Translations under genes and position numbers: made by a program
Origin: Clostridia bacterium
GTDB taxonomy: Bacteria; Bacillota; Clostridia; Oscillospirales; CAG-272
Assembly: GCA_017416205.1 (NCBI GenBank)
Contig: JAFQDC010000072.1
Location: forward strand, 65,874 to 129,873
Length of the DNA: 64,000 bases
Direction: 5' to 3'
Shown: positions 1 to 64,000 of the stretch, piece by piece
Position numbering within the stretch: position 1 is the first letter of the stretch
How the letters are laid out: every line of letters starts with the position of its first letter
The notes under the pieces: model-generated
The model's input: the letters and a program-made list of their open reading frames with translations, nothing else
The model's database searches: none
Told to the model about the DNA's origin: nothing

Positions 1-1
1 T

Positions 2-427
2 CAGGGTGTCAGAAAGGATATGCCCGTCGTGACTGACAGCGGCATCGTTGGCTATATCTGCGAGGTGGGAACCACCTGGTCAAAGGCGGTCACCATCCTT
101 GAGGCGGGAGGCGCTGTTGGCGCATACGTGGAAAGAAGCGGAGAGCAGGGCGTTATCGAGGGCAATTTTGAGCTTTCCGAAAAGGGTGTATGCAAAATGT
201 CATACCTTTCGGCAGATGCTGATATTCAGGTAGGTGACAGAATAGTCTCCTCGGGATACGGAAGCGTTTATCCGAGAGGACTTGTTATCGGTACGGTGGA
301 GTCTGTTGAAAAGGATAGTGTAAGCCGTTCACTTTTAGTAACGGTCAGACCTACAGCAGACCTTTCAGAAATTGAAAAGCTTATGATCATTACTGAATAT
401 GAAACCTACACAGAACAGTCAGAATGA
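2..427 (+). CDS. mreC: rod shape-determining protein MreC, C-terminal part (5' end outside window)
   Basis: The frame is open from the window edge. VTDSGIVGYICEV...GVIEGN...VGDRIVSSGYGSVYPRGLVIGTV matches the conserved MreC C-terminal region. An mreD-like gene and PBP2 follow. Confidence 0.8.
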   Translation, partial: QGVRKDMPVVTDSGIVGYICEVGTTWSKAVTILEAGGAVGAYVERSGEQGVIEGNFELSEKGVCKMSYLSADADIQVGDRIVSSGYGSVYPRGLVIGTVESVEKDSVSRSLLVTVRPTADLSEIEKLMIITEYETYTEQSE

Positions 428-1319
428 AAAAAAGAAGGGCGCGCCTAAAAGAAAGAGTGAGTGGCAGATACCCGAGAGAACTCAGGTGATAATAACTCCC
501 GGTGCTGCAAAAAGCATTGAGGAAGCACAAAGCAAGGGCGTTGCTCCAAAAATAAAAAGTGACAGGCCCCCCGTCAAAGTCCCGCCGAAGGCGCCTGTAA
601 CTAATAATAAGAATGCAGAGATCATAAAGCAGAGCGAGGGCGGCAGTGTCCCGCCTGCAAGGCCAAGGAATACAGGAGCAACTCCTCAAAAAAAGGAGCA
701 GACAGCTCCTCCGACTCTTAAGGAGGCTGTAATTGCTGAGCTTAAGGACAGGATAAGGACTTTAAGATTAAGCATTCAGGTCAATTCCGAGGATATAATA
801 AAGGGCGTGATCTGCGCGTCACTGCTTATTACCTTTGCCCTTTTGCAAACAACGTTTTTCCACCGCTTTGACCCCTTTGGCAAGGTACCGGACCTGATGC
901 TTGTCTTTGTGCTTGCCGTGGGTGTTTATGAGGGGGAGAAATGGGGTATCATCGCAGGCCTCAGCTCCGCCTTTATTATACAGGCCCTTGGAGGCAGCGG
1001 AATGGGTCCTGATCTTATGCCTATTCTTTATATGCCCGCAGGATGTATGGCGGGACTTTTATCAAAATATTATCTGAGACACACCTTCCCTGTAAATGCT
1101 GCGTATATCTTAATCGTAACGTTTATAAAAGAGATATTTACAGTCATCTCGGCCGTAATGTGTCTTAATGCGACCCTTGGGGATATTATATTGAAGATAG
1201 CACTGCCTGAGTATTTTTCAACGGTGCTTGTTTCTCCCATACCGTTCTTGACGGTATGGCTCGTGTTCAAGAAATTCCATAAGACCCGCGCTCAGAGAAC
1301 GGATGCTGCAGGGGAATAA
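399..1319 (+). CDS. mreD: MreD-like membrane protein with a ~135-aa Lys/Pro-rich N-terminal extension
   Basis: The C-terminal ~170 aa are polytopic (LLITFALLQTTFF...VPDLMLVFVLAVG...GIIAGLSSAFIIQAL) and sit in the mreD position between mreC and PBP2. The start overlaps the mreC end by 29 nt. The frame stays open across the low-complexity N-terminus, though an internal start cannot be excluded. Confidence 0.55.
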   Translation: MKPTQNSQNEKKKGAPKRKSEWQIPERTQVIITPGAAKSIEEAQSKGVAPKIKSDRPPVKVPPKAPVTNNKNAEIIKQSEGGSVPPARPRNTGATPQKKEQTAPPTLKEAVIAELKDRIRTLRLSIQVNSEDIIKGVICASLLITFALLQTTFFHRFDPFGKVPDLMLVFVLAVGVYEGEKWGIIAGLSSAFIIQALGGSGMGPDLMPILYMPAGCMAGLLSKYYLRHTFPVNAAYILIVTFIKEIFTVISAVMCLNATLGDIILKIALPEYFSTVLVSPIPFLTVWLVFKKFHKTRAQRTDAAGE

Positions 1320-1340
1320 AAATTTAAAGGAGGTTACGGT

Positions 1341-3503
1341 ATGAAGCGAAAAAGAGAGCATTACTATCGCTATATTCTCATAGGCTTGTTTTATATTGTA
1401 GTCTGCCTTATTTTTATTGCCCGACTTATCAATATCCAGATCGCGGGACAGGACTATTATCAGGAGTCCTACAGTGACGGATATTATCGCCGTACTGCCA
1501 CCATACAGGCTCAGCGCGGCGAGATATATGACAGGAACGGAAATCTTCTGGTGTCAAATGAGTATACCTACAGCCTTTATCTTGAATCGGGAAGCTTTCC
1601 GTATGATAATGACGACAAAAACAAGCTCATCCTTGACCTTTTGTCTCTCGCTAAAGAATTCGGAGAATACGACGGATTTGAACGCCCTGATGATCCCTTT
1701 ACAAGAAAGGACGGAGCAACTGCCCTTGATGAGGACTTTATGAAAAAGACCTACGGCAAGAGGCTGACAAAGCTCCTTTTGGAGCTTGGCTTTGAGCAGG
1801 ACAGTGAGGAGGAGGGTGGCTGGGAAAAAGCTGATAAAGATGAGATGTATGACACTCTTCTCAGCCGATACGGCCTTTGCGATGAGGACGGAGCACCAAA
1901 ATATTCAAATAGTGATACTGAGCTTCTTTTCAGAATCCGCCTTGATATGGAGCTTTCCTATTTTTCTCCCGTAGAGCCCTATACGCTTATTCGTGACGTT
2001 GACGTCAAGTTTATCCAGGCGGCAAAGGAAGGCCACGTGCGGGGTATTGCTGTCAGCTGTGACGCTGTCCGCGTGTATAATTATCCCGGATATGCCTCCC
2101 ATATGCTTGGCAGAACAGGTAAGATAATGGCGGAAAACGCCCAGTATTATACAGATAAGGGATATAAGCTCAACGCTATAGTAGGCACCAGCGGCGCCGA
2201 GGCGGCATTTGAGGATTACCTCCACGGTGAGGACGGAACTCTTACCATTGTTGAGGATGAATACGGAAACGTTGTTGATACCTATGTGTCAAAGGAGCCA
2301 AAGCCCGGTCAGGACGTTTATCTGACTATAGATATCGAGCTTCAGATGGATGCGGAGGACGCCCTCAAATCAAATATCGAGCTTATCGTTGCAAACGGTC
2401 TTGCAGATGATCGGGAGCTTTCCGGTGAGGATGCCAATGCGGGAGCTCTTTCAGCTATAGAAAAGAAAACGGGCGCAGTCCTTGCTCTGGCGTCATACCC
2501 CACGTATGACCTTTCAACCTTTAATGAGGATTATGCTTCTCTTCGCGAGAATGAAGATTCTCCTCTTTTCTTCCGTGCCCTTGAGGGTACCTACGCTCCC
2601 GGTTCCACCTTTAAGCCCGGAGTTGCAGTTGCGGCACTTCAGGAGGGGATAATATCTCCTTATTCAGAGATCGTGACAGAAGGTCAATATAAGTTTTATG
2701 ATGACTTTCAGCCTTCTTGCTGGATATATGCTCCCAGATACGGCTATGGACGCCACGGCTCAATAAACGTGTCTGAGGCAATACAGGTATCCTGTAACTA
2801 CTTTTTTTATGATATCGGCAGACGCTTGACTATAACAAACATAACCAAATACAGCAAAGGATTTGGCCTCGGTGAGCCTACGGGAATAGAGCTTCCCGAA
2901 AAGACGGGTATCCTTGCGGGCCCTGCAGAGAGAGAGGCAAGCGGAGACACGTGGTTTGACGGCGATACCCTTGCCGCGGCCATCGGTCAGTCCGACCACC
3001 TTTTCAATCCTTTGCAGATCAGCGTTTACGTTGCAACTCTGCTTAACGGAGGAACCAGATATTCCGCTCATCTTCTTCACGAGGTGAGAGAGTACGACGG
3101 TACCGTTGTTTATACGAGAGAGCCTGAGGTCATAGCGTCCATAGCTCTGGATGCGAACGCTGTTTCCACGGTAAAGTACGCAATGAAGGACGTTACGGAG
3201 AACGGAAGCGCGGCGCGAGTATTTGTAAATTACCCCATAGTGATCGGCGGTAAAACGGGTACTGCGCAGGTAACGAAGACCTCCTCGGATAACGCTCTTT
3301 TCACGGCCTTTGCCCCCTTTGACGATCCTGAGATAGTAACAACGTGCATCATTGAGCACGGCGCAAACGGTACGGACGCAGGCTTTGCTATTCGCGACGT
3401 ATTTGACAGCTATTTCGGCCTCAATGAGGAAGAGGATGACGGGGGCGATACCTCAGACGACGAAAATACTACAGACGAAGATAACACAAATGAAGATAAC
3501 TGA
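1341..3503 (+). CDS. mrdA: penicillin-binding protein 2 (class B transpeptidase)
   Basis: It has an N-terminal TM anchor and the SxxK (STFK), SxN (SCN) and KTG (KTGTA) motifs in order. The RBS aaaggagg sits 7 nt upstream of the ATG. The C-terminal tail is acidic (D/E/N/T-rich). Confidence 0.85.
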   Translation: MKRKREHYYRYILIGLFYIVVCLIFIARLINIQIAGQDYYQESYSDGYYRRTATIQAQRGEIYDRNGNLLVSNEYTYSLYLESGSFPYDNDDKNKLILDLLSLAKEFGEYDGFERPDDPFTRKDGATALDEDFMKKTYGKRLTKLLLELGFEQDSEEEGGWEKADKDEMYDTLLSRYGLCDEDGAPKYSNSDTELLFRIRLDMELSYFSPVEPYTLIRDVDVKFIQAAKEGHVRGIAVSCDAVRVYNYPGYASHMLGRTGKIMAENAQYYTDKGYKLNAIVGTSGAEAAFEDYLHGEDGTLTIVEDEYGNVVDTYVSKEPKPGQDVYLTIDIELQMDAEDALKSNIELIVANGLADDRELSGEDANAGALSAIEKKTGAVLALASYPTYDLSTFNEDYASLRENEDSPLFFRALEGTYAPGSTFKPGVAVAALQEGIISPYSEIVTEGQYKFYDDFQPSCWIYAPRYGYGRHGSINVSEAIQVSCNYFFYDIGRRLTITNITKYSKGFGLGEPTGIELPEKTGILAGPAEREASGDTWFDGDTLAAAIGQSDHLFNPLQISVYVATLLNGGTRYSAHLLHEVREYDGTVVYTREPEVIASIALDANAVSTVKYAMKDVTENGSAARVFVNYPIVIGGKTGTAQVTKTSSDNALFTAFAPFDDPEIVTTCIIEHGANGTDAGFAIRDVFDSYFGLNEEEDDGGDTSDDENTTDEDNTNEDN

Positions 3504-4170
3504 TAAAAAAAGAGCCCTTGTTGCAGTGGAGGAGCTTAAAAAGCTTTATCCCGATGCACAGTGCTCTCTTGAAAGCGGCGGAGACCCGTGGCGCCTTCTC
3601 GTTATGGCAAGGCTGTCAGCTCAGTGCACCGACGAGAGAGTAAACATAGTCTGTCGGGACCTTTTCAGAGAGCTGCCAACGGCAAACGCTATGGCAGCAG
3701 CTCCCGTAGAGCAGATAGAGGGACTTATAAAGTCCTGCGGCCTTTACAGAGGAAAGGCAAAAAGCATAAAGGAGTTTTCCGAGATACTTGTGAGAGACCA
3801 CGACGGGTGCGTTCCCGATACTATGGAAGAGCTTCTCGCCCTTCCCGGAGTTGGGCGAAAGATCGCAAATCTCATTCTTGGAGACGTATTTAAAAAGGGC
3901 GGCATCGTTGCGGATACTCACTGTATGCGCATTTGCGGTCGCCTTGGGTTTTATCCCGAGGGGCAGAAGGACCCGCTAAAAACAGAAAGAATTATGACAC
4001 CTATTATTCCAAAAGAGGAGCAGAGCGATTTTTGCCATCGCATCGTGCATTTCGGTCGTGATGTTTGCACGGCACGAAGCCCGAAGTGCGGCGAATGCCC
4101 CCTCTCAGAGGTGTGTTTACATAATAATAAAAGTCAAAAATCAGGTAAAACCTCCCTTGCGTCATCCTGA
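3490..4170 (+). CDS. nth: endonuclease III
   Basis: It carries the helix-hairpin-helix LPGVGRKIANLILG and the C-terminal Fe-S ligands CTARSPKCGECPLSEVC. The start was trimmed to ATG 3490 (MKITDKKRAL) because the upstream part of listed ORF 3352 overlaps the PBP2 frame. The stop codon lies inside repeat element A. Confidence 0.9.
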   Translation: MKITDKKRALVAVEELKKLYPDAQCSLESGGDPWRLLVMARLSAQCTDERVNIVCRDLFRELPTANAMAAAPVEQIEGLIKSCGLYRGKAKSIKEFSEILVRDHDGCVPDTMEELLALPGVGRKIANLILGDVFKKGGIVADTHCMRICGRLGFYPEGQKDPLKTERIMTPIIPKEEQSDFCHRIVHFGRDVCTARSPKCGECPLSEVCLHNNKSQKSGKTSLASS

Positions 4171-4252
4171 GCGAAGGTGGCCAATAGCCACCGAAGTCGA
4201 AGTTTTGCTTTAGCAAAACCAACGGTGCATAGCATCGTTGGGATCTCGCAAC
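4161..4252 (+). repeat. REP-like palindromic element, copy A (box1 GTCATCCTGAGCG, box2 GAAGTCGAA, box3 GGATCTCGCAAC)
   Basis: Three conserved boxes are separated by hairpins: GGTGGCcaataGCCACC, GTTTTGCtttaGCAAAAC and CAACGgtgcatagcatCGTTG. Copies B, C and D share the same box order. Confidence 0.8.
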
Positions 4253-4268
4253 AAGGATACTAAAAACC

Positions 4269-4559
4269 ATGTACTTTATTTATATTCTGACTAATGTATC
4301 AAACAAGGTCATGTATGTAGGCGTGACAAACGATTTGAGAAGACGTATTACTGAACATAAACAAGGCTTGTGTGCTGATAATAGCTTTACAAAAAGATAT
4401 AGAGTGACAAAGCTTGTATATTTTGAATCTTTCCCCGATCCGCAAACTGCCATTAGGAGAGAAAAACAGTTGAAGCATTGGGCGAGAGAAAAGAAAGATA
4501 ACTTGGTTTCCGATTTTAACAGCAATTGGGAAGATTTGTTTAATAAATTGCCCCTTTAA
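4269..4559 (+). CDS. small GIY-YIG nuclease family protein (96 aa)
   Basis: The N-terminus MYFIYILTN...MYVGVTNDLRRRITEHKQG carries the GIY...YVG motif and the Arg/Glu core of the GIY-YIG (URI) domain. The size is typical of the stand-alone UPF0213-type family. Confidence 0.85.
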   Translation: MYFIYILTNVSNKVMYVGVTNDLRRRITEHKQGLCADNSFTKRYRVTKLVYFESFPDPQTAIRREKQLKHWAREKKDNLVSDFNSNWEDLFNKLPL

Positions 4560-4562
4560 TCT

Positions 4563-4655
4563 GTCGCGAGATCCAAATGCTTGGCATTTGCCCTACGGGT
4601 TTCGACTCCGGTATCTCGCAAGGCGAGCCACCCCGCTCAAGATGACGCGAGGTGG
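4563..4655 (-). repeat. REP-like palindromic element, copy B (inverted relative to A)
   Basis: The reverse complement reads GTCATCTTGAGCGG...GGAGTCGAA...GGATCTCGCGAC. Copy B differs from copy D at 2 of 93 positions. Confidence 0.85.
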
Positions 4656-4683
4656 AGTAATTTTCCTACAAAATCAAACAAAT

Positions 4684-4745
4684 AAAAGGCTTTCGCAAGC
4701 AAGTGCGATGGGCTTTTCCTTTAGGCATCAAATCTTGGTTTGATG
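4684..4745 (+). repeat. terminator-like repeat module, copy 1 (second copy at 15654-15715)
   Basis: AAAAGGCTTTCGCAAGCAAGTGCGATGGGCTTTTCCTTTAGGCATCAAATCTTGGTTTGATGG aligns with AAAAAGCCTATCGCAAGCAGATGCGATGGGCTTTTTGCTATAATCATCAAATTTTGGTTTATATG at 15654. Confidence 0.7.
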
Positions 4746-4781
4746 GTGAGAATTGTAAATTGCGGCAGTACTCCCCCCGCT

Positions 4782-4872
4782 GTCATCCTGAGCGTAGCAA
4801 ACGCCACAGTGCGGCGTTTGCGAAGTCGAACCATCCCATAGGATGGTGCCCCGAAGGGGCAGGATCTAGCGG
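4782..4872 (+). repeat. REP-like palindromic element, copy C
   Basis: The order is GTCATCCTGAGCG, hairpin GCAAACGCCacagtgcGGCGTTTGC, GAAGTCGAA, hairpins CCATCCcataGGATGG and TGCCCCgaaGGGGCA, then GGATCTAGCGG. Confidence 0.8.
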
Positions 4873-4900
4873 TAGTAATATTTAGGATTTTAGTTGTTCA

Positions 4901-4993
4901 GTCGCGAGATCCAAATGCTTGGCATTTGCCCTACGGGTTTCGACTCCGGTATCTCGCAGGGCGAGCCACCTCCGCTCAAGATGACGCGAGGTG
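4901..4993 (-). repeat. REP-like palindromic element, copy D (inverted relative to C)
   Basis: It is near-identical to copy B (2 mismatches in 93 nt). It sits 28 nt from the inward-facing end of copy C. Confidence 0.85.
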
Positions 4994-5052
4994 GGGATGG
5001 GCTTCAGCATAAGAATGATATATAAAGGAAAGAGATAAGAAAGGATTATAAA

Positions 5053-6093
5053 ATGAAAAAAGAACAAAATTGCCGCCTTGGTAAGGTTGGCGGACAGGCG
5101 GTCCTTGAGGGCGTAATGATGAAGAGCGGAGATGACGTTGCTCTCGCAGTGCGTAAGGAGGACGGCACAATAGAGGTAAAAAGATCAAAGCACGTTTCCA
5201 TAAGAAAAAAGCATAAGATATTGAATATTCCCCTTATTCGCGGATGCGTAAATATGGTGGAAACACTTATTATGTCCATGGGAACTCTTGAGGATTCCGC
5301 CAATATGATCGGCCTTGACGAGACCGAGGACGAGACTAAGTTTGAAAAGTGGCTCCGTAAAAAGTTCGGCGATAAGCTTATGAACGTTATTATGGGCATC
5401 GGTATGGTGCTTGGCGTAATAATGTCTGTGGGACTTTTCGTTATCCTTCCCAATCTTGTAACAATGGGACTTAATGCCCTTTGCAAGCATTTCTGGGACT
5501 TTACTCTTCCCAGCTTTGCACAGAATGCCATCTCCGGAGTTATGCGTATTGCCATCTTCGTTGCTTATATCCTTCTCGTTTCTCTTATGAAGGATATCCG
5601 CCGCACCTTTGAGTATCACGGAGCTGAGCATAAATCCATTGCCTGCTATGAGGCAGGTGAGGAGCTCACCCCTGAAAACGCAATGAAATATTCCCGTCTC
5701 CATCCCCGTTGCGGCACAAGCTTTATTATAGTTATTCTTATAATCTCAATTCTTGTAACGGCTTTCATCAACTGGAACACTTGGCCGAAGATCGCTATAA
5801 TGCTTACGAAGATCGCAATGATCCCCGTTATCGTGGGTATCGGCTTTGAGTTCCTTATGTGGGCGGGAAAGCATCCCAACTGGCTCACCCGTATTCTTTC
5901 CGCACCCGGCCTCTGGATGCAGAAGGCTACCACAAAGGAGCCTGACCGAGATCAGCTTGAAGTAGCTATTGCCGCCCTCAAGAACGCAATGCCTGCGGAA
6001 TTCCCCGAGGTCCTTGAAGAAGAAAAGTGCGAGGAAGACGGCGAAGCAGAAGCAGAAGTAGAAGAAAACGAAGAAAACAGTGACGTTCAGTGA
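5053..6093 (+). CDS. DUF1385 family membrane-associated protein
   Basis: The N-terminus GKVGGQAVLEGVMMKS and the motif EYHGAEHK with C-terminal TM helices are characteristic of DUF1385. The gene sits immediately upstream of prmC, as in many Firmicutes. Confidence 0.8.
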   Translation: MKKEQNCRLGKVGGQAVLEGVMMKSGDDVALAVRKEDGTIEVKRSKHVSIRKKHKILNIPLIRGCVNMVETLIMSMGTLEDSANMIGLDETEDETKFEKWLRKKFGDKLMNVIMGIGMVLGVIMSVGLFVILPNLVTMGLNALCKHFWDFTLPSFAQNAISGVMRIAIFVAYILLVSLMKDIRRTFEYHGAEHKSIACYEAGEELTPENAMKYSRLHPRCGTSFIIVILIISILVTAFINWNTWPKIAIMLTKIAMIPVIVGIGFEFLMWAGKHPNWLTRILSAPGLWMQKATTKEPDRDQLEVAIAALKNAMPAEFPEVLEEEKCEEDGEAEAEVEENEENSDVQ

Positions 6094-6895
6094 GATCTGT
6101 GATAAGCTCGCCTGTGGGGGAGTTGAAAGCCCTGCATTTGAAGCGGCAGAGCTTATCTGTCATTTTGAAAGAGTGAGCCGAGCGCTTGTAAGATTCGGCG
6201 ATTATTCCTCCGCAGAGCTCATTTCGGCTGTGGAAAGACGCACTCAGGGAGAACCGCTGCAGTATATAATCGGCGAGTGGGACTTTTTCGGGTATACCTT
6301 CAAGGTTTCCCCCGCCTGCCTTATTCCCCGCGCGGATACGGAGCTTCTTTGCGAGTATATTTGTAAAAATGCTCCTGTGGGCGGAGTATTTGCAGACCTT
6401 TGCACGGGAAGCGGTTGTATTGCAATTGCAGCTCTCAAGGAGCGCCCCGACCTTCGGGCAGTAGCAGTTGAGCTTTATCCCGAGACCTTGGAGCTTGCCC
6501 GTGAAAACGCGCACCTTCTCGGAGTGTCCGACAGGATAGAGTTTGTCCTCGGGGATGCGACGGAGGATATCCTTTCGGGAGAATTTGATATGATAGTATC
6601 AAATCCCCCTTACGTTACGGCAGAAGAAATGCAGGATATCACAAGAGAGGTAGAAAAGGAGCCCCGCCACGCTCTGACTGACGGCGGCGACGGCCTTTCG
6701 ATAATAAGAAAAATAATCGAGCATTCTCCCGCCCACCTGAAGGACGGTGGTGCTCTTGCCATTGAATTCGGCTGGAAGCAGGGAAATGCTATGAGAGAGA
6801 TCGCCAATGAAAACGGTCTTTTCTGCAATATCCTTCGTGATATTGAGGGAAGGGACAGAGTGGCGGTCATTAAAAAGACAGAGGAAAAATTATGA
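6080..6895 (+). CDS. prmC: peptide chain release factor N5-glutamine methyltransferase
   Basis: It has the SAM-binding DLCTGSGCIA motif and the catalytic NPPY (VSNPPYV). It uses a GTG start that overlaps the upstream gene end. Confidence 0.85.
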   Translation: MTFSEICDKLACGGVESPAFEAAELICHFERVSRALVRFGDYSSAELISAVERRTQGEPLQYIIGEWDFFGYTFKVSPACLIPRADTELLCEYICKNAPVGGVFADLCTGSGCIAIAALKERPDLRAVAVELYPETLELARENAHLLGVSDRIEFVLGDATEDILSGEFDMIVSNPPYVTAEEMQDITREVEKEPRHALTDGGDGLSIIRKIIEHSPAHLKDGGALAIEFGWKQGNAMREIANENGLFCNILRDIEGRDRVAVIKKTEEKL

Positions 6896-8406
6896 GACAT
6901 ATAGAAATACTTGATACCACCCTCCGCGACGGTGAGCAGACCCCCGGAGTAAGGTTCAGCCTGTCCCATAAGATCGAAATAGCAAAGCAGCTTGACCGCC
7001 TTGGTGTCGACTGCATCGAGGCGGGCTTTCCCGCATCCTCAAATGGGGATTTCGATGCGGTGGCTGCAATCAGCCGTGAGGTGGGATGCGCGGTACAGGC
7101 CCTTGCGAGAGCTACGAAAAACGATATAGACTGCGCCGCTGAAGCCTTGAAGGAAGCAAAGCATCCCATAATCCACGTTTTTATTGCAACAAGCGATCTT
7201 CATCTTGAGTATAAGCTGAAGATGACGAGAGAAGAGGCCCTTGACCATATTTCAGAGTCTGTGGCATATGCAAAGAGCCGCTGCGAGAGAGTGCAGTTTT
7301 CTCCCGAGGATGCAACGAGATCAGACAGAGAGTTTCTGGCAAAGGCAGTAAAGCGAGCTGTGGATGCGGGAGCTGATATAATCAATATCCCCGACACCGT
7401 GGGATATACCGTACCCTCGGAATACGCAGATCTTGTTCGCTATCTTTTGGATAACGTGGAGGGACTTTCAGATAAGGTCCTCTGCGTTCACTGCCATAAC
7501 GATCTTGGTCTTGCCGTTGCAAACAGCCTTTGCGCTGTAGCTGCGGGAGCTACCCGTATCGAGTGCACTGTGAACGGACTTGGAGAGAGAGCGGGAAATG
7601 CTTCTCTTGAGGAGATAGTTATGGCCCTGAGAGTCCGCCGTGATATTACGGGGGCGGATACGGCCATTAACACAAAGGAGATACTCAGAACAAGCCGTAT
7701 GGTATCATCCCTTTCCGGTGTTGATATTGCTCTTAACAAGCCCGTGGTAGGCAGTAATGCCTTTTCACATGAGTCGGGCATTCATCAGCACGGCATTATG
7801 GAAAACCGCCGCACCTATGAGATAATGGACCCTGAGGAGATAGGTCTTGATAAGAGCACTCTTGTTCTCGGCAAGCTCAGCGGACGCCATGCATACAGCG
7901 AGCGTATAGAAAAGCTGGGCTATAGCCTTGACGGCGCGGGAATAGATGCAACCTTTAACCGCTTCAAGGAGATAGCATCAAAGAAGGTTGCGGTAACGGA
8001 CAGCGATATAAGAGCAATAGTAAACGAGTATCTTGACGGACTTGAGGGTAAATACTGGATAGAGACCTTCCAGATACAGTCTGGAAATCATATGAAGGCA
8101 ATGGCGCTGGTGTCCCTTAAGGACAGAGTGACAGACAGGGTATTTACCGAGTCTGCTCCCGGAGAGGGCCCTATCGATGCCGCCTTCAATACCATAAACA
8201 GAATAGCAAACGCAGAAAGCGTAGTGCTTGAATCCTATGATCTGAAGGCCGTCACCGAGGGTGCCGACGCTCTCGGAGAGGTAAAGGTGAAGATCACCTC
8301 AAATAACGGCTCCTTTACGGGCCGCGGTGTTTCCACCGACGTTATCAAGGCAAGTATAAAGGCATACGTCAACGCCATTAATAAGTGGACGAGGGCGAAG
8401 GGTTAA
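6892..8406 (+). CDS. leuA: 2-isopropylmalate synthase
   Basis: It has ILDTTLRDGEQ, the HCHNDLGLAVANS metal site and a C-terminal LeuA dimerisation/regulatory region. Its ATG overlaps the prmC stop (ATGA). Confidence 0.85.
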   Translation: MRHIEILDTTLRDGEQTPGVRFSLSHKIEIAKQLDRLGVDCIEAGFPASSNGDFDAVAAISREVGCAVQALARATKNDIDCAAEALKEAKHPIIHVFIATSDLHLEYKLKMTREEALDHISESVAYAKSRCERVQFSPEDATRSDREFLAKAVKRAVDAGADIINIPDTVGYTVPSEYADLVRYLLDNVEGLSDKVLCVHCHNDLGLAVANSLCAVAAGATRIECTVNGLGERAGNASLEEIVMALRVRRDITGADTAINTKEILRTSRMVSSLSGVDIALNKPVVGSNAFSHESGIHQHGIMENRRTYEIMDPEEIGLDKSTLVLGKLSGRHAYSERIEKLGYSLDGAGIDATFNRFKEIASKKVAVTDSDIRAIVNEYLDGLEGKYWIETFQIQSGNHMKAMALVSLKDRVTDRVFTESAPGEGPIDAAFNTINRIANAESVVLESYDLKAVTEGADALGEVKVKITSNNGSFTGRGVSTDVIKASIKAYVNAINKWTRAKG

Positions 8407-8414
8407 ATATACAT

Positions 8415-9986
8415 ATGAAGCTTGAAATATACGATACTACCCTCAGGGAGGGGGAGCAGAGTGCTGCGGTCTCCTTTACCCGTGAGGATAAAATTAAAAT
8501 AATAAAGGCTCTGGACTCTCTCGGTGTATCCTTCATCGAGGCGGGAATGGTGACGAGCGAGGAGGACGTTTCCTTTTTTGATAAGGTGGCAGACCTCTCT
8601 CTTGAGTGCGCACACCCTGTAGCATTCGGCGCTACCTGCCGTCCCTTTGAAAGGGCTGAGGATTGCGCGGCTCTTTCTATGCTTGCGAGAGTGAAGACCG
8701 ATACGGTGTGTATTTTCGGAAAGAGCTGGGACTATCAGGTGGATACCGTCCTCGGTACAACCAAGGAAGAAAACCTGAGAATGATACGTGATTCCATAAG
8801 TTTCCTTGTTTCAAGAAATAAGACCGTATTTTTCGATGCGGAGCATTTCTTTGACGGATACTCGGATGACTCGCAGTACGCCATTAAAGTGCTTGAGACC
8901 GCAAAAGAAGCGGGTGCTGAGCGAATCATTCTTTGCGATACAAACGGAGGTATGCTTCCCGATATTATCGGCTTGGCTTCAGCCCGTATTGCAAAGCTGT
9001 TCCCCGGACAGGTGGGCATCCATTGCCATAACGATCTTGGTATGGCAGAGGCGTGTACCGTATCTGCAGTGCTCAGCGGAGCCGTACAGGTGCAGGGAAC
9101 GGTTTCGGGAATCGGCGAGCGATGCGGAAATGCGAACATAAATACCCTCATTCCCATTCTTCAATTGAAGCTGGGATTTGACTGCATCGGGGATAGGATC
9201 GCCTCTCTAACTTCCACTGCGCGTTACATAAATGAAACAGCAAACCGCACCTTTGACGAAAAGGAGCCCTTTGTGGGCGGCTATGCCTTTACTCATAAGG
9301 CGGGAATGCATATAGACGGGGTTATGAAAAGCCCCCGCACCTTTGAGCACGTTTCTCCCGAGGCTGTGGGCAATTTGCGTAATATCGTCATAAGCTCCCT
9401 TTCGGGCAGAAGCGCAATGGCTGATAAGATGGCGAAGATATATCCCCATCTTGACAGAAACAGTCCCGAGGTGGCTATAGCTCTTGAATCCGTACGCAAA
9501 AAAGAGACGGCGGGATATACCTATGAGGATGCCGAGGCATCCCTTGCCCTTGTCATAAAGGAAGCTCTCGGTATGAGAAAGAACTATTTTGATCTTCTCC
9601 ATTTCAAGGTCATGACAGACGAGGATGCCGCAGGCGGCGAGAGCGCCTTTGATAAGATGCGCTCCACGGCTCTTATTAAAATATCCGTAGACGAAAAGGA
9701 AGAGCTGGCGGCGGCTGAGGGCAACGGTCCCGTAAACGCAATGGACAAGGCTCTCAGACAGGTGCTTTCAGCCTTTTACCCTGTTATTGATAATATGAAG
9801 CTTACGGACTTTAAGGTGCGCGTTTCCAGCGGAGGCGCCACTGCATCCGTTGTTCGCGTTGTTATCGAGTCTACAGACGGACGAAGCGTATGGCGTACCG
9901 TTGGTGTTTCCCCCGATATTATCAACGCAAGCTGGCAGGCACTTCGCGATTCCGTTGAATATATGCTTGATATGAATAATTTATAA
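8415..9986 (+). CDS. cimA: citramalate synthase-like IPMS-family paralog
   Basis: It has IYDTTLREGEQS, HCHNDLGMAEA and a long C-terminal regulatory domain. At ~523 aa it fits the CimA-type branch. The start was trimmed to ATG 8415. Confidence 0.65.
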   Translation: MKLEIYDTTLREGEQSAAVSFTREDKIKIIKALDSLGVSFIEAGMVTSEEDVSFFDKVADLSLECAHPVAFGATCRPFERAEDCAALSMLARVKTDTVCIFGKSWDYQVDTVLGTTKEENLRMIRDSISFLVSRNKTVFFDAEHFFDGYSDDSQYAIKVLETAKEAGAERIILCDTNGGMLPDIIGLASARIAKLFPGQVGIHCHNDLGMAEACTVSAVLSGAVQVQGTVSGIGERCGNANINTLIPILQLKLGFDCIGDRIASLTSTARYINETANRTFDEKEPFVGGYAFTHKAGMHIDGVMKSPRTFEHVSPEAVGNLRNIVISSLSGRSAMADKMAKIYPHLDRNSPEVAIALESVRKKETAGYTYEDAEASLALVIKEALGMRKNYFDLLHFKVMTDEDAAGGESAFDKMRSTALIKISVDEKEELAAAEGNGPVNAMDKALRQVLSAFYPVIDNMKLTDFKVRVSSGGATASVVRVVIESTDGRSVWRTVGVSPDIINASWQALRDSVEYMLDMNNL

Positions 9987-9997
9987 GAGGTGCGAAA

Positions 9998-10501
9998 ATG
10001 AAAAAACAGCCTGTACAGGTATCCCCCCGCGAGCTTGCAAAGGCAAGATATAATTCAGCCAGAGTAAATCTTCTTCTGATGCTTATACTCACTGCAGTAA
10101 ATATTGTGCTTTTGTTTGTGAATTCCGGTTATATGCTTCTGTTTTCCGCAACGGTGCCCTATCTTATAGTGGCGTTCAGCGGTATGTCTAATATGATCGA
10201 AGGAATTGTGGTGAGCGTATGTATTGCCGCAATCATTGTTCTTGTCTATTTCCTTTGCTGGATATTCTCAAAAAAGAGCTATGGCTGGATGATAGCAGCA
10301 CTTGTTCTTTTCTCAATAGACACGGTCGTTCTGGTAGCATTTTACGTGTTCGCAGGTGAGTTTTCCGGCATACTTGATTTTGTGATCCACGCACTTGTGC
10401 TTTACTATCTCATAATTGGAACGGTAAGCGGAGTAAAGCTTTCCCGCCTTCCCGAGGAGGAAGAGACAGTAGAGGAAGAAGCAGTAACAGAAGAAGAGTA
10501 A
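9998..10501 (+). CDS. hypothetical membrane protein (about 4 TM helices, acidic tail)
   Basis: There are hydrophobic helices throughout and a C-terminal EEEETVEEEAVTEEE tail. The RBS is agaggtg upstream. I recognise no family. Confidence 0.55.
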   Translation: MKKQPVQVSPRELAKARYNSARVNLLLMLILTAVNIVLLFVNSGYMLLFSATVPYLIVAFSGMSNMIEGIVVSVCIAAIIVLVYFLCWIFSKKSYGWMIAALVLFSIDTVVLVAFYVFAGEFSGILDFVIHALVLYYLIIGTVSGVKLSRLPEEEETVEEEAVTEEE

Positions 10502-10508
10502 ATCAGAA

Positions 10509-10549
10509 TAAAAACGGATAGAATGAGATCTCATTCTATCCGTTTTTTT
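10509..10549. terminator. bidirectional intrinsic terminator between convergent genes
   Basis: A perfect hairpin ACGGATAGAATGAGatcTCATTCTATCCGT is flanked by an A-run on the left and a T-run on the right. Confidence 0.75.
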
Positions 10550-10585
10550 GTTTAAATTAATTTTGAGGTGAAGGGCTGATACGCA

Positions 10586-10661
10586 GAAACTTTTTTGAGA
10601 AAAAGTTTCCGCACCTTCAAAAAACTTTGAAAAAACAGTATTTTTTGAAGTTTTTTGGGGG
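10586..10661. repeat. A/T-tract palindromic repeat (related copy at 15721-15858)
   Basis: It contains hairpin GAAACTTTTTTgagAAAAAGTTTC and the near-palindrome CAAAAAACTTTGAAAAAA...TTTTTTGAAGTTTTTTG. The 18-nt core TTTGAAGTTTTTTGGGGG (10644-10661) recurs at 15812-15829 with 1 mismatch. Confidence 0.6.
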
Positions 10662-10683
10662 CAAAAAGCCTTCGCATAATAGA

Positions 10684-11709
10684 TCAAAGCAAGCTTATAA
10701 GATACTCAACGGCCTCGGGGGGAGTTGCCCAGCTTGTGGTGATACGGACAAGGGAGTTACCTTCACCCATAGGGCCCCAGTTATCAAGGACTACTTTATC
10801 TGAAAGTTCTTCAAGCTTTTCGTCGTTCATAATAAAGAACTGCTGATTTGTGGGAGAATCGTTATAGGGCTCGTATCCCTTCTCGATCATAGCACCTCTG
10901 AGGTGTATTGCAAGACTGACCGCGTGTGCGGCGATGCTCTCATATAGTCCGTCTGAGAAAAGCTCGTCAAACTGGATACCAAGCATTCTGCCCTTTGCAA
11001 GAAGGGCGCCGTGCTGCTTTATCTCCGTAAAGAAGCAGGGGGAAATGGAAGGGTCGGGGAATACTACAGCCTCGCCGAAAAGGGCGCCGCACTTTGTTCC
11101 GCCGATATAGAAGGCGTCGCAGTATCTTGCAATAACGGGAAGCGTAACGTCGCTGTCCTCTGCCGCAAGACCGTATGCAAGGCGGGCGCCGTCAAGAAAC
11201 AGCCTCATGCCGTATCTGTCGCAGACTCCTCTGAGCCTTCTTATCTCCTCCTCGGTGTATAGCGTACCATACTCGGAGGGGTGGGATATGTATATTGCTC
11301 CGGGGCGCACCATATGAGTGTTGGTGGCATCGGCATAAAATGATGCCATATAGTATTCAGCCGCCGAAGGGTCTACCTTGCCGTTAACGGCGGGGATAGT
11401 TATGACCTTGTGACCTGAATATTCAATAGCTCCCGCCTCGTGAACGCTGACGTGGCCCGTGTCGGCGGCGAGAACGCCCTCGTAGCCGCGAAGAATGGAA
11501 TCCAGCACCGTGTAGTTTGCCTGAGTTCCTCCAACGAGGAAATATACTGCCGCGTCGGGGCAGTGGCAGGCGGATCTGATCTTTTCTTTGGCAGAAAAGC
11601 AGATCTCATCGGCGCCGTATCCGGGAGTCTGGGAAAGATTTGTTTCTGTAAGTCTTTTGATTATATTTTCGTGTGCACCCTCAAGATAGTCGCAATTAAA
11701 TCTGTACAT
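10684..11709 (-). CDS. threonine aldolase-like PLP-dependent enzyme (beta-eliminating lyase family)
   Basis: Length and motifs fit low-specificity threonine aldolases: LVGGTQANYTVL, HVSVHEAGAIE, and the probable PLP lysine in YIGGTKCG. Confidence 0.7.
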   Translation of the reverse strand: MYRFNCDYLEGAHENIIKRLTETNLSQTPGYGADEICFSAKEKIRSACHCPDAAVYFLVGGTQANYTVLDSILRGYEGVLAADTGHVSVHEAGAIEYSGHKVITIPAVNGKVDPSAAEYYMASFYADATNTHMVRPGAIYISHPSEYGTLYTEEEIRRLRGVCDRYGMRLFLDGARLAYGLAAEDSDVTLPVIARYCDAFYIGGTKCGALFGEAVVFPDPSISPCFFTEIKQHGALLAKGRMLGIQFDELFSDGLYESIAAHAVSLAIHLRGAMIEKGYEPYNDSPTNQQFFIMNDEKLEELSDKVVLDNWGPMGEGNSLVRITTSWATPPEAVEYLISLL

Positions 11710-11720
11710 AGCTTTATCCT

Positions 11721-12242
11721 TTATATGATTTTTCTTTTTTCAAGTGTTCGTGAAAGCAGCACTGCAAGAAGTGCAAAGCAGAGGTCCTTAATGATAAACC
11801 CAAGGCTCGAGGTGAGAAATGCTGCTCCGATGCCCACATCGGTAACGAATGAATACCATAGCACACCGAAAAGGTGGCATAAAATAAGGCCGGGAACGCA
11901 AAGGGCAATGCGCCAAAAAAGCTTTTTTTCCTTTCCGAGCCCCGCAAAAAAGGCAAGGGGAAGAAATCCTACAATAAATCCTCCCGTAGGCCCGGCCATT
12001 ACTCCGGCTCCTCCCTGAAATCCCGTAAAAACGGGAAGACCGATGCAGCCCAGAGCAATATAGACAAGAACGGAGACAGCTCCTCTCCACTTGCCGAGAG
12101 CCGATCCCGAAAGGCACACTGCAAAGGTTTGAAAGGTCAGGGGAACTGTGAGAAAGGGAAGTGGTATCTGCCAAACTGAAATAGCAGCTATCATTGCCGC
12201 CATAAGGCCAACGAAGGCTGTGCTTTTGATCCTTGAATTCAT
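11721..12242 (-). CDS. bioY: biotin transporter BioY (ECF S-component)
   Basis: VPLTFQTFAVCLSG...GLPVFTGFQGGAGVMAGPTGGFIVGF is the hallmark BioY sequence. The protein is 173 aa with about 6 TM helices. Confidence 0.85.
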   Translation of the reverse strand: MNSRIKSTAFVGLMAAMIAAISVWQIPLPFLTVPLTFQTFAVCLSGSALGKWRGAVSVLVYIALGCIGLPVFTGFQGGAGVMAGPTGGFIVGFLPLAFFAGLGKEKKLFWRIALCVPGLILCHLFGVLWYSFVTDVGIGAAFLTSSLGFIIKDLCFALLAVLLSRTLEKRKII

Positions 12243-12338
12243 AATAACCTTGTTTTTATTCTTTATTAAACATATTTTATACTATCCAAAAGTGTATGTC
12301 AATAGAAAAAAGCACTGCAAGGGAAGGCCACACAACGG

Positions 12339-12385
12339 AAATGTGAACTGAAAAAACAGTAAAAAATCACAGAATGTTCACATTT
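12339..12385. promoter_or_regulatory. 10-bp inverted repeat AAATGTGAAC-N27-GTTCACATTT in the bioY/VTC divergent promoter region
   Basis: The arms are perfect, at 12339-12348 and 12376-12385, about 100-140 nt upstream of the bioY start. It is a possible repressor operator (BirA- or BioQ-type). The spacing is longer than the BirA sites I remember. Confidence 0.3.
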
Positions 12386-12447
12386 CACTCAGCTGAATTT
12401 TAGATGAGGATGCTATCATTCAAGCAAGAACACAGAGCGGAGGAAGT

Positions 12448-13152
12448 ATGGCGTTCAAAACGGTATTTAACAGATATGAGCTGAAATATATGCTGACAGA
12501 AGAGCAAAAGGCCCGTCTGCTTTCGTATATGTCTCAGTATACAGTCCCCGACAAATATAAAAACAGCACCATACGCAACGTATATTTCGATACGGAAAGC
12601 TACCGTCTTATACGCCGCTCCATGGAAAAGCCGAAATATAAGGAAAAGCTGAGGATACGAAGCTACGAAAAGGCCCTTGACGACAGCACGGTTTTTGTTG
12701 AGATCAAAAAGAAATACGATCACGTGGTGTATAAAAGGCGCCTGTATATGACAGAAAACGATGCAATGCAGTGGATATGTAACGGTAAGCAACCCGCAGA
12801 GCGGTCTCAGATCGGAGATGAGATAGACTATTTTATCTCATTTTACAGGAGCCTGCACCCGACCGTGTTTTTGTCCTATGACAGGGAAGCTTTCGTGTCA
12901 GTCTTGGCCGACGATCTTCGTATCACATTTGATACGGATATTCGGGCTCGGCTTTCCGATCTTTCCTTGCGACATGCCCCGGGAGGAGAGCTCCTGCTTC
13001 CCGAGGGTAGGGTTCTTATGGAAATAAAGACTGCAGGGGCAATACCCTTGTGGCTATGTCGCTTTCTTTCAGAGGAGCGTCTTTATAAAACGTCGTTCTC
13101 AAAATACGGGACGGCATACGAAAAGCTTATTTTTGATAAAAGAGGAACATAA
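12448..13152 (+). CDS. VTC-domain (polyphosphate polymerase-like, triphosphate tunnel) protein
   Basis: FNRYELKYML...RNVYFDTESYRLIRRS...KEKLRIRSY...VEIKKK matches the bacterial VTC/CYTH-like signature. Confidence 0.8.
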   Translation: MAFKTVFNRYELKYMLTEEQKARLLSYMSQYTVPDKYKNSTIRNVYFDTESYRLIRRSMEKPKYKEKLRIRSYEKALDDSTVFVEIKKKYDHVVYKRRLYMTENDAMQWICNGKQPAERSQIGDEIDYFISFYRSLHPTVFLSYDREAFVSVLADDLRITFDTDIRARLSDLSLRHAPGGELLLPEGRVLMEIKTAGAIPLWLCRFLSEERLYKTSFSKYGTAYEKLIFDKRGT

Positions 13153-13154
13153 AA

Positions 13155-13850
13155 ATGGAAAACACACTTTTTAAGGGAATATTTGATACTGATATGACGA
13201 AAGTTATAGACGTTAAGGATTTCCTTTTGTGCATCGGTGTCGCTCTCGTTATCGGTCTTATAACTGCGGTCTGCTATATGGTAAAGAACAGGTATACGGG
13301 CAGCTTTGTTGTGACCCTTGCAATTCTTCCTGCCGTTGTTTGCGTGGTTATTATGATGGTAAACGGAAATATCGGAGCAGGAGTTGCTGTTGCGGGCGCG
13401 TTCAGCCTTGTCCGTTTTCGCTCAGCACCGGGAACGGCAAAGGAGATCGGAATGATATTCCTTGCAATGGGCGCGGGACTTATTTGCGGTATGGGCTATC
13501 TCGGATATGCGCTTATGTTCACGGTGATAATGTGCGCAGTCTTCATCCTTTACAGCCTTGCAGGCTTTGGAAAGGGAAAAGCGCTTGGAAGATACAAGAC
13601 TATGAGCATCACGATCCCCGAGGATCTTAATTATACTGAGGCTTTTGAGGACATATTTGATGAATACACCAAAAGCCGTGAGCTTGTGAGAACAAAGACT
13701 ACCAATATGGGAAGTCTTTTCCGTCTTACATACAGTATTTCCCTGAAGGATCCTTCCCTTGAAAAGGAATTTATAGATAAGTTGCGCACAAGAAACGGAA
13801 ATCTTGAAATATCTATCTCAAATCAGGATACTCAGGCCCCTGAGCTTTAA
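13155..13850 (+). CDS. DUF4956 family membrane protein
   Basis: It has TM helices and the motif AFSLVRFRSAPGTAKEIGMIFLAMGAGLICGMGY. It starts 2 nt after the VTC gene, which is the usual pairing. Confidence 0.75.
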   Translation: MENTLFKGIFDTDMTKVIDVKDFLLCIGVALVIGLITAVCYMVKNRYTGSFVVTLAILPAVVCVVIMMVNGNIGAGVAVAGAFSLVRFRSAPGTAKEIGMIFLAMGAGLICGMGYLGYALMFTVIMCAVFILYSLAGFGKGKALGRYKTMSITIPEDLNYTEAFEDIFDEYTKSRELVRTKTTNMGSLFRLTYSISLKDPSLEKEFIDKLRTRNGNLEISISNQDTQAPEL

Positions 13851-13859
13851 GGAGGATAT

Positions 13860-15650
13860 ATGAAGAATAAAATAAAGCTCATTTCTCTCTTTCTTTCAGC
13901 CCTGCTCCTTTGCTCCTGCGGGTCAAAGAATGCACCTGCCGACAGTACTGAGAGCACAAAGGCCTCCCCTGTCACGGAATTGACAGAGGAGAAAATATCA
14001 AAAATGTTTACAGAGCGTGATCTTGACTGTGATCCATCTGATGAAAAAAGTGCTGAAATTGAGCTTATGGGTACTACGGCAAGCTCTTCTTCCGATGCGG
14101 TAAATATCTCCGGCAGCACGGTGACGATCACCGACGAGGGCACTTATTTAATTACAGGCGAGCTTTCAGACGGTATGCTGTGCGTGGATGCAGGCAAGGA
14201 CGATAAGGTGCATCTTGTTTTTGATAAAGCTCAGATAAAGAGCAGTACAGATGCTCCCCTGTATATCCTCGAGGCTGATAAGGTTGTGGTGACCCTTGCA
14301 GACAAAAGCGAGAACCTTCTTGAAAACGGCGGAAGCTTTGAAATTAGAGATGATAATAATATTGACGGAGCAGTTTTCTCAAAGGCAGACCTTACCTTAA
14401 ACGGCACGGGAAGCCTGCAGGTGATATCCCCTGCAGGTCACGGCATCGTTTGTAAGGATGATCTTGTGATTTGCGGCGGTGCTTACACCGTGGATTCTCA
14501 GAGCCACGGCATCGATGCAAACGACAGCGTGCGCCTCAGAGAATGCAGTCTTACTGTATCCTCGGGAAAGGATGCGATCCACGCGGAAAACTCCGATGAT
14601 GCTTCTCTTGGATTCGTGTATATACGTAGCGCCGCGCTTGATGCAGTTTGCGAGGGAGACGGTATATCCGCATCCTCATATATGCAGATCGAGGACGGAG
14701 ATTTTAAGATAGTTGCAGGCGGCGGATATGAAAACGGAGAAAACAAGGTATCCGAGAACTTCGGCGGCTTTATGGGCGGCCGCGGCCCCGGAAAAAACGG
14801 CTTTGGCACGGATATTTCCGAAACGGAGAATGAAGAGAGCACCAGTATGAAGGGCTTGAAATCTTCAGGTAATATGACAGTCAACGGAGGCAGTTTCAAT
14901 ATAGATTCTGCGGATGACTGCGTTCATTCAAACGCATCTCTCACAGTAAATTCAGGGGTATTTTCACTTCTCAGCGGAGACGACGGCTTTCATGCAGATG
15001 AGTCTCTTACAGTCGTTGACGGCGAGATAAAGATATCCGAAAGCTATGAGGGACTTGAGGCCTTGGATATATCTATCCTCGGCGCTGATATCAGCCTTTG
15101 CGCATCGGATGACGGACTTAATGCGGCAGGAGGCAATGATGAAAGCGGCTTTGGCGGAGGCCGAGGAGACAAATTCGGCCCCGGAGGCGGCTTTGGAGGT
15201 CCCGGCGGGATGGGGCAAAGCTCGGGCGGTAGCATAGTGATCTCCGGCGGAAAGCTTTATATCGAGGCTATGGGCGATGGAATAGATGCCAACGGCACTC
15301 TTGAAATAACGGGTGGATATACCGTAGTGTGCGGCCCCTCACAGGGTGACACGGCGACTCTTGACTATGACACGAGCGCTAAAATATCAGGCGGAACGTT
15401 TATTGGAACGGGAGGGGCCGGAATGGCACAGACCTTTTCTGATGCCTCTCAGGGCGTGATTGCCGTCTCCGTAGGCAATCAGCAGGCAAAAGCTGCGCTT
15501 TCGGTGTCAGATTCAAAGGGCAACGTAATATGCAACACAGCTCCCGAGCTATCCTTTGCCGTTTGCATAATTTCATCCCCTGATATAGAAAAAGGCGAGA
15601 GCTATACTCTCACCATAGGGGATATGTCAGACACAGTGGTGGCTCAGTGA
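13860..15650 (+). CDS. secreted lipoprotein with Cthe_2159-like beta-helix (carbohydrate-binding domain protein)
   Basis: It has the lipobox LLLCSCGS and repeated turns HGIVCKDDL / HGIDANDS / KDAIHAEN / GDGISASS / DDCVHSNAS / DDGFHADES / DDGLNAAGG / GDGIDANGT. A Gly-rich insert lies near 15120-15235. Confidence 0.7.
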   Translation: MKNKIKLISLFLSALLLCSCGSKNAPADSTESTKASPVTELTEEKISKMFTERDLDCDPSDEKSAEIELMGTTASSSSDAVNISGSTVTITDEGTYLITGELSDGMLCVDAGKDDKVHLVFDKAQIKSSTDAPLYILEADKVVVTLADKSENLLENGGSFEIRDDNNIDGAVFSKADLTLNGTGSLQVISPAGHGIVCKDDLVICGGAYTVDSQSHGIDANDSVRLRECSLTVSSGKDAIHAENSDDASLGFVYIRSAALDAVCEGDGISASSYMQIEDGDFKIVAGGGYENGENKVSENFGGFMGGRGPGKNGFGTDISETENEESTSMKGLKSSGNMTVNGGSFNIDSADDCVHSNASLTVNSGVFSLLSGDDGFHADESLTVVDGEIKISESYEGLEALDISILGADISLCASDDGLNAAGGNDESGFGGGRGDKFGPGGGFGGPGGMGQSSGGSIVISGGKLYIEAMGDGIDANGTLEITGGYTVVCGPSQGDTATLDYDTSAKISGGTFIGTGGAGMAQTFSDASQGVIAVSVGNQQAKAALSVSDSKGNVICNTAPELSFAVCIISSPDIEKGESYTLTIGDMSDTVVAQ

Positions 15651-15655
15651 AGAAA

Positions 15656-15690
15656 AAAGCCTATCGCAAGCAGATGCGATGGGCTTTTTG
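15656..15690 (+). terminator. intrinsic terminator of the VTC operon (also copy 2 of the 4684 repeat module, 15654-15715)
   Basis: The hairpin AAAGCCTATCGCAagcagaTGCGATGGGCTTT is followed by TTTTG. Confidence 0.7.
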
Positions 15691-15720
15691 CTATAATCAT
15701 CAAATTTTGGTTTATATGTC

Positions 15721-15858
15721 GCTTTTTTGTAAAAAAGCTCCGCAAAAAACTTCAAACTATGGGTAATAAAGAATGACAAAGTATACCTATAGACAACTTA
15801 TTAATCCCTTTTTTGAAGTTTTTCGGGGGTGTGGGGGCCTTTTTTCAAAAAGGCTCCC
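15721..15858. repeat. A/T-tract palindromic repeat cluster
   Basis: It contains hairpins GCTTTTTTgtAAAAAAGC and GGGGCCTTTTTtcAAAAAGGCTCCC. Inverted arms CGCAAAAAACTTCAAA (15741-15756) and TTTGAAGTTTTTCGGGG (15812-15828) are about 55 nt apart. Confidence 0.6.
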
Positions 15859-15953
15859 ACGTATATCTCCCCAACAAACCGTAATTTGATGAACGAAAAA
15901 CAAGCAGAAACCCGACTCGGCGGATTTCAAAATCACTTTTTTTCTTTAACAAC

Positions 15954-15987
15954 AAAAAGCTGTCGCAATAAATTGCAACAGCTTTTT
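15954..15987 (-). terminator. intrinsic terminator downstream of ispH-S1
   Basis: AAAAAGCTGTCGCAAtaaaTTGCAACAGCTTTTT is flanked by T-rich sequence on the minus strand, 14 nt after the stop at 16001. Confidence 0.7.
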
Positions 15988-16000
15988 GTTGTTAATTTAA

Positions 16001-18055
16001 TTACTCAGCGTCCTCAGCGGGAGCGTCTGTGGAGTAAACTACCTCAGCGTCCTCAACGTTCTCTGCGCCTTCTTCAGCAGCCTTAGCCTCTTCGAGAAGA
16101 GCACGGATGGAAAGGCTGATCTTGCGGTTCTCATCGTCGATAGCAGTAACCTTTGCATCAACAACGTCGCCAACCTTAAGTACGTCAGCGGGAGTTGCGA
16201 TCTTGTGGTCTGCGATCTGGCTGATGTGGATAAGACCGTCAGCGCCGGGAACTACCTCTGCGAATGCACCGAAGGGCATGAGAGATACGATCTTAACGCT
16301 TGCAGTATCGCCAACGGAGTACTTCTCGTTGAAGATGTGCCAAGGATCCATATCCTCTGTCTTGTAGCCGAGAGAGATTCTGCCCTTCTCAGCGTCAAGT
16401 GCCTTGATGTAAACCTTGATAACGTCACCAACGCTTACAACCTCCTGGGGATGACGGATACGTCTCCAGGAAAGCTCGGATGTATGTACCATACCGTCTA
16501 CGCCGCCGAGATCAACGAATGCGCCGTAGTTTGTAAGGCTCTTAACGGGACCCTCATAGATCTGGCCAACCTCAACCTGTGCCCAGAATGCAGCCTCCTT
16601 TGCCTTTCTCTCCTCGAGAAGAACGGCACGGATGGAAGCGAATGCACGCTTGCGGTCTTCCTTGATCTCGATGATCTTAACCTTCTGTGTTGTACCAACG
16701 AGGGCCTGAAGTGCCTCAGGGCCTGCGTCCTTAGCAACGCCGGAAAGGGATGCGGGAATGAATACGCGAACTGCGTTGATGGAAATGATAAGGCCACCCT
16801 TAACGCACTCAACGATCTTACCCTCGCAAACTTCGCCTGACTCGTACTTAGCTACGATATCAAGCCAGTTAGCCTCGGAATCAACACGAAGCTTATCGAG
16901 AACTGCGATGCCCTCGATATCGCTTACTCTGATTACCTTTGCCTTAACCTCATCGCCGACCTTAAACATCTGATCCAGCTTAGCCTGGGGGTCGTCGGTA
17001 AGCTTGTCGTGTACAATAACGCCGGTTGTCTTCGCACCGAGATCGAGAGTGATCTCATTGTTAGCGACGGATGTAACAATACCGACGACGATATCTCCTG
17101 GATTAATAGTTTTCATGGTCTGCTCGAGCATCTCAGCAAAATTTTCTTTTTGCTCAATCATGGTTTTAACCTCCTGTATTACACTGAACGGCGTGGATGC
17201 ACCGGCAGCAATTGATATTTTGTTACATTTGGGAATGACCAATTCCCGAAGTGCTTCTGCGTTTTCGCAGAGAAAAGTGTTTTCACATCTTTTTTTACAG
17301 ATCTCAAAAAGCTTGACTGTATTGGAGCTCTGTCGGCTTCCTATAACTATCATAGCGTCCGACGTATCTGCAAGCTCTTTTACTTCCGTCTGTCTTTCTT
17401 CCGTAACATTACATATTGTATCAAAAATTTTGAGATTTGTATATAGTTTTTTGAGAATTTCCAAACATTTTTTCCATTCTGACAGTTTTTGCGTGGTCTG
17501 AGCGGCCACAGACACCTGAATTTCGCTATTCTTTGGGGCTTTTTCAGTCCTTGACCACTCTTCAATAGCCTCTGCGCTGTCAAAAACCAGGCTGTCGCCG
17601 AGGCAACAGCTGATGATTCCCTGAACCTCGGGATGCTCTCGGGCTCCGATAAGAATGAAAAGCTTTCCCTCGCCTGAGTTTTCGCGGGCGATCTTTCTGA
17701 CCTTGTTAACGTAAGGGCAGGTGCAGTCAACGACCTTCAGATTACCGGTTTTCTTTTCGCAATCCTTGAGCGAATCAAGGTTTTTCTTGATCTCTCCGTG
17801 AGCGCGGATGATAACGATGATCTTTTCCCCGCTCTCTGCCCTTTTGCAAATGCTTGGGATATCCTCGCAGGAAAGCTCTCCCACTCCCTTTGATTTAAGA
17901 GTGGCAACGTAGCCGTTATTATGGATGATCCTTCCCAGAGTATATATTTTCGTTTTGCTGTCACGGTTTTCGCCTGCCAGCTTTTCGGCCGTGTCCGTAG
18001 CTCTTTTCACGCCAAAGCAAAAGCCTGCGTGCTCGGCAATTCTGATATCAGCCAT
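16001..18055 (-). CDS. ispH: bifunctional 4-hydroxy-3-methylbut-2-enyl diphosphate reductase (IspH) / ribosomal protein S1-domain fusion
   Basis: The N-terminus AEHAGFCFGVKRA and two further Cys (DCTCPYV, DTICNVT) mark IspH. The C-terminal half carries four S1 OB-fold repeats (e.g. GDIVVGIVTSV, GEVCEGKIVECV, GQIYEGPVKSL, GDTASVKIVSL). The start was trimmed to ATG 18055, which overlaps the plsC stop by 8 nt. Confidence 0.9.
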   Translation of the reverse strand: MADIRIAEHAGFCFGVKRATDTAEKLAGENRDSKTKIYTLGRIIHNNGYVATLKSKGVGELSCEDIPSICKRAESGEKIIVIIRAHGEIKKNLDSLKDCEKKTGNLKVVDCTCPYVNKVRKIARENSGEGKLFILIGAREHPEVQGIISCCLGDSLVFDSAEAIEEWSRTEKAPKNSEIQVSVAAQTTQKLSEWKKCLEILKKLYTNLKIFDTICNVTEERQTEVKELADTSDAMIVIGSRQSSNTVKLFEICKKRCENTFLCENAEALRELVIPKCNKISIAAGASTPFSVIQEVKTMIEQKENFAEMLEQTMKTINPGDIVVGIVTSVANNEITLDLGAKTTGVIVHDKLTDDPQAKLDQMFKVGDEVKAKVIRVSDIEGIAVLDKLRVDSEANWLDIVAKYESGEVCEGKIVECVKGGLIISINAVRVFIPASLSGVAKDAGPEALQALVGTTQKVKIIEIKEDRKRAFASIRAVLLEERKAKEAAFWAQVEVGQIYEGPVKSLTNYGAFVDLGGVDGMVHTSELSWRRIRHPQEVVSVGDVIKVYIKALDAEKGRISLGYKTEDMDPWHIFNEKYSVGDTASVKIVSLMPFGAFAEVVPGADGLIHISQIADHKIATPADVLKVGDVVDAKVTAIDDENRKISLSIRALLEEAKAAEEGAENVEDAEVVYSTDAPAEDAE

Positions 18056-18698
18056 TGGACTTTCCCTCAAGATTTTCGCCGATGGAGCATACGCGGTCAA
18101 AAATCAGTTCTGCTGCATTTTTGTATTCTTCCTTGCCGCCCTTTTCAAAGCCTAGAGCCTCGTAGGGGATAACCTCTCCGAAATGGACCTCGGTCTTTCC
18201 GAAAAAGTGGGTGTGATTGTTTTTGGTTTTAATAAATACGGGAACAACGTCGCATTTTGCGCGGTATGCGATAAGACCGACACCGTGCTGCACCTGAGTG
18301 TCTCTGGGGTTTACGCCTCGATGTCTTGTGCCCTGAGGGAAGATACCAACGGCGTTGCCCTCCCCGATCATTGCAACGGTCTGTCTGAGGGCTGCAACGT
18401 CTCCGCCATTGCGGTCAACGGGATAAGCTCCCAGAGCCTTTACAAGAGCGCCGATAATGGGAACTGAGAAAAGCTCCTTTTTTGCCATATAGCGGACCTG
18501 AACGTCTGTGGAGGCGGACATAACGATAACGTCGCTGAAGGAGGTGTGGTTTGCGCAAACTATAACTCCGCGGTCAGAGGGAACGTTTTCTTCGCCAAAT
18601 GCTTTCACTCGAAAGATAGCTTTGGCAGGGCCGCCAAGCACCTTTTTATAAGCAGCGTAGGTCTTATTGAAGTTTTTATCCTTAGCTTTCTTTGCCAT
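18048..18698 (-). CDS. plsC: 1-acyl-sn-glycerol-3-phosphate acyltransferase
   Basis: It has the HxxxxD acyltransferase motif (NHTSFSD) and the FPQGTR motif. Confidence 0.85.
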   Translation of the reverse strand: MAKKAKDKNFNKTYAAYKKVLGGPAKAIFRVKAFGEENVPSDRGVIVCANHTSFSDVIVMSASTDVQVRYMAKKELFSVPIIGALVKALGAYPVDRNGGDVAALRQTVAMIGEGNAVGIFPQGTRHRGVNPRDTQVQHGVGLIAYRAKCDVVPVFIKTKNNHTHFFGKTEVHFGEVIPYEALGFEKGGKEEYKNAAELIFDRVCSIGENLEGKSNG

Positions 18699-18712
18699 AT
18701 CAGTCCTCCGGC

Positions 18713-19390
18713 TCAGAGTGTTCTGCAGAGCTTGTCTTTGATTATCTTGAGGGCTACCTTCAGAGTCTCCTCGGGGGTATAATCGGAATTATCTATAAAT
18801 ATCGCATCGTCTGCGGGAATTGCGGGGGCAACCGTGCGGTTCTGGTCGTTTGAGTCACGCTTTATGATATCCTTGAGTACCTCTTCCTCAGTACTTGTAT
18901 CGCCGCGCTCGCAAAGCTCCTCGTAGCGGCGACGCGCTCTTGCCTTGGCAGATGCCTCCATAAAGAGCTTAACGTCTGCATCGGGCATGATAACCGTACC
19001 GATATCGCGGCCGTCCATAACTACGCCGCCCTCTGTAGTCATTTTCTTCTGTATTTCAAGAAGGAAAGCACGAACTGCGGGAACTGCGCTGACAGCAGAC
19101 GCATACATTGACATTTCGGGAGTTCTGATAAGATCGGAAACGTCCTCTCCATTAAGGAGAACTCGCTGACCGGCCTCCGTATACTTAAGAGCAAGATCTG
19201 CCTTTGGAAGGAACTTTACAACCTTGCTCGCTTCCTCAAGGGGAACACCGCATCTCTTTGCAAAAAGACCTACGGTGCGGTAAAGAGCTCCGGTATCAAC
19301 ATAAACCAGGCCGAGAGCCTTTGCAATATTCTTGGCAAGAGTGCTCTTGCCGCTTCCGCTGGGGCCGTCAATAGCTATTTTAATATTCAT
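18713..19390 (-). CDS. cmk: cytidylate kinase
   Basis: It has the P-loop IAIDGPSGSGKST and DTGALYR. The cmk-plsC-S1 synteny is typical. Confidence 0.9.
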   Translation of the reverse strand: MNIKIAIDGPSGSGKSTLAKNIAKALGLVYVDTGALYRTVGLFAKRCGVPLEEASKVVKFLPKADLALKYTEAGQRVLLNGEDVSDLIRTPEMSMYASAVSAVPAVRAFLLEIQKKMTTEGGVVMDGRDIGTVIMPDADVKLFMEASAKARARRRYEELCERGDTSTEEEVLKDIIKRDSNDQNRTVAPAIPADDAIFIDNSDYTPEETLKVALKIIKDKLCRTL

Positions 19391-19421
19391 AAGGGTATCC
19401 TTTCCTTAATCGTATTTTCAG

Positions 19422-20663
19422 TCAATCTTCGAAGGTATAATATGCGGCGCACTCGCCGGCTTTTTTTCCTGTGGACCAGGCGATCTGAAGGTTGTATCCT
19501 CCGGTATAGGCATCAACGTCAATGATCTCTCCCGCAAAGAAAAGACCCTCGATCTTTTTTGACATCATGGTGGCGGGGTTTATTTCGCTAACGTCCACTC
19601 CTCCTGCCGTGACCACCGCTTCGTCAAGTGAGCGGAAGGCGCGGGGGGAAAGGGTATAGTGCTTTAAAGTATTCAGAAGCGCGTGTCGCTCGGTCTTTGT
19701 GACCTCGCCGGACTTCTTTCTCGGATCAATTCCGCAGCGCTCCACAACGTCGTCAATAAGCTTTGCGGGGAGAAGATCGCCGAGAGAGTTTACAAAATCT
19801 CTTGCCGAGTATTTGGAAAGATCGGATATTAAGCGACGGTCAAGTGTTTCATCGTCAAGGGCAGGCTTTAAGTCTATCTCCATTCTGTAATTCTCGGGAG
19901 AGCCCTTTTGCATATGAGCGCTGGCAGACAAAACGAGGGGGCCGCTTACACCGAAATGAGTAAAGAGCATTTCTCCCTGCTCCTCGCTTATACACTTGTC
20001 TCCCAGAAAAACGGAAAGCTTCACGTTTTTCAGAGAAAGACCCATCATGGGAGCCGTATTGTCGTGAAGAATTACGGGAACGAGGGAGGGCTTCAGGGGG
20101 GTGACCTTGATACCAAGCTCCCTTGCCATTCTGTGGCCGTCTCCCGTTGATCCCGTTTTGGGATAGGAAACGCCGCCAGTGGCAAGTATTACCGCTGAGT
20201 GGCCGTACTCGCCCTTTGATGTAACAACGCCCACAGCCGTGCCGTTTTCTGTCTTTATTCCCTTGACGTGCTCGTAGACTACAGAGCAGCCAAGGTCTTC
20301 AATATATTTTTCAAGAGCGCGGGAAACGTCTCCCGCTTTATCGGATACGGGGAATACTCTTCTGCCTCTTTCCGTTTTCAAGGGAACGCCAAGGCCCTCG
20401 AAGTAAGCCATAACGTCCTCGGGAGAAAACTTAAAAACGGAGGAATAGAGAAATTTCTCGTTTGAAAGCACGTTTTTGAGTATTTCTGCGGGAGGGCAGT
20501 TGTTTGTGACGTTGCATCTGCCCTTGCCTGTAATACGAAGCTTTTTACCGAGACGGTCGTTATGCTCATAGAGGGTAACAGAGGCACCTGATTCAAGGGC
20601 CGCTGCCGCCGCCATCATACCTGCGGCACCTCCGCCTACGACTGCGATACTAAGCTCACTCAT
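19422..20663 (-). CDS. HI0933/BaiN-like NAD(P)/FAD-dependent oxidoreductase
   Basis: It has the dinucleotide fold VVGGGAAGMMAA, the motif GKKLRITGKGRCNVTN and the C-terminal GEIIDVDAYTGGYNLQIAWSTG. Confidence 0.8.
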   Translation of the reverse strand: MSELSIAVVGGGAAGMMAAAAALESGASVTLYEHNDRLGKKLRITGKGRCNVTNNCPPAEILKNVLSNEKFLYSSVFKFSPEDVMAYFEGLGVPLKTERGRRVFPVSDKAGDVSRALEKYIEDLGCSVVYEHVKGIKTENGTAVGVVTSKGEYGHSAVILATGGVSYPKTGSTGDGHRMARELGIKVTPLKPSLVPVILHDNTAPMMGLSLKNVKLSVFLGDKCISEEQGEMLFTHFGVSGPLVLSASAHMQKGSPENYRMEIDLKPALDDETLDRRLISDLSKYSARDFVNSLGDLLPAKLIDDVVERCGIDPRKKSGEVTKTERHALLNTLKHYTLSPRAFRSLDEAVVTAGGVDVSEINPATMMSKKIEGLFFAGEIIDVDAYTGGYNLQIAWSTGKKAGECAAYYTFED

Positions 20664-21532
20664 TTTTCAGCAATTCCCTTCTTTTCGTAAACGTGGTATT
20701 CCTCCCAAACGTTTTCAAGCTGTCTGAGTGTTTCTGCCACCTCATCCTTTTTCTTAACTCCGATAGCCGCAAGGAGGGCGTTGATTATGGAGAGGGGAGC
20801 AACGAGGGAGTCTGCAAAGGAGGCCATATCGCTTTTTGCAAAGAGGGCTGCTGTGGAGCCCTTTGCAATGGGAGAGGAGGCGCTGTCTGTTATAGCAATT
20901 ACCTTTGCGTTTTTATCATTTGCAAATCTGACAGCGTTGATAACGCGGCTGGAATAGCGGGGGAAGCTGATGGCGATAACTGCGTCCCCTTCCTTAACGC
21001 GCATAAGGTGGTCAAAGATCTCGCTGCCGCCTGCGTTTCTTACAAGGTGAACGTTCTTGAAAATAAGGCTCAGGTTGTAGTCGAGAAATTCCGCAAGAGC
21101 GAAGGATGAGCGCATACCGATAACGTAGATGGTACCTGCGGAAAGGATAGCCTCAACGGCAGATTCAAACGCGTCCTTGTCGATATTTTCAAGGGTTGAG
21201 CGAATACGCTCTGCGTCCCCGTTGAGAACGGTCTCAAGAACGCCGCCATCTGCAAAGCGGTTGTTGGCAACCTCCATACGCTGAACGGTGGTAAGGCGCT
21301 TTCTGAGAGTTTCCTGCATTGCACGGTGAAGCTCGGGATAGCCGTCGTATCCAAGCTCGATGGCGAATCGAACGACGGTGGACTCGGAAACTCCCGCCTC
21401 CTCGCCAAGGCGGGATGCAGTCATATAAGCTGCCTTGTCGCAGTGATCTGTTATGTAAGCTGCGATCCTTTTCTGTCCCTTGGACATTTCGGGAAGCAAT
21501 TTTTCAATAATTTCAATAAGATCGGATGCCAT
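20660..21532 (-). CDS. MurR/RpiR family transcriptional regulator
   Basis: It has an N-terminal HTH (SRLGEEAGVSESTVVRFA) and a C-terminal SIS sugar-phosphate-binding domain (IYVIGMRSS). Confidence 0.85.
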   Translation of the reverse strand: MASDLIEIIEKLLPEMSKGQKRIAAYITDHCDKAAYMTASRLGEEAGVSESTVVRFAIELGYDGYPELHRAMQETLRKRLTTVQRMEVANNRFADGGVLETVLNGDAERIRSTLENIDKDAFESAVEAILSAGTIYVIGMRSSFALAEFLDYNLSLIFKNVHLVRNAGGSEIFDHLMRVKEGDAVIAISFPRYSSRVINAVRFANDKNAKVIAITDSASSPIAKGSTAALFAKSDMASFADSLVAPLSIINALLAAIGVKKKDEVAETLRQLENVWEEYHVYEKKGIAEK

Positions 21533-21660
21533 TGCAAGTCCTTTCGAAAAATATAAAAAATCATGATACGTACATCATTATCTAATATATCATTATACCG
21601 AAAACTCTCCAAAAAGTCAAGGATATTGCAGACACCCCCGAAAACAAAGAAAAAATTAAA

Positions 21661-21693
21661 TTCGACAAAAAAGAAAACCGCCGAGGCGGTTTT
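21661..21693 (-). terminator. second intrinsic terminator after tgt
   Basis: The hairpin AAAACCGCcgagGCGGTTTT is followed on the minus strand by CTTTTTTGTCG. Confidence 0.65.
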
Positions 21694-21733
21694 CCACATT
21701 TTCTCTTCTCTTTTCACTTTTCTCTCTTCACTC

Positions 21734-21765
21734 AAAACGCCACCTGCAAAAGCAGGTGGCGTTTT
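21734..21765 (-). terminator. intrinsic terminator immediately after the tgt stop
   Basis: A 14-bp perfect stem AAAACGCCACCTGCaaaaGCAGGTGGCGTTTT lies 3 nt from the stop at 21768. Confidence 0.75.
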
Positions 21766-21767
21766 GG

Positions 21768-22904
21768 TTAGTCTTTGCTTCTTTCTGCCAGAGCGTTATG
21801 ATATTTCTGATAGAAGGACTCGAAGTAGCCTCCGTCGAGAGCATCGCGTATCTTCTGTGTGAGCTCGTTATAGAAGTAGAGATTATGCTGAACTGCAAGA
21901 CGCATACCAACGGCCTCCTTCGCCTTAATAAGGTGGCGGATATAGGAGCGGCTGTGGTGGCGGCAGGCGGGGCAGCCGCAGTTCTCGTCAATGGGACGGG
22001 GATCGCGGGCATACTTCTCGTTCATAATATTTACCTTACCGTGCCATGTGAACACGTTACCGTGGCGGGCATTACGGGAGGGCATTACGCAGTCAAAGAA
22101 GTCAACTCCAAGATGAACTGCCTCAAGAATATTCTGAGGAGTACCGACACCCATAAGGTATCGGGGCTTGTTCTCGGGCATATAGGGCTCAACTGCGTCG
22201 ATGATGCGGTACATCTCCTCTGCCTCCTCGCCGACTGCAAGGCCGCCGATGGCGTATCCGTCAAGGTCAAGCTCTGCGATCTTCTTCATATGCTCGATAC
22301 GGAGATCCTCATAAGTGCTTCCCTGATTGATACCGAAAAGCATCTGCTGAGGGTTTACTGTATCGGGAAGAGAATTGAGGCGGGCCATTTCCGCCTTACA
22401 ACGCTCAAGCCAACGGTAGGTTCTGTCGCAGGAGCGCTTTGTGTAGTTATACTCTGCAGGGTTCTCGATGCACTCGTCAAATGCCATAGCGATGGTAGAG
22501 CCAAGGTTTGACTGTATCTGCATGCTCTCCTCGGGGCCCATGAATATACGCTTTCCGTCAATATGAGAAGCGAAGTAAACGCCCTCCTCCTTGATCTTGC
22601 GAAGGGAGGAGAGGGAGAACACCTGAAATCCGCCGGAGTCTGTAAGGATAGGCTTTTTCCAGCCTGTAAAGCCCTGAAGACCGCCCATATCGTGAACAAG
22701 TCTGTCACCGGGACGGAGATGCAGGTGATATGTGTTTGAGAGCATTACCTGACAGTTTACCTCTTCAAGGTCCCATGCGTCGAGACCGCCCTTGATTGCG
22801 GCGCAGGTGGCAACGTTCATAAATACGGGTGTTTCAATAACGCCGTGAGGGGTAGTGAGCTGACCGCGGCGTGCTCTGCCGTCTTTAGCTTTGAGTTTGA
22901 ACAT
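21768..22904 (-). CDS. tgt: queuine tRNA-ribosyltransferase (tRNA-guanine transglycosylase)
   Basis: It has ARRGQLTTPHGVIETPVFM, DSGGFQV and the Zn site CGCPACRHHSRSYIRHL. The start was trimmed to ATG 22904, which has GGAG 9 nt upstream. Confidence 0.9.
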   Translation of the reverse strand: MFKLKAKDGRARRGQLTTPHGVIETPVFMNVATCAAIKGGLDAWDLEEVNCQVMLSNTYHLHLRPGDRLVHDMGGLQGFTGWKKPILTDSGGFQVFSLSSLRKIKEEGVYFASHIDGKRIFMGPEESMQIQSNLGSTIAMAFDECIENPAEYNYTKRSCDRTYRWLERCKAEMARLNSLPDTVNPQQMLFGINQGSTYEDLRIEHMKKIAELDLDGYAIGGLAVGEEAEEMYRIIDAVEPYMPENKPRYLMGVGTPQNILEAVHLGVDFFDCVMPSRNARHGNVFTWHGKVNIMNEKYARDPRPIDENCGCPACRHHSRSYIRHLIKAKEAVGMRLAVQHNLYFYNELTQKIRDALDGGYFESFYQKYHNALAERSKD

Positions 22905-23060
22905 AATAAATAACTCCATTCTGCCGTCTATACGGCGCATAAAAGGTTGAAACTCGACCGTGTTCCGCAGGAACAAAAATGGGTTGGGTCCCATTTTTAA
23001 GGAGAGTTTGTGCGTGAAAAAAGTAAAGTTTAAAATATTGGAATCTAAAGTTTCACGCGT

Positions 23061-25040
23061 TTATATTAATCTTTCGAACTGACGCTCGATGGATGATTTT
23101 TTGATTTCAAAGGCAACGGGTCTGCCGTGGGGGCAGGTCTTGATAACGCTTCCGTTTTCGTCGGGCTTTTTCAAAATCTTTGAGCAGATCCATTTTATAT
23201 GATCCTGCCCGTAAACTCTTCCGCCCTTTATAGCCGCCTTGCAGGAGGCCTGATAAAGCTTTGCTTCAAAGTATTTGGCACTCGTTGTTTCAATGCTTCC
23301 CGTGGAGTCGGCAAGGACCGTGGCAAGCTCGCTTATCATATCCGCAGAGGCCTCGCGGCCGAGATCTGTGGGTATTTCCGTGATCCTGAGCTCGTGTCTC
23401 TCCGCCTCGTGGACAAAGGCAAAGCCCATTGCGCGCACCTTATCGGAATACTCAAGAAGAGCAAGAGCTTCCGCTTCTCCTATAGGCACTCTGAGAGGGT
23501 ACATAAGCATCTGGCTTGAGCGCTCAGCCGCTTCCATCTTTTGGCAAAGCTCGTCAAAGAGGATGCGCTCGTGGGCGGCGTGCTTGTCTATCATCAGTAG
23601 CCTGTCGGCAAGCTGAACGATAACATAGCAGTTGTACGCCTCTCCCAGTATCTGATAGTCGGGGATCTCCTCTTTTTTCGGTGCGCAAGGCGCTTTCGGC
23701 TGTACGGGCGGGGCTTTTTGCTCAGGTGTTACCGTTATTCTCGGGAGTGCGACAGTCCTCGTCTCCTCCTTTTTTTCGGGGGCGACATGAGGCTTTTCTT
23801 CCTTTTTCGGTATTTCCCGCGGCATTGTTGCAAAGGAATCTATCTTTATCTGAGCGTTTTCAGGCTTCTCTTCCTTTTTGCGCTCCACGGGAACGAAAGC
23901 ATTTGCAATATTTACGCCTGCCTTTTTCGTGTATGTATCCTGCACCTTTTTTGTTTCCGATACTGGCGCGACAGTTTTTTTCTCTTCTTTTTTATCGGTG
24001 ACGGTGAAGGGAACGTCGACAGCGCCAAGGCGCATCTCGGGGCGGGAAACGGTGTTTTGCAGGGTGTTGAGCACTGCATAATATACAGCCTCGAAAATTA
24101 TTCTTTCGTTTGCAAATTTCACCTCAAGCTTTGAGGGATGAACGTTTACGTCCACCACCGCAGGATTCAGGATGATATTAAGAATGCAAACGGGGAACTT
24201 CTGATGGGGGATCCTTGTGGAGTAGGCCTGCTCAATGGCGGCCATTGCGGTACGGCTTTTTACAAAGCGTCCGTTTATAAAGAAGTTTTCAAAATTTTTG
24301 TTTGATCTTACAAGATCGGGCTCGCCGATGTAGCCAACAACGCGGATACCGTTGCCGTCAGTGCGGTCAACGGGGCTCATTCTTTTGGCAATATCCTTTC
24401 CGTAAACGGAATAGATGGCGTCTATGAGCTTTCCCGTGCCGGGTGTCATAAAGCGGACGTCTCCGTCCATAACGTATTTTATTGCCACCTCAGGGGAGGA
24501 AACTGCGATCTTTTCCATAACGGCAGTAACTGCGGCAGCCTCGGAGGCATCCTTTTTTAGGAATTTGCGCCTTGCAGGCACGTTATAGAAAAGCTCGGAT
24601 ACCACAACTGTAGTGCCCTTTGAGGTGCCCGTTTCGCAAAGGTCGATTATCTCCCCGCCCTCGCATTCCATAACGCATCCCGTAGAGTGACCCTCGGCTC
24701 TTGTAAGCACCTTAAGCTTACATACGGAGGCGATGGCGGCAAGTGCTTCACCGCGAAAGCCCAGAGTGCCGATGGCGCTGAGATCCTCAGCAGTTGCGAT
24801 CTTGCTCGTTGCGTGGCGAAGAACAGTCAGGGGAACGTCGTCAGGCTCGATTCCGCATCCGTTATCGGAAACGCGCATAAACGTGGTGCCGCCGTGACGT
24901 ATCTCAACAGTAATGTTCTTCGCTCCTGCGTCTATTGAATTTTCACAAAGCTCTTTTATTACGGAGGCAGGTCTGTCTACCACCTCTCCTGCGGCTATGA
25001 GGTTTGCAACGTCAAAGCCGAGAACGTTTATCTTTCCCAC
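23061..25040 (-). CDS. mutL: DNA mismatch repair protein MutL
   Basis: It has the GHKL ATPase N-terminus (IAAGEVVDRPASVIKELCENSIDAG), a Lys/Pro/Glu-rich linker and a C-terminal dimerisation/endonuclease region (DKHAAHERILFD). Confidence 0.9.
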   Translation of the reverse strand: MGKINVLGFDVANLIAAGEVVDRPASVIKELCENSIDAGAKNITVEIRHGGTTFMRVSDNGCGIEPDDVPLTVLRHATSKIATAEDLSAIGTLGFRGEALAAIASVCKLKVLTRAEGHSTGCVMECEGGEIIDLCETGTSKGTTVVVSELFYNVPARRKFLKKDASEAAAVTAVMEKIAVSSPEVAIKYVMDGDVRFMTPGTGKLIDAIYSVYGKDIAKRMSPVDRTDGNGIRVVGYIGEPDLVRSNKNFENFFINGRFVKSRTAMAAIEQAYSTRIPHQKFPVCILNIILNPAVVDVNVHPSKLEVKFANERIIFEAVYYAVLNTLQNTVSRPEMRLGAVDVPFTVTDKKEEKKTVAPVSETKKVQDTYTKKAGVNIANAFVPVERKKEEKPENAQIKIDSFATMPREIPKKEEKPHVAPEKKEETRTVALPRITVTPEQKAPPVQPKAPCAPKKEEIPDYQILGEAYNCYVIVQLADRLLMIDKHAAHERILFDELCQKMEAAERSSQMLMYPLRVPIGEAEALALLEYSDKVRAMGFAFVHEAERHELRITEIPTDLGREASADMISELATVLADSTGSIETTSAKYFEAKLYQASCKAAIKGGRVYGQDHIKWICSKILKKPDENGSVIKTCPHGRPVAFEIKKSSIERQFERLI

Positions 25041-25097
25041 GGCGACTCCTTTCTGAAAAAGTGAATAGTGAAGAGTGAATAGTGAAGAGTTATTGTT

Positions 25098-25123
25098 GAT
25101 ATCCGTACAAAAGTACGGATATC
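25098..25123 (-). other. 11-bp stem hairpin between mutS and mutL (no U-tract)
   Basis: GATATCCGTACaaaaGTACGGATATC lies 7 nt after the mutS stop. No T-run follows on the minus strand, so it is not a canonical terminator. Confidence 0.4.
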
Positions 25124-25129
25124 TTCATC

Positions 25130-27727
25130 TTATTCAAGATCCTTTTTCCATTGGAAGATGAGATTCATAGCTTCAATGGGGGTGAGGGTGTTTATATCTG
25201 TTTTTCTGATGCTCTCGCAAACGCTGTCACGGGTCATATCCGCAAGGCTGATGGTCATAGAGTCAAGTCCGAGGGAGAAATCTGCGCTTTCCTCGTTTGC
25301 CTTTTTGGGACTACTAAGAGTCTTGCCGTCCTCCTCAAGGGAGCGGAGCACCTCTTTTGCACGCTTAACGATCTCCTTTGGGATACCTGCAAGCTTTGCA
25401 ACCTCGATACCGTAGCTTTCGTCAACGGGGCCGCGAACTATCTTTCTGAGGAACGTAAGATCGTCGCCGCGCTTTTTAACGGCAACGTTATAGTTCACAA
25501 CGCCGTCGATCTCGCCCTCAAGGTCTGTAAGCTCGTGGTAGTGTGTTGCAAACATAGTTTTTGCTGAAAGCTTTTTGCTCGCCGTATATTCAAGAACGGC
25601 GCGGGCAATGGACATTCCGTCAAAGGTGCTGGTGCCGCGTCCGATCTCGTCGTAGATTATGAATGAGCGGGACGTTGCGTTTTTCAGAATATAAGCAACC
25701 TCCTGCATCTCAAGCATAAAGGTAGACTGACCGGATGCAAGGTCGTCGGAAGCTCCCACTCGGGTGAAGAGCTTATCAACTACGCCGATGCGGGCATCTG
25801 CGGCGGGAACGAATGAGCCTATCTGAGCCATAAGCACGATAAGGGCTGTCTGGCGCATATAGGTAGACTTACCTGCCATATTAGGGCCTGTGATCAGCAT
25901 CATTCTGTTGGATTTTGTATCAAGATCCGTATCGTTGGGAACGAAATAGGCATCCTTTACAAACTTCTCAACAACGGGATGTCGGCCGTCGCGGATGATT
26001 ATGCAGTCGCTCTGATCGACCTCAGGGCAAACGTATCCGCTCTTTGCGGCAACCTCCGCAAGGCTGATAAACACGTCAAGCTCTGCAAGAGCGGCAGCAC
26101 TTTTTCTTATTCTCTCTGCGTTATCCGCAACGGTGTTGCGAATTTCGGAGAACAGCTCATATTCAAGGTTCTTCACCTTGTCTGCAGCTCCGAAAATAGT
26201 GCCCTCAAGCTCCTTGAGCTCCTCTGTTATGTATCTCTCACCGTTTGTGAGAGTCTGTTTTCTTATGTAATTCTGAGGCACCTGATCCATAAAGGATTTT
26301 GATACCTCGATATAATATCCGAAGACCTTATTGTTCTTGATCTTCAGAGTCTTGATTCCCGTGCTTTCCTTTTCCCGCTCTTCAATGGCCTTGATATATC
26401 CTTCGGCGTTATCCATAATGCTGCGAAGCTCGTCGACGGTAGCGTTATATCCGTCGCGGATCATACCGCCTTCTCTTACCTGGAAGGGAGGAGTATCAAC
26501 TATGGAGATATCTATAAGGTCGTGGATATCGGAAAGCTCGTCAATGCTCTCCCAGATGGAGGAAAGCACCTCGCTCTCGGCGCCTGAAAGGAGAGACTTT
26601 ATGGTGGGGAGTACCTTGATGGTCTGGCAAACGGCGCGAAGCTCGCGGGCGCTTGCAGTGCCGTAGGTGATCTTTGTCATAAGTCTTTCAAGGTCAAGAA
26701 CGCCTGAAAGCTCTTCCCGCAGCTCTTCTCTCAGCATAAAATTGGAGTAAAGCTCCGCAACGCTTCGCTGTCTCTTTGTGATCTCCTTTACGTTTGTAAG
26801 AGGATGCTCAATAAGAGAGCGGAGTCGGCGGGCGCCCATGGCAGTACCCGTTTTGTCAAGTACCCAGAGAAGAGAGCCCTTCTTGTCCTTTGTGAGCATA
26901 GTCTCGCAAAGCTCAAGGTTTCTTCTCGTGGACATATCCATTTCAAGGAACTGAGAGTTCTCGTAAATATCAATGTCTCTGATATAGGAGATATCAGACT
27001 TCTGAGTATCTGCAATATAGCCGAGAGCGGCTCCTGCGGCGACCGTTGCCGTAAGATATCTCTCGCTGCCCTCATACTGGCCGAACTGGCGGCGGTAGCG
27101 TGTTGTTGCCGCGTCACCGAAGTATCCTGCAAGGCAGGTGGTGCAAAGAACGCTTCTTTCCTTGAAATAGGAGCTGATTGCAGGATGGTCGTCAAGGTCA
27201 CAGTTCACGATAGCCTCTCTCGGAGCATAGGTTGAAAGCTCTGTGAGAAGGTCGCTGTCAATGCTGTCTCCCTCAAAGGAGGTAGCCTTCATCTGAGCTG
27301 TGGAAACGTCGGCAAAGGCAACGCCAACGCCCTTGTCTGTAATATATATAGATGCAAGATAGTTATTTCTCTGATCGTTGAGAAGATCGGCCTCGATGAC
27401 CGTGCCGGGGGTGATAACGCGGATGACCTCCCGCTTGACAAGTCCCTTTGCAAGGGCAGGGTCCTCCGTCTGCTCGCAGATGGCGACCTTATAGCCCTTT
27501 GAGATAAGTCTTCCGATATATCCCTCGGAGGAGTGGAAGGGAACGCCGCACATGGGCGCTCTCTGCTCTTCTCCGCAGTCTCTTCCCGTCAGAGTAAGTT
27601 CAAGCTCCTTGGATGCTATCTGCGCATCCTCGAAGAACATTTCGTAGAAGTCTCCCAGTCGGTAGAACAGGATGTGATCTCTGTACTGATCCTTTATCTG
27701 GAAGTACTGCTGCATCATTGGTGTCAT
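25130..27727 (-). CDS. mutS: DNA mismatch repair protein MutS
   Basis: It has the mismatch-binding N-terminus (TPMMQQY...GDFYEMFFEDA), Walker A GPNMAGKST and the TFMLEMQE motif. Confidence 0.9.
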   Translation of the reverse strand: MTPMMQQYFQIKDQYRDHILFYRLGDFYEMFFEDAQIASKELELTLTGRDCGEEQRAPMCGVPFHSSEGYIGRLISKGYKVAICEQTEDPALAKGLVKREVIRVITPGTVIEADLLNDQRNNYLASIYITDKGVGVAFADVSTAQMKATSFEGDSIDSDLLTELSTYAPREAIVNCDLDDHPAISSYFKERSVLCTTCLAGYFGDAATTRYRRQFGQYEGSERYLTATVAAGAALGYIADTQKSDISYIRDIDIYENSQFLEMDMSTRRNLELCETMLTKDKKGSLLWVLDKTGTAMGARRLRSLIEHPLTNVKEITKRQRSVAELYSNFMLREELREELSGVLDLERLMTKITYGTASARELRAVCQTIKVLPTIKSLLSGAESEVLSSIWESIDELSDIHDLIDISIVDTPPFQVREGGMIRDGYNATVDELRSIMDNAEGYIKAIEEREKESTGIKTLKIKNNKVFGYYIEVSKSFMDQVPQNYIRKQTLTNGERYITEELKELEGTIFGAADKVKNLEYELFSEIRNTVADNAERIRKSAAALAELDVFISLAEVAAKSGYVCPEVDQSDCIIIRDGRHPVVEKFVKDAYFVPNDTDLDTKSNRMMLITGPNMAGKSTYMRQTALIVLMAQIGSFVPAADARIGVVDKLFTRVGASDDLASGQSTFMLEMQEVAYILKNATSRSFIIYDEIGRGTSTFDGMSIARAVLEYTASKKLSAKTMFATHYHELTDLEGEIDGVVNYNVAVKKRGDDLTFLRKIVRGPVDESYGIEVAKLAGIPKEIVKRAKEVLRSLEEDGKTLSSPKKANEESADFSLGLDSMTISLADMTRDSVCESIRKTDINTLTPIEAMNLIFQWKKDLE

Positions 27728-27833
27728 AAATTATTACAACCCTTTTATAGTTTGATAGATTAATTCGCCGATTTTAGGATGAGTTTGGAGCGAAAAAGGT
27801 AAAGCTTGATTATTGCAAGCTTGATTTTCGCGA

Positions 27834-28229
27834 TCAGTGACAGCCGGAGCAGGTGGAGCAGTCGTGAGTGCAGCCTGCTCTCTTTCCTGTGAGGTGGAAT
27901 TCCATCTCATCGTAGATCGCCTTATAGTAAGCCTCATACTCGTCGCTTGCTTCCTTGAATGCAACGTAGAGGGGATGAGCGATGATGGTGGAGTAGATCT
28001 CGTTAAGTCTTCCCTGAATTGCGTCGATGATGCCGTCGTCTCTGTCATCCTTTGCATAAAGGTCTGTGAGAGCTGTCTGCTGAGCCTGATACTCAATAAG
28101 GAGAGTGCTGATAGCGGGATCCTCGGAATATGCCTTGCCTGCCTCTGTAACGGCGATGTATCTGGGGTCAACCTTAATAAGGTCGCAGAGATTCTTAACT
28201 GCTACAAGTACTTCTTCATTCATTATCAT
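27834..28229 (-). CDS. ymcA: YlbF/YmcA family protein with a C-terminal Cys cluster
   Basis: It is helical, 131 aa, with a family-typical profile. It lies between miaB and mutS, as ymcA does in Bacillus. The C-terminus is CTHDCSTCSGCH. Confidence 0.6.
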   Translation of the reverse strand: MIMNEEVLVAVKNLCDLIKVDPRYIAVTEAGKAYSEDPAISTLLIEYQAQQTALTDLYAKDDRDDGIIDAIQGRLNEIYSTIIAHPLYVAFKEASDEYEAYYKAIYDEMEFHLTGKRAGCTHDCSTCSGCH

Positions 28230-28258
28230 TGTTATAAATTCCTTTCGGGTGTGTTTTA

Positions 28259-29680
28259 TTATTCAACTACCTCTCCCATAAGTGAGAAGAGGTCGCTTTT
28301 TGTGATCTTAACGTTTATGAATTTGCCGATCATTGAACTGTCGCCCTTGAAGTGGATGGGGCGGGGAGTGTCGGCTCTTCCCGTCATCATACTGCTGTCG
28401 GTCTTGCTCACGTCGTCGCAAAGGACCTTGAGAGTCCTTCCCTCAAATCGGGCGTTGCGCTCAGCGGTAATGGTGTCCTGCAGACTGAGGAGTCTCTGAT
28501 AGCGGTCGTTTGCAACGGCGCGGTCTATCTGACAGTCCATAGCAGCGGCGGGAGTACCCTCGCGGGGAGAGTATATAAAGGAGAATATCATATCGTAGCG
28601 CACTTCTTCGAGAAGGGAGAGGGTCTCTGAGAATTCCTCCTCGGTCTCGCCGGGGAATGCTACGATGATGTCGCTTGTGATGCTTACGTCGGGTACTGCC
28701 GCCTTCAGCTTTTCAATGATTGAGAGATATTTTTCTCTCGTATAGCGGCGGTTCATAGCGCCCAGAACGCGGGTAGATCCCGACTGAACGGGCAGGTGGA
28801 AATGAGGAATGATCTTTTCCTCCTCTGCCATTGCGGCAATGAGGCTGTCGGAGGCATCCTTCGGGTGGCTTGTCATAAACCTCAGCCTGAAATCTCCGTC
28901 GATCTTACAAATTTCTCTCATAAGAGCGGCAATATCCATCTCACCGATATCCTTGCCGTAGGAGTTGACGTTCTGTCCGAGAAGGGTGATGTCCCGGGCT
29001 CCCCCTTCAATAAGCTCTCGGGCTTCGCGGAGGATATCCTCGGGTGTGCGGCTACGCTCCCTGCCTCTGACATAAGGTACGATACAGTAGGAGCAGAAGT
29101 TGTTACAGCCGTACATAATGGAAAGCCAAGCCTTGAATGGAGTCTTTCTGTAAGTGGGAATTCCCTCTGCAATACCGAAATTATCGCTGAGAATAAATCT
29201 TCTCTTTTCTCGGTTCCTTGCTCCGAGAACAAGAGATGGAACTCTGTGGATGGCTCCAGTGTCAAAGGTGAAGGAAACGTAGGGGTTGCTTCTCTTTATC
29301 TTTTCCACTCTGTGGTCCTGCGATACCATACATCCGCCGATTCCGATAATAAGCTCGGGGTCAGCGGCCTTTTGGTGCTTCATCTCACCGATTATGGAAA
29401 GAGCCTTTTTTTCAGCGTGCTCACGGATGGCGCAGGTGTTGAAAAGAACCAGCTTTGCGTCCTTTATGCTGTCAACGGGGACGTAGCCCATAAGGATACA
29501 CAGTCCCGCAAGGCGCTCGCTGTCTGCCTCATTCTGCTGACAGCCGAAGGTCTCTATGTAAAAGCCGGGAGGGTCGTCCTTATATCTTTTAAGGTTGTCC
29601 TCTTTGACAGCGCGGCAGGCAGAAAGCTCGGCTGCTACTGCTTCGGGAGTTATTTTTTCTGTAGAGTTAATGCAATTCAT
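28259..29680 (-). CDS. miaB: tRNA (N6-isopentenyl adenosine(37)-C2)-methylthiotransferase MiaB
   Basis: It has the UPF0004 N-domain cysteines (FGCQQN, NTCAIRE, GGCM), the radical-SAM CNNFCSYC motif and a C-terminal TRAM domain. Confidence 0.9.
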   Translation of the reverse strand: MNCINSTEKITPEAVAAELSACRAVKEDNLKRYKDDPPGFYIETFGCQQNEADSERLAGLCILMGYVPVDSIKDAKLVLFNTCAIREHAEKKALSIIGEMKHQKAADPELIIGIGGCMVSQDHRVEKIKRSNPYVSFTFDTGAIHRVPSLVLGARNREKRRFILSDNFGIAEGIPTYRKTPFKAWLSIMYGCNNFCSYCIVPYVRGRERSRTPEDILREARELIEGGARDITLLGQNVNSYGKDIGEMDIAALMREICKIDGDFRLRFMTSHPKDASDSLIAAMAEEEKIIPHFHLPVQSGSTRVLGAMNRRYTREKYLSIIEKLKAAVPDVSITSDIIVAFPGETEEEFSETLSLLEEVRYDMIFSFIYSPREGTPAAAMDCQIDRAVANDRYQRLLSLQDTITAERNARFEGRTLKVLCDDVSKTDSSMMTGRADTPRPIHFKGDSSMIGKFINVKITKSDLFSLMGEVVE

Positions 29681-30392
29681 TGTTTTGATCGTCCTCGATC
29701 TTTGCGTTTTTTGATTCTATTATCTTGTTGTAAAGGAGTATTCCGCAAATGCTCACAGCTCCCACAGCTAAAAAAGCAAGTGCGGCGCGGAGATACTGAC
29801 CCTCGGCAAGAGTTCCGCCAACGTAGGTGGAGGTGACGACCGAGGGGATACGGGCAAAGGTGGCAATTGCGAGAAATCTTCTCATACTCATGCCGCAAAG
29901 GGGAGAAAAGTAGGTAAGAACGTCCTTGGGTGTTCCTGGAATGAACATCAGAAGAAAGATGAGAACGTCTCTCTTTGCGGGATTTTTGAGAAATTTCAGC
30001 CTTGAATATTTATCGCTGCCGATGACCTTAAGCACAAGATCCTTTCCAAGGGTCTTTACCATAAGAAAAATCACGAAGGTGCCTGCAAAAATACCTGCAA
30101 GGCACAGCGCCGTTCCTCCGAATGTGCCGTAAAGGGCGCCTGCGGCGATCTCTATGGGCTCACCGGGTATAAAAGCGAGGATCACCTGGGCGGTCTGGAT
30201 AATGAGCATAAAGAATATTCCCCAAATTCCGAGGGAGGAAACAAAGTCTTTAAGCCTCTCTATAAGGTAGTCGGCTCCGTATTCTCTTGTGAGCAGCAGT
30301 ATCCAGACGGAGAGTGCCGCCATAAGGGCAAAGCCTGCAAGCACTCCTGCGATCTTTAATATTTTTTTTGCGCTATCTTTTTTATCCATCAA
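29667..30392 (-). CDS. TVP38/TMEM64 (DedA-related) family membrane protein
   Basis: It is polytopic, with FIPGEPIEIAAGALYG and FIPGTPKDVLTY motifs. Confidence 0.75.
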   Translation of the reverse strand: MMDKKDSAKKILKIAGVLAGFALMAALSVWILLLTREYGADYLIERLKDFVSSLGIWGIFFMLIIQTAQVILAFIPGEPIEIAAGALYGTFGGTALCLAGIFAGTFVIFLMVKTLGKDLVLKVIGSDKYSRLKFLKNPAKRDVLIFLLMFIPGTPKDVLTYFSPLCGMSMRRFLAIATFARIPSVVTSTYVGGTLAEGQYLRAALAFLAVGAVSICGILLYNKIIESKNAKIEDDQNNELH

Positions 30393-31395
30393 CTTTTTCA
30401 GGTGCGGTAGTTTCGGGGGTATAGAGAGAAGCCTTTTCAGCCTTTTCTGTCAGAGTGATCTTGCCGTCATTATCCCATAGGGCGGCCTCAAAGGAGAAGC
30501 TTTCGTTTTCGTAGAGGGTCTTGACAGCCGCGTTTCCGCAGGAATATGCAATGTTTGCCATAATTGCGGCGCATACCGCGTCAGATGAGTAGACCGCGGC
30601 GCGGCTGACGGAATTGTATCTGATGCCGTCGGAAAAATCCACAGAGGTGCCGAAATCGGCAGAGGTGTATGCAATATAACCGTCGGTAATATTGAATGCG
30701 CCCTCAATGCCTGCATCCGTTCCGTCGCTGATGTCTATCTTAAAGGCGCCGCCCTCAGGCTTTTCACCGAAAACGCCTGCAATGCCGTTAAAGGTAACGC
30801 TTCCGTAAGCGACCTGGGTCTCCTTAAGGTATTCGATAACGGTCTCAATGATGCGAGCATCCTGATAGCAGTAAAGGTCAAGGAGAGCCTTGCTGTCAGA
30901 TTTTTTAACGGTAGATTCGTTTATCTCAAATTTATCGGTGCCGGAATGAGCAAGAGCTTCATTTATCATCGCGTCGTCGGGGAGCTCGTTTTCAGCAAAA
31001 AGAGTGATGAGAGAGCCGCCTGCAGGCTGATAAAGACCGTCTGTAAGCTCAGAGAGCTCAAATGCGCGGACGAGCTCCTCTATAAATTCCTTGTTAAGGT
31101 CAAGAACCAGGCCCTCAGAGGCGTTGATCTCATATGTACCGGAGCTTTTCTCGTTTTTAGAAAGAAGAGCGTATACAGCGTCAGCCTTTTTGCAGGCAGA
31201 AGCGTAGATATCCTTTAAAGCTTCCTCCTCAAGGGTAGAGCCGTCCTTTGCCGCTCTTGAAAGGTGTAAGGATAGGCGACCCTTTTCGTCGCGCTGTGTA
31301 TGGGTAAAATATTCGCTGTCGCCCTTGTCGGAGCAAGCGCAAAAGCAGGTAATGCAGAGTATTGCCGAAAGTATTAAGGAAATAAGTCTTTTCAT
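30382..31395 (-). CDS. lipoprotein, divergent ApbE (FAD:protein FMN transferase)-like
   Basis: It has the lipobox CFCACSD, and the start was trimmed to ATG 31395 with AGGAGG upstream. The overall order resembles ApbE (SGTYEIN..., TDGLYQP, LLDLYCYQ, VTFNGIAG, ITDGYIAYTSADFG, SDAVCAAI). Several positions I remember as conserved in ApbE are substituted. Confidence 0.4.
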   Translation of the reverse strand: MKRLISLILSAILCITCFCACSDKGDSEYFTHTQRDEKGRLSLHLSRAAKDGSTLEEEALKDIYASACKKADAVYALLSKNEKSSGTYEINASEGLVLDLNKEFIEELVRAFELSELTDGLYQPAGGSLITLFAENELPDDAMINEALAHSGTDKFEINESTVKKSDSKALLDLYCYQDARIIETVIEYLKETQVAYGSVTFNGIAGVFGEKPEGGAFKIDISDGTDAGIEGAFNITDGYIAYTSADFGTSVDFSDGIRYNSVSRAAVYSSDAVCAAIMANIAYSCGNAAVKTLYENESFSFEAALWDNDGKITLTEKAEKASLYTPETTAPEKVDG

Positions 31396-31534
31396 AATTA
31401 CCTCCTGTAAAAAATACATATTCATTATATTATACTCCGAAAGCCCTTAAAAGTCAAGAAATGAGGGAAATAAGTTGAGCTGTCCGAATAGATCTTTCGT
31501 TTCATTCTTGCTGTTTCATATTGTTTTTATCGTT

Positions 31535-31625
31535 GCGTTTGCAGGCGGGAGCGTCAAGCAGCTCCCCTACAAAAAACCGTACCTTTTATCTACAAAATCT
31601 CGGTATTTTAATTTTTTACCATTAT
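31535..31625 (+). repeat. copy of the TGTAGGG-hairpin / CTACAAAATCTCGGTATT repeat family
   Basis: GGGAGCgtcaagcaGCTCCCCTACAAAAAA...CTACAAAATCTCGGTATTTTAATTTTTT aligns with 36798-36850 and 37694-37746. Confidence 0.7.
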
Positions 31626-31674
31626 TCCGAATTGGGGCAAAACAAATCGTTATTTCTCGATAAGCATAATAAAT

Positions 31675-31691
31675 TTATCGAAAAACGATAA
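31675..31691. promoter_or_regulatory. palindrome TTATCGaaaaaCGATAA just upstream of the -35 box (candidate operator)
   Basis: This is a perfect 6-bp inverted repeat. Further CGATAA-like boxes lie at about 31647-31664 and 31706-31713, flanking the promoter of the DUF2975-HTH operon. Confidence 0.3.
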
Positions 31692-31698
31692 AAATAAC

Positions 31699-31726
31699 TT
31701 GACAAACGATAATATGTGTGTATAAT
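31699..31726 (+). promoter_or_regulatory. sigma-A-type promoter (TTGACA-16 nt-TATAAT)
   Basis: TTGACA lies at 31699-31704 and TATAAT at 31721-31726, with an upstream TG. The promoter is about 35 nt upstream of the 31762 start. Confidence 0.55.
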
Positions 31727-31761
31727 GAAAGCGTAAATACTTGGAAACCGAGGAGATTTTT

Positions 31762-32202
31762 ATGAAAAAAAGTGCAGTTATAATAACGGCTGTGGCAGTG
31801 GTGATATGTATGGCGGCTCTCGTAGCCCTGACAATTGCCGCACCGGAGCTTTGCCGCTGGTACGGAGATTTTCGCAAAATAACAGAGAAGACCGAGAAGG
31901 TCATAATGATAGCCTTTTATATTTGCTCCGTTCCCGCAATGGCGTCTCTCGTGTCTCTCCTTCGGATCCTCGACAATATCCGCCGCGAGGACCCCTTCAA
32001 GGCAGAAAACCATAAGCTTATGGCCTTTGTTTCCTGGTGCTGTATCGCAGTTGCCGCAGTAACCCTTCTTGCAGGCCGATATTATATGCCCATGCTTTTC
32101 GTAACGGCGGCAATGCTGTTTATCTTCCTTATCCTCAGAGTAGTCCGCGGGTGCTTCATTACGGCAATGTACCTGAAGGAAGAAAACAGCCTGACTATAT
32201 GA
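31762..32202 (+). CDS. DUF2975 family membrane protein
   Basis: It is about 147 aa with 4 TM helices. It sits directly upstream of a ~68-aa Cro/C1 HTH gene, the classic DUF2975 plus YozG-like pair. The start was trimmed to ATG 31762, which has GGAG upstream. Confidence 0.65.
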   Translation: MKKSAVIITAVAVVICMAALVALTIAAPELCRWYGDFRKITEKTEKVIMIAFYICSVPAMASLVSLLRILDNIRREDPFKAENHKLMAFVSWCCIAVAAVTLLAGRYYMPMLFVTAAMLFIFLILRVVRGCFITAMYLKEENSLTI

Positions 32203-32210
32203 GGTGAAGT

Positions 32211-32417
32211 ATGGGAATCAGAGTAAATCTTGACGTTATGATGGCGAAAAGAAAGATGTCCCTCGGCGAGCTTGCGGACAGTGTAGGGATTACACAGGCA
32301 AATCTTTCAATACTTAAAACGGGTAAGGCAAAGGCAATCCGCTTTTCTACCCTTGAAGCAATATGTCGGGCTCTTGAATGTCAGCCCGGAGATATACTTG
32401 AATTTTTTGATGATTAA
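32211..32417 (+). CDS. small XRE/Cro-C1 helix-turn-helix transcriptional regulator (YozG-like)
   Basis: MSLGELADSVGITQANLSILKTGKAKAIRFSTLEAICRALECQPGDILEF is the typical sequence of this family. Confidence 0.85.
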   Translation: MGIRVNLDVMMAKRKMSLGELADSVGITQANLSILKTGKAKAIRFSTLEAICRALECQPGDILEFFDD

Positions 32418-32429
32418 CAGGAGGTAAGT

Positions 32430-34100
32430 ATGAATTCAAGCTTTGATCAGTACGGCCGTCCCTCGGCCTATTACGGCGAAGAGCCGAAAAATCAGGCACC
32501 CACTCCCCCAAAGCCCGAAAAGGTGAGAAAATGCGCTTCGGGGCGTGATATGGTTTTCGTTCTCATCTGCCTTATTCTCAGCATTCTTTTTGTTGACTTT
32601 CTTTTCTGGGCAGGCGCGGGTATCGGTATATCCCTGTGCTCAGCGGCATTTCTCATAGTATCACTTATATATCTTTCAAAAAAGGGAATGAGAATGTCTG
32701 TGTATACAGTCGCTCTTTCTGTTCTTTACGTTGCCCTCAGCGCGTCTCTTACGTTCTCAGACGGCGGCTTTTCAAAGTTTCTTGCCATTTGTCTCCTTGC
32801 GGTGATATACAGCGTAATACTTGTGGATACCATGGGCCTTCGCCGCTACAGCGCAGGCACCTACGGAAGCATTGGCGATATAGTCTACGCTTTGTTTGCT
32901 CTGACCTTTGGCAGCATCGGACGGGCATTTTACGGCGTGTTCCATAAAAAGAACGGCGAGCTTGTGGTGAATCGCAAGACCGGCAGTATCTTTATCGGCT
33001 TTGCCTTTGCCATTCCCGTTCTTTGCATAATCGTTCCCTTGCTTTCGTCAAGTGACGCGGCATTCGAGGGCCTTCTCCAAAAGATGACCTTTGATAAGGT
33101 CGGGGAGATAATAGGTGCTATTATTCTCGGCGCCTGCTTCTTTATACTCTGGTTTGGCCAGATCTTTTCTGCCGAGGATCAAAAGCGTGAAAAATACGAG
33201 AGAAAAGCGGAGAGGGGCGGTATTGAGCCTGCTGTCCTCACCTCGTTTCTCGCAGTTATAAGTCTTGCATACGTTCTTTATCTTTTCTCTCAGCTTGCAT
33301 ATTTCTTTGACGGATTTTCAGGACTTTTGCCCGAGGGCTTTACAATGGCAGAATATGCCCGCCGCGGCTTTTTCGAGATGGTTGCAATATGCGCAATAAA
33401 CCTTGTGATCATATTTGTAACCACCGTGATATGCAAGAGAAGAAACGGCCGCTCTGCAGTATCCGTAAGAGCGGTAAGCGCATTCCTTTCAGTGTTCTCC
33501 CTTCTTCTCAGCGCAACCAGCCTTTCAAAGCTTGTAATGTATATAAACAGCTACGGAATGACCCGCCTTCGTATTTATACGTCCCTTTTCTGCGTGTTCC
33601 TTGCAGTTGTTTTCATTGCAGTTCTCATTCGCCTTTTTGTTAAGAATATGCCTTATATGAAGGCGGCTATCGTTTGTGCGGCAGTTCTTGTGGGAGCAAT
33701 GTGCTATCTTGACGTTGACGGGGTTATTGCAAAGTATAACGTCGAAGCATATCTTGACGGACGCCTTGATACGGTGGACGTGTTCGCCCTTTCCAATCTT
33801 TCTTCAGATGCGGTAGTGCCTTACGTGTTTGATCTTATTGATGATGAAGACGAGAAAATTCGTGACGGAGCAAAACAGGTCCTCAGCGAGTTTTGCGAGG
33901 ATACCTTTGAGATCGAGCACGATCCCGAGCCTCACACCTTCAAGCTGATCGTTGACGATTACGATTTCCGCCGCTTCAATATCCGTGAATATAAGGCAAG
34001 AGAGCTTCTCATCGAGCATTTCGACGAGTATTACCTGTATGATTCTCATAACGATTACCTTGAGCCGGAGGGTGTTGGGGTGAGTGATGAGAATAAATAA
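32430..34100 (+). CDS. large polytopic membrane protein (DUF4153/DUF4173-like, family uncertain)
   Basis: It is 556 aa with a Pro-rich cytoplasmic N-terminus, about 10 or more TM helices and a soluble acidic C-terminal domain. It is co-directional with the HTH gene, 12 nt away. Confidence 0.5.
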   Translation: MNSSFDQYGRPSAYYGEEPKNQAPTPPKPEKVRKCASGRDMVFVLICLILSILFVDFLFWAGAGIGISLCSAAFLIVSLIYLSKKGMRMSVYTVALSVLYVALSASLTFSDGGFSKFLAICLLAVIYSVILVDTMGLRRYSAGTYGSIGDIVYALFALTFGSIGRAFYGVFHKKNGELVVNRKTGSIFIGFAFAIPVLCIIVPLLSSSDAAFEGLLQKMTFDKVGEIIGAIILGACFFILWFGQIFSAEDQKREKYERKAERGGIEPAVLTSFLAVISLAYVLYLFSQLAYFFDGFSGLLPEGFTMAEYARRGFFEMVAICAINLVIIFVTTVICKRRNGRSAVSVRAVSAFLSVFSLLLSATSLSKLVMYINSYGMTRLRIYTSLFCVFLAVVFIAVLIRLFVKNMPYMKAAIVCAAVLVGAMCYLDVDGVIAKYNVEAYLDGRLDTVDVFALSNLSSDAVVPYVFDLIDDEDEKIRDGAKQVLSEFCEDTFEIEHDPEPHTFKLIVDDYDFRRFNIREYKARELLIEHFDEYYLYDSHNDYLEPEGVGVSDENK

Positions 34101-34809
34101 ATTCTTATCTATATTGGTATGTGTGCTGTTTGTATTGGTAGCATTCTGGCCATTGGGCGTTATTATAGCTCATTTTTTCGGGTATAGCTTTTCACTTTTC
34201 AGTTATTCATTCTTTTCAATCGTAACAGCAGTCGTTTCAGCAGCCGCGGCGGTAATTTCATTCTTTGCTGACCGTGAGCATATCAAAAAGGTATACTCTG
34301 TTTTGGCATCGATTGTGCCGATTATCCTTATAGCAAACTACTGTTCCAGCTTTGTAAAATGCAGTTCAGATGATCATTTTACAATAGGGATCGCTATGAT
34401 GATTGCGTTGCTTTTTGCAGTAATTCTCTCTTTACAGGTTGGAAAGCCCGTTGCGCTTAATGCTGTTATTTTGGCGACATCGCTTGCTGTCGTAATACCA
34501 ATTATAATAGTAAGCTATATTATGAGTGCTTTCTCTGGTTTAGGAGCAACAAATACAGTGGTGGAAACGATCCCATCTCCCGACGGAGAGCGTTGGGTAG
34601 AGGTTATAGATAATGATCAGGGCGCTTTGGGTGGTGCAACGGTGATAAGGGTCTGTGAGGACAAGGGTATAGATCTCTTTGTGTTCCAAGCCGAAAAGCT
34701 CCCTATAAAAATATATGAGGGAGAATGGAGAGCGTACGAGGAGCTTGATATACGTTGGAAAGATAATGATTGCGTGTTGATCAATTCAAGAGAGTACAAA
34801 ATAGATTAA
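34084..34809 (+). CDS. membrane protein with a DUF5412-like C-terminal domain
   Basis: It has five or six TM helices. The C-terminus is IPSPDGERWVEV...GALGGATVIRV...IKIYEGEWRAYEELDIRWKDNDCVLINSREYKI. That resembles the SPDG...GGAT...W.DndtvvIN pattern of DUF5412. It is the first gene of the AT-rich island. Confidence 0.5.
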   Translation: MMRINKFLSILVCVLFVLVAFWPLGVIIAHFFGYSFSLFSYSFFSIVTAVVSAAAAVISFFADREHIKKVYSVLASIVPIILIANYCSSFVKCSSDDHFTIGIAMMIALLFAVILSLQVGKPVALNAVILATSLAVVIPIIIVSYIMSAFSGLGATNTVVETIPSPDGERWVEVIDNDQGALGGATVIRVCEDKGIDLFVFQAEKLPIKIYEGEWRAYEELDIRWKDNDCVLINSREYKID

Positions 34810-34830
34810 AAATTTGTAGCCTGAGAGGAA

Positions 34831-35328
34831 ATGAAAAGAAAATTCATATTCGTTCTAATACCGATATTTTTGGTTCTTGTTGCCTTTTTGATAATTTGGA
34901 TCAACGACAGTCAGTATCAAGAATTGTACATTTATGAAACGACTGACTCGGTTGTAGAATTATTTGAGTCCAACTTCAATGATTTTGATGAATACGTTGA
35001 ATTATTCAGCGATCATTCAATGTGGGATAAATATTATGAAGAAACTAAAGACCCTGATTTTGTAAATTATAAAGGATTTAAAAAGTACACAACAGCAGAT
35101 GAATTTGATTTTTTGGAAGAATTTTCTGATAAGTATCACCCTACATTCTGGGGACGAAAGTCGCTGGGTTTTTATGTTAAATCAGGCAGTGTACAACTAA
35201 TCAAAGATGAATTGTTAACTGAACATACTCAATTTGAAATCAACCGTGCCAAAGAAGCGGGAGCGACAGTTGAGTTTTACGAAAATGGATGGATAAGCAT
35301 TGTGTATTCCAGTCATAAGGAAGGATAA
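34831..35328 (+). CDS. hypothetical N-terminally anchored protein (165 aa)
   Basis: It has a single N-terminal TM helix, an acidic/aromatic-rich soluble domain and AT-rich codon usage. I recognise no family. Confidence 0.5.
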   Translation: MKRKFIFVLIPIFLVLVAFLIIWINDSQYQELYIYETTDSVVELFESNFNDFDEYVELFSDHSMWDKYYEETKDPDFVNYKGFKKYTTADEFDFLEEFSDKYHPTFWGRKSLGFYVKSGSVQLIKDELLTEHTQFEINRAKEAGATVEFYENGWISIVYSSHKEG

Positions 35329-35345
35329 ACGCAGGAATACAAAAC

Positions 35346-35370
35346 GTAGGGGAGCACTGCGTGCTCCCGT
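35346..35370 (+). repeat. solitary GTAGGGGAGCAC hairpin of the TGTAGGG repeat family
   Basis: GTAGGGGAGCACtgcGTGCTCCCGT lies 18 nt after the stop of the preceding gene. A related hairpin lies at 36617-36643. Confidence 0.6.
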
Positions 35371-35393
35371 ATTTCCGAGAGGTAAGAGGATAA

Positions 35394-36053
35394 ATGAAAA
35401 AAAAAATATCTTTGATAGTTGTGTTTATCTGTATAATGTTAATATTAAATTCTTGCGGACGCAAAAGAATCATTGAAACATTTGAAACAGAACTGGGAGA
35501 TAACTTATGTCTTGAAGTATCTCTTAGGGGAAATCTACATGGAATGTATCCGCGTTATTCGATATACGATGGCGATAAAAACAAAGAAAAGAAAAACGGA
35601 TGCGTATTATATGTGGACAGAACAATGGAAGGTTGCTTGCCGAACGATCCAATAAGCAATATTACCACAGTTGGTTCATATGGGGACCATAATTTTTATA
35701 AAATATTTGATGCGCTCTTCTATTGTAACAAGGGTGTATATATAGATTCCATTCCGGAGAATTTCGACGTAGATCTTTATGAATATTTTAAAAAAGATCC
35801 GCAGATCCCTGAATTTATTATTCACCGTATACAGGCCATATCTGATCTGATGAAATCGCAGAATTTTGAGTATATCTGCAAATACGGCGAGATTTTGGCA
35901 TACGAAAAAGATCCCTATATGTATGAAATTCTTGTAAGATATGCAAGCGGAGACTTTTCTGATAATGAAAAACAGATAAATGCTGATTCAATCATTACCG
36001 AAGCTGATATGACAAGCTTTGCTCAGAATATGCTTGAAAAACACTATACGTGA
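35394..36053 (+). CDS. hypothetical lipoprotein (219 aa)
   Basis: It has a signal peptide with lipobox LILNSCGR. I recognise no family. Confidence 0.5.
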   Translation: MKKKISLIVVFICIMLILNSCGRKRIIETFETELGDNLCLEVSLRGNLHGMYPRYSIYDGDKNKEKKNGCVLYVDRTMEGCLPNDPISNITTVGSYGDHNFYKIFDALFYCNKGVYIDSIPENFDVDLYEYFKKDPQIPEFIIHRIQAISDLMKSQNFEYICKYGEILAYEKDPYMYEILVRYASGDFSDNEKQINADSIITEADMTSFAQNMLEKHYT

Positions 36054-36057
36054 TACT

Positions 36058-36600
36058 ATGAAAAAGAAAATTATAATTGCATTGATAATTATCGCAGTCG
36101 CTCTTGTTACGGCAATTGCTGCTGTTGTTATTGCCATCGGTACAAAGATGTATGATGAATGGAAGAATACGAACCACGTAGAAAATATGTTTTGTCAAGA
36201 AAACGGGCTTGACGAAGATACTCAGAATAAGGTCTATATTCCCGAAAGAAGAGCAGACGAAGAAGAGTATTTTTCTTGGACAGATACCTTTGTCTTTGAA
36301 AAATTCGTTCTTAATGATGAAGAAAGTAAGGCTGCAGAAAGTATAATCGAAAAAAACGATGTATGGTATTGCCTCTCCGAAGCACAAGACATTAAGGAAA
36401 CACAATCCTTAGCCTCACTTTTTGATAGGGAAGAGGTGGAGGCAGATATTGATTGGGATACCTGTATGATCGCGGCTTACGATCATAGAACGGAAGAATA
36501 CATAGAGCCTGTTCATATTCTAAAAGGCTCACCGTGGGTGTCATATTTTGTTTATGACGCAGCATCGCAAACATATTATTATCTTTATTACGATATGTGA
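36058..36600 (+). CDS. hypothetical N-terminally anchored protein (~180 aa)
   Basis: MKKKIIIALIIIAVALVTAIAAVVIAIG forms the TM anchor, followed by an acidic soluble domain. The start was trimmed to ATG 36058 to avoid overlap with the preceding gene. The RBS is weak. Confidence 0.45.
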   Translation: MKKKIIIALIIIAVALVTAIAAVVIAIGTKMYDEWKNTNHVENMFCQENGLDEDTQNKVYIPERRADEEEYFSWTDTFVFEKFVLNDEESKAAESIIEKNDVWYCLSEAQDIKETQSLASLFDREEVEADIDWDTCMIAAYDHRTEEYIEPVHILKGSPWVSYFVYDAASQTYYYLYYDM

Positions 36601-36616
36601 TCTTACAATTTTTCGT

Positions 36617-36890
36617 CGTAGGGGAGTGCCTTGGTGCTCCCGCCTATCTGCACGCGAACTGAAACGATATTTGATGCACAAACGAACGCAAAGGATACAC
36701 GTTGTTGTAGGGGTCGACGTCCTCGACGACCCGACTATAAAATGATATTAACAGCGAGGCGTTACGTCTGTAGAGGACCGTCGAGGACGTCGGTCCCTAC
36801 AAAAATTTTAACGTTATACCTACAAAATCTCGGTATTCTAAATTTTTCGCTATCGTTCTGATAAGCGGACGAGCAATGTTCGCCCCTACA
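36617..36890 (+). repeat. mosaic repeat block, copy 1 (TGTAGGG hairpins plus conserved core 36674-36862)
   Basis: ATGCACAAACGAACGCAAAGGATACACGTTGTTGTAGGG and ACAGCGAGGCGTTACGTCTGTAGAGGACCGTCGAGGACGTCGGTCCCTACAAAAATTTTAACGTTATACCTACAAAATCTCGGTATTCT are repeated almost exactly at 37567-37757. Confidence 0.8.
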
Positions 36891-37089
36891 GTATCGTAAT
36901 CCCAACATATAAAACGAACGATTATGCCGTAGGGGCGACCATTGGTCGTCCTCCATCAGCACGCGAACTGAAACGATATTTGATGCACAAATGAACACGG
37001 GTTGACAATGCACAAACAATATGATATAATACAAGAGGTGACAAGTGTTATCAAATTGATCCTGTAATTGTAGGGAATAGGAGTATATT

Positions 37090-37554
37090 ATGAAAAAGCT
37101 GCTCAGCGTTAAAAATATAATATTTTTAGCTCTTAGTTCTTTTATGCTGTTTTTGTTCATACTAAAGATTGCAACTTTAACTATGCCGATCTTGGATGTT
37201 CTTAGGATATTTGAGTTTTTGCCTTTCTGTATTTTGGAATCAATTGGCTTCATTATGCTAAAATACGGTACGGATATTGAAGTAATAATCTGGTTTTTCC
37301 TTCCTTATTTCGTTATTGTGCTATCCATCCTTTTTATGTATTTGGGAATATACAAAAAACGTTTATTTAGCATACCGGTGTATATCATATTCATTCTTGA
37401 TCTTGTATTTAATATTATAATCAGCAGTTTTGCCGGAGCAGTTTGGGACATTATAATAATCGCAGCGTTCATCGTTGCTATGAAAAACGCGGGATATCCT
37501 AAAAAGAAAGAAGCTCCAGAGTTTGTGCTGCGCGGAGAATGGTCGAAGCTGTGA
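37090..37554 (+). CDS. hypothetical membrane protein (154 aa, about 4 TM helices)
   Basis: It is hydrophobic throughout and AT-rich, and is flanked on both sides by the mosaic repeat blocks. Confidence 0.5.
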   Translation: MKKLLSVKNIIFLALSSFMLFLFILKIATLTMPILDVLRIFEFLPFCILESIGFIMLKYGTDIEVIIWFFLPYFVIVLSILFMYLGIYKKRLFSIPVYIIFILDLVFNIIISSFAGAVWDIIIIAAFIVAMKNAGYPKKKEAPEFVLRGEWSKL

Positions 37555-37598
37555 CCGAAAAATTTTATGCACAAACGAACGCAAAGGATACACGTTGT

Positions 37599-37787
37599 TG
37601 TAGGGACAGGCGTCCTCGACTGTCCGCTGATGGAAACGATATTCACAGCGAGGCGTTACGTCTGTAGAGGACCGTCGAGGACGTCGGTCCCTACAAAAAT
37701 TTTAACGTTATACCTACAAAATCTCGGTATTCTTAATTTTTCGCTATCGTTCTGATATGCGGACAGTCGGGGACGCCTGTCCCTACA
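37599..37787. mobile_element. MITE-like 189-bp element with 29-bp terminal inverted repeats (inside repeat block copy 2, 37567-37787)
   Basis: The left end is TGTAGGGACAGGCGTCCTCGACTGTCCGC (37599-37627). The right end (37759-37787) reverse-complements to TGTAGGGACAGGCGTCCCCGACTGTCCGC, 1 mismatch in 29. There is an internal hairpin TGTAGAGGACCGTCGAGGACGTCGGTCCCTACA. No transposase is present and I saw no target-site duplication. Confidence 0.45.
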
Positions 37788-37852
37788 GAATAATTCAATA
37801 ATAAAACTCCCTGTTATCCTTACGGACAACAGGGAGAATTTTTTATTTGAAA

Positions 37853-39469
37853 TTATGCGCTCTTCTTGTTTGTGAGAGACTTGATTGCAAAGAGAACTGC
37901 AACGGTCACTACTGCCATAACGGGAAGAACTATGTACCACTTTGTCACAAAGCCTGCGAAGATGTAGCCCACAAAGGAGATAGCTGCAACTGTGAGAGCA
38001 TAGGGAAGCTGAGTGGAAACGTGGTTGATGTGGTCGCAGCGAGCGCCCGCACTTGACATGATAGTCGTGTCGGAGATGGGAGAGCAGTGGTCGCCGCAAA
38101 CAGAACCTGCAAGGCATGCAGACATACAAACGATGCCGAGAGGATCGCCGATGGGGAAGATAGCAAGAACGATGGGGATAAGGATACCGAAGGTGCCCCA
38201 GCTTGTTCCTGTGGAGAATGCAATTAAGCAAGCTACGATGAATATGATAGCGGGGAGGAAGTTTGCAAGACCCTCAACGTTTGCAAGAGCAGCGCTGACG
38301 AATGCGTCAGAGTCGAGAAGGCCTGTCATATTCTTAAGGCTTGTTGCCATTGTAAGAATGAGGATAGCGGGTACCATTGCGATAAAGCCCTTGGGAATGC
38401 ACTCCATAGCCTCCTTGAAGGAAACAAGGCGGCGGCAGATGAAGTAGATAACTGTGAAGATAAGAGCAATAAGACCGCCCCAGGGAAGACCTACCGTTGC
38501 GTCAGTATTGGAGAATGCATCAACAAAGCCGAGAGATGCATCGTAGTTTGCAGAAGCGAATACCCATTCCTCGCCCATGCATCTGCCCACGTAGAAGAGG
38601 GAGAATACGCAGGTGATAATGAGAACGATGATGGGAAGAACAAGGTCGATGACCTTTGCCTTAGTTGTGGCGGGTGTATCGTCCTCACCTGTCTCTGTAC
38701 CTGAAGTGAAGAGGTCGCCCTTAAGTGCGTTCTGCTCGTGAAGCTTCATGGGGCCGTAGTCAAACTTCATAAGAGTGATTGCGATGATGAATACGAATGT
38801 GAGAAGGGAATAAAGGTTAAAGGGGATAGCCTGACAGAAAAGGGAGATACCCTGTCCCTCGGGAGCATAGCCGGAAACTGCTGCTGCCCAGGAGGAGATG
38901 GGAGCGATCATACAAATGGGTGCTGCTGTAGCATCGATTAGATATGAAAGCTTTGCGCGGGAGATCTTGTTCTTGTCAGTTACGGGGCGCATAACCGCAC
39001 CTACTGTAAGGCAGTTGAAATAGTCGTCGATGAAGATAAGAACGCCAAAGCAGAAGGTTGCAATGGATGCGCCTACCTTTGTCTTTACGTGCTTTGCTGC
39101 CCAGTTACCGAAGGCCGCGCTGCCGCCTGCCTTATTGAGAAGGGCAACAACGATTCCGAGAAGAACGAGGAATGCAAAGATTCCGGCACTTCCGGATACT
39201 GCGCTGATGATACCGTCAGTTACAACGGAGTCAACTGTGTGGATAGGGTTGAATTTTGTTGCAAGGAGACCGCCCATAACGATACCGACGAAGAGGGAAG
39301 AATAAGCCTCTTTTGTGATGAGGGCGAGAGCAATAGCAACAACAGGGGGGAACAGGGACCAGAGAGTTCCAACGGGGCTTGTGATCTTACCGGTGACGGC
39401 GCAGAGAACACCGAACGCGATAACGAAAGCCACGATAAGCAGATTTGTGATCAGCTTTTTGCTTTTCAT
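37853..39469 (-). CDS. NhaC-family antiporter-type transporter (probable lysine-regulated transporter)
   Basis: It is polytopic, about 538 aa, with an NhaC-like N-terminus (LWSLFPPVVAIALALITKEAYSSLFVGI). The start was trimmed to ATG 39469, which has GGAGG upstream. A lysine riboswitch precedes it. Confidence 0.8.
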   Translation of the reverse strand: MKSKKLITNLLIVAFVIAFGVLCAVTGKITSPVGTLWSLFPPVVAIALALITKEAYSSLFVGIVMGGLLATKFNPIHTVDSVVTDGIISAVSGSAGIFAFLVLLGIVVALLNKAGGSAAFGNWAAKHVKTKVGASIATFCFGVLIFIDDYFNCLTVGAVMRPVTDKNKISRAKLSYLIDATAAPICMIAPISSWAAAVSGYAPEGQGISLFCQAIPFNLYSLLTFVFIIAITLMKFDYGPMKLHEQNALKGDLFTSGTETGEDDTPATTKAKVIDLVLPIIVLIITCVFSLFYVGRCMGEEWVFASANYDASLGFVDAFSNTDATVGLPWGGLIALIFTVIYFICRRLVSFKEAMECIPKGFIAMVPAILILTMATSLKNMTGLLDSDAFVSAALANVEGLANFLPAIIFIVACLIAFSTGTSWGTFGILIPIVLAIFPIGDPLGIVCMSACLAGSVCGDHCSPISDTTIMSSAGARCDHINHVSTQLPYALTVAAISFVGYIFAGFVTKWYIVLPVMAVVTVAVLFAIKSLTNKKSA

Positions 39470-39495
39470 GATAACCTCCATAATATAATTTTTGT

Positions 39496-39529
39496 ATAAA
39501 AGAAAGGACCGTGACGGCATCACGGTCCC
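39496..39529 (-). terminator. riboswitch expression-platform terminator
   Basis: On the minus strand, GGACCGTGatgccgtCACGGTCC is followed by TTTCTTTTAT, about 27 nt upstream of the start codon. Confidence 0.7.
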
Positions 39530-39546
39530 AAATATCAAAAAGGGAT

Positions 39547-39684
39547 CCATGACAGCGCTCCACTTTCGTGACAGTACAATACATATTTTGCATTGTCCCA
39601 AGCTTCCTTAGGAAACTTTCGGCGTCATCCCCTTTCGCGGTAATAAACAAATCCGCTACTCTTGTCAGACGCACCTCTATCAGG
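39547..39684 (-). promoter_or_regulatory. lysine riboswitch (L-box) aptamer
   Basis: The minus strand reads CCTGATAGAGGTGCG...AGAGTAGC...CGAAAGGGGA...GCCGAAAG...CTTGGGAC...ACTGTCACGAAAGTGGAGCGCTGTCATGG. All L-box core motifs I know (AGAGGnGC, GAGTA, GGGGA, GCCGAA, TGGG, CTGTCAC, GTGGAG-GC) occur in canonical order. P1 closes as CC-TGATAG / CTGTCA-GG. The helices are compact (138 nt). Confidence 0.75.
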
Positions 39685-39766
39685 TCTTTCTTTATTCATA
39701 ACAGATGCTATGATAACATACCTTCGGAGCGTTGTCAATAATTTGTAACAATTTTATAAGAATCAA

Positions 39767-40474
39767 TTAAAATTTGTCGATAAAGCGCAGAACCGCACGA
39801 ACAGAGTTCTCTGCAGCTTTTGCGGCAAAGGTAGGATAATCGAGAACGGCTTCCCCGTCACCGCCGTCGGAAATTGCACGGATTATGCCAAAGGGCACCC
39901 CGTTCACGTAGCATACCTGACCGATAGCACCGCCCTCCATCTCGCAAGCTGCCGCGTTAAAGGTCTCCTTTATGTATCTGCGCTTTTCATCTGTTGCAAC
40001 GAACTGGTCGCCTGTGGCAACGGTGCCGAGAACGCATTTTACGCCCACCTGCTCAACGCATTCGGAAAGAACTCTTGCGATACGTGTCGCAACGGGAATA
40101 TTTACAATATTGATACCGGAAAGAAGGCCAACGGGGTCTCCAAGGGGGGAGGTATCCATGTCGTGCTGGACTACGCTGTCTGCAACCACAACGTCAAGAA
40201 CAGAGAGCCCGTCCGCAAGGCCTCCTGCGACGCCTGTGTTGATGATACACTCAAGATCAAAGCCGAGGCACATAGTCTGAGCGCATAGAGCGGCAAACAC
40301 CTTACCTACACCGCACTTTGCGCATACCACGTAGCGACCGTTGATATGTCCGCTGACAAAATCAATGCCGCTGACGGTGACGGTCTCAGGGTCGCTGATC
40401 TGAGCCTTGATTCCGTCGATCTCTATCTGCATTGCGGCAATAATGCCGATTGCTTTCTCATTATTCTTTGTCAT
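39767..40474 (-). CDS. mtnN: 5'-methylthioadenosine/S-adenosylhomocysteine nucleosidase
   Basis: It has IGIIAAMQIEI, TGVAGGL and CEMEGGAIGQV motifs. The start was trimmed to ATG 40474, which overlaps the luxS end by 14 nt. Confidence 0.85.
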   Translation of the reverse strand: MTKNNEKAIGIIAAMQIEIDGIKAQISDPETVTVSGIDFVSGHINGRYVVCAKCGVGKVFAALCAQTMCLGFDLECIINTGVAGGLADGLSVLDVVVADSVVQHDMDTSPLGDPVGLLSGINIVNIPVATRIARVLSECVEQVGVKCVLGTVATGDQFVATDEKRRYIKETFNAAACEMEGGAIGQVCYVNGVPFGIIRAISDGGDGEAVLDYPTFAAKAAENSVRAVLRFIDKF

Positions 40475-40940
40475 ACTTGAAATCTGCCTTTCCCAGTTTT
40501 TCTCTTTCAAGAAGTGCCTCGAGATAGCGGGCGCACTCAGCCTTTGCGCTCTCAAGTGAGAGCTCCTTATAGTTTCCGCATTCCTTGCGGGCCGCTCCAA
40601 ACATCTCGCCGTCGTGGTCAACGGTCTTTTTAAGAATGTCCTTAACGAGGCTGTAAGCCTCCTCGTTTGAGGTGTCTCTCATAAGGAGGTAGAAGCCGGT
40701 ACGACAGCCCATAGGTCCGAAATAGATGACCTTATCAGAGAGGTCAGAGTTTCTTGCAAAGGTTGCCAGCATATGCTCAACGGAGTGCATAGTGAGGCTG
40801 TCCATAAAATCGTCGCAGTTTGGCTTTCTTGTTCTCAGGTCGTATGTTATGATATCGCTGTCGATTCGGGAAACGTACATACCGGGAACGATATAGTCGT
40901 GGTCAACACTAAAGCTTGTGATTCTGTTTATCTTTTCCAT
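40461..40940 (-). CDS. luxS: S-ribosylhomocysteine lyase
   Basis: It has SFSVDH and the metal site HSVEHMLA...C (GCRTGFY), and is 159 aa. Confidence 0.9.
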   Translation of the reverse strand: MEKINRITSFSVDHDYIVPGMYVSRIDSDIITYDLRTRKPNCDDFMDSLTMHSVEHMLATFARNSDLSDKVIYFGPMGCRTGFYLLMRDTSNEEAYSLVKDILKKTVDHDGEMFGAARKECGNYKELSLESAKAECARYLEALLEREKLGKADFKYDKE

Positions 40941-40974
40941 TTTTGATCCTGTTTCGGTGAGTGTGTAGTATTAG

Positions 40975-41135
40975 TTTTCAGTGATGCGCACTTCGTGCGT
41001 GATGATACCTTCGGTAACTATGATATGATCGCCCAAAAACTTGCCGAAGGCAATCATCGTTTGCGAAGCAATCATCGTGTGCTTTGCACTCATAGTTCGC
41101 CGCAGGCGATCATAACTGAATTTTTAGCACGCAGT
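40975..41135. repeat. cluster of short hairpin repeats upstream of luxS
   Basis: The hairpins are GCGCACttcGTGCGT, TACCttcgGTAA, TTGCCgaaGGCAA, the direct repeat ATCATCGTTTGCGAAGCAATCATCGTGTGC, and TTTTTAGCACgcaGTGCTAAAAA. Confidence 0.6.
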
Positions 41136-41139
41136 GCTA

Positions 41140-41167
41140 AAAATTCGGGAGGGCGATGCCCTCCCGA
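41140..41167 (-). terminator. intrinsic terminator after the dehydrogenase gene
   Basis: On the minus strand, CGGGAGGGCatcGCCCTCCCG is followed by AATTTTT, 9 nt after the stop at 41176. Confidence 0.75.
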
Positions 41168-41175
41168 TAGGATTA

Positions 41176-42447
41176 TTAGAACTTAATATCGCGGAGGATT
41201 CTCTTCTCAGCCTCGGGACACCAGAGACCGTTGTTCTTCTCACAGATATCTGCAAGATCGCGGAAAAGTTCAGCATTGTCGCCGCCCTCCTCTGCTACCT
41301 TGCGGAAATCAGCAATAGCAGTAAGGGGAAGATCGATGTGAGTGTAGATAAGCTTCTTTCCGCCGGGGATCTTGGGGAGATTGAGAGTGGTCTCAGCGTC
41401 AGCATTAAGACCGCCGATGTGTGTGATCATGCCGGAGGGAGAGATCTTGCCCTCTTCCATAAGACGGAGGGACTCCTTCATATCCTCTGTGTTACCGCCG
41501 GACGTACCAACGATATGAGTAGAAGCGTAGTGAACGTTATAGAAGTTGAACATTGCGGAGAACTCGGGGTTTGTGGGGCCTGCAAAGAAGTTAAGGCATC
41601 CGTCACGTCCGAGAAGCGCGTCACCCTGCTCAACAACGGGCTTTACGGGAGCAAATACGAATACGTCGTCGTAGCCGTCCTGACCTGTAAGGCTCTTAAG
41701 ATACTCTGTTGTATTGCCCTCAAGAGCAGTGTTTACGTATACGAGCTCAACTCCGTGAGCCTTTGCATCCTCAACAGTGATGAGGGTTGCCGCTCTTTCA
41801 AGACGAGTTGCGTCAACGTCGGTAACTACGAGAAGACGGGGAGCGCGTCCGCCGTGGATAGCGTAGTCGATAGCGCCGAGACCCATGGGGCCCGCACCTG
41901 CAAGGATAGCCATACAGCCGCCCTCAACAGTGCCCATCTTATGTTCATAGGAGCCGGGAGTTGTATGATAGTTTGCGTGGAAGCCGCCAACGATGCAGCT
42001 CATTGCCTCGGAAAGGCTTCCGAGGTAGAATGCCTCGCCGCCGTAGGGAAGGAGACAGCCAAGCTCCATAACCTCGTTGGGGATGATAACGTATGTAGCG
42101 CCGCCGCCGATGTCGTGATAGGAATATCCGGGAGCTGCAAGGCTACCCTTATAGTTGATAGCGGGCTGGATGGAGAACTTGTCTCCTGCCTTGAACTGAT
42201 CCTGCCATTTTGCGCCAACCTCAACGATCTCGCCGCAGAACTCGTGGCCGAGGATGATGGGGTTTTCAGCTACGTCATCGGGAACTCTCTTATGAGCGGC
42301 GCCCTGAAGGGCTGCCTTATGGGAGGACATACAAATACTGTCGGAAATAACACGTGCGAGGATCTCTGAATCCTTGATTGCGGGAAGCTCGAATTCTTCT
42401 GTTCTCAGGTCGTTAACGCCGTAAAGTCTGACTGCTCTGGTTTTCAT
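41176..42447 (-). CDS. zinc-binding medium-chain dehydrogenase/reductase (sorbose-1-phosphate reductase-like)
   Basis: It has the GHEFCGEIVEVG catalytic-zinc motif, the Rossmann AILAGAGPMGLGAIDYA and a long C-terminal extension (423 aa). Confidence 0.8.
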   Translation of the reverse strand: MKTRAVRLYGVNDLRTEEFELPAIKDSEILARVISDSICMSSHKAALQGAAHKRVPDDVAENPIILGHEFCGEIVEVGAKWQDQFKAGDKFSIQPAINYKGSLAAPGYSYHDIGGGATYVIIPNEVMELGCLLPYGGEAFYLGSLSEAMSCIVGGFHANYHTTPGSYEHKMGTVEGGCMAILAGAGPMGLGAIDYAIHGGRAPRLLVVTDVDATRLERAATLITVEDAKAHGVELVYVNTALEGNTTEYLKSLTGQDGYDDVFVFAPVKPVVEQGDALLGRDGCLNFFAGPTNPEFSAMFNFYNVHYASTHIVGTSGGNTEDMKESLRLMEEGKISPSGMITHIGGLNADAETTLNLPKIPGGKKLIYTHIDLPLTAIADFRKVAEEGGDNAELFRDLADICEKNNGLWCPEAEKRILRDIKF

Positions 42448-42451
42448 ACTG

Positions 42452-42682
42452 TCATTTGCTCCTTTTATTTTTATTAAAAAGATTTTTTAGTCTTTGCTTG
42501 TTGTCTCGTTTGGGCCTTTCCCATTTCTCTGCAGGGCGGACCCCGCCCTCACATATCACAACGGTCTGGCCTTCCTTGAATTCCTTTGAAAGCGCAAGGT
42601 TAAAGGGGGCAGAGCCATCGTCGGGAATAAGTGTTGCGATCCCCTCTTCGATACGGTCAATGACCGCGGTATACTTTTCCAT
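42452..42682 (-). CDS. DUF3006 family small protein
   Basis: It is 76 aa. AVIDRIEEGIATLIPDDGSAPFNLALSKEFKEGQTVV is typical of DUF3006. Confidence 0.7.
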   Translation of the reverse strand: MEKYTAVIDRIEEGIATLIPDDGSAPFNLALSKEFKEGQTVVICEGGVRPAEKWERPKRDNKQRLKNLFNKNKRSK

Positions 42683-43692
42683 TAATATCGGGGCTTTTCG
42701 ATGAAGCCGATCTTGCGGCGGACCTTGGACATTGTTTTGAGTGAGTCGTGATGTGCTTCGGATGCTCCCTTGAGCATGACCTCTTCAAGATACTTCTTGT
42801 CCTGAACGAGGCGCTTGAACTCAGCCTGAACGGGAGCAAGAGAGTCAGCGCAGGCTTCGCCTACTGCAAGCTTGAACTCGCCGTAGCCGCGTCCCTCAAA
42901 TTCTCTTTCGATCTCCTCAAAGGTCTTGCCTGTAAAGGCGCCGTAGATGGACATAAGGTTGATGATGCCGTCCTTGCCCTCGCGAGCGCAGATCTCGGTC
43001 TCTGAGTCTGTAACGGCTCTCTTGAACTTCTTGATGATAACGTCGCGCTCGTCGAGGATTCGAACTGTTGCGTTTTCGTTTTCATCGGATTTTGACATCT
43101 TCTTTGTAGGCTCTGCAAGGCTCATGATACGTGCCGCGGGAGTCTTGTTGATGAAGGGCTCGGGAACGATGAAGGTGTCGCCGTAGACCTGATTGAAGCG
43201 GGTGGCAACGTCCCGTGCAAGCTCAAGGTGCTGCTTCTGGTCGTGACCTACGGGAACCATCTCCGTCTGATAGAGAAGGATGTCCGCCGCCATAAGGGCA
43301 GGGTAGGTAAAGAGACCTGCATTGATGTTGTCCTCGTTCTTGCGGCTCTTGTCCTTGAACTGAGTCATTCTTGAAAGCTCGCCGAACATAGTGTAGCAGT
43401 CAAGTATCCAGCCAAGCTCTGCGTGGCCGGAAACGTGGCTCTGAACGAAAAGAACGTTCTTTTCGGGGTCAAGACCTGCGGCGATGTAAAGAGCCAGTGT
43501 CTCGTATGTTCTGCGGCGAAGCTCTGCGGGATTCTGACGAACTGTGATAGCGTGCTCGTCAACAACGCAGTAATAGCAACGGTACTCCTCAGAAAACTCC
43601 TTGAAGTTTTTGAGAGCGCCGAGATAATTTCCTATTGTAAGCTGTCCGGAGGGCTGGATTCCGGAAAATACAACCTTTTTATCCTTATACAT
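42682..43692 (-). CDS. trpS: tryptophan--tRNA ligase
   Basis: It is class I, with GIQPSGQLTIGNYLGA (HIGH region) and KMSKS. Confidence 0.9.
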   Translation of the reverse strand: MYKDKKVVFSGIQPSGQLTIGNYLGALKNFKEFSEEYRCYYCVVDEHAITVRQNPAELRRRTYETLALYIAAGLDPEKNVLFVQSHVSGHAELGWILDCYTMFGELSRMTQFKDKSRKNEDNINAGLFTYPALMAADILLYQTEMVPVGHDQKQHLELARDVATRFNQVYGDTFIVPEPFINKTPAARIMSLAEPTKKMSKSDENENATVRILDERDVIIKKFKRAVTDSETEICAREGKDGIINLMSIYGAFTGKTFEEIEREFEGRGYGEFKLAVGEACADSLAPVQAEFKRLVQDKKYLEEVMLKGASEAHHDSLKTMSKVRRKIGFIEKPRY

Positions 43693-43795
43693 TTTATACC
43701 TCTTGGTGGAAAAAACTAATTCTCATATTATTATATTATATTAATTCTTCCCCGTCAAGGACTTTTGAAAACCAAAAGAGAAAAAACAGCCACAG

Positions 43796-44011
43796 TTACT
43801 TGCGGCTGTCCTTTATGAGATTGATTATGTGGATCAGAAGCAGGATCAACGAATATATAAAATCAAGAGCAATACCTATGAGCAGTCCGCCGAGTATTTC
43901 CTCAAGTTTCTCTCCCTGTGCTGCTTCGAATAATAAAAAGCAAGCTATGCACAGCGCAGGTATAATGAAGTATAGCGCGATAGGGATAATGATCCTTAAT
44001 GCTTTTTTCAT
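43796..44011 (-). CDS. hypothetical small membrane protein (71 aa, 2 TM helices)
   Basis: There are two hydrophobic helices in an AT-rich gene. The hairpin CAGCCGCAagtaacTGTGGCTG plus a T-run overlaps its stop. Confidence 0.45.
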   Translation of the reverse strand: MKKALRIIIPIALYFIIPALCIACFLLFEAAQGEKLEEILGGLLIGIALDFIYSLILLLIHIINLIKDSRK

Positions 44012-44024
44012 ATCGTTTCCTTTC

Positions 44025-44447
44025 TTAAACTAACATAAATCCAATTTCCATTATGATAAACAGGGTGAGAGGAACAAACTGCACACAAAAGCTGAGAACA
44101 GAGTGGCCTGATCTTCTGAAACGGATGCTGAATGCTATGGAGAGCATTGAAACAATGGGAAGGGAAATACCCAAATTAACCAGAGTTGTAAGGCTAGCTA
44201 CTGCCCCTGCAGGAGGATTATCAAACGCAAAAATGCTGAAAAATCCTATCATGGATATGGGAATATAAAGCAGAGCAAGAATAACATTCGTTACGATGCC
44301 TGCGCGGTCAAGCTTGGAATAATGCTCGTTCTTTTTTGGTCCCCTAAGAATAAAAACGGTAAACACTATGGTGAGAACAAATATTACGGGAACTAAAAAT
44401 ACAGTGGGGGAGAAAGCCATAATATACCTCTTTGTTTTTTTCTTCAT
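44025..44447 (-). CDS. hypothetical membrane protein (140 aa, 4 TM helices)
   Basis: It is hydrophobic throughout and AT-rich. I recognise no family. Confidence 0.5.
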   Translation of the reverse strand: MKKKTKRYIMAFSPTVFLVPVIFVLTIVFTVFILRGPKKNEHYSKLDRAGIVTNVILALLYIPISMIGFFSIFAFDNPPAGAVASLTTLVNLGISLPIVSMLSIAFSIRFRRSGHSVLSFCVQFVPLTLFIIMEIGFMLV

Positions 44448-44520
44448 TATAATTCATAATTCGTTTTTTTGTCAACTGTTTTTTCCATGAAAGAGGACCG
44501 CATAATAGATAACGGATAGA

Positions 44521-44557
44521 AGAAATAAAAATCACCCCCACCGACGAGGTGGGGGTG
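44521..44557 (-). terminator. strong intrinsic terminator ending the long minus-strand gene train
   Basis: A 10-bp GC-rich stem CACCCCCACCtcgtcGGTGGGGGTG on the minus strand is followed by ATTTTTATTTCT, 20 nt after the stop at 44577. Confidence 0.8.
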
Positions 44558-44576
44558 TAGTGTTGAAAGAGAAAAA

Positions 44577-46760
44577 TTACTTGGAGGTCATTCTTCTCTT
44601 TCTGATGATTATAACTGTTGCCATACCGCAAAGTGCGATCATAGCTGCGATCATAACGATCACGAAGTTATCGCCTGTAGCAGAGGAGCCGCCGTTAAGG
44701 TTAACGTCGGAGCCGTTAGTGTTGCCGCCGTTGTTGTTGTCAGCGTTGCCGCCGCCGATAATGTTGCCTGCTTCACCCTCAAGGTAGTAGCAAGCGAACA
44801 TCCAGCAGTCTTCAAGGTCGCCGCCAACCCAAACGGAGTCTCCGTACCAACCGAGGCTTGTTCCTGCCTTCTTGAATACAGCGATAAGGTCGTCGGTAAG
44901 GGGATAGAGGCCTGTTTCCTCGTCCATGCACTCGAGGTATTCGATCATAGCGATAGTGAAGTCGTATACCTTAACAACCTCGTCGCCCTCGTAGATAAGC
45001 TCCTTGAGCTGACCGTAGCTGTTTGCAGCCTCGAGAGACATGAGTGTGTCGTTGAGATCTGCATAGAGGATGGGGCCGTCAGCGCTGTTGAGGTGGTAAT
45101 AGCCGTCCTCGCCGAGAACTGCTGTATCTACTGCAGCATCGAATGTATCAACGTAGAGAAGATCGTCAGCATTGCCTGTGAAGTCAAATGCCTCGGGCTT
45201 CTTTGCATTTTCGTGATATTCGCGGGGGATCTCCTTGATCACAACCTCTTCATAGTCAACTGTTACGTTTGCAGTTCCGTCAAGTGTGAGAACTGCAACC
45301 CAGATAGACTGACCAACTCCTGTGCAGAGCCACTCGAAGGAGTTTTCTGTAACAACTCCCTCGGAGATATAGTCGCCACTTTCGCCTACGTTCACCCACA
45401 TACCGTTGGTGCTTACGAGACCGATAAGGCCGTTTGCGCATGTGAATGTATACTTACCTGTGTTTTCAGGCTCGAATGTGTAGAGAGTATAGGGATAGAA
45501 GGGATCTACGGGATAATCGTTAGTACCGAGAACGAGATATCCGTCGTTATGAATGAAGTTGCACTCGGGAGTTTCGTCGCCGCTGCCGCCTTCGTCACCA
45601 CCGATGTCGCCGCCGCCGATGTCATCACCGCCGCCTTCACCGTTCTCTCCTGCAACGAAGCTGAGAGTCCAGTTAACTGTTCCCGCGGGATTTGCCCACA
45701 TATTAGCGGGATCATAGGTTGCAACGAAGATAGTGAGAACGTCGCCGGGCATTACGCCGATCTCCTCAGAGGAAACAACGGGATCGTCATCAGACCAGTG
45801 CATATCGCCGTAAATATATCCGCCGTCAGCCTTTTCTCCGTTGATGCTATACTGCCAGCCGGAGGCATCGTTCATAGTAATAGTAGCGGTGCCTTCTTCT
45901 GTAGCTGTCCACTTATAGTAGTGTCCCTGGTTGCCCTCTTCAAGAGAAGCGGAATGATCGCCTGCCTCGATATTTTCGGGAGCACCCATGGAGCCAACGC
46001 CAGCAAAGCTAACGCTTATGTTTGCAGTACCCTCGGGATTTGCCCACATATTTTCGGGGTTATAGGTTGCAACAAAGATCTGAAGCTCATCGCCTGCAGA
46101 TACTGCAACTTCTTCGTAATACACAGGCTCTGCATCGTCGCTGTAGTTATAGTTGCCGTATGAGCCCTTTGTAAGGTTGTTTACAAAATAGAGCCAGCCA
46201 ACATCGTTATAGTCAGCATCGTAAGCACCTGCACCGATCATAAATACACCGTCAGCGGGAGCTATGAGGGAGTACCAATGACCCTCGTTGCCGGCTTCGA
46301 GAGCTGCCTCAACATATGCTCCGAGAGCGCCGCCGTAGGGGTTTACCTGAAGCTCGATAACCTCAGGGTTATCCATTGTACCGTACTGGATATCACCGCC
46401 GCCTGTAAGTGTGAGCTTAATGGTGAGAGCCTCTGTATCGTTATTCTGGATCTGGAATGTGTCAGCACCTGTAACCATGGTAAGCTCTGTTGCTGCATTA
46501 TATGTCTGTCTGCAGTACCAGAAGAAGTAGTTCTGGCTTGATGCCTCGACTACATTTGCTACGGAGCCGTTGCAGTTGTTTACTTTAACGTATACGCCGC
46601 TTTCTGCGGGAACGTTAACGGTTATAGCTTCTGTTGCTGTATTATCCAACAGATAGGGATTTTCGTATGTACCGAGAGCAGCGTCCTCAGCAAATACGAC
46701 AACTGATATTGTTGAAGCAAGAACTGCCAATACCAGAAGGATGCTTAAAACCTTTTTCAT
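44577..46760 (-). CDS. surface protein (727 aa): signal peptide, tandem beta-sandwich modules, Cys-pair YYH...CYY module, Gly/Asn linker and C-terminal TM anchor
   Basis: It has the signal peptide MKKVLSILLVLAVLAS...FAED and an internal duplication (GDELQIFVATYNPENMWANPEGTANISVSF vs GDVLTIFVATYDPANMWANPAGTVNWTLSF). The C-terminus is FVIVMIAAMIALCGMATVIIIRKRR, with no LPXTG. The RBS is AAGGAG. Confidence 0.7.
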   Translation of the reverse strand: MKKVLSILLVLAVLASTISVVVFAEDAALGTYENPYLLDNTATEAITVNVPAESGVYVKVNNCNGSVANVVEASSQNYFFWYCRQTYNAATELTMVTGADTFQIQNNDTEALTIKLTLTGGGDIQYGTMDNPEVIELQVNPYGGALGAYVEAALEAGNEGHWYSLIAPADGVFMIGAGAYDADYNDVGWLYFVNNLTKGSYGNYNYSDDAEPVYYEEVAVSAGDELQIFVATYNPENMWANPEGTANISVSFAGVGSMGAPENIEAGDHSASLEEGNQGHYYKWTATEEGTATITMNDASGWQYSINGEKADGGYIYGDMHWSDDDPVVSSEEIGVMPGDVLTIFVATYDPANMWANPAGTVNWTLSFVAGENGEGGGDDIGGGDIGGDEGGSGDETPECNFIHNDGYLVLGTNDYPVDPFYPYTLYTFEPENTGKYTFTCANGLIGLVSTNGMWVNVGESGDYISEGVVTENSFEWLCTGVGQSIWVAVLTLDGTANVTVDYEEVVIKEIPREYHENAKKPEAFDFTGNADDLLYVDTFDAAVDTAVLGEDGYYHLNSADGPILYADLNDTLMSLEAANSYGQLKELIYEGDEVVKVYDFTIAMIEYLECMDEETGLYPLTDDLIAVFKKAGTSLGWYGDSVWVGGDLEDCWMFACYYLEGEAGNIIGGGNADNNNGGNTNGSDVNLNGGSSATGDNFVIVMIAAMIALCGMATVIIIRKRRMTSK

Positions 46761-46814
46761 GTTTTTCTCCTTAAGAACTATATGAATTAATTGCTTTCAA
46801 ACAATTACTCGGTT

Positions 46815-46843
46815 ATTGTAGCACAATAGAGTGCCGGTTGCAA
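46815..46843 (-). promoter_or_regulatory. candidate internal promoter (TTGCAA-17 nt-TACAAT with TG extension) in the only sizeable gap of the gene train
   Basis: The minus strand reads TTGCAAccggcactctattgTGcTACAAT, about 55 nt upstream of the ATG at 46760. Confidence 0.35.
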
Positions 46844-46861
46844 TAGAAAAATAAATTTAAA

Positions 46862-47902
46862 TTAAATGAATTTTCCTACCCAGGTCATATTGAGGGCAGG
46901 TCTGTTATTTCTTCTGTCAGGCTTTGCTCCCACATTAATAATGAGCTCATCGCCTGCATTGACCTGCATCTCTATGTATGCGCCGTTTGCATCTTCTGCA
47001 AGATCAGCTTCGCTTGTTCTCTGGGCGGAATTGCGGTTATTGGTGATCATCATAATGTAATCCGCATTCTTCTGAGTAACGTAGAAGCGTATCGTACCTG
47101 CTTTTTCTGCGTAGTACTTATAGAAGTAACCGTCATCGTCTCCTGCGGGAAGAGTGAGAGCAACGGGAGCGCCCATTTTTGTTACGAGCAGGGGATTTGA
47201 CTGTGTACCTGTAAGATTTGTAAACACGAGGGTAAAGGATGCTGCAGCGCCGCCTGTGTTACCGATCTCAAGAGTGATGAAATCACTTGCGAGAGCTGCG
47301 GGAGCTACAAATGCAACAACACCGTTCTGAGCGTTATAGCGAACGCCGTTGCAAACGACGTATGCTGCGGGGCTGTTAATTGTAACGTACATACCGCCTA
47401 TACGCTGAATGCTGTAGAAGAGGGACTTGCCCGCAGGAACCGCTACTGTTGTAACAGACATACTGTTTGTTCCTACGGTAGGGATCTCGAGATAGGGATT
47501 ATCCTTGGAGCCCTGACCCAGTATCTCCTCGCCTGAGGGATTGGTTACGGGAGCATCTGTAACAGGGGTGGTAACGGGATTCTGGTTAACTACAGGAGCG
47601 GTCGTATCGGGAGCGGTTGTTTCAGCCTCGGTGGTCTCAGCTTCTGTAGTTTCGGCCTCAGTGGTTTCTTCCTCTGTTGTGTCAGCCTCTGTAGTATCCT
47701 CGGCTGTCGTATCTTCCTCAGTAGTATCGTTCTGAACGATAGTTGTATCGTCGGGCTTATTGTCATCCTTATCGTTATCGTCAATGTTTCCGACAACGAT
47801 ACAGATCGCCACGATTATAGCAATTATAAGAACAAGAGCTATACCTGCAACAATAAGCAGTCTTTTATCAAGGGCTTTAAGCTTATCGAGCAAGGACTTC
47901 AT
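46862..47902 (-). CDS. N-terminally anchored surface protein (346 aa) with a Thr/Glu-rich linker and two beta-sandwich-like modules
   Basis: It has a TM anchor at aa 15-38, a (TTEAE)n linker and NPY/NPL-initiated modules resembling those of the 727-aa protein. Confidence 0.65.
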   Translation of the reverse strand: MKSLLDKLKALDKRLLIVAGIALVLIIAIIVAICIVVGNIDDNDKDDNKPDDTTIVQNDTTEEDTTAEDTTEADTTEEETTEAETTEAETTEAETTAPDTTAPVVNQNPVTTPVTDAPVTNPSGEEILGQGSKDNPYLEIPTVGTNSMSVTTVAVPAGKSLFYSIQRIGGMYVTINSPAAYVVCNGVRYNAQNGVVAFVAPAALASDFITLEIGNTGGAAASFTLVFTNLTGTQSNPLLVTKMGAPVALTLPAGDDDGYFYKYYAEKAGTIRFYVTQKNADYIMMITNNRNSAQRTSEADLAEDANGAYIEMQVNAGDELIINVGAKPDRRNNRPALNMTWVGKFI

Positions 47903-47904
47903 GA

Positions 47905-48324
47905 TCAGCCTACCTTTGAAATCTCGAGAGTGTACTCAGTTGCGCCTGCTTCAAGGTAGATCTCACGTGCGCCTGTGTATTCATAGCCTTCGGGACAGGA
48001 CATTACGGAGAGCTTGTGGCCTTCCTCAACTGCAACGTTGAAGAGAGCGATACCCTTATCATCGGATCTTGCGGGAACGCAAGCATCCTTGCAGATCTGA
48101 ACGATAACGCCGGGAACGACGTTGCCGTCACCGTCAACGATAGTTACCTTGAAGCTCTTTGCAGCCTCAGTTGTATCTGCAGCTGTTGTATCAGCGGGCT
48201 TTTTGTCTGCAACAGTTGTATCAGCTACAGTTGTGTCTTCTTCCTTGTTTCCGTTACAAGCGCAAAGGCCAAAGATCATGCAGCCAACGAGTATAAGAGC
48301 GAGAAGAATCTTAATGTTTTTCAT
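47905..48324 (-). CDS. small lipoprotein (139 aa) with a (ADTT)n linker and prealbumin/CarboxypepD_reg-like beta-sandwich
   Basis: It has the lipobox GLCAC. FKVTIVDGDGNVVPGVIVQICKD...SDDKGIALFNV matches the module that opens the three upstream genes. Confidence 0.65.
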   Translation of the reverse strand: MKNIKILLALILVGCMIFGLCACNGNKEEDTTVADTTVADKKPADTTAADTTEAAKSFKVTIVDGDGNVVPGVIVQICKDACVPARSDDKGIALFNVAVEEGHKLSVMSCPEGYEYTGAREIYLEAGATEYTLEISKVG

Positions 48325-48342
48325 AATAATCTTTCCTTTCAG

Positions 48343-49200
48343 TTAATGTTGATTATCGGGAATATCTTCGATATTTCTGATCGTAGTTTGAGTGTAGCTT
48401 TCAGATGTGAAGAATTCAAATATCCTTTCGAATACGCCTTCTTCTGTTACCATGCCCTTATGTATCATAGACACGGTGCCGTATCTGTCAATGACTACGG
48501 TGGTGGGATAGGCTGTGAGCTTCATAGCCTTTTCCCAGGCGATATCGGCCTTTGCCATAGGGAAGGTAAGACCGTTGCTTTTTGCAAACTCGGATATGCT
48601 TTGTTCCGTACCGTCAACGGGATTGAGGGCAACAAGCGCAATATCCTCGCTGTATTTGCAAAAAGCCTTTTCAAGATAGGGGAACTCGGTTTTACAGGGG
48701 CCGCAGTTCATAAACCAGAAGTTCAGAACAACTGCCTTTTTCGTTTCAAGAAGCTTTGAGAGGGTGTGCTTTTCGCCGTTACAGTCAGTCACTTCAAAGT
48801 CGAGAAAGACGCTGCCCAGGGAAAACACAGTATTATCAAGGCTTTCCTTTGGGAGAAGCTTTGCTTCAAGGATGATATCGGTGCTGTCGGAATCCACAGG
48901 ATAATGATCCTTTGCAGTATAACCGAGAGGGGATTCCTTGAGGGCAGCGTAGTAGGTGCCCTCAAGGGCTGTAAATGTAATTTTTCCGTCAGTGTCTGTA
49001 GTTGAAGCCCAGACAAGCTTTGAAAGATCTTCGTCCTCGAAAACGTTGATGACAACGCCTGCAAGAGGCATACCGCTGTCACCCGTAAGGGTAATGGTAT
49101 AGGGGATCCTTTCAGTTTTGTCCGAGTCCTTTGCGCATCCCGAAAAAGCAAGTCCGGAAAGCAAGAGGACAAGGAGGATTATAAAGCTGAGCTTTTTCAT
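48343..49200 (-). CDS. lipoprotein: CarboxypepD_reg-like beta-sandwich plus TlpA/ResA-like thioredoxin (CGPC)
   Basis: It has the lipobox AFSGC, YTITLTGDSGMPLAGVVINVF...TDTDGKITF, then VVLNFWFMNCGPCKTEFPYL...YPTTVVIDRYGTV, a typical thiol-disulfide oxidoreductase fold. Confidence 0.8.
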   Translation of the reverse strand: MKKLSFIILLVLLLSGLAFSGCAKDSDKTERIPYTITLTGDSGMPLAGVVINVFEDEDLSKLVWASTTDTDGKITFTALEGTYYAALKESPLGYTAKDHYPVDSDSTDIILEAKLLPKESLDNTVFSLGSVFLDFEVTDCNGEKHTLSKLLETKKAVVLNFWFMNCGPCKTEFPYLEKAFCKYSEDIALVALNPVDGTEQSISEFAKSNGLTFPMAKADIAWEKAMKLTAYPTTVVIDRYGTVSMIHKGMVTEEGVFERIFEFFTSESYTQTTIRNIEDIPDNQH

Positions 49201-49207
49201 GTCTTTA

Positions 49208-50455
49208 TCAGCCTGCGTAGCAGCACATAAGGAGCCACGCGATCTCTGTATTGATGGTAGAGTCGTTATTTCCGTCCATATCCTTGAAGATATAGCCGTG
49301 GCCGTCTATATCCCACCAGCCTGCATGGTCGCCGTGCTGCTGGATGATATACTTAAGATCCTCTGTGAGGGGGTAAACGCCTTCGTTCTCGTCAGCGCAT
49401 TCGATATACTTGGAAACGCAGTCCGTATAATTCTCACGCTTTACGAAATTCTCGTAGTCCTTGCCCTTACCGTCGTAGAAGTACTTAAGGATACCCTGCT
49501 TTTTGATGATGGTGCCGAAGCAGGCGATATAGTCGCAGTCCTCTGTGAGACGAACAAGAACAAGGGGGCCGTCCTCGCTTCCCAGGTGGTAGAACTCGTC
49601 ATTTTCGTTATAAACCAGCTTGTAAGTGTCGGTAGCGGCTGTAAGATCAAACTCCTTAAGCTCTGTTCCCTCGGGAAGAGTATAGATATCCATTTCGTGG
49701 GTAGCCTTGTATACCTCCCAAGGCTCATCCTCGATGGTCTTCTTGGGGTCGCCGAGGCGGTTGATGGCAAGAACGGTGTTTGCGGTCTTGTCGTCCTTTG
49801 AGTCGATACCGATAACGTAAGTGGCAGTACCGCCGTCGCCTGAGCCGATCATATCTGCTCTGACGGTGATGGTGAAGCTGTTATCCTTGATCTCGGCAGT
49901 ATTCTGAGTCTGAACGAAGTGAGGAGCGCCGTAGTAGCCTATCTCGACCTTTGCAGAGTCCTTGATGGAGAACTCATATTCGCCTGCCTGAGTGGGGGAG
50001 AAGAGAAAATAAGTTCTTGCGTTCTTTTCGAGAGTAACGTAGGAGCAGCCAACGGATACGGAATAAACGTCGTGCTCATTACCTTCAGCGTGAAGAACGG
50101 TGGTCTCTCCGACAGGAACATTAGCAAGGATAACGTCAGCTTCGGTTTCCTTTGCAGTTACCTTGGCTCCGCCCTCGTAATGGTAAGCCTCAGCGTTATC
50201 AGTAAAGCTGAGCTCAACGTCGTAGTCGCCCTTTGCCAGGACCTTTTCTGCAACGCCGTCCTTGTTAACAGCCTGCATAGCGACCTTTTCGCCGTTCTGC
50301 ATAAACTGAACGACGATACCGGTAGTATAAGGATTGCCGAGAGCATCCTTAACGCTTACCTTGTATGTTGCCTCGCCTCCTGCAGAGCAGGAAGCGAGGA
50401 GAAGTGCTGACAGAAGAAGGGTAGTTGCAAGAATGAGAGTAATAATTCTTTTCAT
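49208..50455 (-). CDS. lipoprotein (415 aa): CarboxypepD_reg-like module, beta-sandwich and Cys-pair YYH...CYY module
   Basis: It has the lipobox LLLASC, YKVSVKDALGNPYTTGIVVQF...NKDGVAEKV, and the C-terminal FYHLGSEDGPLVLVRL...YIECADENEGVYPLTEDL...IAWLLMCCYAG. Confidence 0.7.
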   Translation of the reverse strand: MKRIITLILATTLLLSALLLASCSAGGEATYKVSVKDALGNPYTTGIVVQFMQNGEKVAMQAVNKDGVAEKVLAKGDYDVELSFTDNAEAYHYEGGAKVTAKETEADVILANVPVGETTVLHAEGNEHDVYSVSVGCSYVTLEKNARTYFLFSPTQAGEYEFSIKDSAKVEIGYYGAPHFVQTQNTAEIKDNSFTITVRADMIGSGDGGTATYVIGIDSKDDKTANTVLAINRLGDPKKTIEDEPWEVYKATHEMDIYTLPEGTELKEFDLTAATDTYKLVYNENDEFYHLGSEDGPLVLVRLTEDCDYIACFGTIIKKQGILKYFYDGKGKDYENFVKRENYTDCVSKYIECADENEGVYPLTEDLKYIIQQHGDHAGWWDIDGHGYIFKDMDGNNDSTINTEIAWLLMCCYAG

Positions 50456-50479
50456 AATTTTAACCTCGATTCCAAAAAA

Positions 50480-53479
50480 TTATTTACCGAGGTGATCGTA
50501 GTAGTAGCAGAGCTTCAGCCAGGAGTGTTCAACATCGTCGAAGGTGTACTTATCCATAAGCTCCTGAAGGATCTCAGCAAGGCGCTCATCAACTACTACG
50601 CAGCCGTCAAGCTCAGTGCCGGACTTATCGATCTTATCAACGTAAGCCTTGATATCGTCGGTAAGGTCGGGGCCCTTGCCGTGGTAACGGCCGTCGAAAA
50701 TGTCGTCGATCTGATAGAGATCGCAGTTTGCGTCGTAATCCTCGCCCCAGAGCTTTTCAAGATATTCCTTAGTCTTTTCAACGTCGCCGTCGTTCTGCCT
50801 AAGGTATGCAAGGATCTCGCCGTCAGTTTCAGACTTTGAGAAGTCAAAGCCGCCCATCTGGATCATTTCGAGGATAGACTGGCTGAATACGGGTGTGAGG
50901 CCTGTGAAGTCGCAGTAGATGAGGCTTCCGTCCTCGGAGTAGTACTTGCCGTCACGAAGAACGGGAGTGATACCGCCTGTGATAATATCGTAGATCTCCT
51001 CTCCTGTTGCGTCGGAGTCGTATGTGAAGTATCCGGGAGCGCAGAGGCGGAAGAGGTCGTAGGAGGGAGCAATGAACTCTACGTCATAGTAGATGTAGCC
51101 TGTTGCGTATACGTCCCAGAACGCCATATTGATATAGTATGCAGTTCCTGCTTCCATGTAGTATACCATAGAGCAGTTGATATCGTCGGTGTACATTCTT
51201 TCATCGTGCTCATATGTGAGGAGAACGTTGCTGTTTCCGTCGAAGATCCAAGCATCGATACCGTCCTGATAGTCGCTCTTGGAGGTGAAGCGGTAAACGC
51301 CGGACTCTGTGGGAACGAACTTTGCGAATGTACCTCTGGGGATGATAGCGCGGTCATAGTAGAAGTAGTTTGTGGAGACGTCCTTGCCAAGTGTTACGGT
51401 ATATGCAGAGGAGGTGGAAAGTCCCTTGATGGGGTCCTCAAGCTGCTTTCCGGAGGGGCCGTATGCCTGGAAGTACTTACACATCTTGAGCCACTCGTTG
51501 GGGTCGTCGTCAAAGCCTGCAACATCAGCTACCTGCTTGAGCATCTCAGCAAGCTCGCGGTTGACCGTGCAGATACCCTTGAGGGAAGCATTGGATGCAT
51601 AGGAGAAGTACTGAACCATTCCAAGGCCGCCGTCTTCCTTCTTGTTGTAAAGGCTGATACCGTCCTTATCTGCCTCGCCGTTGTAAACTATATTCTGAAC
51701 GTAGTCCTCTTCGTTGAAGGGGGTGTAGTCCTGAAGATCTGCAAGGAGGAGGGGACCGTCTGCAGTTCCTACGTGGTAGTAGCCGTCAGTCTCATTGAAT
51801 ACAACGTTAACGTACTTATATGTTTCGCCGTCGTCATCGGTGGTTGCCGCATATCTGGGAAGGTATGTGTCAACGTCGATATCGGAAGAGGAAACGACTC
51901 TCATATTGTCGATGTAAACAGTGTCCTCGCCCTCGGCGCCGTCGGAGTCCTTAAGGTAGCAGAATGCAACCTCGTATGTGCCGTCCTTATCTGCAACGAG
52001 AGGATAGCAGGACTTCCATGCTTCCTTTTCGTCAACGCCGGAGATCTGGAATACGTCCTCGCCGTCAACGATAACGTAGAGCACGTCGCAAAGTCGCTCG
52101 GAGGAGATGAGGTAGTCAAATCCGAGAGCCTGACCTGCCTTAAGGGTAACGTCTGCGTACATAATGGTGGTAGTATCGTCGATACCTATGTTGGATGCCT
52201 TGATGCAGTCTGCGCCAAGCTTTTCAGCCTTGATGAAGGGCCAGATATACTCAGCGTTTTCGTCCTCTGTTTCGGGACGGTAGGTAATATCTATGTTGCC
52301 CTTGTTGATAGTAGCCGCGATCTCCTCGCTTGCGGGCATTTCAACGTTGGGCTTGATAAGAGTAACCATCTCATGGATGGACTGGCAGATCTTCTGCTCG
52401 TAGTCCTCAGCTGTGAAGTGGTCAAACGCGCAAACCCAGGGGCGCTTGGATGTTACCGCACCAACCTCGATCACGGAGATTACGCCGTAACGGTCAATGA
52501 AGACACTTGTGGGGTAGCCCTGGATAGAGAATGTGTTGGACCAGGAGGAGGGGCATGTTGCAACAATGAAGGGAAGCTTTTGCTGATTCTGGAATGCCCT
52601 TACAGCTTCAACTGTCTGGTCCATAATAAGGTTATTGAGAGCGATGATCTCAATGTCTTCCTTATAGTCCTCATAAACGTCGGAAATGATGGGAAACTCG
52701 GAAACACAGGGGCCGCAGGTAGAGTACCAGAAGTTGAGCATTACCATCTTCTTGTCCTTGAGGATCTCGGAGAGAGTAATGTCCTCGCCGTCGATGGACT
52801 GTACGGTAAAGTCGTACATAACGTCGCCGGCCTTAAGAGTTGCTGTGGAGAGGTCCTCGTCTGTGATAAGAGCGGAGGAGAGCTTGATGGAAGCCTTTTC
52901 GCCGTCGAAGGCGTAGCTTTCCTTAACGTCGTATCCCTTGGCAACGCCGGATAGAACGATAGCGTACTTGTCGCTCTTTGCGAGCTTGAAGCTTACCTTA
53001 CCCTCGCTGTCGGTCTTGGCGTAGTCGGACATATCCTCAAGCTTATCGTTTGTATAAACGTATACGTCAATGCCTTCAAGGGCCATACCGCCCTTGGTTT
53101 TGACGGTAACGGAATACTCAGTCTTTTCGCCGGCAGCGCCGCCGTCGCCCTCACCGTCGCCGTCGCCTGTGGATATGCCCTTAAAGAGTGCGATACCACC
53201 GAAGACAGCTCCTGCGATAAGGAGTGCGCCGAGAATGCATGCAATAATGATGATGGGAAGCTTCTTGGATTTTTTCTTAGGCTCCTTTTCTTCGGGAGCC
53301 TTGGGAGGTTCGATGGGGGCACTTTCCTTGGAGGTCTCGTCCTCCTTTTCAGGTGCCGCATTTTCCTCAGGCTTTTCAGCCTCGGGCGCGGTTGCTTCCT
53401 CTGCGGTTTCTGTAGCCTTTTCCTCTGCGGATTCAGCTACCAGCTCCTCAGAGGAGTTGATATCTTTTTCTTTTTCCAT
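50480..53479 (-). CDS. TM-anchored multidomain surface protein (~1000 aa): acidic cytoplasmic N-terminus, CarboxypepD_reg-like module, TlpA-like thioredoxin (CGPC), jelly-roll-like domain and two Cys-pair modules
   Basis: It has a TM helix at aa 78-103, YSVTVKTKGGMALEGIDVYVY...TDSEGKVSF and MVMLNFWYSTCGPCVSEFP...YPTSVFIDRYGVI. The Cys-pair modules are YYHVGTADGPLLLADL...GICTVNRELAEML...WLKMCKYF and ...GCVVVDERLAEIL...WLKLCYYY. The ORF track starts at 53491. I prefer ATG 53479 because GGAG lies 6 nt upstream of it. Confidence 0.75.
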   Translation of the reverse strand: MEKEKDINSSEELVAESAEEKATETAEEATAPEAEKPEENAAPEKEDETSKESAPIEPPKAPEEKEPKKKSKKLPIIIIACILGALLIAGAVFGGIALFKGISTGDGDGEGDGGAAGEKTEYSVTVKTKGGMALEGIDVYVYTNDKLEDMSDYAKTDSEGKVSFKLAKSDKYAIVLSGVAKGYDVKESYAFDGEKASIKLSSALITDEDLSTATLKAGDVMYDFTVQSIDGEDITLSEILKDKKMVMLNFWYSTCGPCVSEFPIISDVYEDYKEDIEIIALNNLIMDQTVEAVRAFQNQQKLPFIVATCPSSWSNTFSIQGYPTSVFIDRYGVISVIEVGAVTSKRPWVCAFDHFTAEDYEQKICQSIHEMVTLIKPNVEMPASEEIAATINKGNIDITYRPETEDENAEYIWPFIKAEKLGADCIKASNIGIDDTTTIMYADVTLKAGQALGFDYLISSERLCDVLYVIVDGEDVFQISGVDEKEAWKSCYPLVADKDGTYEVAFCYLKDSDGAEGEDTVYIDNMRVVSSSDIDVDTYLPRYAATTDDDGETYKYVNVVFNETDGYYHVGTADGPLLLADLQDYTPFNEEDYVQNIVYNGEADKDGISLYNKKEDGGLGMVQYFSYASNASLKGICTVNRELAEMLKQVADVAGFDDDPNEWLKMCKYFQAYGPSGKQLEDPIKGLSTSSAYTVTLGKDVSTNYFYYDRAIIPRGTFAKFVPTESGVYRFTSKSDYQDGIDAWIFDGNSNVLLTYEHDERMYTDDINCSMVYYMEAGTAYYINMAFWDVYATGYIYYDVEFIAPSYDLFRLCAPGYFTYDSDATGEEIYDIITGGITPVLRDGKYYSEDGSLIYCDFTGLTPVFSQSILEMIQMGGFDFSKSETDGEILAYLRQNDGDVEKTKEYLEKLWGEDYDANCDLYQIDDIFDGRYHGKGPDLTDDIKAYVDKIDKSGTELDGCVVVDERLAEILQELMDKYTFDDVEHSWLKLCYYYDHLGK

Positions 53480-53512
53480 ATTGATCTCCATTCTAAAAAT
53501 TTAGAGGGGTCG

Positions 53513-53755
53513 TCAGATTAACCAGAAAATGATCGTAATGATAAGATATATGACAACGAGAAAGCCGATAACCACGAGCATGGGGAGGAACATCATCTTA
53601 ACTGCATTCCAGTAAGTGTTCCAGATATCCTTCGGGCTTGAGGTCGTTCCTTTTTTTGCCCAGGCGAATCTGTCGTGTATTCCCGACATATCCGCAATGG
53701 TGCGACCGTCGTCGATATAGGTGATCTTTTCCTTTTTCTGCTTCTTTTTACTCAT
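53513..53755 (-). CDS. small tail-anchored membrane protein (80 aa)
   Basis: It has a Lys-rich N-terminus and a single C-terminal TM (FLPMLVVIGFLVVIYLIITIIFWLI). The RBS is AAAGGTG. It is wedged between the ABC ATPase gene and the 1000-aa protein gene. Confidence 0.5.
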   Translation of the reverse strand: MSKKKQKKEKITYIDDGRTIADMSGIHDRFAWAKKGTTSSPKDIWNTYWNAVKMMFLPMLVVIGFLVVIYLIITIIFWLI

Positions 53756-53777
53756 TGAAATTCACCTTTGCAAAGTG

Positions 53778-54782
53778 TCAGTCAAGGAGATGGCAAGCGG
53801 CGCAGTGGCCGTTACCGTAGTCCTTATATTCGGGAACCTTTTCCTTACAGATATCTGTTGCGTGAGGGCAACGAGTATGGAAGCGGCAACCCTTGGGAGG
53901 ATTTGCAGGGGAGGGGATGTCTCCCTTGAGGATTATTCTGTTCATCTTCACGTCGGGATCGGGATGGGGGATTGCGGAGAAGAGCGCCTGCGTATAGGGA
54001 TGCAGGGGCTTTGAGAAAATATCTTCCTTCGTTCCGTACTCTACCATGCTGCCGAGGTACATAACGCCGATCTTATCGGAGATATATTTAACAACGGAAA
54101 GGTCATGGGAAATGAAGATGTATGTCAGACCGAGATCCTCCTGAAGCTTCTTCAGAAGGTTGATGATCTGAGCCTGAATTGAAACGTCAAGGGCGGAAAC
54201 GGGCTCATCGCAAACCACAAGTCCGGGATTTACCGAGAGTGCGCGGGCGATACAGATACGCTGTCTCTGTCCGCCGGAGAACTCGTGGGGGTAACGCTCG
54301 TAGTAGTAATCGCGAAGGCCGCATTTATCCATAAGGTCGAGAACGTAGTTCTTGATCTCTGCCTTAGGAACGATCTTGTGCACCTCAACGGGCTCGGAAA
54401 GGATACCGCCTACGGTGCTTCTGGGGGGGAGTGATGAATAGGGATCCTGGAAGATGATCTGCATCTTCTTTCTGATCTCTCTCATCTGCTTTTTCTTGTA
54501 TTTGGTAATATCCTTTCCTTCGAAGATGATATTACCGCCTGTGGGCTCGTGGAGCTTGAGGATAGCGCGTCCGAGAGTGGTCTTACCGCATCCGGACTCA
54601 CCAACTATACCCAGTGTTTCTCCTGCTTTGAGCTTGAAGGAAACGTTATCAACGGCGATAAGCTCCTGAGTTACCTTACCTGTAATAGTCTTCTTGAGGG
54701 GGAAGCTTTTGCAAAGATTCTTGACTTCAAGAATAACGTTATCATTGTTTGCGTCGAAAGGAACGCACTTTTCATCAGCCAT
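53778..54782 (-). CDS. oligopeptide/dipeptide-type ABC transporter ATP-binding protein (OppF-like)
   Basis: It has Walker [10 protein letters not shown], the signature FSGGQRQR, Walker [12 protein letters not shown] and the C-terminal Cys-rich oligo_HPY-type tail. The start was trimmed to ATG 54782 (GAGGAGG upstream), overlapping the upstream gene by 8 nt. Confidence 0.9.
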
Positions 54783-55929
54783 TGTTCTTTTCCTCCTCAC
54801 TGTAAAGATGGCAGGCAACGTAGTGAGTAGGGCTCACCTGTACCATTCCGGGATAGTCGCCTGAGCACTTCGCAATGCACTTGTCACAGCGCTCCTTGAA
54901 GTAGCAGTGAGAGGGCATATTAACGGGGTTAGGTACGTTACCGGGGATATTGAAAAGCATATCACTGTCAGACTTGAGAGTAGGCTTTGACTTCTGAAGT
55001 CCGATAGTGTAGGGGTGCATGGGGTTATGGAAGATCTCCTTTGCAGTACCCTGCTCGATTACCTTACCTGCGTACATAACTACAACGTAGTCAGCCATCT
55101 CTGCGATGATACCCAGGTCGTGGGTAATGAGCATGATAGAGCCGTCGATCTTGTCCTTAAGGTCGCGGAGAAGATCGAGGATCTGCGCCTGAATAGTAAC
55201 GTCAAGAGCAGTTGTGGGCTCGTCTGCAATAATGAGTCTGGGGTCTGCGGCGAGAGCCATAGCTATCATAACTCTCTGTCGCATACCGCCGGAGAGCTCG
55301 TGGGGGAATGCGGCGTAAACTCTTTCGGGAGCCGCAATACCTACGAGGTTGAGCATTTCCATGGATTTTGCCTTGGCATCCTCCTTGGTAGCGCCCTTTT
55401 TATGGATGAATGTAACTTCATCAAGCTGCTGTCCGATGGTGAAAACGGGGTTCAGGCTTGTCATAGGCTCCTGGAAGATCATAGCTATCTGATTTCCGCG
55501 GATCTTATGGATATCGCGGATAGGCATCTTAGCTATATCGTACACTTTTTCGCTTCCGTCCTCTTCCTTTGCGTTGAAGCGGATCTCGCCGGAATAGATC
55601 TGGCCTGTGGGCCCCTGCAAGAGTCTCATAACGGACATACTTGTAACGCTTTTTCCGCAACCGGATTCGCCAACGATACCAACGGTTGCATTCTTGGGGA
55701 TATTGAGAGAAACACCGTTAACAGCCTTGACAACGCCCTGCTCTGTAAAGAAGTAGGTATGGAGGCTGTCGATCTCAAGGATATTCTTATTATCCTTCAT
55801 TTCCGTAAGGTATTCGCTCTCGTCGCACTTGCGGTTCTTATAAGCCTCAAGGCGCTTCATTATTTTATTGTTTTCTTTGGCAATGGCGCGTATTTCGCGA
55901 CCGGAGAGATAATTTTTATTCTTAGCCAT
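54775..55929 (-). CDS. oligopeptide/dipeptide-type ABC transporter ATP-binding protein (OppD-like) with a ~47-aa N-terminal extension
   Basis: It has Walker A GESGCGKSV, the signature LSGGMRQR, Walker B IIADEPTTALD and a C-terminal Cys-rich tail. Confidence 0.9.
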   Translation of the reverse strand: MAKNKNYLSGREIRAIAKENNKIMKRLEAYKNRKCDESEYLTEMKDNKNILEIDSLHTYFFTEQGVVKAVNGVSLNIPKNATVGIVGESGCGKSVTSMSVMRLLQGPTGQIYSGEIRFNAKEEDGSEKVYDIAKMPIRDIHKIRGNQIAMIFQEPMTSLNPVFTIGQQLDEVTFIHKKGATKEDAKAKSMEMLNLVGIAAPERVYAAFPHELSGGMRQRVMIAMALAADPRLIIADEPTTALDVTIQAQILDLLRDLKDKIDGSIMLITHDLGIIAEMADYVVVMYAGKVIEQGTAKEIFHNPMHPYTIGLQKSKPTLKSDSDMLFNIPGNVPNPVNMPSHCYFKERCDKCIAKCSGDYPGMVQVSPTHYVACHLYSEEEKNNG

Positions 55930-55931
55930 TA

Positions 55932-56981
55932 TTATCTCCTCGCTTTCGGGTCAAGGGCGTCGCGCAGACCGTCGCCGATGAAGTTGAAGCCGAGAACGGC
56001 AATAACGATACATACGCCGGCGGGAACCCATACGTTCAGATGGTTCTGAAGGATGTCCTGATTTGTTGAAATGATGTTGATCATAGTACCCCAGGCGGCG
56101 TAAGGAGCCTTAACGCCAAGATTGAGGTAGGAAAGGGTTGCCTCGTAAAGGATCATGCTACCGAGAGAAAGTGACATGGATACGATAAGCTGGGGCATAA
56201 CGTTAGGAACGAGATGCTTGAAGATCTGGCGGCTTGTGGAGTAACCCATAGCCTCTGCCGCAACCATATACTCCTGCTCACGGAGAGAAAGGATCTGACC
56301 GCGCACAAGGCGGGCAGTACCGGGCCAGGAGATAAAGGTGAGGTAGATCATAAGGAGATAGATACGGTACTTCGCATCGATCTCGGAAGCATCAAGGATT
56401 GTACTGATAATAAGGAGGATCGGGATACCGGGCAGACATATAAGTATATCGCAAAGACGCATGATTATGTTATCAATAGCGCCGCCGAAGTATCCTGCGA
56501 TACCGCCAAGGATTACGCCGAGGATGGTAATAAGGAATACTGCGATAAAGCTTACCGTAAGAGAGATACGGCCACCGTACATAAGACGTACGAAGATGTC
56601 GTAGCCCTCGTTATCCGTACCAAGGATATGAGTTGCACTCGGTCCGTCAAGGAAGTTATCCTTAAGGGATTTCTCTGTAGTCTGACGGATAGTGTATTCC
56701 TTGCCGTCAACGGTATATGTAGTCTCGGAAACGGAGTACTCGGTCTTACCGCTTTCGTCAAGCTCGATCTCGCCCCACTCTGTATAGAGAAGAGGGCCTG
56801 CGAAGGAGAAGATAAAGAGTCCGATTACCATTATAAGACCTATGATCGAGAGCTTTGAACGGAAGAATCTTCTGACTACCATTCTGGTAGGAGACATAAG
56901 ACGGACCGTTTTATCGTGAGGCACGTCGTCTTCCTGAACGGTCTTTTCTTCATTTGTTTCTTTTTCTTTGATATCGTTCAT
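55932..56981 (-). CDS. ABC transporter permease (OppC-like)
   Basis: It has an N-terminal extension plus 6 TM helices. The binding-protein-dependent transport motif is AAEAMGYSTSRQIFKHLVPN. Confidence 0.9.
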   Translation of the reverse strand: MNDIKEKETNEEKTVQEDDVPHDKTVRLMSPTRMVVRRFFRSKLSIIGLIMVIGLFIFSFAGPLLYTEWGEIELDESGKTEYSVSETTYTVDGKEYTIRQTTEKSLKDNFLDGPSATHILGTDNEGYDIFVRLMYGGRISLTVSFIAVFLITILGVILGGIAGYFGGAIDNIIMRLCDILICLPGIPILLIISTILDASEIDAKYRIYLLMIYLTFISWPGTARLVRGQILSLREQEYMVAAEAMGYSTSRQIFKHLVPNVMPQLIVSMSLSLGSMILYEATLSYLNLGVKAPYAAWGTMINIISTNQDILQNHLNVWVPAGVCIVIAVLGFNFIGDGLRDALDPKARR

Positions 56982-56996
56982 TATTTCGTACCTCCT

Positions 56997-57989
56997 TTAC
57001 TCAAGCTTAACTCTGGGGTCTACTATTCCATACATAAGGTCGGCAAGAAGAACGCCGAGAACGCTGAGGAGCGCAAGGAACATATTGTAGCCCATGATGA
57101 AGGGGATATCGCCTCGGTTCATCGCATCGAGAGCGATGTTACCGATACCGGGAAGGTCAAATACCTGCTCTGTGATGATAGCACCGGAGAAGAGTGAGGG
57201 AAGAAGACCTGCAAGGCTGGTAACGAGGGGGATAAGTGTATTGCGGAATGCATGCTTGTTGATAACTACCTTTTCGGAAAGACCCTTAGCGCGGGCAGTT
57301 CTGATATAGTCGGAGTTCATAACCTCAAGCATATTGGTTCTGGTCATTCTCATTCTCGCACCGATAGAAAGGATAACGATTGTGAGAATGGGTATAAACA
57401 TATGAACGAAGTAGTCGCCGAGAAGCTGGATTCCCGTATAGGATGCAGTAGCATCAACAAGACCGGAGGCGGGGAACCATCCAAGCTTTAAGGCGAAGAA
57501 GTCCTTCAGCATATTACCGAAGAAGAAGGAGGGGAGGGAGATACCGATCATAACGAGAACGGTAACCAGATAGTCGCGGAAGCTGTACTGATGGGTAGCT
57601 GCCGTAATACCGAGAGGTATTGCTATCATAAACTCAAAAATTGTTGCGATAAGAGCGATGGCAAAGGAGATTCCCATATGCTCAAAAATAACCTGAGCTA
57701 CGGGAATACCGTATACGAAGCTTGTACCGAGATCAAATCTTGCAAGAGCTCCGAGCCATGAGAAATAACCCTTGAGAATGCCGAGGAAGCTGTTATCGCC
57801 CAGTCCGTACATCTCATACATTGCGTTTACTGTTTCTTCGCTTACAGTCGCGCCACCCTGATTGATGGCGTTGATCTTATCCTGGATAAAATCAACGGGC
57901 ATCAATCGGATGAGAAAGTAAATGATCAGTGAAACGCCGAGAAGTATAAGAATAGACATTCCAAGTCTTTTCAATATATACTTTAACAT
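56997..57989 (-). CDS. ABC transporter permease (OppB-like)
   Basis: It starts MLKYILKRLG, has a conserved loop YIRTARAKGLSEKVVINKHAFRN and ends DPRVKLE. Confidence 0.9.
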   Translation of the reverse strand: MLKYILKRLGMSILILLGVSLIIYFLIRLMPVDFIQDKINAINQGGATVSEETVNAMYEMYGLGDNSFLGILKGYFSWLGALARFDLGTSFVYGIPVAQVIFEHMGISFAIALIATIFEFMIAIPLGITAATHQYSFRDYLVTVLVMIGISLPSFFFGNMLKDFFALKLGWFPASGLVDATASYTGIQLLGDYFVHMFIPILTIVILSIGARMRMTRTNMLEVMNSDYIRTARAKGLSEKVVINKHAFRNTLIPLVTSLAGLLPSLFSGAIITEQVFDLPGIGNIALDAMNRGDIPFIMGYNMFLALLSVLGVLLADLMYGIVDPRVKLE

Positions 57990-58017
57990 TTCTTTTTGTT
58001 TTTACAGTACTTAAAAA

Positions 58018-60588
58018 TCAGTCAGCAAATTCAACTTCCCAGATACGGTCAAGGGGAGAAGAATAGGGGTTCATATCGTCCTCTGCGGGAAGGCTGTCAG
58101 AGCTGATAACCTTGGAGTTGTAAGCATAGAGAACGCTTCTCTGGTATACGGGGAGCTCGATAGCAAGGTCGAGGATCTCGCCCATTGCTTCCATATAAAG
58201 CTCGCTTCTTTCTTCCTGATCGTTTGTCTCACGAGCCTCGTCGATAAGCTCGGAGAGATCGTCGAGGATCTTAAGCTCTTCGCTTGTACCGCTGGTCTTA
58301 AGGTAGTTATAACCCCATGCGAGAGTACTTGTTGCAGTGGAATCCTTGTGGTATACCTGATAGAGGTCAGGGTCAAGAGCGCTGGACCAAGCAGCAGCCC
58401 AAACCTCAAGAGAACCTGTATTGATCTTTGTAAGTGCCTGAGTGTCGCAAACTACTTCAACGTCCCAACCCATATCGTTGAGAAGAGCAGCCGCGTCACG
58501 GAATACCTTGTATGTGGGGTGATCCTGGAGAGAGGAGCCTGCGATAGTGAACTTAACCTTAAGGTCGGAGTCACCCTCGGAAACGCCTGCCTCCTGCATA
58601 TATTTTTCGATATTTGCTTTTGCGATATCTTCGCTCCATGCGCCGAGAGGAGGATAATCCTTGCCGTTGTCTGTTGCGTCAGCGCCCTGAGGATAAGCCC
58701 AGCTTACCTTGGACATAGGCCAGAAGATCTGCTCTGCAGTACCTGCGCGGTAGTAGTCGAGAGCGAGAGATGTGTTCATTGCGCACATGATAGCCTTACG
58801 AAGGTTGATATCATTTACCTTTGCGGAGTTGATACCGATATAACCGTAACCGAGCTGATCTGTGGAGAGGGTAACCATACCCTTGGAGCCGAGCTTCTCG
58901 AGCTTTTCGTAGTTATCTGTTGTAAGAGCGGGGGAGATGTAGTGAACGTTACCTTCCTCGAGAGAAGCGATAGCGTTCTGAGAGGATACTACCTGATAGC
59001 GGATCTTTTCGATCTTAGCGTTTTCAAGCTCTGCGCCAACTGTTTCGAAGTTCTCGTTAGCCTTGAAGTAAACAACGTTGTTTGTGTAGAAAGCGCTTTC
59101 GGAGGGAGAATCGGAGTTCTTTGTGTCAGTTGCCTTGTATGCACCTGCGCCCATGGGGATCTTGATGTTTCTTGTGGACTGGATGATATCTGTCATGAAG
59201 TCAAAGCTTGCGAACTCAACGCCGAACTTATTGTTCTCGATATCAACGCCAACCTTTGAACCCTCGCCGTAGTAGTGCTGAGGAGCGATGGTAAGAGCGA
59301 AGTTCCAGATAGCCTTGGGGTCGATGCCGTCGATTGTGATGGAGAGAACGTCGTACTCGCCCTCTGCCTTAACTGTACCGTCGTCATTGTGAGCGGAAGC
59401 GATTGTGTACTCTGTGCCGTTTACAGTGATCTTCTCGCCAGCCTTATCTGTGTGGCCGAGAGAAACGATACCGGAGATTGAGGGAACAGCAAGTGTACCG
59501 TCATCGGAAACGTTTTCGTGAAGGATAACTTCCTTAGCCTTAGCTGTGAACTCTGTTGTAAGAGTGTTAGCTGTTGCCCAGTACTGGAGAATGATGTTAA
59601 GCTCTCGAGCGATCTTATCGTTGAAGATGTAGTCGATAGCCTTTTCCTTGGAGTCGATGGAGGAGGGGTAAGCAGGAGTGAGCTCCTTGATCTTTGTACG
59701 GTCGATCTTACCGTCTTCGCCTTCCTCGTACTCTACCTCAACGTAGCCCTCTGTGTACATGAAGCAGAAGATCTCGTCCTTGAATTCCTCATAGGACTTG
59801 TAGGGCTCGTCGATGTAGGATTCCTGTGCGCCGAGGTAGTCGTTTTCAAGCTCTTCCTTGAAAAGCTTGAGAGCGTACTCGTAGTCAGCGAGAAGGTCCT
59901 TTTCTGTAACGCTGTCAGCGTCGTTGGAGATAGCAGCCTTGTATCCGGAGCTTACGGAGTGACCCTTGATAGCGTCAACCATAGCGTCGTAGCCAACTTC
60001 CTTTGTGGAGGAAGCCTTGAGCTCGGAGTTGAAGAGGTTTACAAGCTCGTTGAGACGAGCGGAGGCACGGTTGGATGCCTGAGAGGAGATAAGGTCGTCA
60101 GAGTCGTCACTTGCAGAACCTACAGTCTGAGTTCTGTACTCAGAAAGACCGAGGATGTCTGTGGAGTAAAGAGTGTTTGAGCCTGTGTAAACGGGGTCAA
60201 GATATACGTAGTAGTTGAAGAGGATATCTTCCATTGTAAGAGCTTCGCCGTCAGAGAACTTGATGCCGTTCTTGATTACGAAGTTATATGTTGTTGTATC
60301 GTCGTCGTTTTCAACGATCTCGTAGTCCTTAACGACTACTGCTTCGTTCTCACCGTATGCTACCTGAACCTTGCCGTCCTTATAGGTAGCACCGAGCATG
60401 CTTACCTGAGTCATGCTGACGATAGTTCCGTCAGGAGCGGATGTGTAGAAGAAGGGGTTAAAGAGTCCGTCGAGCTGCTCTGTCATAATAACGAAAGCAT
60501 CGGCGGAGCTGCCTGTGCATCCTGTAAGGGAGGATACCATACCTACGCACATAGCGCAGATAAGCAAAAGTGAAATAAGCTTTTTCAT
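58018..60588 (-). CDS. oversized (856 aa) family-5 ABC substrate-binding lipoprotein
   Basis: It has the lipobox SLTGC. The N- and C-terminal parts resemble peptide/nickel SBPs (LFNPFFYTSAPDG..., ...WAAAWSSALDPD). It is roughly 300 aa longer than typical OppA/DppA proteins. The RBS is AAGGAG. Confidence 0.85.
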   Translation of the reverse strand: MKKLISLLLICAMCVGMVSSLTGCTGSSADAFVIMTEQLDGLFNPFFYTSAPDGTIVSMTQVSMLGATYKDGKVQVAYGENEAVVVKDYEIVENDDDTTTYNFVIKNGIKFSDGEALTMEDILFNYYVYLDPVYTGSNTLYSTDILGLSEYRTQTVGSASDDSDDLISSQASNRASARLNELVNLFNSELKASSTKEVGYDAMVDAIKGHSVSSGYKAAISNDADSVTEKDLLADYEYALKLFKEELENDYLGAQESYIDEPYKSYEEFKDEIFCFMYTEGYVEVEYEEGEDGKIDRTKIKELTPAYPSSIDSKEKAIDYIFNDKIARELNIILQYWATANTLTTEFTAKAKEVILHENVSDDGTLAVPSISGIVSLGHTDKAGEKITVNGTEYTIASAHNDDGTVKAEGEYDVLSITIDGIDPKAIWNFALTIAPQHYYGEGSKVGVDIENNKFGVEFASFDFMTDIIQSTRNIKIPMGAGAYKATDTKNSDSPSESAFYTNNVVYFKANENFETVGAELENAKIEKIRYQVVSSQNAIASLEEGNVHYISPALTTDNYEKLEKLGSKGMVTLSTDQLGYGYIGINSAKVNDINLRKAIMCAMNTSLALDYYRAGTAEQIFWPMSKVSWAYPQGADATDNGKDYPPLGAWSEDIAKANIEKYMQEAGVSEGDSDLKVKFTIAGSSLQDHPTYKVFRDAAALLNDMGWDVEVVCDTQALTKINTGSLEVWAAAWSSALDPDLYQVYHKDSTATSTLAWGYNYLKTSGTSEELKILDDLSELIDEARETNDQEERSELYMEAMGEILDLAIELPVYQRSVLYAYNSKVISSDSLPAEDDMNPYSSPLDRIWEVEFAD

Positions 60589-60625
60589 TTTTTCTCTCCT
60601 TTATAATATATATGTAGAATTTTGC

Positions 60626-61954
60626 TTATTCTTTTTCAGAAACGGTCACTGTGTTACCGTTTGTGGTGACTATTATCTTATCGGGCTCATCGCCTGCAGA
60701 CTGTGCCTTGATATCGGCTGCAGCGATGACGGAGGGGTCACCCATACCGCAAACAAGGCCGATGGAATAGTCATCAACGCCGAAATAGCAGGAGGAGTCG
60801 ATCTTGAGTGTACTTGTCTTGATCGCTACGTTAGTGATCTTTGCCTCATTTGAGAGAGTACCTGCGAAGAGGCCGAAGCTTGAGCCTACTACACGTGTAC
60901 CGCCCTTAACGGTGAAGGTAACGTTTTCGAAGGTAAGGTCGGAGATCTTTGCGCTTTCGGTGATATTACCGAAGAGACCGGAATTGACCTTTGAGTTGTT
61001 GGTCTGGGTAGCTTCGATATTCTTCATGGTGTGGCCGTTTCCGCGGATCTCTCCGGTGAAGTTGCCGTACATGAATGAAGTGGGCCAGATCTCATCTGCA
61101 AAGTCAAGGTCCGCAAGGATCTCGTAGTTTCCGTTGACGCTTGCGTTGTCGAGGAACTGCTCTGTGTTATAGATGCGGAACCATTCGCCCTCAGTCCAGT
61201 CAACGTAGAGCTTCATAACGTGGTCCTTTGCCGTACCGGTTTCGTAGTCGATAACGCCGGTATGGAGGAAGGACTCGTCAGAAAGCTTTTCTGTAAGATC
61301 GCTGTCAAGGAATGCTTCGTTGAACGTATATCCCTTTCTTTCGGGGAAGTCATACATTTCTATAGCGCCTGTTTCCTCGTCCCATGCGGGAAGCTTGATG
61401 CTTTCAACCACCGTGGGGTCGAAGACGTAATTGGAAAGAAGCTCTCCGCTGTCAGCGGCGTAGAACTCTATCTCAAAGAGGGGAACCCATGCAGCGTAAA
61501 GAGTAAGCACGGGCTTATCTGCGGAATGCTCCTTTGCGGGGTCGACCGCAAGGGTATCCTTTTCGAAATCCCATTTATCGGAGTAGGAATAGGTGGGATT
61601 TCCGTCTGAGTCCTTGCCGGTCTCAGTACGCTCAGCGTACCAGCCTGCAAGGAAATAACCGTTTTTGATTGCCTTGAATGCATCGTTGCCACGATTCTTG
61701 TCATCGGGAGAGATGAGATGTATCTCACAGTCTCCGTCAGAATTCTTGTCCATATTTGCAATGTTGAAGGAGTCAACGATCACGTAGGTATTGGTAGTGA
61801 AGACGCCTCCGTTAGCGTCATACTTGACGCTAACGGTATAGTCCTCAGAGTTATTGATCTCATAGGGGGATCTTTCAAGGGCACAGCCTGTTGTGAAGGC
61901 GATGGCTGCTACTGTAAGCAGAGCCAGGAGTGCAATTCTGATCTTCTTATTCAT
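60626..61954 (-). CDS. surface lipoprotein with two Listeria-Bacteroides (InlB B-type) repeats and a beta-helix/GLUG-like C-terminal region
   Basis: It has the lipobox FTTGC. The repeats are YTVSVKYDANGG...GYFLAGWY...LTLYAAW and ...KGYTFNEAFLD...MKLYVDW, followed by GNFTGEIRGNGHTMKNI...SGLFGNI. The start was trimmed to ATG 61954, overlapping the upstream stop by 8 nt (ATGAATAA). Confidence 0.55.
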   Translation of the reverse strand: MNKKIRIALLALLTVAAIAFTTGCALERSPYEINNSEDYTVSVKYDANGGVFTTNTYVIVDSFNIANMDKNSDGDCEIHLISPDDKNRGNDAFKAIKNGYFLAGWYAERTETGKDSDGNPTYSYSDKWDFEKDTLAVDPAKEHSADKPVLTLYAAWVPLFEIEFYAADSGELLSNYVFDPTVVESIKLPAWDEETGAIEMYDFPERKGYTFNEAFLDSDLTEKLSDESFLHTGVIDYETGTAKDHVMKLYVDWTEGEWFRIYNTEQFLDNASVNGNYEILADLDFADEIWPTSFMYGNFTGEIRGNGHTMKNIEATQTNNSKVNSGLFGNITESAKISDLTFENVTFTVKGGTRVVGSSFGLFAGTLSNEAKITNVAIKTSTLKIDSSCYFGVDDYSIGLVCGMGDPSVIAAADIKAQSAGDEPDKIIVTTNGNTVTVSEKE

Positions 61955-64000
61955 TACAGTCTCCTTCTTCCTTCTCTTCTTCTGTTGTTTCTTCTGAAGC
62001 CGCTTCTGCAGCTTCCTTGACAGCCTCATCAGTCTTCTTTTCGGAGGGCTTCTTTGCCTTTTCCTTAAGAGACTTAACGAAAGCCATGAGCTTTTCGCGA
62101 TTCTTGTAACCGAAGAAGCTGAGCGCGGCAACGGCTGCAAGAGCCACTACTATAATAATGATAGAAATGATGATGCCGTCACCGTTTGTCTTTTTGTCCT
62201 CAGACTGATCATCCTTCTTGTTATCTTCCTTCTCGGCAGCCTCGAGAGCCTTGATACGCTGCTCTGCGCTTACCAGGTCGGAGTAGTTATTAACGAGAGC
62301 CTTCTGCTCGAGAGTTGCGATCTTTTCGTAAGCCTCTCTTGCGCTCTCAACGAGGGCCTTATCATTTGCTGAAACTCTTTCGGGGATAGCCTTGATAGCC
62401 TTGATAGCTTCAACGCTTGTCTTGTCGGGGGCTGCGGGACCGTCGATGCGGAGATCGAAGTACTGATCGCAGATGAATGAGTCATAGCACTCGCCGTTAA
62501 CGGGCTTGACCATTGTGATCTTATCCTCAACGTAGCCTACGTAGTCAACGAAGTTCGCGCCGTAGAATACGTTGGAGTACATACCGCCGGTAGCGTTCCA
62601 CATAAAGAAGGGAACGATCTCGAGAGGAGCGATGGTAACCTCGTTACCGTCGAAGTCCTCGTAGCTTCCGAAGTCTCCGGAGCCGGGGATGTTTTCGAGG
62701 CTACCGTAATGCTGGGGATCAAATTCTTCTTCGAACACGGGAACCGTGTAGCTTCCGAAGATCACCATATCAAGCTTTTCGCAAGCGTAGAACGCTTTGT
62801 GGCCGATAGATGTTGTAAAGAAGGGAAGCTTTACTCTGACAACGTCGCTTCCTGCGAATGCAAGAGCGGAGATACGTGTTGTATCCTCTGCAACTGCAAC
62901 GTCCGTAGTCTCAATACCTGCAAAGGTGATAAGCTCAAGACCTGCATTTGTCTTGCAGTAGAGTGAGCCGTCAATAACGGATACAGTGTCGGAAAGCTCG
63001 AAGGTGTAATTCTTAACTTCCTTTTCTGTTCCCTTGTTTTTGTCCTTTTCGATAACAGTTTCGAAGAAGGGCTCTACCTTACACATTGCGAAGGGGTTGT
63101 CGGAGAGCTTTTCAAGGTCCTCGCCGAGAGTTACCTTGAAGGGAGTGAGCTCTTCCTTCATGAAGGCGTTCTTTCCGATCACTGTAGCACCGCTAAGATC
63201 AGCCTCAGTGATAGCGTCGTATGCGAAGGCATAGTCGCCGATCTCGGATACGAACTTAAGGTTTTCAAGTGTTGCGAGAGGATCACAGTAGGAGAATGCG
63301 CCCTCGCCGATAACTGTTTCTTCCTCGGAGAACTTAACAGTGCCAAGGAGTCTATTGGAAACGAATGCGTACTTGCCGATCTCTTCGCTTCCGGAGATAT
63401 CTACCTTTTCAAGGCCGCACTCCATAAATGCGTACTCACCGATCTTTTCAACTGCTGTAAGGTTGATGTTCTTAAGAGCGTCGCAGCCTGCGAAAGCGTA
63501 CTGAGGAATCTCCTTGATCTCGGGACTCAGAACAACGTCCTTAAGGAGTCTGCAGTAGGAGAATGCATATTCTCCGATGCTTTCAGCGCTTGAAATGTCA
63601 ATGCTTGTGAGCTTGGGGCCGTGGTAGGAGTATCTGTACATACCGTCGCTTGTAACGTCGGCGATAGTCATATCCTGGTCCTTGCAGGAGTAGTAAACGT
63701 CACCGCTTATAGCGTAGTCACCGATCTTTTTAACCTTGGAGAGGTCGATGGACTTAAGGCTTGAGGTATTGTAGAATGCCATCTTTTCGATAACAGCGCC
63801 CTCGCCGAGGGTAACTGCCTCAAGGCTTGCGGCATTAGCAAATGCGTTTTCGCCGATAACGGCATTCTTACCGATGGTAAGAGAAGTAATGGGAGAGAAG
63901 AAAGTGTAGCGGAAGAGCTTCTTTTCGCCTTCCTTATATTCCTCTACCTTGAATGCGTTGTCCTTATTAAGGCTGAATGCGAACTTACCGATCTCGCAGT
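61947..64000 (-). CDS. BspA-type leucine-rich-repeat surface protein, C-terminal TM anchor (5' end outside window)
   Basis: It has repeating IGxYAFxxCxxLxxV/I units, and the frame stays open to the window edge (translation continues CEIGKFAFSLNKDN...). The C-terminus has a TM helix (IIISIIIIVVALAAVAALSFFGY) and a Lys/Glu-rich cytoplasmic tail. Confidence 0.7.
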   Translation of the reverse strand, partial: CEIGKFAFSLNKDNAFKVEEYKEGEKKLFRYTFFSPITSLTIGKNAVIGENAFANAASLEAVTLGEGAVIEKMAFYNTSSLKSIDLSKVKKIGDYAISGDVYYSCKDQDMTIADVTSDGMYRYSYHGPKLTSIDISSAESIGEYAFSYCRLLKDVVLSPEIKEIPQYAFAGCDALKNINLTAVEKIGEYAFMECGLEKVDISGSEEIGKYAFVSNRLLGTVKFSEEETVIGEGAFSYCDPLATLENLKFVSEIGDYAFAYDAITEADLSGATVIGKNAFMKEELTPFKVTLGEDLEKLSDNPFAMCKVEPFFETVIEKDKNKGTEKEVKNYTFELSDTVSVIDGSLYCKTNAGLELITFAGIETTDVAVAEDTTRISALAFAGSDVVRVKLPFFTTSIGHKAFYACEKLDMVIFGSYTVPVFEEEFDPQHYGSLENIPGSGDFGSYEDFDGNEVTIAPLEIVPFFMWNATGGMYSNVFYGANFVDYVGYVEDKITMVKPVNGECYDSFICDQYFDLRIDGPAAPDKTSVEAIKAIKAIPERVSANDKALVESAREAYEKIATLEQKALVNNYSDLVSAEQRIKALEAAEKEDNKKDDQSEDKKTNGDGIIISIIIIVVALAAVAALSFFGYKNREKLMAFVKSLKEKAKKPSEKKTDEAVKEAAEAASEETTEEEKEEGDCNE

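Follow-up and report, generated by a model that had tools for sequence, protein, structure and literature searches.

The LAB and streptococcal proteolytic systems (PrtP, ScpA or SpyCEP together with Opp) cleave proteins outside the cell with an anchored Peptidase_S8 proteinase, which carries a PA insertion and an fn3_5 domain, and import the peptides through a complete OppABCDF-type importer. Thioredoxins such as ResA and StoA of Bacillus subtilis and TlpA of Bradyrhizobium, with an N-terminal membrane anchor and a CxxC motif, take part in maturing cytochrome c, in spore cortex synthesis or in assembling Cu centres, and rely on CcdA/DsbD. Membrane proteins of the NapH/NosR/MauN type are electron donors to extracytoplasmic enzymes. 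In Streptococcus pneumoniae, Etrx1/Etrx2-CcdA1/2-MsrAB2 constitutes a surface thioredoxin system of surface-exposed lipoproteins (PMC3914529). Features of all these systems meet in a locus of uncultured gut Clostridia, the larger part of which lies in the window analysed here, a 64,000-nucleotide stretch of DNA from a Clostridia bacterium. The literature searched gave no description of such a combined proteinase, importer, thioredoxin and FeS locus.

The gene train and its proteinase-importer unit

The train consists of 14 consecutive minus-strand genes, and the ORF and gene calls of the source contig place every one of them where the sequence-only reading had put it. Its junction lengths were also reproduced (-8, 37, 28, 15, 2, -8, 22, 21, 24, 7, 18, 2 and 101 nt); the junction before p1003 is 21 nt with the source-contig gene call and 33 nt with the NCBI start of p1003. 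An intrinsic terminator with a 10-bp stem (8 GC pairs) and a U-run ends the train at 44533..44557 on the minus strand (dG -21.9 kcal/mol, z = -5.9, 0 of 200 shuffles equally stable). Terminator-like sites are not enriched overall (19 observed, 18.7 expected), and the remaining minus-strand sites are weak and lie inside genes, as expected from the earlier claim that no intrinsic terminator precedes the strong one at 44521-44557. A possible internal sigma-70-type promoter, a consensus match only (TTGCAA-17-TACAAT with TG; 46815..46843, minus strand), sits within the 101-nt gap ahead of p727.

The train makes up most of a 16-gene cell-surface locus that is conserved in more than 100 uncultured gut Clostridia; all genomes compared are MAGs, and the closest is Candidatus Avispirillum sp. 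Two features of the locus lie beyond the window, namely the N-terminal bulk of the cell-envelope proteinase (CEP) and a divergent FeS-Trx gene pair. The train itself is composed of two evolutionary units, one with the CEP, a lipoprotein, OppABCDF and p80, and the other with p1003, p415, p285, p139, p346 and p727. Hydropathy and reading of the sequence agree with the earlier view that the non-transporter products are anchored by a lipobox, an N-terminal TM or a C-terminal TM: a signal peptide with a lipobox Cys is predicted in SBP, lipo442, p415, p285 and p139, an N-terminal TM in p1003 (residues 80-98) and p346 (15-33), a signal peptide plus a C-terminal TM (701-719) in p727, and a C-terminal TM in p80 and in the product first described as an "LRR protein".

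The LRR_5 repeats of that protein are real, but according to the source-contig gene call the product is the last 683 aa of a 2438-aa subtilisin-type CEP (L081 1326-8642 in source-contig numbering), the first gene of the operon. The end of the window cuts this gene, so that the part inside (61947..64000, minus strand) encodes BspA-type LRR_5 repeats (170 bits), a stalk and the C-terminal TM anchor, and the N-terminal part with Peptidase_S8, PA and fn3_5 lies beyond it. The full chain combines Peptidase_S8 (147 bits), PA, fn3_5, Big_2 and LRR_5 domains, has an intact Asp/His/Ser motif set (DTG 212, HGTH 286, GTSMA 604), a TM at 2363-2381 and 30 Cys, and is homologous to C5a peptidase, SpyCEP and CEP proteins of solved structure (E 1e-64 to 1e-56). 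In contrast to the LAB and streptococcal systems, which it otherwise resembles, the proteinase here shares one operon with Opp, has BspA-type LRR repeats over about 1000 aa and ends in a TM instead of LPXTG, and no PrtM/PrsA-type maturase is found among the listed genes. The gene for the 442-aa lipoprotein lipo442 (60626..61954, minus strand), which overlaps the CEP stop by 8 nt, always comes after the CEP gene; it has no family match in Pfam or NCBIfam, neither of which supports its earlier "InlB-repeat" label.

The Opp set is complete, and domain matches confirm the importer type proposed from sequence. All its genes are on the minus strand: an 856-aa OppA-like family-5 solute-binding lipoprotein (SBP; 58018..60588; SBP_bac_5, 96.5 bits), two permeases of 330 aa (56997..57989; BPD_transp_1) and 349 aa (55932..56981; OppC_N and BPD_transp_1), and two ATPases of 384 aa (54775..55929) and 334 aa (53778..54782; L081 15807-16811), both with ABC_tran and oligo_HPY and overlapping by 8 nt. 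The SBP_bac_5 match covers SBP residues 471-748 plus an N-terminal piece, with about 340 extra aa between the N-terminal and middle segments, and the nearest match is B. subtilis AppA (2e-11). Median identity across loci is 92% for the permease (permease 1, 24 loci), 85-87% for the ATPases and 82% for the SBP, whose best 120 homologues are 83-100% identical, whereas neighbouring genes of the same operon fall to 40-66%. Such conservation, far above the need of a generalist peptide importer, hints at one specific substrate. The 80-aa tail-anchored membrane protein p80 (53513..53755, minus strand; hydropathy and synteny) is assigned to this unit, since it stays behind ATPase 2 also in loci that carry the six-gene block at another place.

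The six-gene block

Three parts recur among the block proteins, all of which are encoded on the minus strand. The largest, p1003 (50480..53491), carries behind its TM a prealbumin-like domain (120-206), a TlpA/ResA-like thioredoxin (207-370; C259-x-x-C262), a domain without assignment (373-545), module A (546-700), a beta-sandwich (701-812) and module B (813-1003), both modules being novel. Among its 18 Cys, the conserved ones include C495, C511, C641/C671, C773 and C964/C995, with like spacing in both modules. The lipoprotein p415 (49208..50455; more than 1338 homologues; AF2 model, pLDDT 90) joins a prealbumin-like domain to a collagen-binding/PPC-like beta-sandwich, with structural matches to ColG CBD and PPC (E ~3e-4) but weak sequence similarity, and to a novel C-terminal module (240-415). 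The lipoprotein p285 (48343..49200) has a prealbumin-like (SpaA) domain and a thioredoxin (CGPC 166-169), and the lipoprotein p139 (47905..48324) a T/A/D-rich linker and one prealbumin-like domain. In p346 (46862..47902), placed by hydropathy and conserved block position, the N-terminal TM and a T/E-rich linker precede a beta-rich ectodomain without assignment, and in p727 (44577..46760), which has no PDB or Pfam match, several unassigned beta-rich repeats precede the novel module (~550-690) and a G/N-rich stalk.

The prealbumin-like domain is thus common to p1003, p415, p285 (2e-13) and p139 (E ~1e-3 to 3e-4 against the p415/p1003 domain profiles), the thioredoxin to p1003 and p285 (3e-45), and the novel module to p415, p727 (2e-17) and p1003, where it occurs twice (7e-9, 6e-8). 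The idea of modules shuffled across all six proteins therefore holds for five; p346 has no detectable sharing with the others except a low-complexity linker with p139. The novel module of about 170 aa, found four times in the block, gives a confident model (pLDDT 87) and no PDB fold match; as it has no recognisable fold or catalytic motif, to call it a binding element is a guess. In related loci, thioredoxin, prealbumin domains and the module are joined in single chains of 1380-1816 aa; a thioredoxin is present in 7/7 long module proteins examined, and one related variant combines Dockerin and thioredoxin. Structure and domain searches and the literature searched returned no described system matching this downstream half, as the sequence-only reading had stated.

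By profile and PDB sequence matches the thioredoxin domains are ResA/Etrx/StoA-like, although the scores (76-85 bits for NF002854 ResA, 42-54 bits for StoA) are far under the cut-offs of 170 and 210 bits, and none of the partners or clients of ResA, StoA or TlpA is seen here. The CxxC itself is unchanged across 34 p1003 orthologues, but the two residues inside it differ (CGPC here, mostly CSWC in the orthologues), and this variation weakens any prediction of redox potential and direction. Like Etrx, these thioredoxins are TlpA-like and sit, lipid- or membrane-anchored, on the outside of a Gram-positive membrane; unlike Etrx, they share their chains with prealbumin-like and novel domains, the locus is without CcdA and MsrAB, the partner is a NapH-like FeS protein, and the context is proteolysis and peptide uptake.

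Homologues of these genes are not scattered: among loci with a visible neighbouring position, p1003 precedes p415 in 73/73 and p285 follows p415 in 77/78. They also lie near an Opp cassette, a further association raised from sequence, with the same cassette directly upstream of them in 25 of 56 informative loci, and in at least 16 further loci the CEP starts within ~3 kb downstream of the block, behind the FeS-Trx pair. The block, the pair and the CEP-Opp unit are clustered in at least four orders (L081 and L087; L008 with L083, and L089; L090; L098). In other loci the block lies upstream of the remaining genes, or by itself with no CEP/Opp unit within 10 kb (L009, L049, L020, L054). The coupling is frequent, not obligatory, and the train once read as single is co-directional and clustered yet divisible, its six downstream genes forming a movable block. 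These comparisons show which genes and domains the locus contains, how its products are predicted to be anchored and oriented, and that its parts are conserved as a cluster.

Electron supply and the function of the locus

The FeS-Trx pair, outside the window and divergent from the CEP (in 4/4 CEP-Opp units found via the SBP), includes a gene for a 4Fe-4S membrane protein that is NapH-like and continues into a thioredoxin, with one predicted TM between two ferredoxin-type cluster motifs and the WCTPC thioredoxin (TIGR02163: 79 bits, cut-off 213 bits). The other gene encodes a multi-TM protein with a C-terminal CXXC of the CD1871A type. The FeS-Trx protein shares with NapH, MauN and NosR the Fer4_5 CX3CP motifs, the polytopic membrane part, two [4Fe-4S] motifs and a proposed electron feed to enzymes outside the membrane; it differs in its fusion to thioredoxin through the extra TM, in its CD1871A-type partner and in the absence of Nap, Nos or Mau partner genes. 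The literature searched did not describe a fusion of this kind. The seed of our family scan was partly the thioredoxin motif, which biases the count of fused or adjacent cases. A separate lineage has the two proteins unfused: a thioredoxin gene and a NapH-like gene are paired immediately upstream of a distinct Opp-type importer and an M24 peptidase, without module proteins. The called-gene tables of six neighbourhoods contain no CcdA/DsbD, Msr or peroxiredoxin partner genes, and the FeS membrane protein probably powers the surface thioredoxins. It would share with DsbD, CcdA and ScsB the job only, supplying extracytoplasmic thioredoxin-fold proteins with reducing power drawn from the cytoplasm; it has no sequence relationship to them and would use iron-sulfur clusters and CX3CP/CXXC motifs in place of the Cys pair in the transporter fold of DsbD. 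The LAB systems have neither thioredoxin-fold surface proteins nor an FeS electron-supply pair.

Our best explanation, tentative and at somewhat less than even confidence, is that the locus handles disulfide-bonded proteins in a "reduce, cleave, import" sequence at the cell surface, in which FeS-protein electrons take the place of CcdA/DsbD. Disulfide-rich proteins, for example protease inhibitors, become digestible after thioredoxin reduction. Here p415, p727, p346, p139 and p1003 would hold the substrate at the surface through prealbumin-like domains, collagen-binding/PPC-like beta-sandwiches and the novel module, and p1003 and p285 would reduce its disulfide bonds with their anchored thioredoxin domains. 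The outward-facing thioredoxin of the NapH-like 2x[4Fe-4S] protein would re-reduce these domains, with cytoplasmic electrons carried by that protein and its CXXC partner. The anchored proteinase would then cut the unfolded substrate, and the dedicated Opp importer would take up the peptides. We infer from domains and synteny which way electrons flow, what the substrate is and each biochemical step. The earlier hypothesis of a surface capture-and-processing apparatus, with thiol-disulfide chemistry feeding a peptide importer, is a reasonable frame because the downstream homologues co-localise with each other and with CEP/Opp, and it is strengthened because the CEP heads the operon, a dedicated FeS-Trx pair is present and an independent Trx+FeS+Opp+M24 cluster exists. 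Its support is partial because the train is divisible, the mechanism is inferred and a cysteine-maintenance alternative competes with it.

That alternative, proposed earlier as a redox-maintained surface layer, is unlikely but deserves weight: the thioredoxins and FeS-Trx may reduce or isomerise Cys of the apparatus's own exported proteins, as dedicated biogenesis or quality-control factors of a Cys-containing surface assembly. ResA, StoA and TlpA, the nearest characterised relatives, serve specific endogenous clients; the exported proteins here contain conserved Cys, those of p1003 among them, thioredoxin and module recur as fusions within a single chain, and the block can stand without CEP/Opp nearby. 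However, the earlier label "Cys-rich" overstates a modest content (1.2-1.9% in 4/6 products, 0.6% in p346, 4.3% in p139), and self-maintenance explains neither why the electron-supply pair lies at the CEP-Opp promoter region and not at the Cys-bearing module genes, nor why thioredoxin and FeS protein stand beside another Opp and peptidase without module proteins in an unrelated lineage.

Still less probable is the reductive acquisition of one small disulfide or thiol compound (for example a peptide of the cystine-bridged or glutathione type, or one particular peptide from host or diet), captured at the surface, opened by thioredoxin and imported through Opp after the CEP frees it from a precursor. 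Family-5 SBP systems also carry glutathione, nickel and other non-peptide cargo, and the exceptionally conserved transporter, the unusual SBP insertion and the Trx+FeS pair next to another family-5 SBP importer would fit; on the other hand, a CEP with LRR adhesin repeats and the many beta-sandwich binding domains suit macromolecules, and the best SBP match is an oligopeptide binder. An extracellular oxidative-stress defence of the Etrx/CcdA/MsrAB type, with thioredoxins repairing oxidised proteins on the surface of an oxygen-sensitive anaerobe and the protease and Opp linked as their protected clients, seems very unlikely: the pneumococcal Etrx structures 4hqz and 2yp6 are among the best PDB matches of the thioredoxin domains and that system also consists of surface-exposed thioredoxin lipoproteins (PMC3914529), yet the called genes of the six neighbourhoods include no methionine sulfoxide reductase, peroxiredoxin partner or CcdA, which opposes it, and it gives the many binding-type domains and the novel module no role. 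That the CEP-Opp unit and the block are unrelated operons abutting by chance is disfavoured as highly improbable, for although they are separable, vary in relative order between genomes and have a promoter-like site before p727, they stay neighbours in at least four arrangements in many genera labelled Oscillospiraceae, Acutalibacteraceae and Lachnospiraceae, meet at a 21-nt junction without a terminator and are both tied to the same thioredoxin-bearing FeS protein.

As far as the literature searched shows, the surface thioredoxin proteins of this locus are previously undescribed.

Gene content and boundaries of the train

All 14 minus-strand open reading frames that the sequence-only reading had described are present at 44521-64000, and in the gene calls of the source contig their successive junctions measure -8, 37, 28, 15, 2, -8, 22, 21 (33 with the NCBI start of p1003), 24, 7, 18, 2, and 101 nt. 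The strong terminator that had been placed at the end of the train was recovered at 44557-44533 (-) as the sole strong one on the minus strand (dG -21.9 kcal/mol, z = -5.9), and the other terminator-like and promoter-like sites in the window occur at the frequency of shuffled sequence. Just past this terminator, a perfect 12/12 sigma-70 consensus (TTGACA-18-TATAAT) at 44446-44475 (-) is located upstream of a gene (44025-44447) for a 140-aa polytopic membrane protein of no known family. Hydropathy and the reading of N-termini predict, as had been proposed, a membrane anchor for each non-transporter product, either a lipobox or a TM at the N- or C-terminus. Domain searches likewise found the BspA-type LRR_5 repeats, the 856-aa SBP_bac_5 protein (SBP), the two permeases, and the two oligo_HPY ATPases.

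The genes beyond the window end were read on the 161,745-bp source contig, from an ENA metagenome assembly, via the exact SBP sequence. The first gene product of the train had been called an LRR protein; it does carry LRR_5 repeats, but what lies in the window is not a whole protein, being the last 683 aa of a 2438-aa product with Peptidase_S8, a PA insertion, fn3_5, Big_2, and ~1000 aa of LRR_5 in Pfam. The subtilase domain (PF00082, 147 bits) has the catalytic motifs DTG at 212, HGTH at 286, and GTSMA at 604, the PA domain (53.8 bits) covers residues 477-545, and fn3_5 (56.7 bits) covers residues 704-830, while residues 197-850 align with the structures of ScpA (C5a peptidase), SpyCEP, and cell-envelope proteinase with E values from 1e-64 to 1e-56. 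On the basis of these domains, motifs, and structural matches, the first gene of the operon encodes a cell-envelope proteinase (CEP). Near its C-terminus, a hydrophobic TM (2363-2381) precedes a long charged tail, and no LPXTG sortase anchor is present there; the protein scores 260 bits against NF040553, an LPXTG-anchored peptidase subfamily, below the cut-off of 1400.

Between CEP and the divergent gene next to it is an AT-rich region of 200 nt, with eight promoter-like sites against 2.5 expected. Regulation by CodY was considered and rejected: the best box matches in the divergent region of 16 loci reach 10-12 of 15 positions, and most composition-matched shuffles equal them. No Rfam match was found in the train or upstream of CEP. 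Elsewhere in the window, a lysine riboswitch (RF00168, 84 bits) at 39545-39687 (-) is located directly upstream of an NhaC-type Na_H_antiporter gene (37853-39550, -), which is an ordinary, known pairing. A low-GC island at ~34000-38000 (GC 0.37-0.40, against ~0.49 around it) was also seen, with four or five small membrane proteins or lipoproteins that have no family match (34087-36600, +), following a DUF4153 membrane protein (32430-34100).

The importer consists of SBP, two BPD_transp_1 permeases (one with OppC_N), and two ABC_tran ATPases with the oligo_HPY extension, as assigned by Pfam on the source contig, and the same permease/ATPase set is present in three further homologous loci from our scans (L083, L087, and L088). 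SBP matches PF00496 with 96.5 bits against a cut-off of 32.4 and is thus a family-5 protein; its best PDB match is AppA, and it contains ~340 aa of extra sequence between residues ~130 and 470.

Two units in several arrangements

A scan with p415, the second protein of the six-gene block (p1003, p415, p285, p139, p346, and p727), in one genome per GTDB species yielded 118 relatives, and 80 loci were kept, all from gut MAGs. Ca. Avispirillum is the closest of the sources, with 90% identity; the others include Ca. Fimenecus, Faecousia, Acutalibacteraceae, Oscillospiraceae, and Lachnospiraceae. Two candidate genera were looked up, and both are placed in Clostridia incertae sedis. The earlier expectation that the downstream genes belong together was borne out by tblastn: p1003 lies directly upstream of p415 in all 73 loci with a visible flank, and p285 lies downstream of p415 in 77 of 78. 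The usual order is p1003-p415-p285-p139-p346-p727, with p139- or p346-like genes duplicated in some lineages. In a Faecousia/Lachnospiraceae variant (L056-L062, L064-L066, L069, L076, L078, and L080), a divergent p415-like gene (29-36% identity) is present in addition to the usual one, and p346-like genes stand in tandem arrays of up to five.

The expected neighbourhood of the importer was found in a part of the loci. The Opp genes and the small membrane protein p80 stand directly upstream of p1003, as in the window (type A), in 25 of 56 informative loci, whereas in at least 19 others the six-gene block is followed by convergent genes for an FeS-thioredoxin protein and a CXXC protein (the FeS-Trx pair), with CEP next in 16 of these (type B). 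In a Fimenecus contig, CEP is followed by a 441-aa lipoprotein, five Opp genes, the p79 gene, and then unrelated genes, and this order indicates that type B comprises the same 16 genes with the six-gene block on the other side. The FeS-Trx pair is divergent from CEP in all four CEP-Opp units found via SBP, and three loci (L089, L090, and L098) show further arrangements of the same parts. In a minority (L009, L049, L020, and L054), a block of six or five genes is flanked by unrelated genes on either side. From these arrangements and the isolated blocks, the train is made of two evolutionary units, one of CEP, the lipoprotein, OppABCDF, and p80, together with the FeS-Trx pair, and the other from p1003 to p727, which are usually, although not always, adjacent.

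Conservation is very uneven along the operon. Between genera (loci L004-L073, compared with 53778-60588 of the window), the first permease is 89-95% and SBP 80-87% identical. Among the p415 loci, the median tblastn identity to the proteins of the window is 92% for the permease, 85-87% for the ATPases, and 82% for SBP, falling to 66% for p1003, 60% for p80, 54% for p415, and 40-45% for p285, p139, p727, and p346. Because identity falls so steeply along the same operon, from 92% to ~40%, recent horizontal transfer is ruled out as the source of the high Opp identity, and recent transfer of the whole locus is argued against. The gradient suggests that the transporter is very strongly constrained and that the outermost proteins diverge fast. 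In the closest genome (L001), tryptophanyl-tRNA synthetase is 98% identical to that of the window, while p727, p285, and p346 are 56%, 58%, and 64% identical; in other words, the outermost surface proteins diverge very fast even within the genus, which could reflect diversifying selection.

Thioredoxins, the shared module, and the FeS-thioredoxin pair

Both p1003 and p285 match AhpC-TSA, Redoxin, and Thioredoxin above cut-off. Their thioredoxins are TlpA/ResA-like, and the predicted membrane anchor is a lipobox in p285 and a single N-terminal TM in p1003. In p1003, C259, C262, and seven more cysteines are invariant in 34 orthologues; the active site (residues 259-262, window ~52706-52717) reads CGPC here and CSWC in most orthologues, which may therefore differ in redox potential. 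Against the equivalog models, the two proteins remain below the cut-offs for ResA (76-85 bits against 170), StoA (42-54 against 210), and TlpA (24-26 against 230). Homologues number more than 1338 for p415, more than 1072 for p1003, and more than 3330 for SBP. Uncultured Clostridia are the source of all of them, and their annotations read “hypothetical protein”, “TlpA family protein disulfide reductase”, or “redoxin domain-containing protein”.

No notable Pfam or NCBIfam match was found for p415, p727, p139, p80, or the lipoprotein lipo442, and sequence searches of the PDB gave no match for p415 and p727. An AlphaFold2 model (pLDDT 90) divides p415 into three parts. At the N-terminus is a prealbumin/CarboxypepD_reg-like sandwich; next comes a sandwich similar to the collagen-binding domain of ColG and to pre-peptidase C-terminal domains (Foldseek probability 1.0, E ~3e-4); the C-terminal part is an alpha/beta module. 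Modelled alone (pLDDT 87, pTM 0.83), this module has a best Foldseek PDB match of E = 1.1. One copy is present in p415, one in p727, and two in p1003, and the residues invariant among these paralogues include a C-terminal W-x3-C-x-Y. The claim that the six downstream proteins share modules holds for five of them. It is not supported for p346, which has only low-complexity similarity to p139, in linker composition, and profile E values of 0.13-0.46. The segment 373-545 of p1003, for which motifs had suggested a jelly-roll or carbohydrate-binding-like fold, has no PDB profile match and only noise in Pfam (E >= 0.02), and this assignment was dropped.

A profile search with the module collected 898 clusters at 50% identity, 591 of them with E <= 1e-10, in proteins of 400-1800 aa, and in all seven long members examined a thioredoxin at the N-terminus is accompanied by prealbumin-type domains. 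L085 and L086 encode, where p285 would be, a 1380-1816-aa protein that joins thioredoxin and several CarboxypepD_reg domains to the module. Such fusions link the module with thioredoxin chemistry. In L087, a type-A variant, the p285 homologue is followed by a protein with Dockerin_1 and thioredoxin (21990-22580), whose domains again place the predicted chemistry outside the cell and suggest a thioredoxin attached to a cohesin scaffold.

The two genes divergent from CEP encode first the CXXC protein and then the FeS-Trx protein. The former has 258 aa, five predicted TMs, and the invariant C-terminus ...TKA(V/I)NICTECIGLG; in 13 homologues, this NICTECIGLG-type CXXC after a hydrophobic segment is invariant. 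Residues 222-258 match NF040920 (“CD1871A family CXXC motif-containing protein”) with 34.1 bits against a cut-off of 32, the protein being far longer than this 38-residue model. In the FeS-Trx protein (~480-490 aa), a NapH-type part and two [4Fe-4S] motifs are followed by one additional TM and, beyond it, a ResA-like thioredoxin bearing WCTPC. Its NapH-like part (Fer4_5, 62.9 bits) has four TMs, CX3CP at residues 99, 159, and 213, and CxxCxxCxxxC(P) at 241-273, and it scores below the cut-offs of TIGR02163 (79 bits against 213) and the NapH equivalog (61 against 234). No NapG, NapA, or Mau genes were found near the FeS-Trx gene. Since one TM alone separates the ferredoxin part from the thioredoxin, the predicted topology has them on opposite faces of the membrane, and by analogy with NapH the clusters would be inside and the thioredoxin outside.

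A metagenome scan with the FeS-Trx alignment returned at least 595 relatives. At least 60 of the 79 kept loci showing the NapH-like FeS part have a TlpA-like thioredoxin fused or adjacent, in either order, a fraction biased upward because one of the two search patterns was the thioredoxin motif. Adjacency to CEP is confined to the closest relatives. In an unrelated metagenomic lineage (L102, 9602-18553; L104; and L105), V-type ATPase genes are closely followed by those of an anchored thioredoxin of 246 aa and, not fused to it, a NapH-like protein of 277 aa. Directly downstream of this pair are an M24 peptidase and another Opp-type importer, which comprises two oligo_HPY ATPases, two permeases, and a 544-aa SBP_bac_5. 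This cluster is independent support for the putative link between the redox pair and peptide uptake.

A possible system for reduction, cleavage, and import

The gene content, domains, predicted topology, and conserved clustering are observed; from them we infer a surface system that would “reduce, cleave, import”, including the direction in which electrons flow, the kind of substrate, what the module does, and each catalytic step. We hold this reading with a little less than even confidence. Anchored binding proteins would hold a disulfide-bonded protein substrate, and the thioredoxins of p1003 and p285 would reduce it. For their own re-reduction they would depend on the outward-facing thioredoxin of the FeS protein, with electrons drawn from the cytoplasm together with the CXXC protein. 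CEP would then cut the substrate, and Opp would import the resulting peptides. With low-potential FeS clusters as donors and disulfides as acceptors, thermodynamics favours reduction. The sequence-only reading, a surface capture-and-processing apparatus with thiol-disulfide chemistry and a peptide importer, is supported in part, and is sharpened by the protease and the FeS-Trx pair.

It is also conceivable, at a rather low probability, that the thioredoxins maintain or mature the cysteines of the apparatus itself. Uptake of one specific thiol or disulfide compound would fit the extreme conservation of the transporter, and we regard it as unlikely nonetheless. Oxidative-stress repair of the Etrx kind seems very unlikely, as no DsbD-family (CcdA/DsbD donor) or Msr (MsrAB) Pfam domain occurs among the called genes of six neighbourhoods. 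The thioredoxin domains belong to the TlpA/ResA/Etrx kind but fall short of every equivalog cut-off, and neither CcdA/DsbD nor the known clients accompany them in the locus. The Etrx papers (PMC3914529) were the sole related literature found. That the two units lie together by mere chance is scarcely credible.

The upstream half of the train would work like the proteolysis by CEP and Opp known from lactic acid bacteria and streptococci, and it counts as a member of this group. What sets it apart is the LRR extension, the anchoring by a TM, and the placing of its genes in one operon. As had been remarked for the downstream half, no described system matches the six-gene block taken as a whole. 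The FeS protein is similar to NapH, but it falls below the family cut-off and is fused to a thioredoxin. Our literature searches found no description of such a fusion, nothing on CD1871A, and nothing relevant on the combination of protease, thioredoxin, and oligopeptide. A known kind of proteolysis and peptide-uptake system would be joined here to what is new, a putative, undescribed reductive arm and a module of new fold. We suggest only tentatively that this arm carries electrons across the membrane by a route of a new kind. It is similarly doubtful, while worth stating, that two new things occur jointly: a route for reducing power in anaerobic Firmicutes, in which a NapH-like FeS protein, fused or adjacent to thioredoxin, and a CD1871A-type CXXC protein would take the role of DsbD/CcdA; and an extracellular machine for “reductive proteolysis”, in which surface thioredoxins and the new-fold substrate module would make disulfide-rich proteins of host or diet accessible to an anchored subtilase and a private Opp importer.

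The ~170-aa module is a well-defined target for structural and functional study. The FeS-thioredoxin fusion, with its many metagenome relatives, would answer how anaerobes without a classical DsbD/CcdA context feed electrons to extracytoplasmic thioredoxin-fold proteins. Mucins, immunoglobulins, defensins, protease inhibitors, and many food allergens are stabilised by disulfides and are poorly handled by ordinary proteases. If our reading is true, many uncultured gut Clostridia of poultry, ruminants, and humans would carry a purpose-built surface system against such proteins, which would matter for how protein is fermented in the gut and how microbes and host interact.

Follow-up and report, generated by a model that had tools for sequence, protein, structure and literature searches.

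A predicted extracellular domain marks a conserved reductase gene cluster in uncultured gut Clostridia

Results

A six-gene surface cluster with four copies of one module

The 64-kb window, by which we mean the whole stretch of DNA analysed here, contains on its minus strand a cluster of six genes, among them three that encode proteins with a recurring module and two that encode TlpA-like proteins with a CGPC active site. Its features are as follows, with cysteine columns numbered on the module of B415 as the reference.

50480..53491, minus strand: A1003 gene (ORF); its 90% cluster is named 'TlpA family protein disulfide reductase' by NCBI
52442..52846, minus strand: TlpA/ResA-like thioredoxin domain of A1003 (aa 216-350), active site WYSTCGPC
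51455..51853, minus strand: module copy 1 of A1003 (aa 547-679), from the HMM envelope; Cys in columns 96 and 134
51056..51454, minus strand: predicted PPC-like beta-sandwich of A1003, between the modules (aa 680-812), motif F-x-P-x3-G-x-Y-x-F
50483..51028, minus strand: module copy 2 of A1003 (aa 822-1003), from the HMM envelope and hhalign; Cys in columns 95 and 134
49208..50455, minus strand: B415 lipoprotein gene (ORF, lipobox LLASC); Ig-like domain, PPC-like sandwich, module
49211..49651, minus strand: module of B415 (aa 269-415), from the HMM envelope
48343..49200, minus strand: C285 lipoprotein gene; prealbumin-like domain and TlpA-like thioredoxin domain, WFMNCGPC; cluster position conserved
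47905..48324, minus strand: D139, small lipoprotein with an Ig/prealbumin-like domain; conserved cluster member
46862..47902, minus strand: E346; N-terminal TM, T/E-rich linker, beta-sandwich repeats; conserved cluster member
44577..46760, minus strand: F727 gene; signal peptide, beta-sandwich repeats, PPC-like sandwich, module
44772..45188, minus strand: module of F727 (aa 525-663), from the HMM envelope; Cys in columns 88 and 134, plus one extra Cys

The peptides from which the initial annotation drew its four copies lie where it placed them, at residues 520-660 of F727, 245-415 of B415, and 545-676 and 812-1003 of A1003. In A1003, an N-terminal TM anchor is followed by a prealbumin-like domain, the TlpA-like thioredoxin domain (CGPC) and a jelly-roll-like middle domain, and the C-terminal half consists of module copy 1, the sandwich and module copy 2, an architecture that is found again in 80 loci. 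The module ends the polypeptide in B415 and A1003, as had been described, and in F727 it is succeeded by a G/N-rich linker and then a C-terminal TM anchor. The repeats of E346 and the N-terminal part of F727 are related (E 6e-5). The open reading frame G140 (44025-44447) was considered as a further cluster gene and rejected, as it has no family match and no matching ORF of at least 70 residues in related loci.

The beta-sandwich motif that had been noted ahead of the module is present, and by fold this sandwich resembles the collagen-binding/PPC domains of ColG. Foldseek places the sandwich of the B415 model (AF2, pLDDT 93.2) with 1nqd_B, 2o8o_A, 5sv5 and 4hpk_B (prob 1.0, TMt 0.49-0.59, rmsd about 4 Å over about 110 columns), and the two share a G-x-Y-x-F type motif. 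PF04151 (PPC) matches none of the seven proteins searched at E<=1. The A1003 sandwich, block 'A_680_812', is kept in all A-type orthologs, and we infer a PPC-like fold for it by analogy with that of B415.

A large domain family without detectable relatives

The four copies are homologous, their likeness being far beyond chance. BLASTP relates F727 to B415 at E=3e-11 and copy 1 of A1003 to B415 at E=1e-4. In profile-profile comparisons (hhalign) run on independently collected ortholog sets, the F727 module matches the B family at 99.6% (E 9e-25) and A1003 copy 1 reaches 98.6% (E 1e-15), the latter also being matched at 34 bits by an HMM built from the B and F families alone. The degenerate fourth copy, copy 2 of A1003, matches the copy-1 family at 96.4% (E 1e-9) and the combined B and F set at 75% (E 2.5e-5). 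Some 70 residues (GGFDFSKSETDGEIL...) are inserted in this copy, and its first block is degenerate as first reported; the orthologs P0039 and P0066 read DGYYH there. The family comprises 1386 representatives at 50% identity with E<=1e-3, or 824 with E<=1e-10.

The module is an alpha/beta unit of about 130-190 residues that starts with a beta-hairpin, D-G-x-Y-H...G-P, continues with two helices around a strand G-x-Y-P-L-T-x-D-L and ends in W-x3-C-x-Y. Among 360 non-redundant modules (<80% identical), the set used for all conservation and cysteine counts, its most constant residues are W130 (99%), Y85 (96%), D21 (94%), C134 (93%) and H25 (85%). PPC-like sandwich blocks precede it in nearly all representatives and it ends 0-7 residues from the C-terminus in most; the N-termini carry a signal peptide, a lipobox or a TM segment, which places the proteins outside the cytoplasm. 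Most members are membrane-anchored or lipoproteins rather than dockerin proteins, and in some, a type I dockerin comes after (sandwich+module) units. P0035 shares 90% identity with the F727 module; it was considered as an independent short form and set aside as a truncated remnant adjoining a resolvase.

The claim that the module lies outside any described family holds against every resource searched. In Pfam-A 2025 and NCBIfam 20.0, nothing matches F727 at E<=1, nothing matches the module region of B415 or A1003, and no Pfam family covers the module in 55 diverse representatives. A phmmer search of PDB sequences with the module returned no match, and the best PDB profile match, 2jpu (E 0.05, 17 bits), is not significant; we take 2jpu/2q00 as noise, as they have no Foldseek support. 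A model of the B415 module by itself (AF2, pLDDT 93, pTM 0.84) likewise yields no significant Foldseek match in the PDB (best E 0.95, prob 0.03) or BFVD (best E 0.26), and a search of the PDB with the whole B415 model matched the beta-sandwich alone. The likeness to PPC/ColG thus belongs to the neighbouring sandwich, not to the module. A literature search on TlpA, carboxypeptidase regulatory-like proteins and Clostridia found nothing relevant. The genome sources identified so far are all MAGs of uncultured gut or rumen Clostridia. The module is a real, hitherto undescribed extracellular protein domain and a marker of a conserved reductase gene cluster in uncultured gut Clostridia.

The module is associated with thioredoxin-like reductases

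The tie to thioredoxin-fold domains, also part of the initial annotation, extends well beyond this locus. A TlpA-like domain is fused to the module in 53 of 144 representatives (by Pfam, in 17 of 55 diverse ones). Synteny of the six-gene cluster, which includes two CGPC TlpA-like proteins along with three module proteins, extends over 80 species-level Clostridia MAGs. These are related genomes, so that the counts are not phylogenetically independent, and their loci were gathered with a B415-family alignment, which biases them towards B415-type clusters. Thioredoxin genes also lie near module genes in two further contexts, and the module has been kept in four architectures or more, which include recurrent fusions of its gene to thioredoxin domains. 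The association is general and no local coincidence.

The thioredoxin domains of A1003 and C285 match Redoxin and AhpC-TSA at 48-58 bits against Pfam cut-offs of 26 (E 9e-13 for residues 220-347 of A1003), and match ResA, StoA, DsbE and TlpA weakly, below every NCBIfam equivalog cut-off. With a thioredoxin-fold HMM match, a CxxC site and an N-terminal TM segment or lipobox, both proteins are TlpA/ResA-like. Their CGPC motif is the active site of the classical reducing thioredoxin.

In 26 of the 80 loci the cluster has as its neighbour a NapH-like FeS membrane protein with a fused TlpA domain, which suggests a dedicated electron supply; within the 64-kb window we found no CcdA-like or NapH-like motif. 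We also weighed a functional partnership with the Opp ABC transporter encoded upstream. The transporter adjoins 21 of the 57 loci with enough upstream sequence, and because other loci have DnaE, PFK, SpoIVB, GH1 or BipA in its place, we ascribe this adjacency to synteny within the lineage and not to function.

One conserved cysteine with lineage-specific partners

Each copy had been said to keep one middle and one terminal cysteine, 30-58 residues apart, as a conserved extracytoplasmic pair. The spacings are correct (30, 31, 46 and 58 residues), and at the terminal position (column 134, W+4) 93% of the 360 modules have C and the others L, V, I or A. The middle Cys, on the other hand, falls in three different columns of the profile alignment: 88 in F727 and B415, 96 in A1003 copy 1 and 95 in A1003 copy 2. 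Across the 360 modules Cys occurs in column 88 at 30%, in column 96 at 17% and in column 95 at 19%; the three are mutually exclusive and each is subfamily-specific (17-30%), and close orthologs have Y, V, F, A or N at the middle position. The number of cysteines per module ranges from 1 to 6, with 26 of 360 modules having a single one. Conservation in homologs, set beforehand as one of the points on which the idea could be refuted, fails for the middle Cys. The cysteines are one conserved Cys with partners that differ by lineage, not a conserved catalytic pair.

Furthermore, columns 81 and 135 covary, being C/C in 106 modules and A/Y in 52 (odds ratio 47, p 3e-41). Mean-field DCA of 509 modules (Meff about 332) did not recover even this pair, and we discarded it as too noisy. 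Cys134 itself sits in a hydrophobic W-L-F-A-C-C-Y segment on a predicted strand, 2-4 residues from the C-terminus. Since only L, V, I or A take its place, it probably belongs to the buried core and is unlikely to be catalytic or redox-active.

These patterns bear directly on the possibility that the module is a redox client or relay, in which the terminal Cys would pair with column 88, 95 or 96, or form a mixed disulfide with a substrate, and the CGPC TlpA-like domains would reduce the module. The 93% conservation of the terminal Cys, the strong fusion and cluster tie to TlpA-like domains and the NapH-like fusion beside 26 of 80 loci speak for it, as does the occurrence of a candidate partner in 225 of the 335 modules with Cys134. 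In the A1003 type, a column 95 or 96 Cys never occurs without Cys134 (131/131, compared with 204/229 for the remaining modules). Against this, 110 of the 335 modules have no partner in these columns, and the partner position shifts among three columns, two of which, 95 and 96, are neighbouring residues of one predicted beta-strand and by standard strand geometry should face opposite ways. A redox-active dithiol calls for two equivalent conserved Cys positions, and column 134 alone is conserved. The single-Cys modules and the aliphatic substitutes at column 134, a buried-core pattern, count against a redox or catalytic cysteine as originally proposed, as do dockerin members with no thioredoxin gene nearby. 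We regard the client reading as doubtful.

Discussion

A possible binding head for tethered reductases

The reading that we favour, tentatively and with a probability of about 0.4, is drawn from architecture: the sandwich and module together would serve tethered extracellular disulfide reductases as a head for binding or targeting, itself non-catalytic and with variable structural disulfides. The module sits outermost in surface proteins that are lipoproteins, are anchored in the membrane or carry a dockerin; there the head would keep an extracellular partner or substrate near the tethered reductase domains, and the CGPC TlpA-like domains would then reduce disulfides of the partner held by the head. 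The module cysteines would be structural, comprising one buried core Cys (column 134) and disulfides that differ by lineage, for example between columns 81 and 135 in the B415 type. We read them so because the substitutions at 134 are aliphatic, columns 81 and 135 covary, columns 88, 95 and 96 exclude one another and the Cys number varies so widely.

The module also occurs apart from any reductase: one (sandwich+module)x2+dockerin member stands alone and another adjoins an LRR giant protein, both with no thioredoxin gene nearby, and we count these members for the binding head. Two observations weigh on the other side. D21, H25, Y85, W130 and C134 are kept beyond what a pure scaffold would need, a pattern that a catalytic or metal site fits too, and the invariable company of Cys134 with the A1003-type cysteines in columns 95 and 96 leaves room for a functional pair within that subfamily.

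A metal-binding domain, in which His25 and Cys134 with Asp21 or a Tyr would form an extracellular site and the TlpA-like domains would keep the Cys reduced for metallation, has a precedent in Bradyrhizobium TlpA, which keeps the cysteines of ScoI and CoxB reduced for metallation. Conservation of 85-96% at D21, H25, C134, Y85 and Y136, together with the TlpA association, would suit such a site; the fourth-copy subfamily, however, has Tyr in place of His25 (49/360), the substitutes for Cys134 are never His, Asp or Met, and no known metal-site motif is present, so that we consider a metal site improbable. We give a similarly low probability to a purely structural role, in which the module would cap the PPC-like sandwich and have no further function, its thioredoxin link being synteny inherited within one clade. 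The near-constant position next to the sandwich and the relatedness of the 80 genomes are what a cap would lead one to expect, but the strong conservation of surface-type residues among modules less than 80% identical, and retention across the several architectures and repeated thioredoxin fusions, are not. Least probable of all is an Asp-His-Cys triad enzyme, hydrolase or transglutaminase-like, acting on an extracellular polymer with some tandem copies inactive: D21, H25 and C134 are each at least 85% conserved and the dockerin-borne members resemble cellulosomal enzymes in architecture, but the module has no hydrolase fold likeness by Foldseek, D21 and H25 stand at i and i+4 of a hairpin, and the Cys lies in a hydrophobic C-terminal strand segment where L, V or I replaces it.

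Relation to known systems

The cluster shares with TlpA/ResA/StoA systems its membrane-tethered, outward-facing thioredoxin-fold domains with a CxxC site. It differs in its CGPC active site and sub-cut-off equivalog scores, in the fusion of these domains to prealbumin-like, jelly-roll and PPC-like domains and the new module, which has no counterpart in those systems, and in that neither CcdA nor a cytochrome c, Sco or Msr client is encoded in the window. A further comparison is with the Gram-positive Etrx-CcdA-MsrAB2 system of S. pneumoniae, in which surface lipoprotein thioredoxins are encoded beside an extracellular client and CcdA is the donor. Here too, surface lipoprotein thioredoxins are encoded alongside accompanying proteins, but these are uncharacterised, whereas MsrAB2 is a known enzyme, and in place of a CcdA donor the NapH-like FeS-TlpA fusion adjoins 26 of 80 related loci. 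Cellulosomal proteins carry dockerin-borne modules of unknown function, often called X modules, which the family members built of (sandwich+module) units and a type I dockerin recall; we found no sequence or fold relation to described modules, and most members of the family are, in contrast, anchored or lipoproteins.

These analyses define a large domain family, of about 1400 clusters at 50% identity, that has neither annotation nor a detectable relative among solved structures, and a tightly conserved six-gene surface cluster around thioredoxin-like reductases. A bolder proposal, which we think unlikely, sees a new surface disulfide-reducing machine in the combination of the module with the tethered CGPC TlpA-like domains and, in many relatives, with the NapH-like polyferredoxin-TlpA fusion. 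If so, the new domain would capture disulfide-bonded substrates from the diet or host, or itself be a thiol relay, and electrons would cross the membrane through an FeS/CX3CP protein in place of CcdA/DsbD. Little is understood of how Gram-positive anaerobes run their extracytoplasmic reductase systems, and an apparatus devoted to reduction, built from several membrane-tethered proteins and equipped with a separate accessory domain, would offer a concrete, testable way into them. Its possible roles include reducing disulfides in proteins of the diet or host, maintaining surface thiols, and maturation of the spore or envelope.

A conserved gene cluster of exported proteins

Four copies of a recurring domain (hereafter the module) are encoded in a minus-strand cluster of six genes, whose products are named here by a letter and their length in amino acids and are followed below by a small neighbour, G140.

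53491..50480, minus strand, A1003: N-terminal transmembrane (TM) segment
50455..49208, minus strand, B415: lipobox
49200..48343, minus strand, C285: lipobox
48324..47905, minus strand, D139: lipobox
47902..46862, minus strand, E346: N-terminal TM segment
46760..44577, minus strand, F727: signal peptide, and C-terminal TM segment after a G/N-rich linker
44447..44025, minus strand, G140: small membrane protein

Sequence inspection places export or anchoring signals in all six larger products. The sole Pfam/NCBIfam recognitions in the gene row are prealbumin/Ig-like domains and two TlpA/ResA-like thioredoxin domains with CGPC active sites (A1003 aa 220-347 and C285 aa 129-252); F727 has no match at all. 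The thioredoxin domains also match the model of the sporulation reductase StoA weakly (E = 2e-14, below cut-off). Identical proteins at NCBI belong to a Clostridia MAG (locus tags IJA52_06255-06280) and carry the names 'TlpA family protein disulfide reductase', 'redoxin domain-containing protein' or 'hypothetical protein'. Among species-level genomes, the nearest is that of a Candidatus Avispirillum MAG, in which the B415 module is 93% identical.

The order A-like, B-like, thioredoxin lipoprotein, D-like, E-like and F-like is nearly exceptionless across 80 species-level genomes, all of them Clostridia MAGs; the sources that are recorded are gut samples of ruminants and other animals. Avispirillum, Fimenecus, Acutalibacteraceae, Oscillospiraceae, Ruminococcus, Faecousia and Lachnospiraceae are represented, and the thioredoxin lipoprotein is fused to downstream genes in some lineages. 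Upstream neighbours vary: OppF, OppD and OppC-like ABC transporter genes immediately precede the cluster on the same strand in the window (53778-56981, minus), and Opp genes adjoin the cluster in 21 of 57 related loci, with unrelated housekeeping genes elsewhere. A SpoIVB (peptidase S55) gene stands upstream in two different lineages (L015:4842-6170 and L080:690-1919). A 154-aa ORF in a Ruminococcaceae MAG (L001:10001-10465, also in L002 and L003) shares 90% identity with the C-terminal portion of F727 (half a module, linker and TM segment). It adjoins a serine resolvase/recombinase gene and seems to be what is left of a truncated F727 ortholog.

After the cluster, 26 of the 80 related loci carry a convergent protein of ~490-517 aa, which combines a NapH-like Fer4_5 membrane domain, bearing four CX3CP motifs, with two 4Fe-4S motifs, a TM segment and, at its C-terminus, a TlpA-like domain (WCTPC). 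Examples flank the cluster at L015:15445-16881 (minus) and L086:15508-17061, with others in L026 and L083, and the same fusion occurs near one divergent module protein; it is absent from the window. Through this protein, electrons could reach the cell surface independently of CcdA.

Homology of the four copies

The initial annotation had described four related copies, one each in F727 and B415 and two in A1003, the last of them degenerate in its first block. Translation of the four stretches yields the peptides it quoted, and its spacings, the C-terminal position of the module and the preceding beta-sandwich motif are all as described. By pairwise BLASTP, F727 542-639 matches B415 273-381 (E = 3e-11) and A1003 556-673 matches B415 276-413 (E = 1e-4), the fourth copy being marginal (E = 0.67). 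When orthologs were gathered for each copy and the four sets kept unmixed, the F family matched the B family at 99.6% (E = 9e-25) and the A1003 copy-1 family matched B and F together at 98.6% (E = 1e-15). The copy-2 family matched the copy-1 family at 96.4% over the C-terminal 55 columns (E = 1e-9), and B and F together at 75% over the whole module (E = 2.5e-5), relative to which it holds an insertion of ~70 residues. An HMM derived solely from the B and F families finds A1003 copy 1 at 34 bits, and the degenerate first block of the fourth copy reads DGYYH in its orthologs. On these several grounds, the four copies are genuine homologs.

A large domain family with a predicted alpha/beta fold

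When 1.84 billion representatives were searched exhaustively with a profile built from 28 diverse modules, 1386 proteins matched at E ≤ 1e-3; 824 of them reached E ≤ 1e-10 and 74 reached E ≤ 1e-30. In 55 diverse representatives, the module region is matched by no Pfam family. AF2 models of mature B415 (pLDDT 93.2) and of its module only (aa 269-415; pLDDT 93.0, pTM 0.84) predict an alpha/beta domain. In module numbering (B415 residue minus 268) it consists of strands 12-15, 20-23 and 30-34, helix 45-51, strands 55-59 and 69-74, helix 76-85, strand 92-94, helices 97-110 and 138-142, and strand 143-145. Foldseek with the module model found no match in the PDB (best E 0.95, prob 0.03) or BFVD (best E 0.26), and a profile search of the PDB gave only a marginal 17-bit match. 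The sandwich preceding the module resembles ColG collagen-binding/PPC domains (prob 1.0, TMt 0.5-0.6; Foldseek, whole B415 model).

Conservation was measured in 360 modules, non-redundant at 80% identity, drawn from 144 representatives, the first homolog sets and the 80 genome loci.

Conserved alignment columns (n = 360 modules unless stated)
21: D, 94%
22: G, 96% (smaller set, n = 72)
24: Y, 100% (smaller set, n = 72)
25: H, 85%; Y in the copy-2 subfamily
31: G, 98%
85: Y, 96%
102: L, 97.5%
130: W, 99%
134: C, 93%
136: Y, 93%

Among the 144 representatives, 53 have a fused TlpA-like domain and 26 have two modules, and four architecture classes can be distinguished.

A type: anchor, prealbumin, thioredoxin, jelly-roll, module, sandwich, module
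B type: lipoprotein with Ig, sandwich and module, in some with an E346-like extension
Thioredoxin fusions (~900-1100 aa): thioredoxin, E346-like part, B-like part and module
F type: signal peptide, sandwich repeats, module, then TM anchor or dockerin

Pfam recognizes Redoxin/AhpC-TSA in 17 of the 55 representatives and dockerin in 6, the remainder having Ig/prealbumin-type domains only. A stand-alone secreted protein (L084:8001-9911) joins two units of PPC-like sandwich plus module to a type I dockerin, showing that cellulosome-type proteins use the module as well. There are no thioredoxin genes near it, nor near a module protein beside an LRR giant. The module represents a new, large extracellular domain family in fixed partnership with the PPC-like sandwich, and its association with TlpA-like CGPC domains is strong, not obligatory.

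One conserved cysteine, not a pair

The cysteine pair that the initial annotation saw in every copy does not hold as a family feature. Its 'middle' cysteine occupies column 88 in F727 and B415, 96 in A1003 copy 1 and 95 in copy 2; across the 360 modules these columns hold Cys in 30%, 17% and 19%, respectively, and never together, and close B415/F727 orthologs have Y, V, F, A or N at column 88. Column 134 alone is conserved (Cys in 335), and since its substitutes are L (13), V (8), I (3) and A (1), we read it as buried. Columns 95 and 96 are neighbours in one predicted strand; their side chains should face opposite ways, so the two should not be able to pair with Cys134 in the same manner. On the other side, modules with Cys at either column all have Cys134 (131 of 131, versus 204 of 229 others), and some candidate partner exists in 225 of the 335 modules with Cys134, which makes a Cys134 disulfide possible in some subfamilies. 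Strong covariation of columns 81 and 135 (C/C in 106 modules, A/Y in 52, E/Y in 37; odds ratio 47, p = 3e-41) suggests that they are in contact, probably as a disulfide in the B415 type. Modules hold 1-6 cysteines, with a single one in 26.

Other features of the window

A low-GC stretch (0.37-0.40, 34-38 kb) encoding small hypothetical membrane proteins and lipoproteins contains the following repeats, for which Rfam has no match (36669-37787).

36669-36870 / 37562-37764: direct repeat of ~200 nt, 92-97% identical, bracketing ORF 37090..37554
37599-37641 / 37745-37787: 43-nt inverted repeat

Upstream of the gene for a 582-aa multi-pass membrane protein (37853..39601, minus) is a lysine riboswitch (RF00168, 84 bits; 39545-39687, minus); the protein is presumably a transporter under lysine control.

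Implications

The thioredoxin part of the cluster belongs to a familiar type of system. The libraries and literature searched hold no description of the module, of its fold (judged by Foldseek searches of PDB and BFVD) or of the six-gene cluster. That the module is a redox client of these thioredoxins, as the initial annotation proposed, is a less likely possibility, mainly for the A1003-type copies. A metal-binding or an enzymatic role is also possible, on the grounds of the conservation of D, H, C and Y. Our main reading, to which we give a probability of about 0.4, is that sandwich and module together form a binding or targeting head, the cysteines being one core residue plus variable structural disulfides. 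Such a unit would bring an extracellular partner to the tethered reductases of the cluster.
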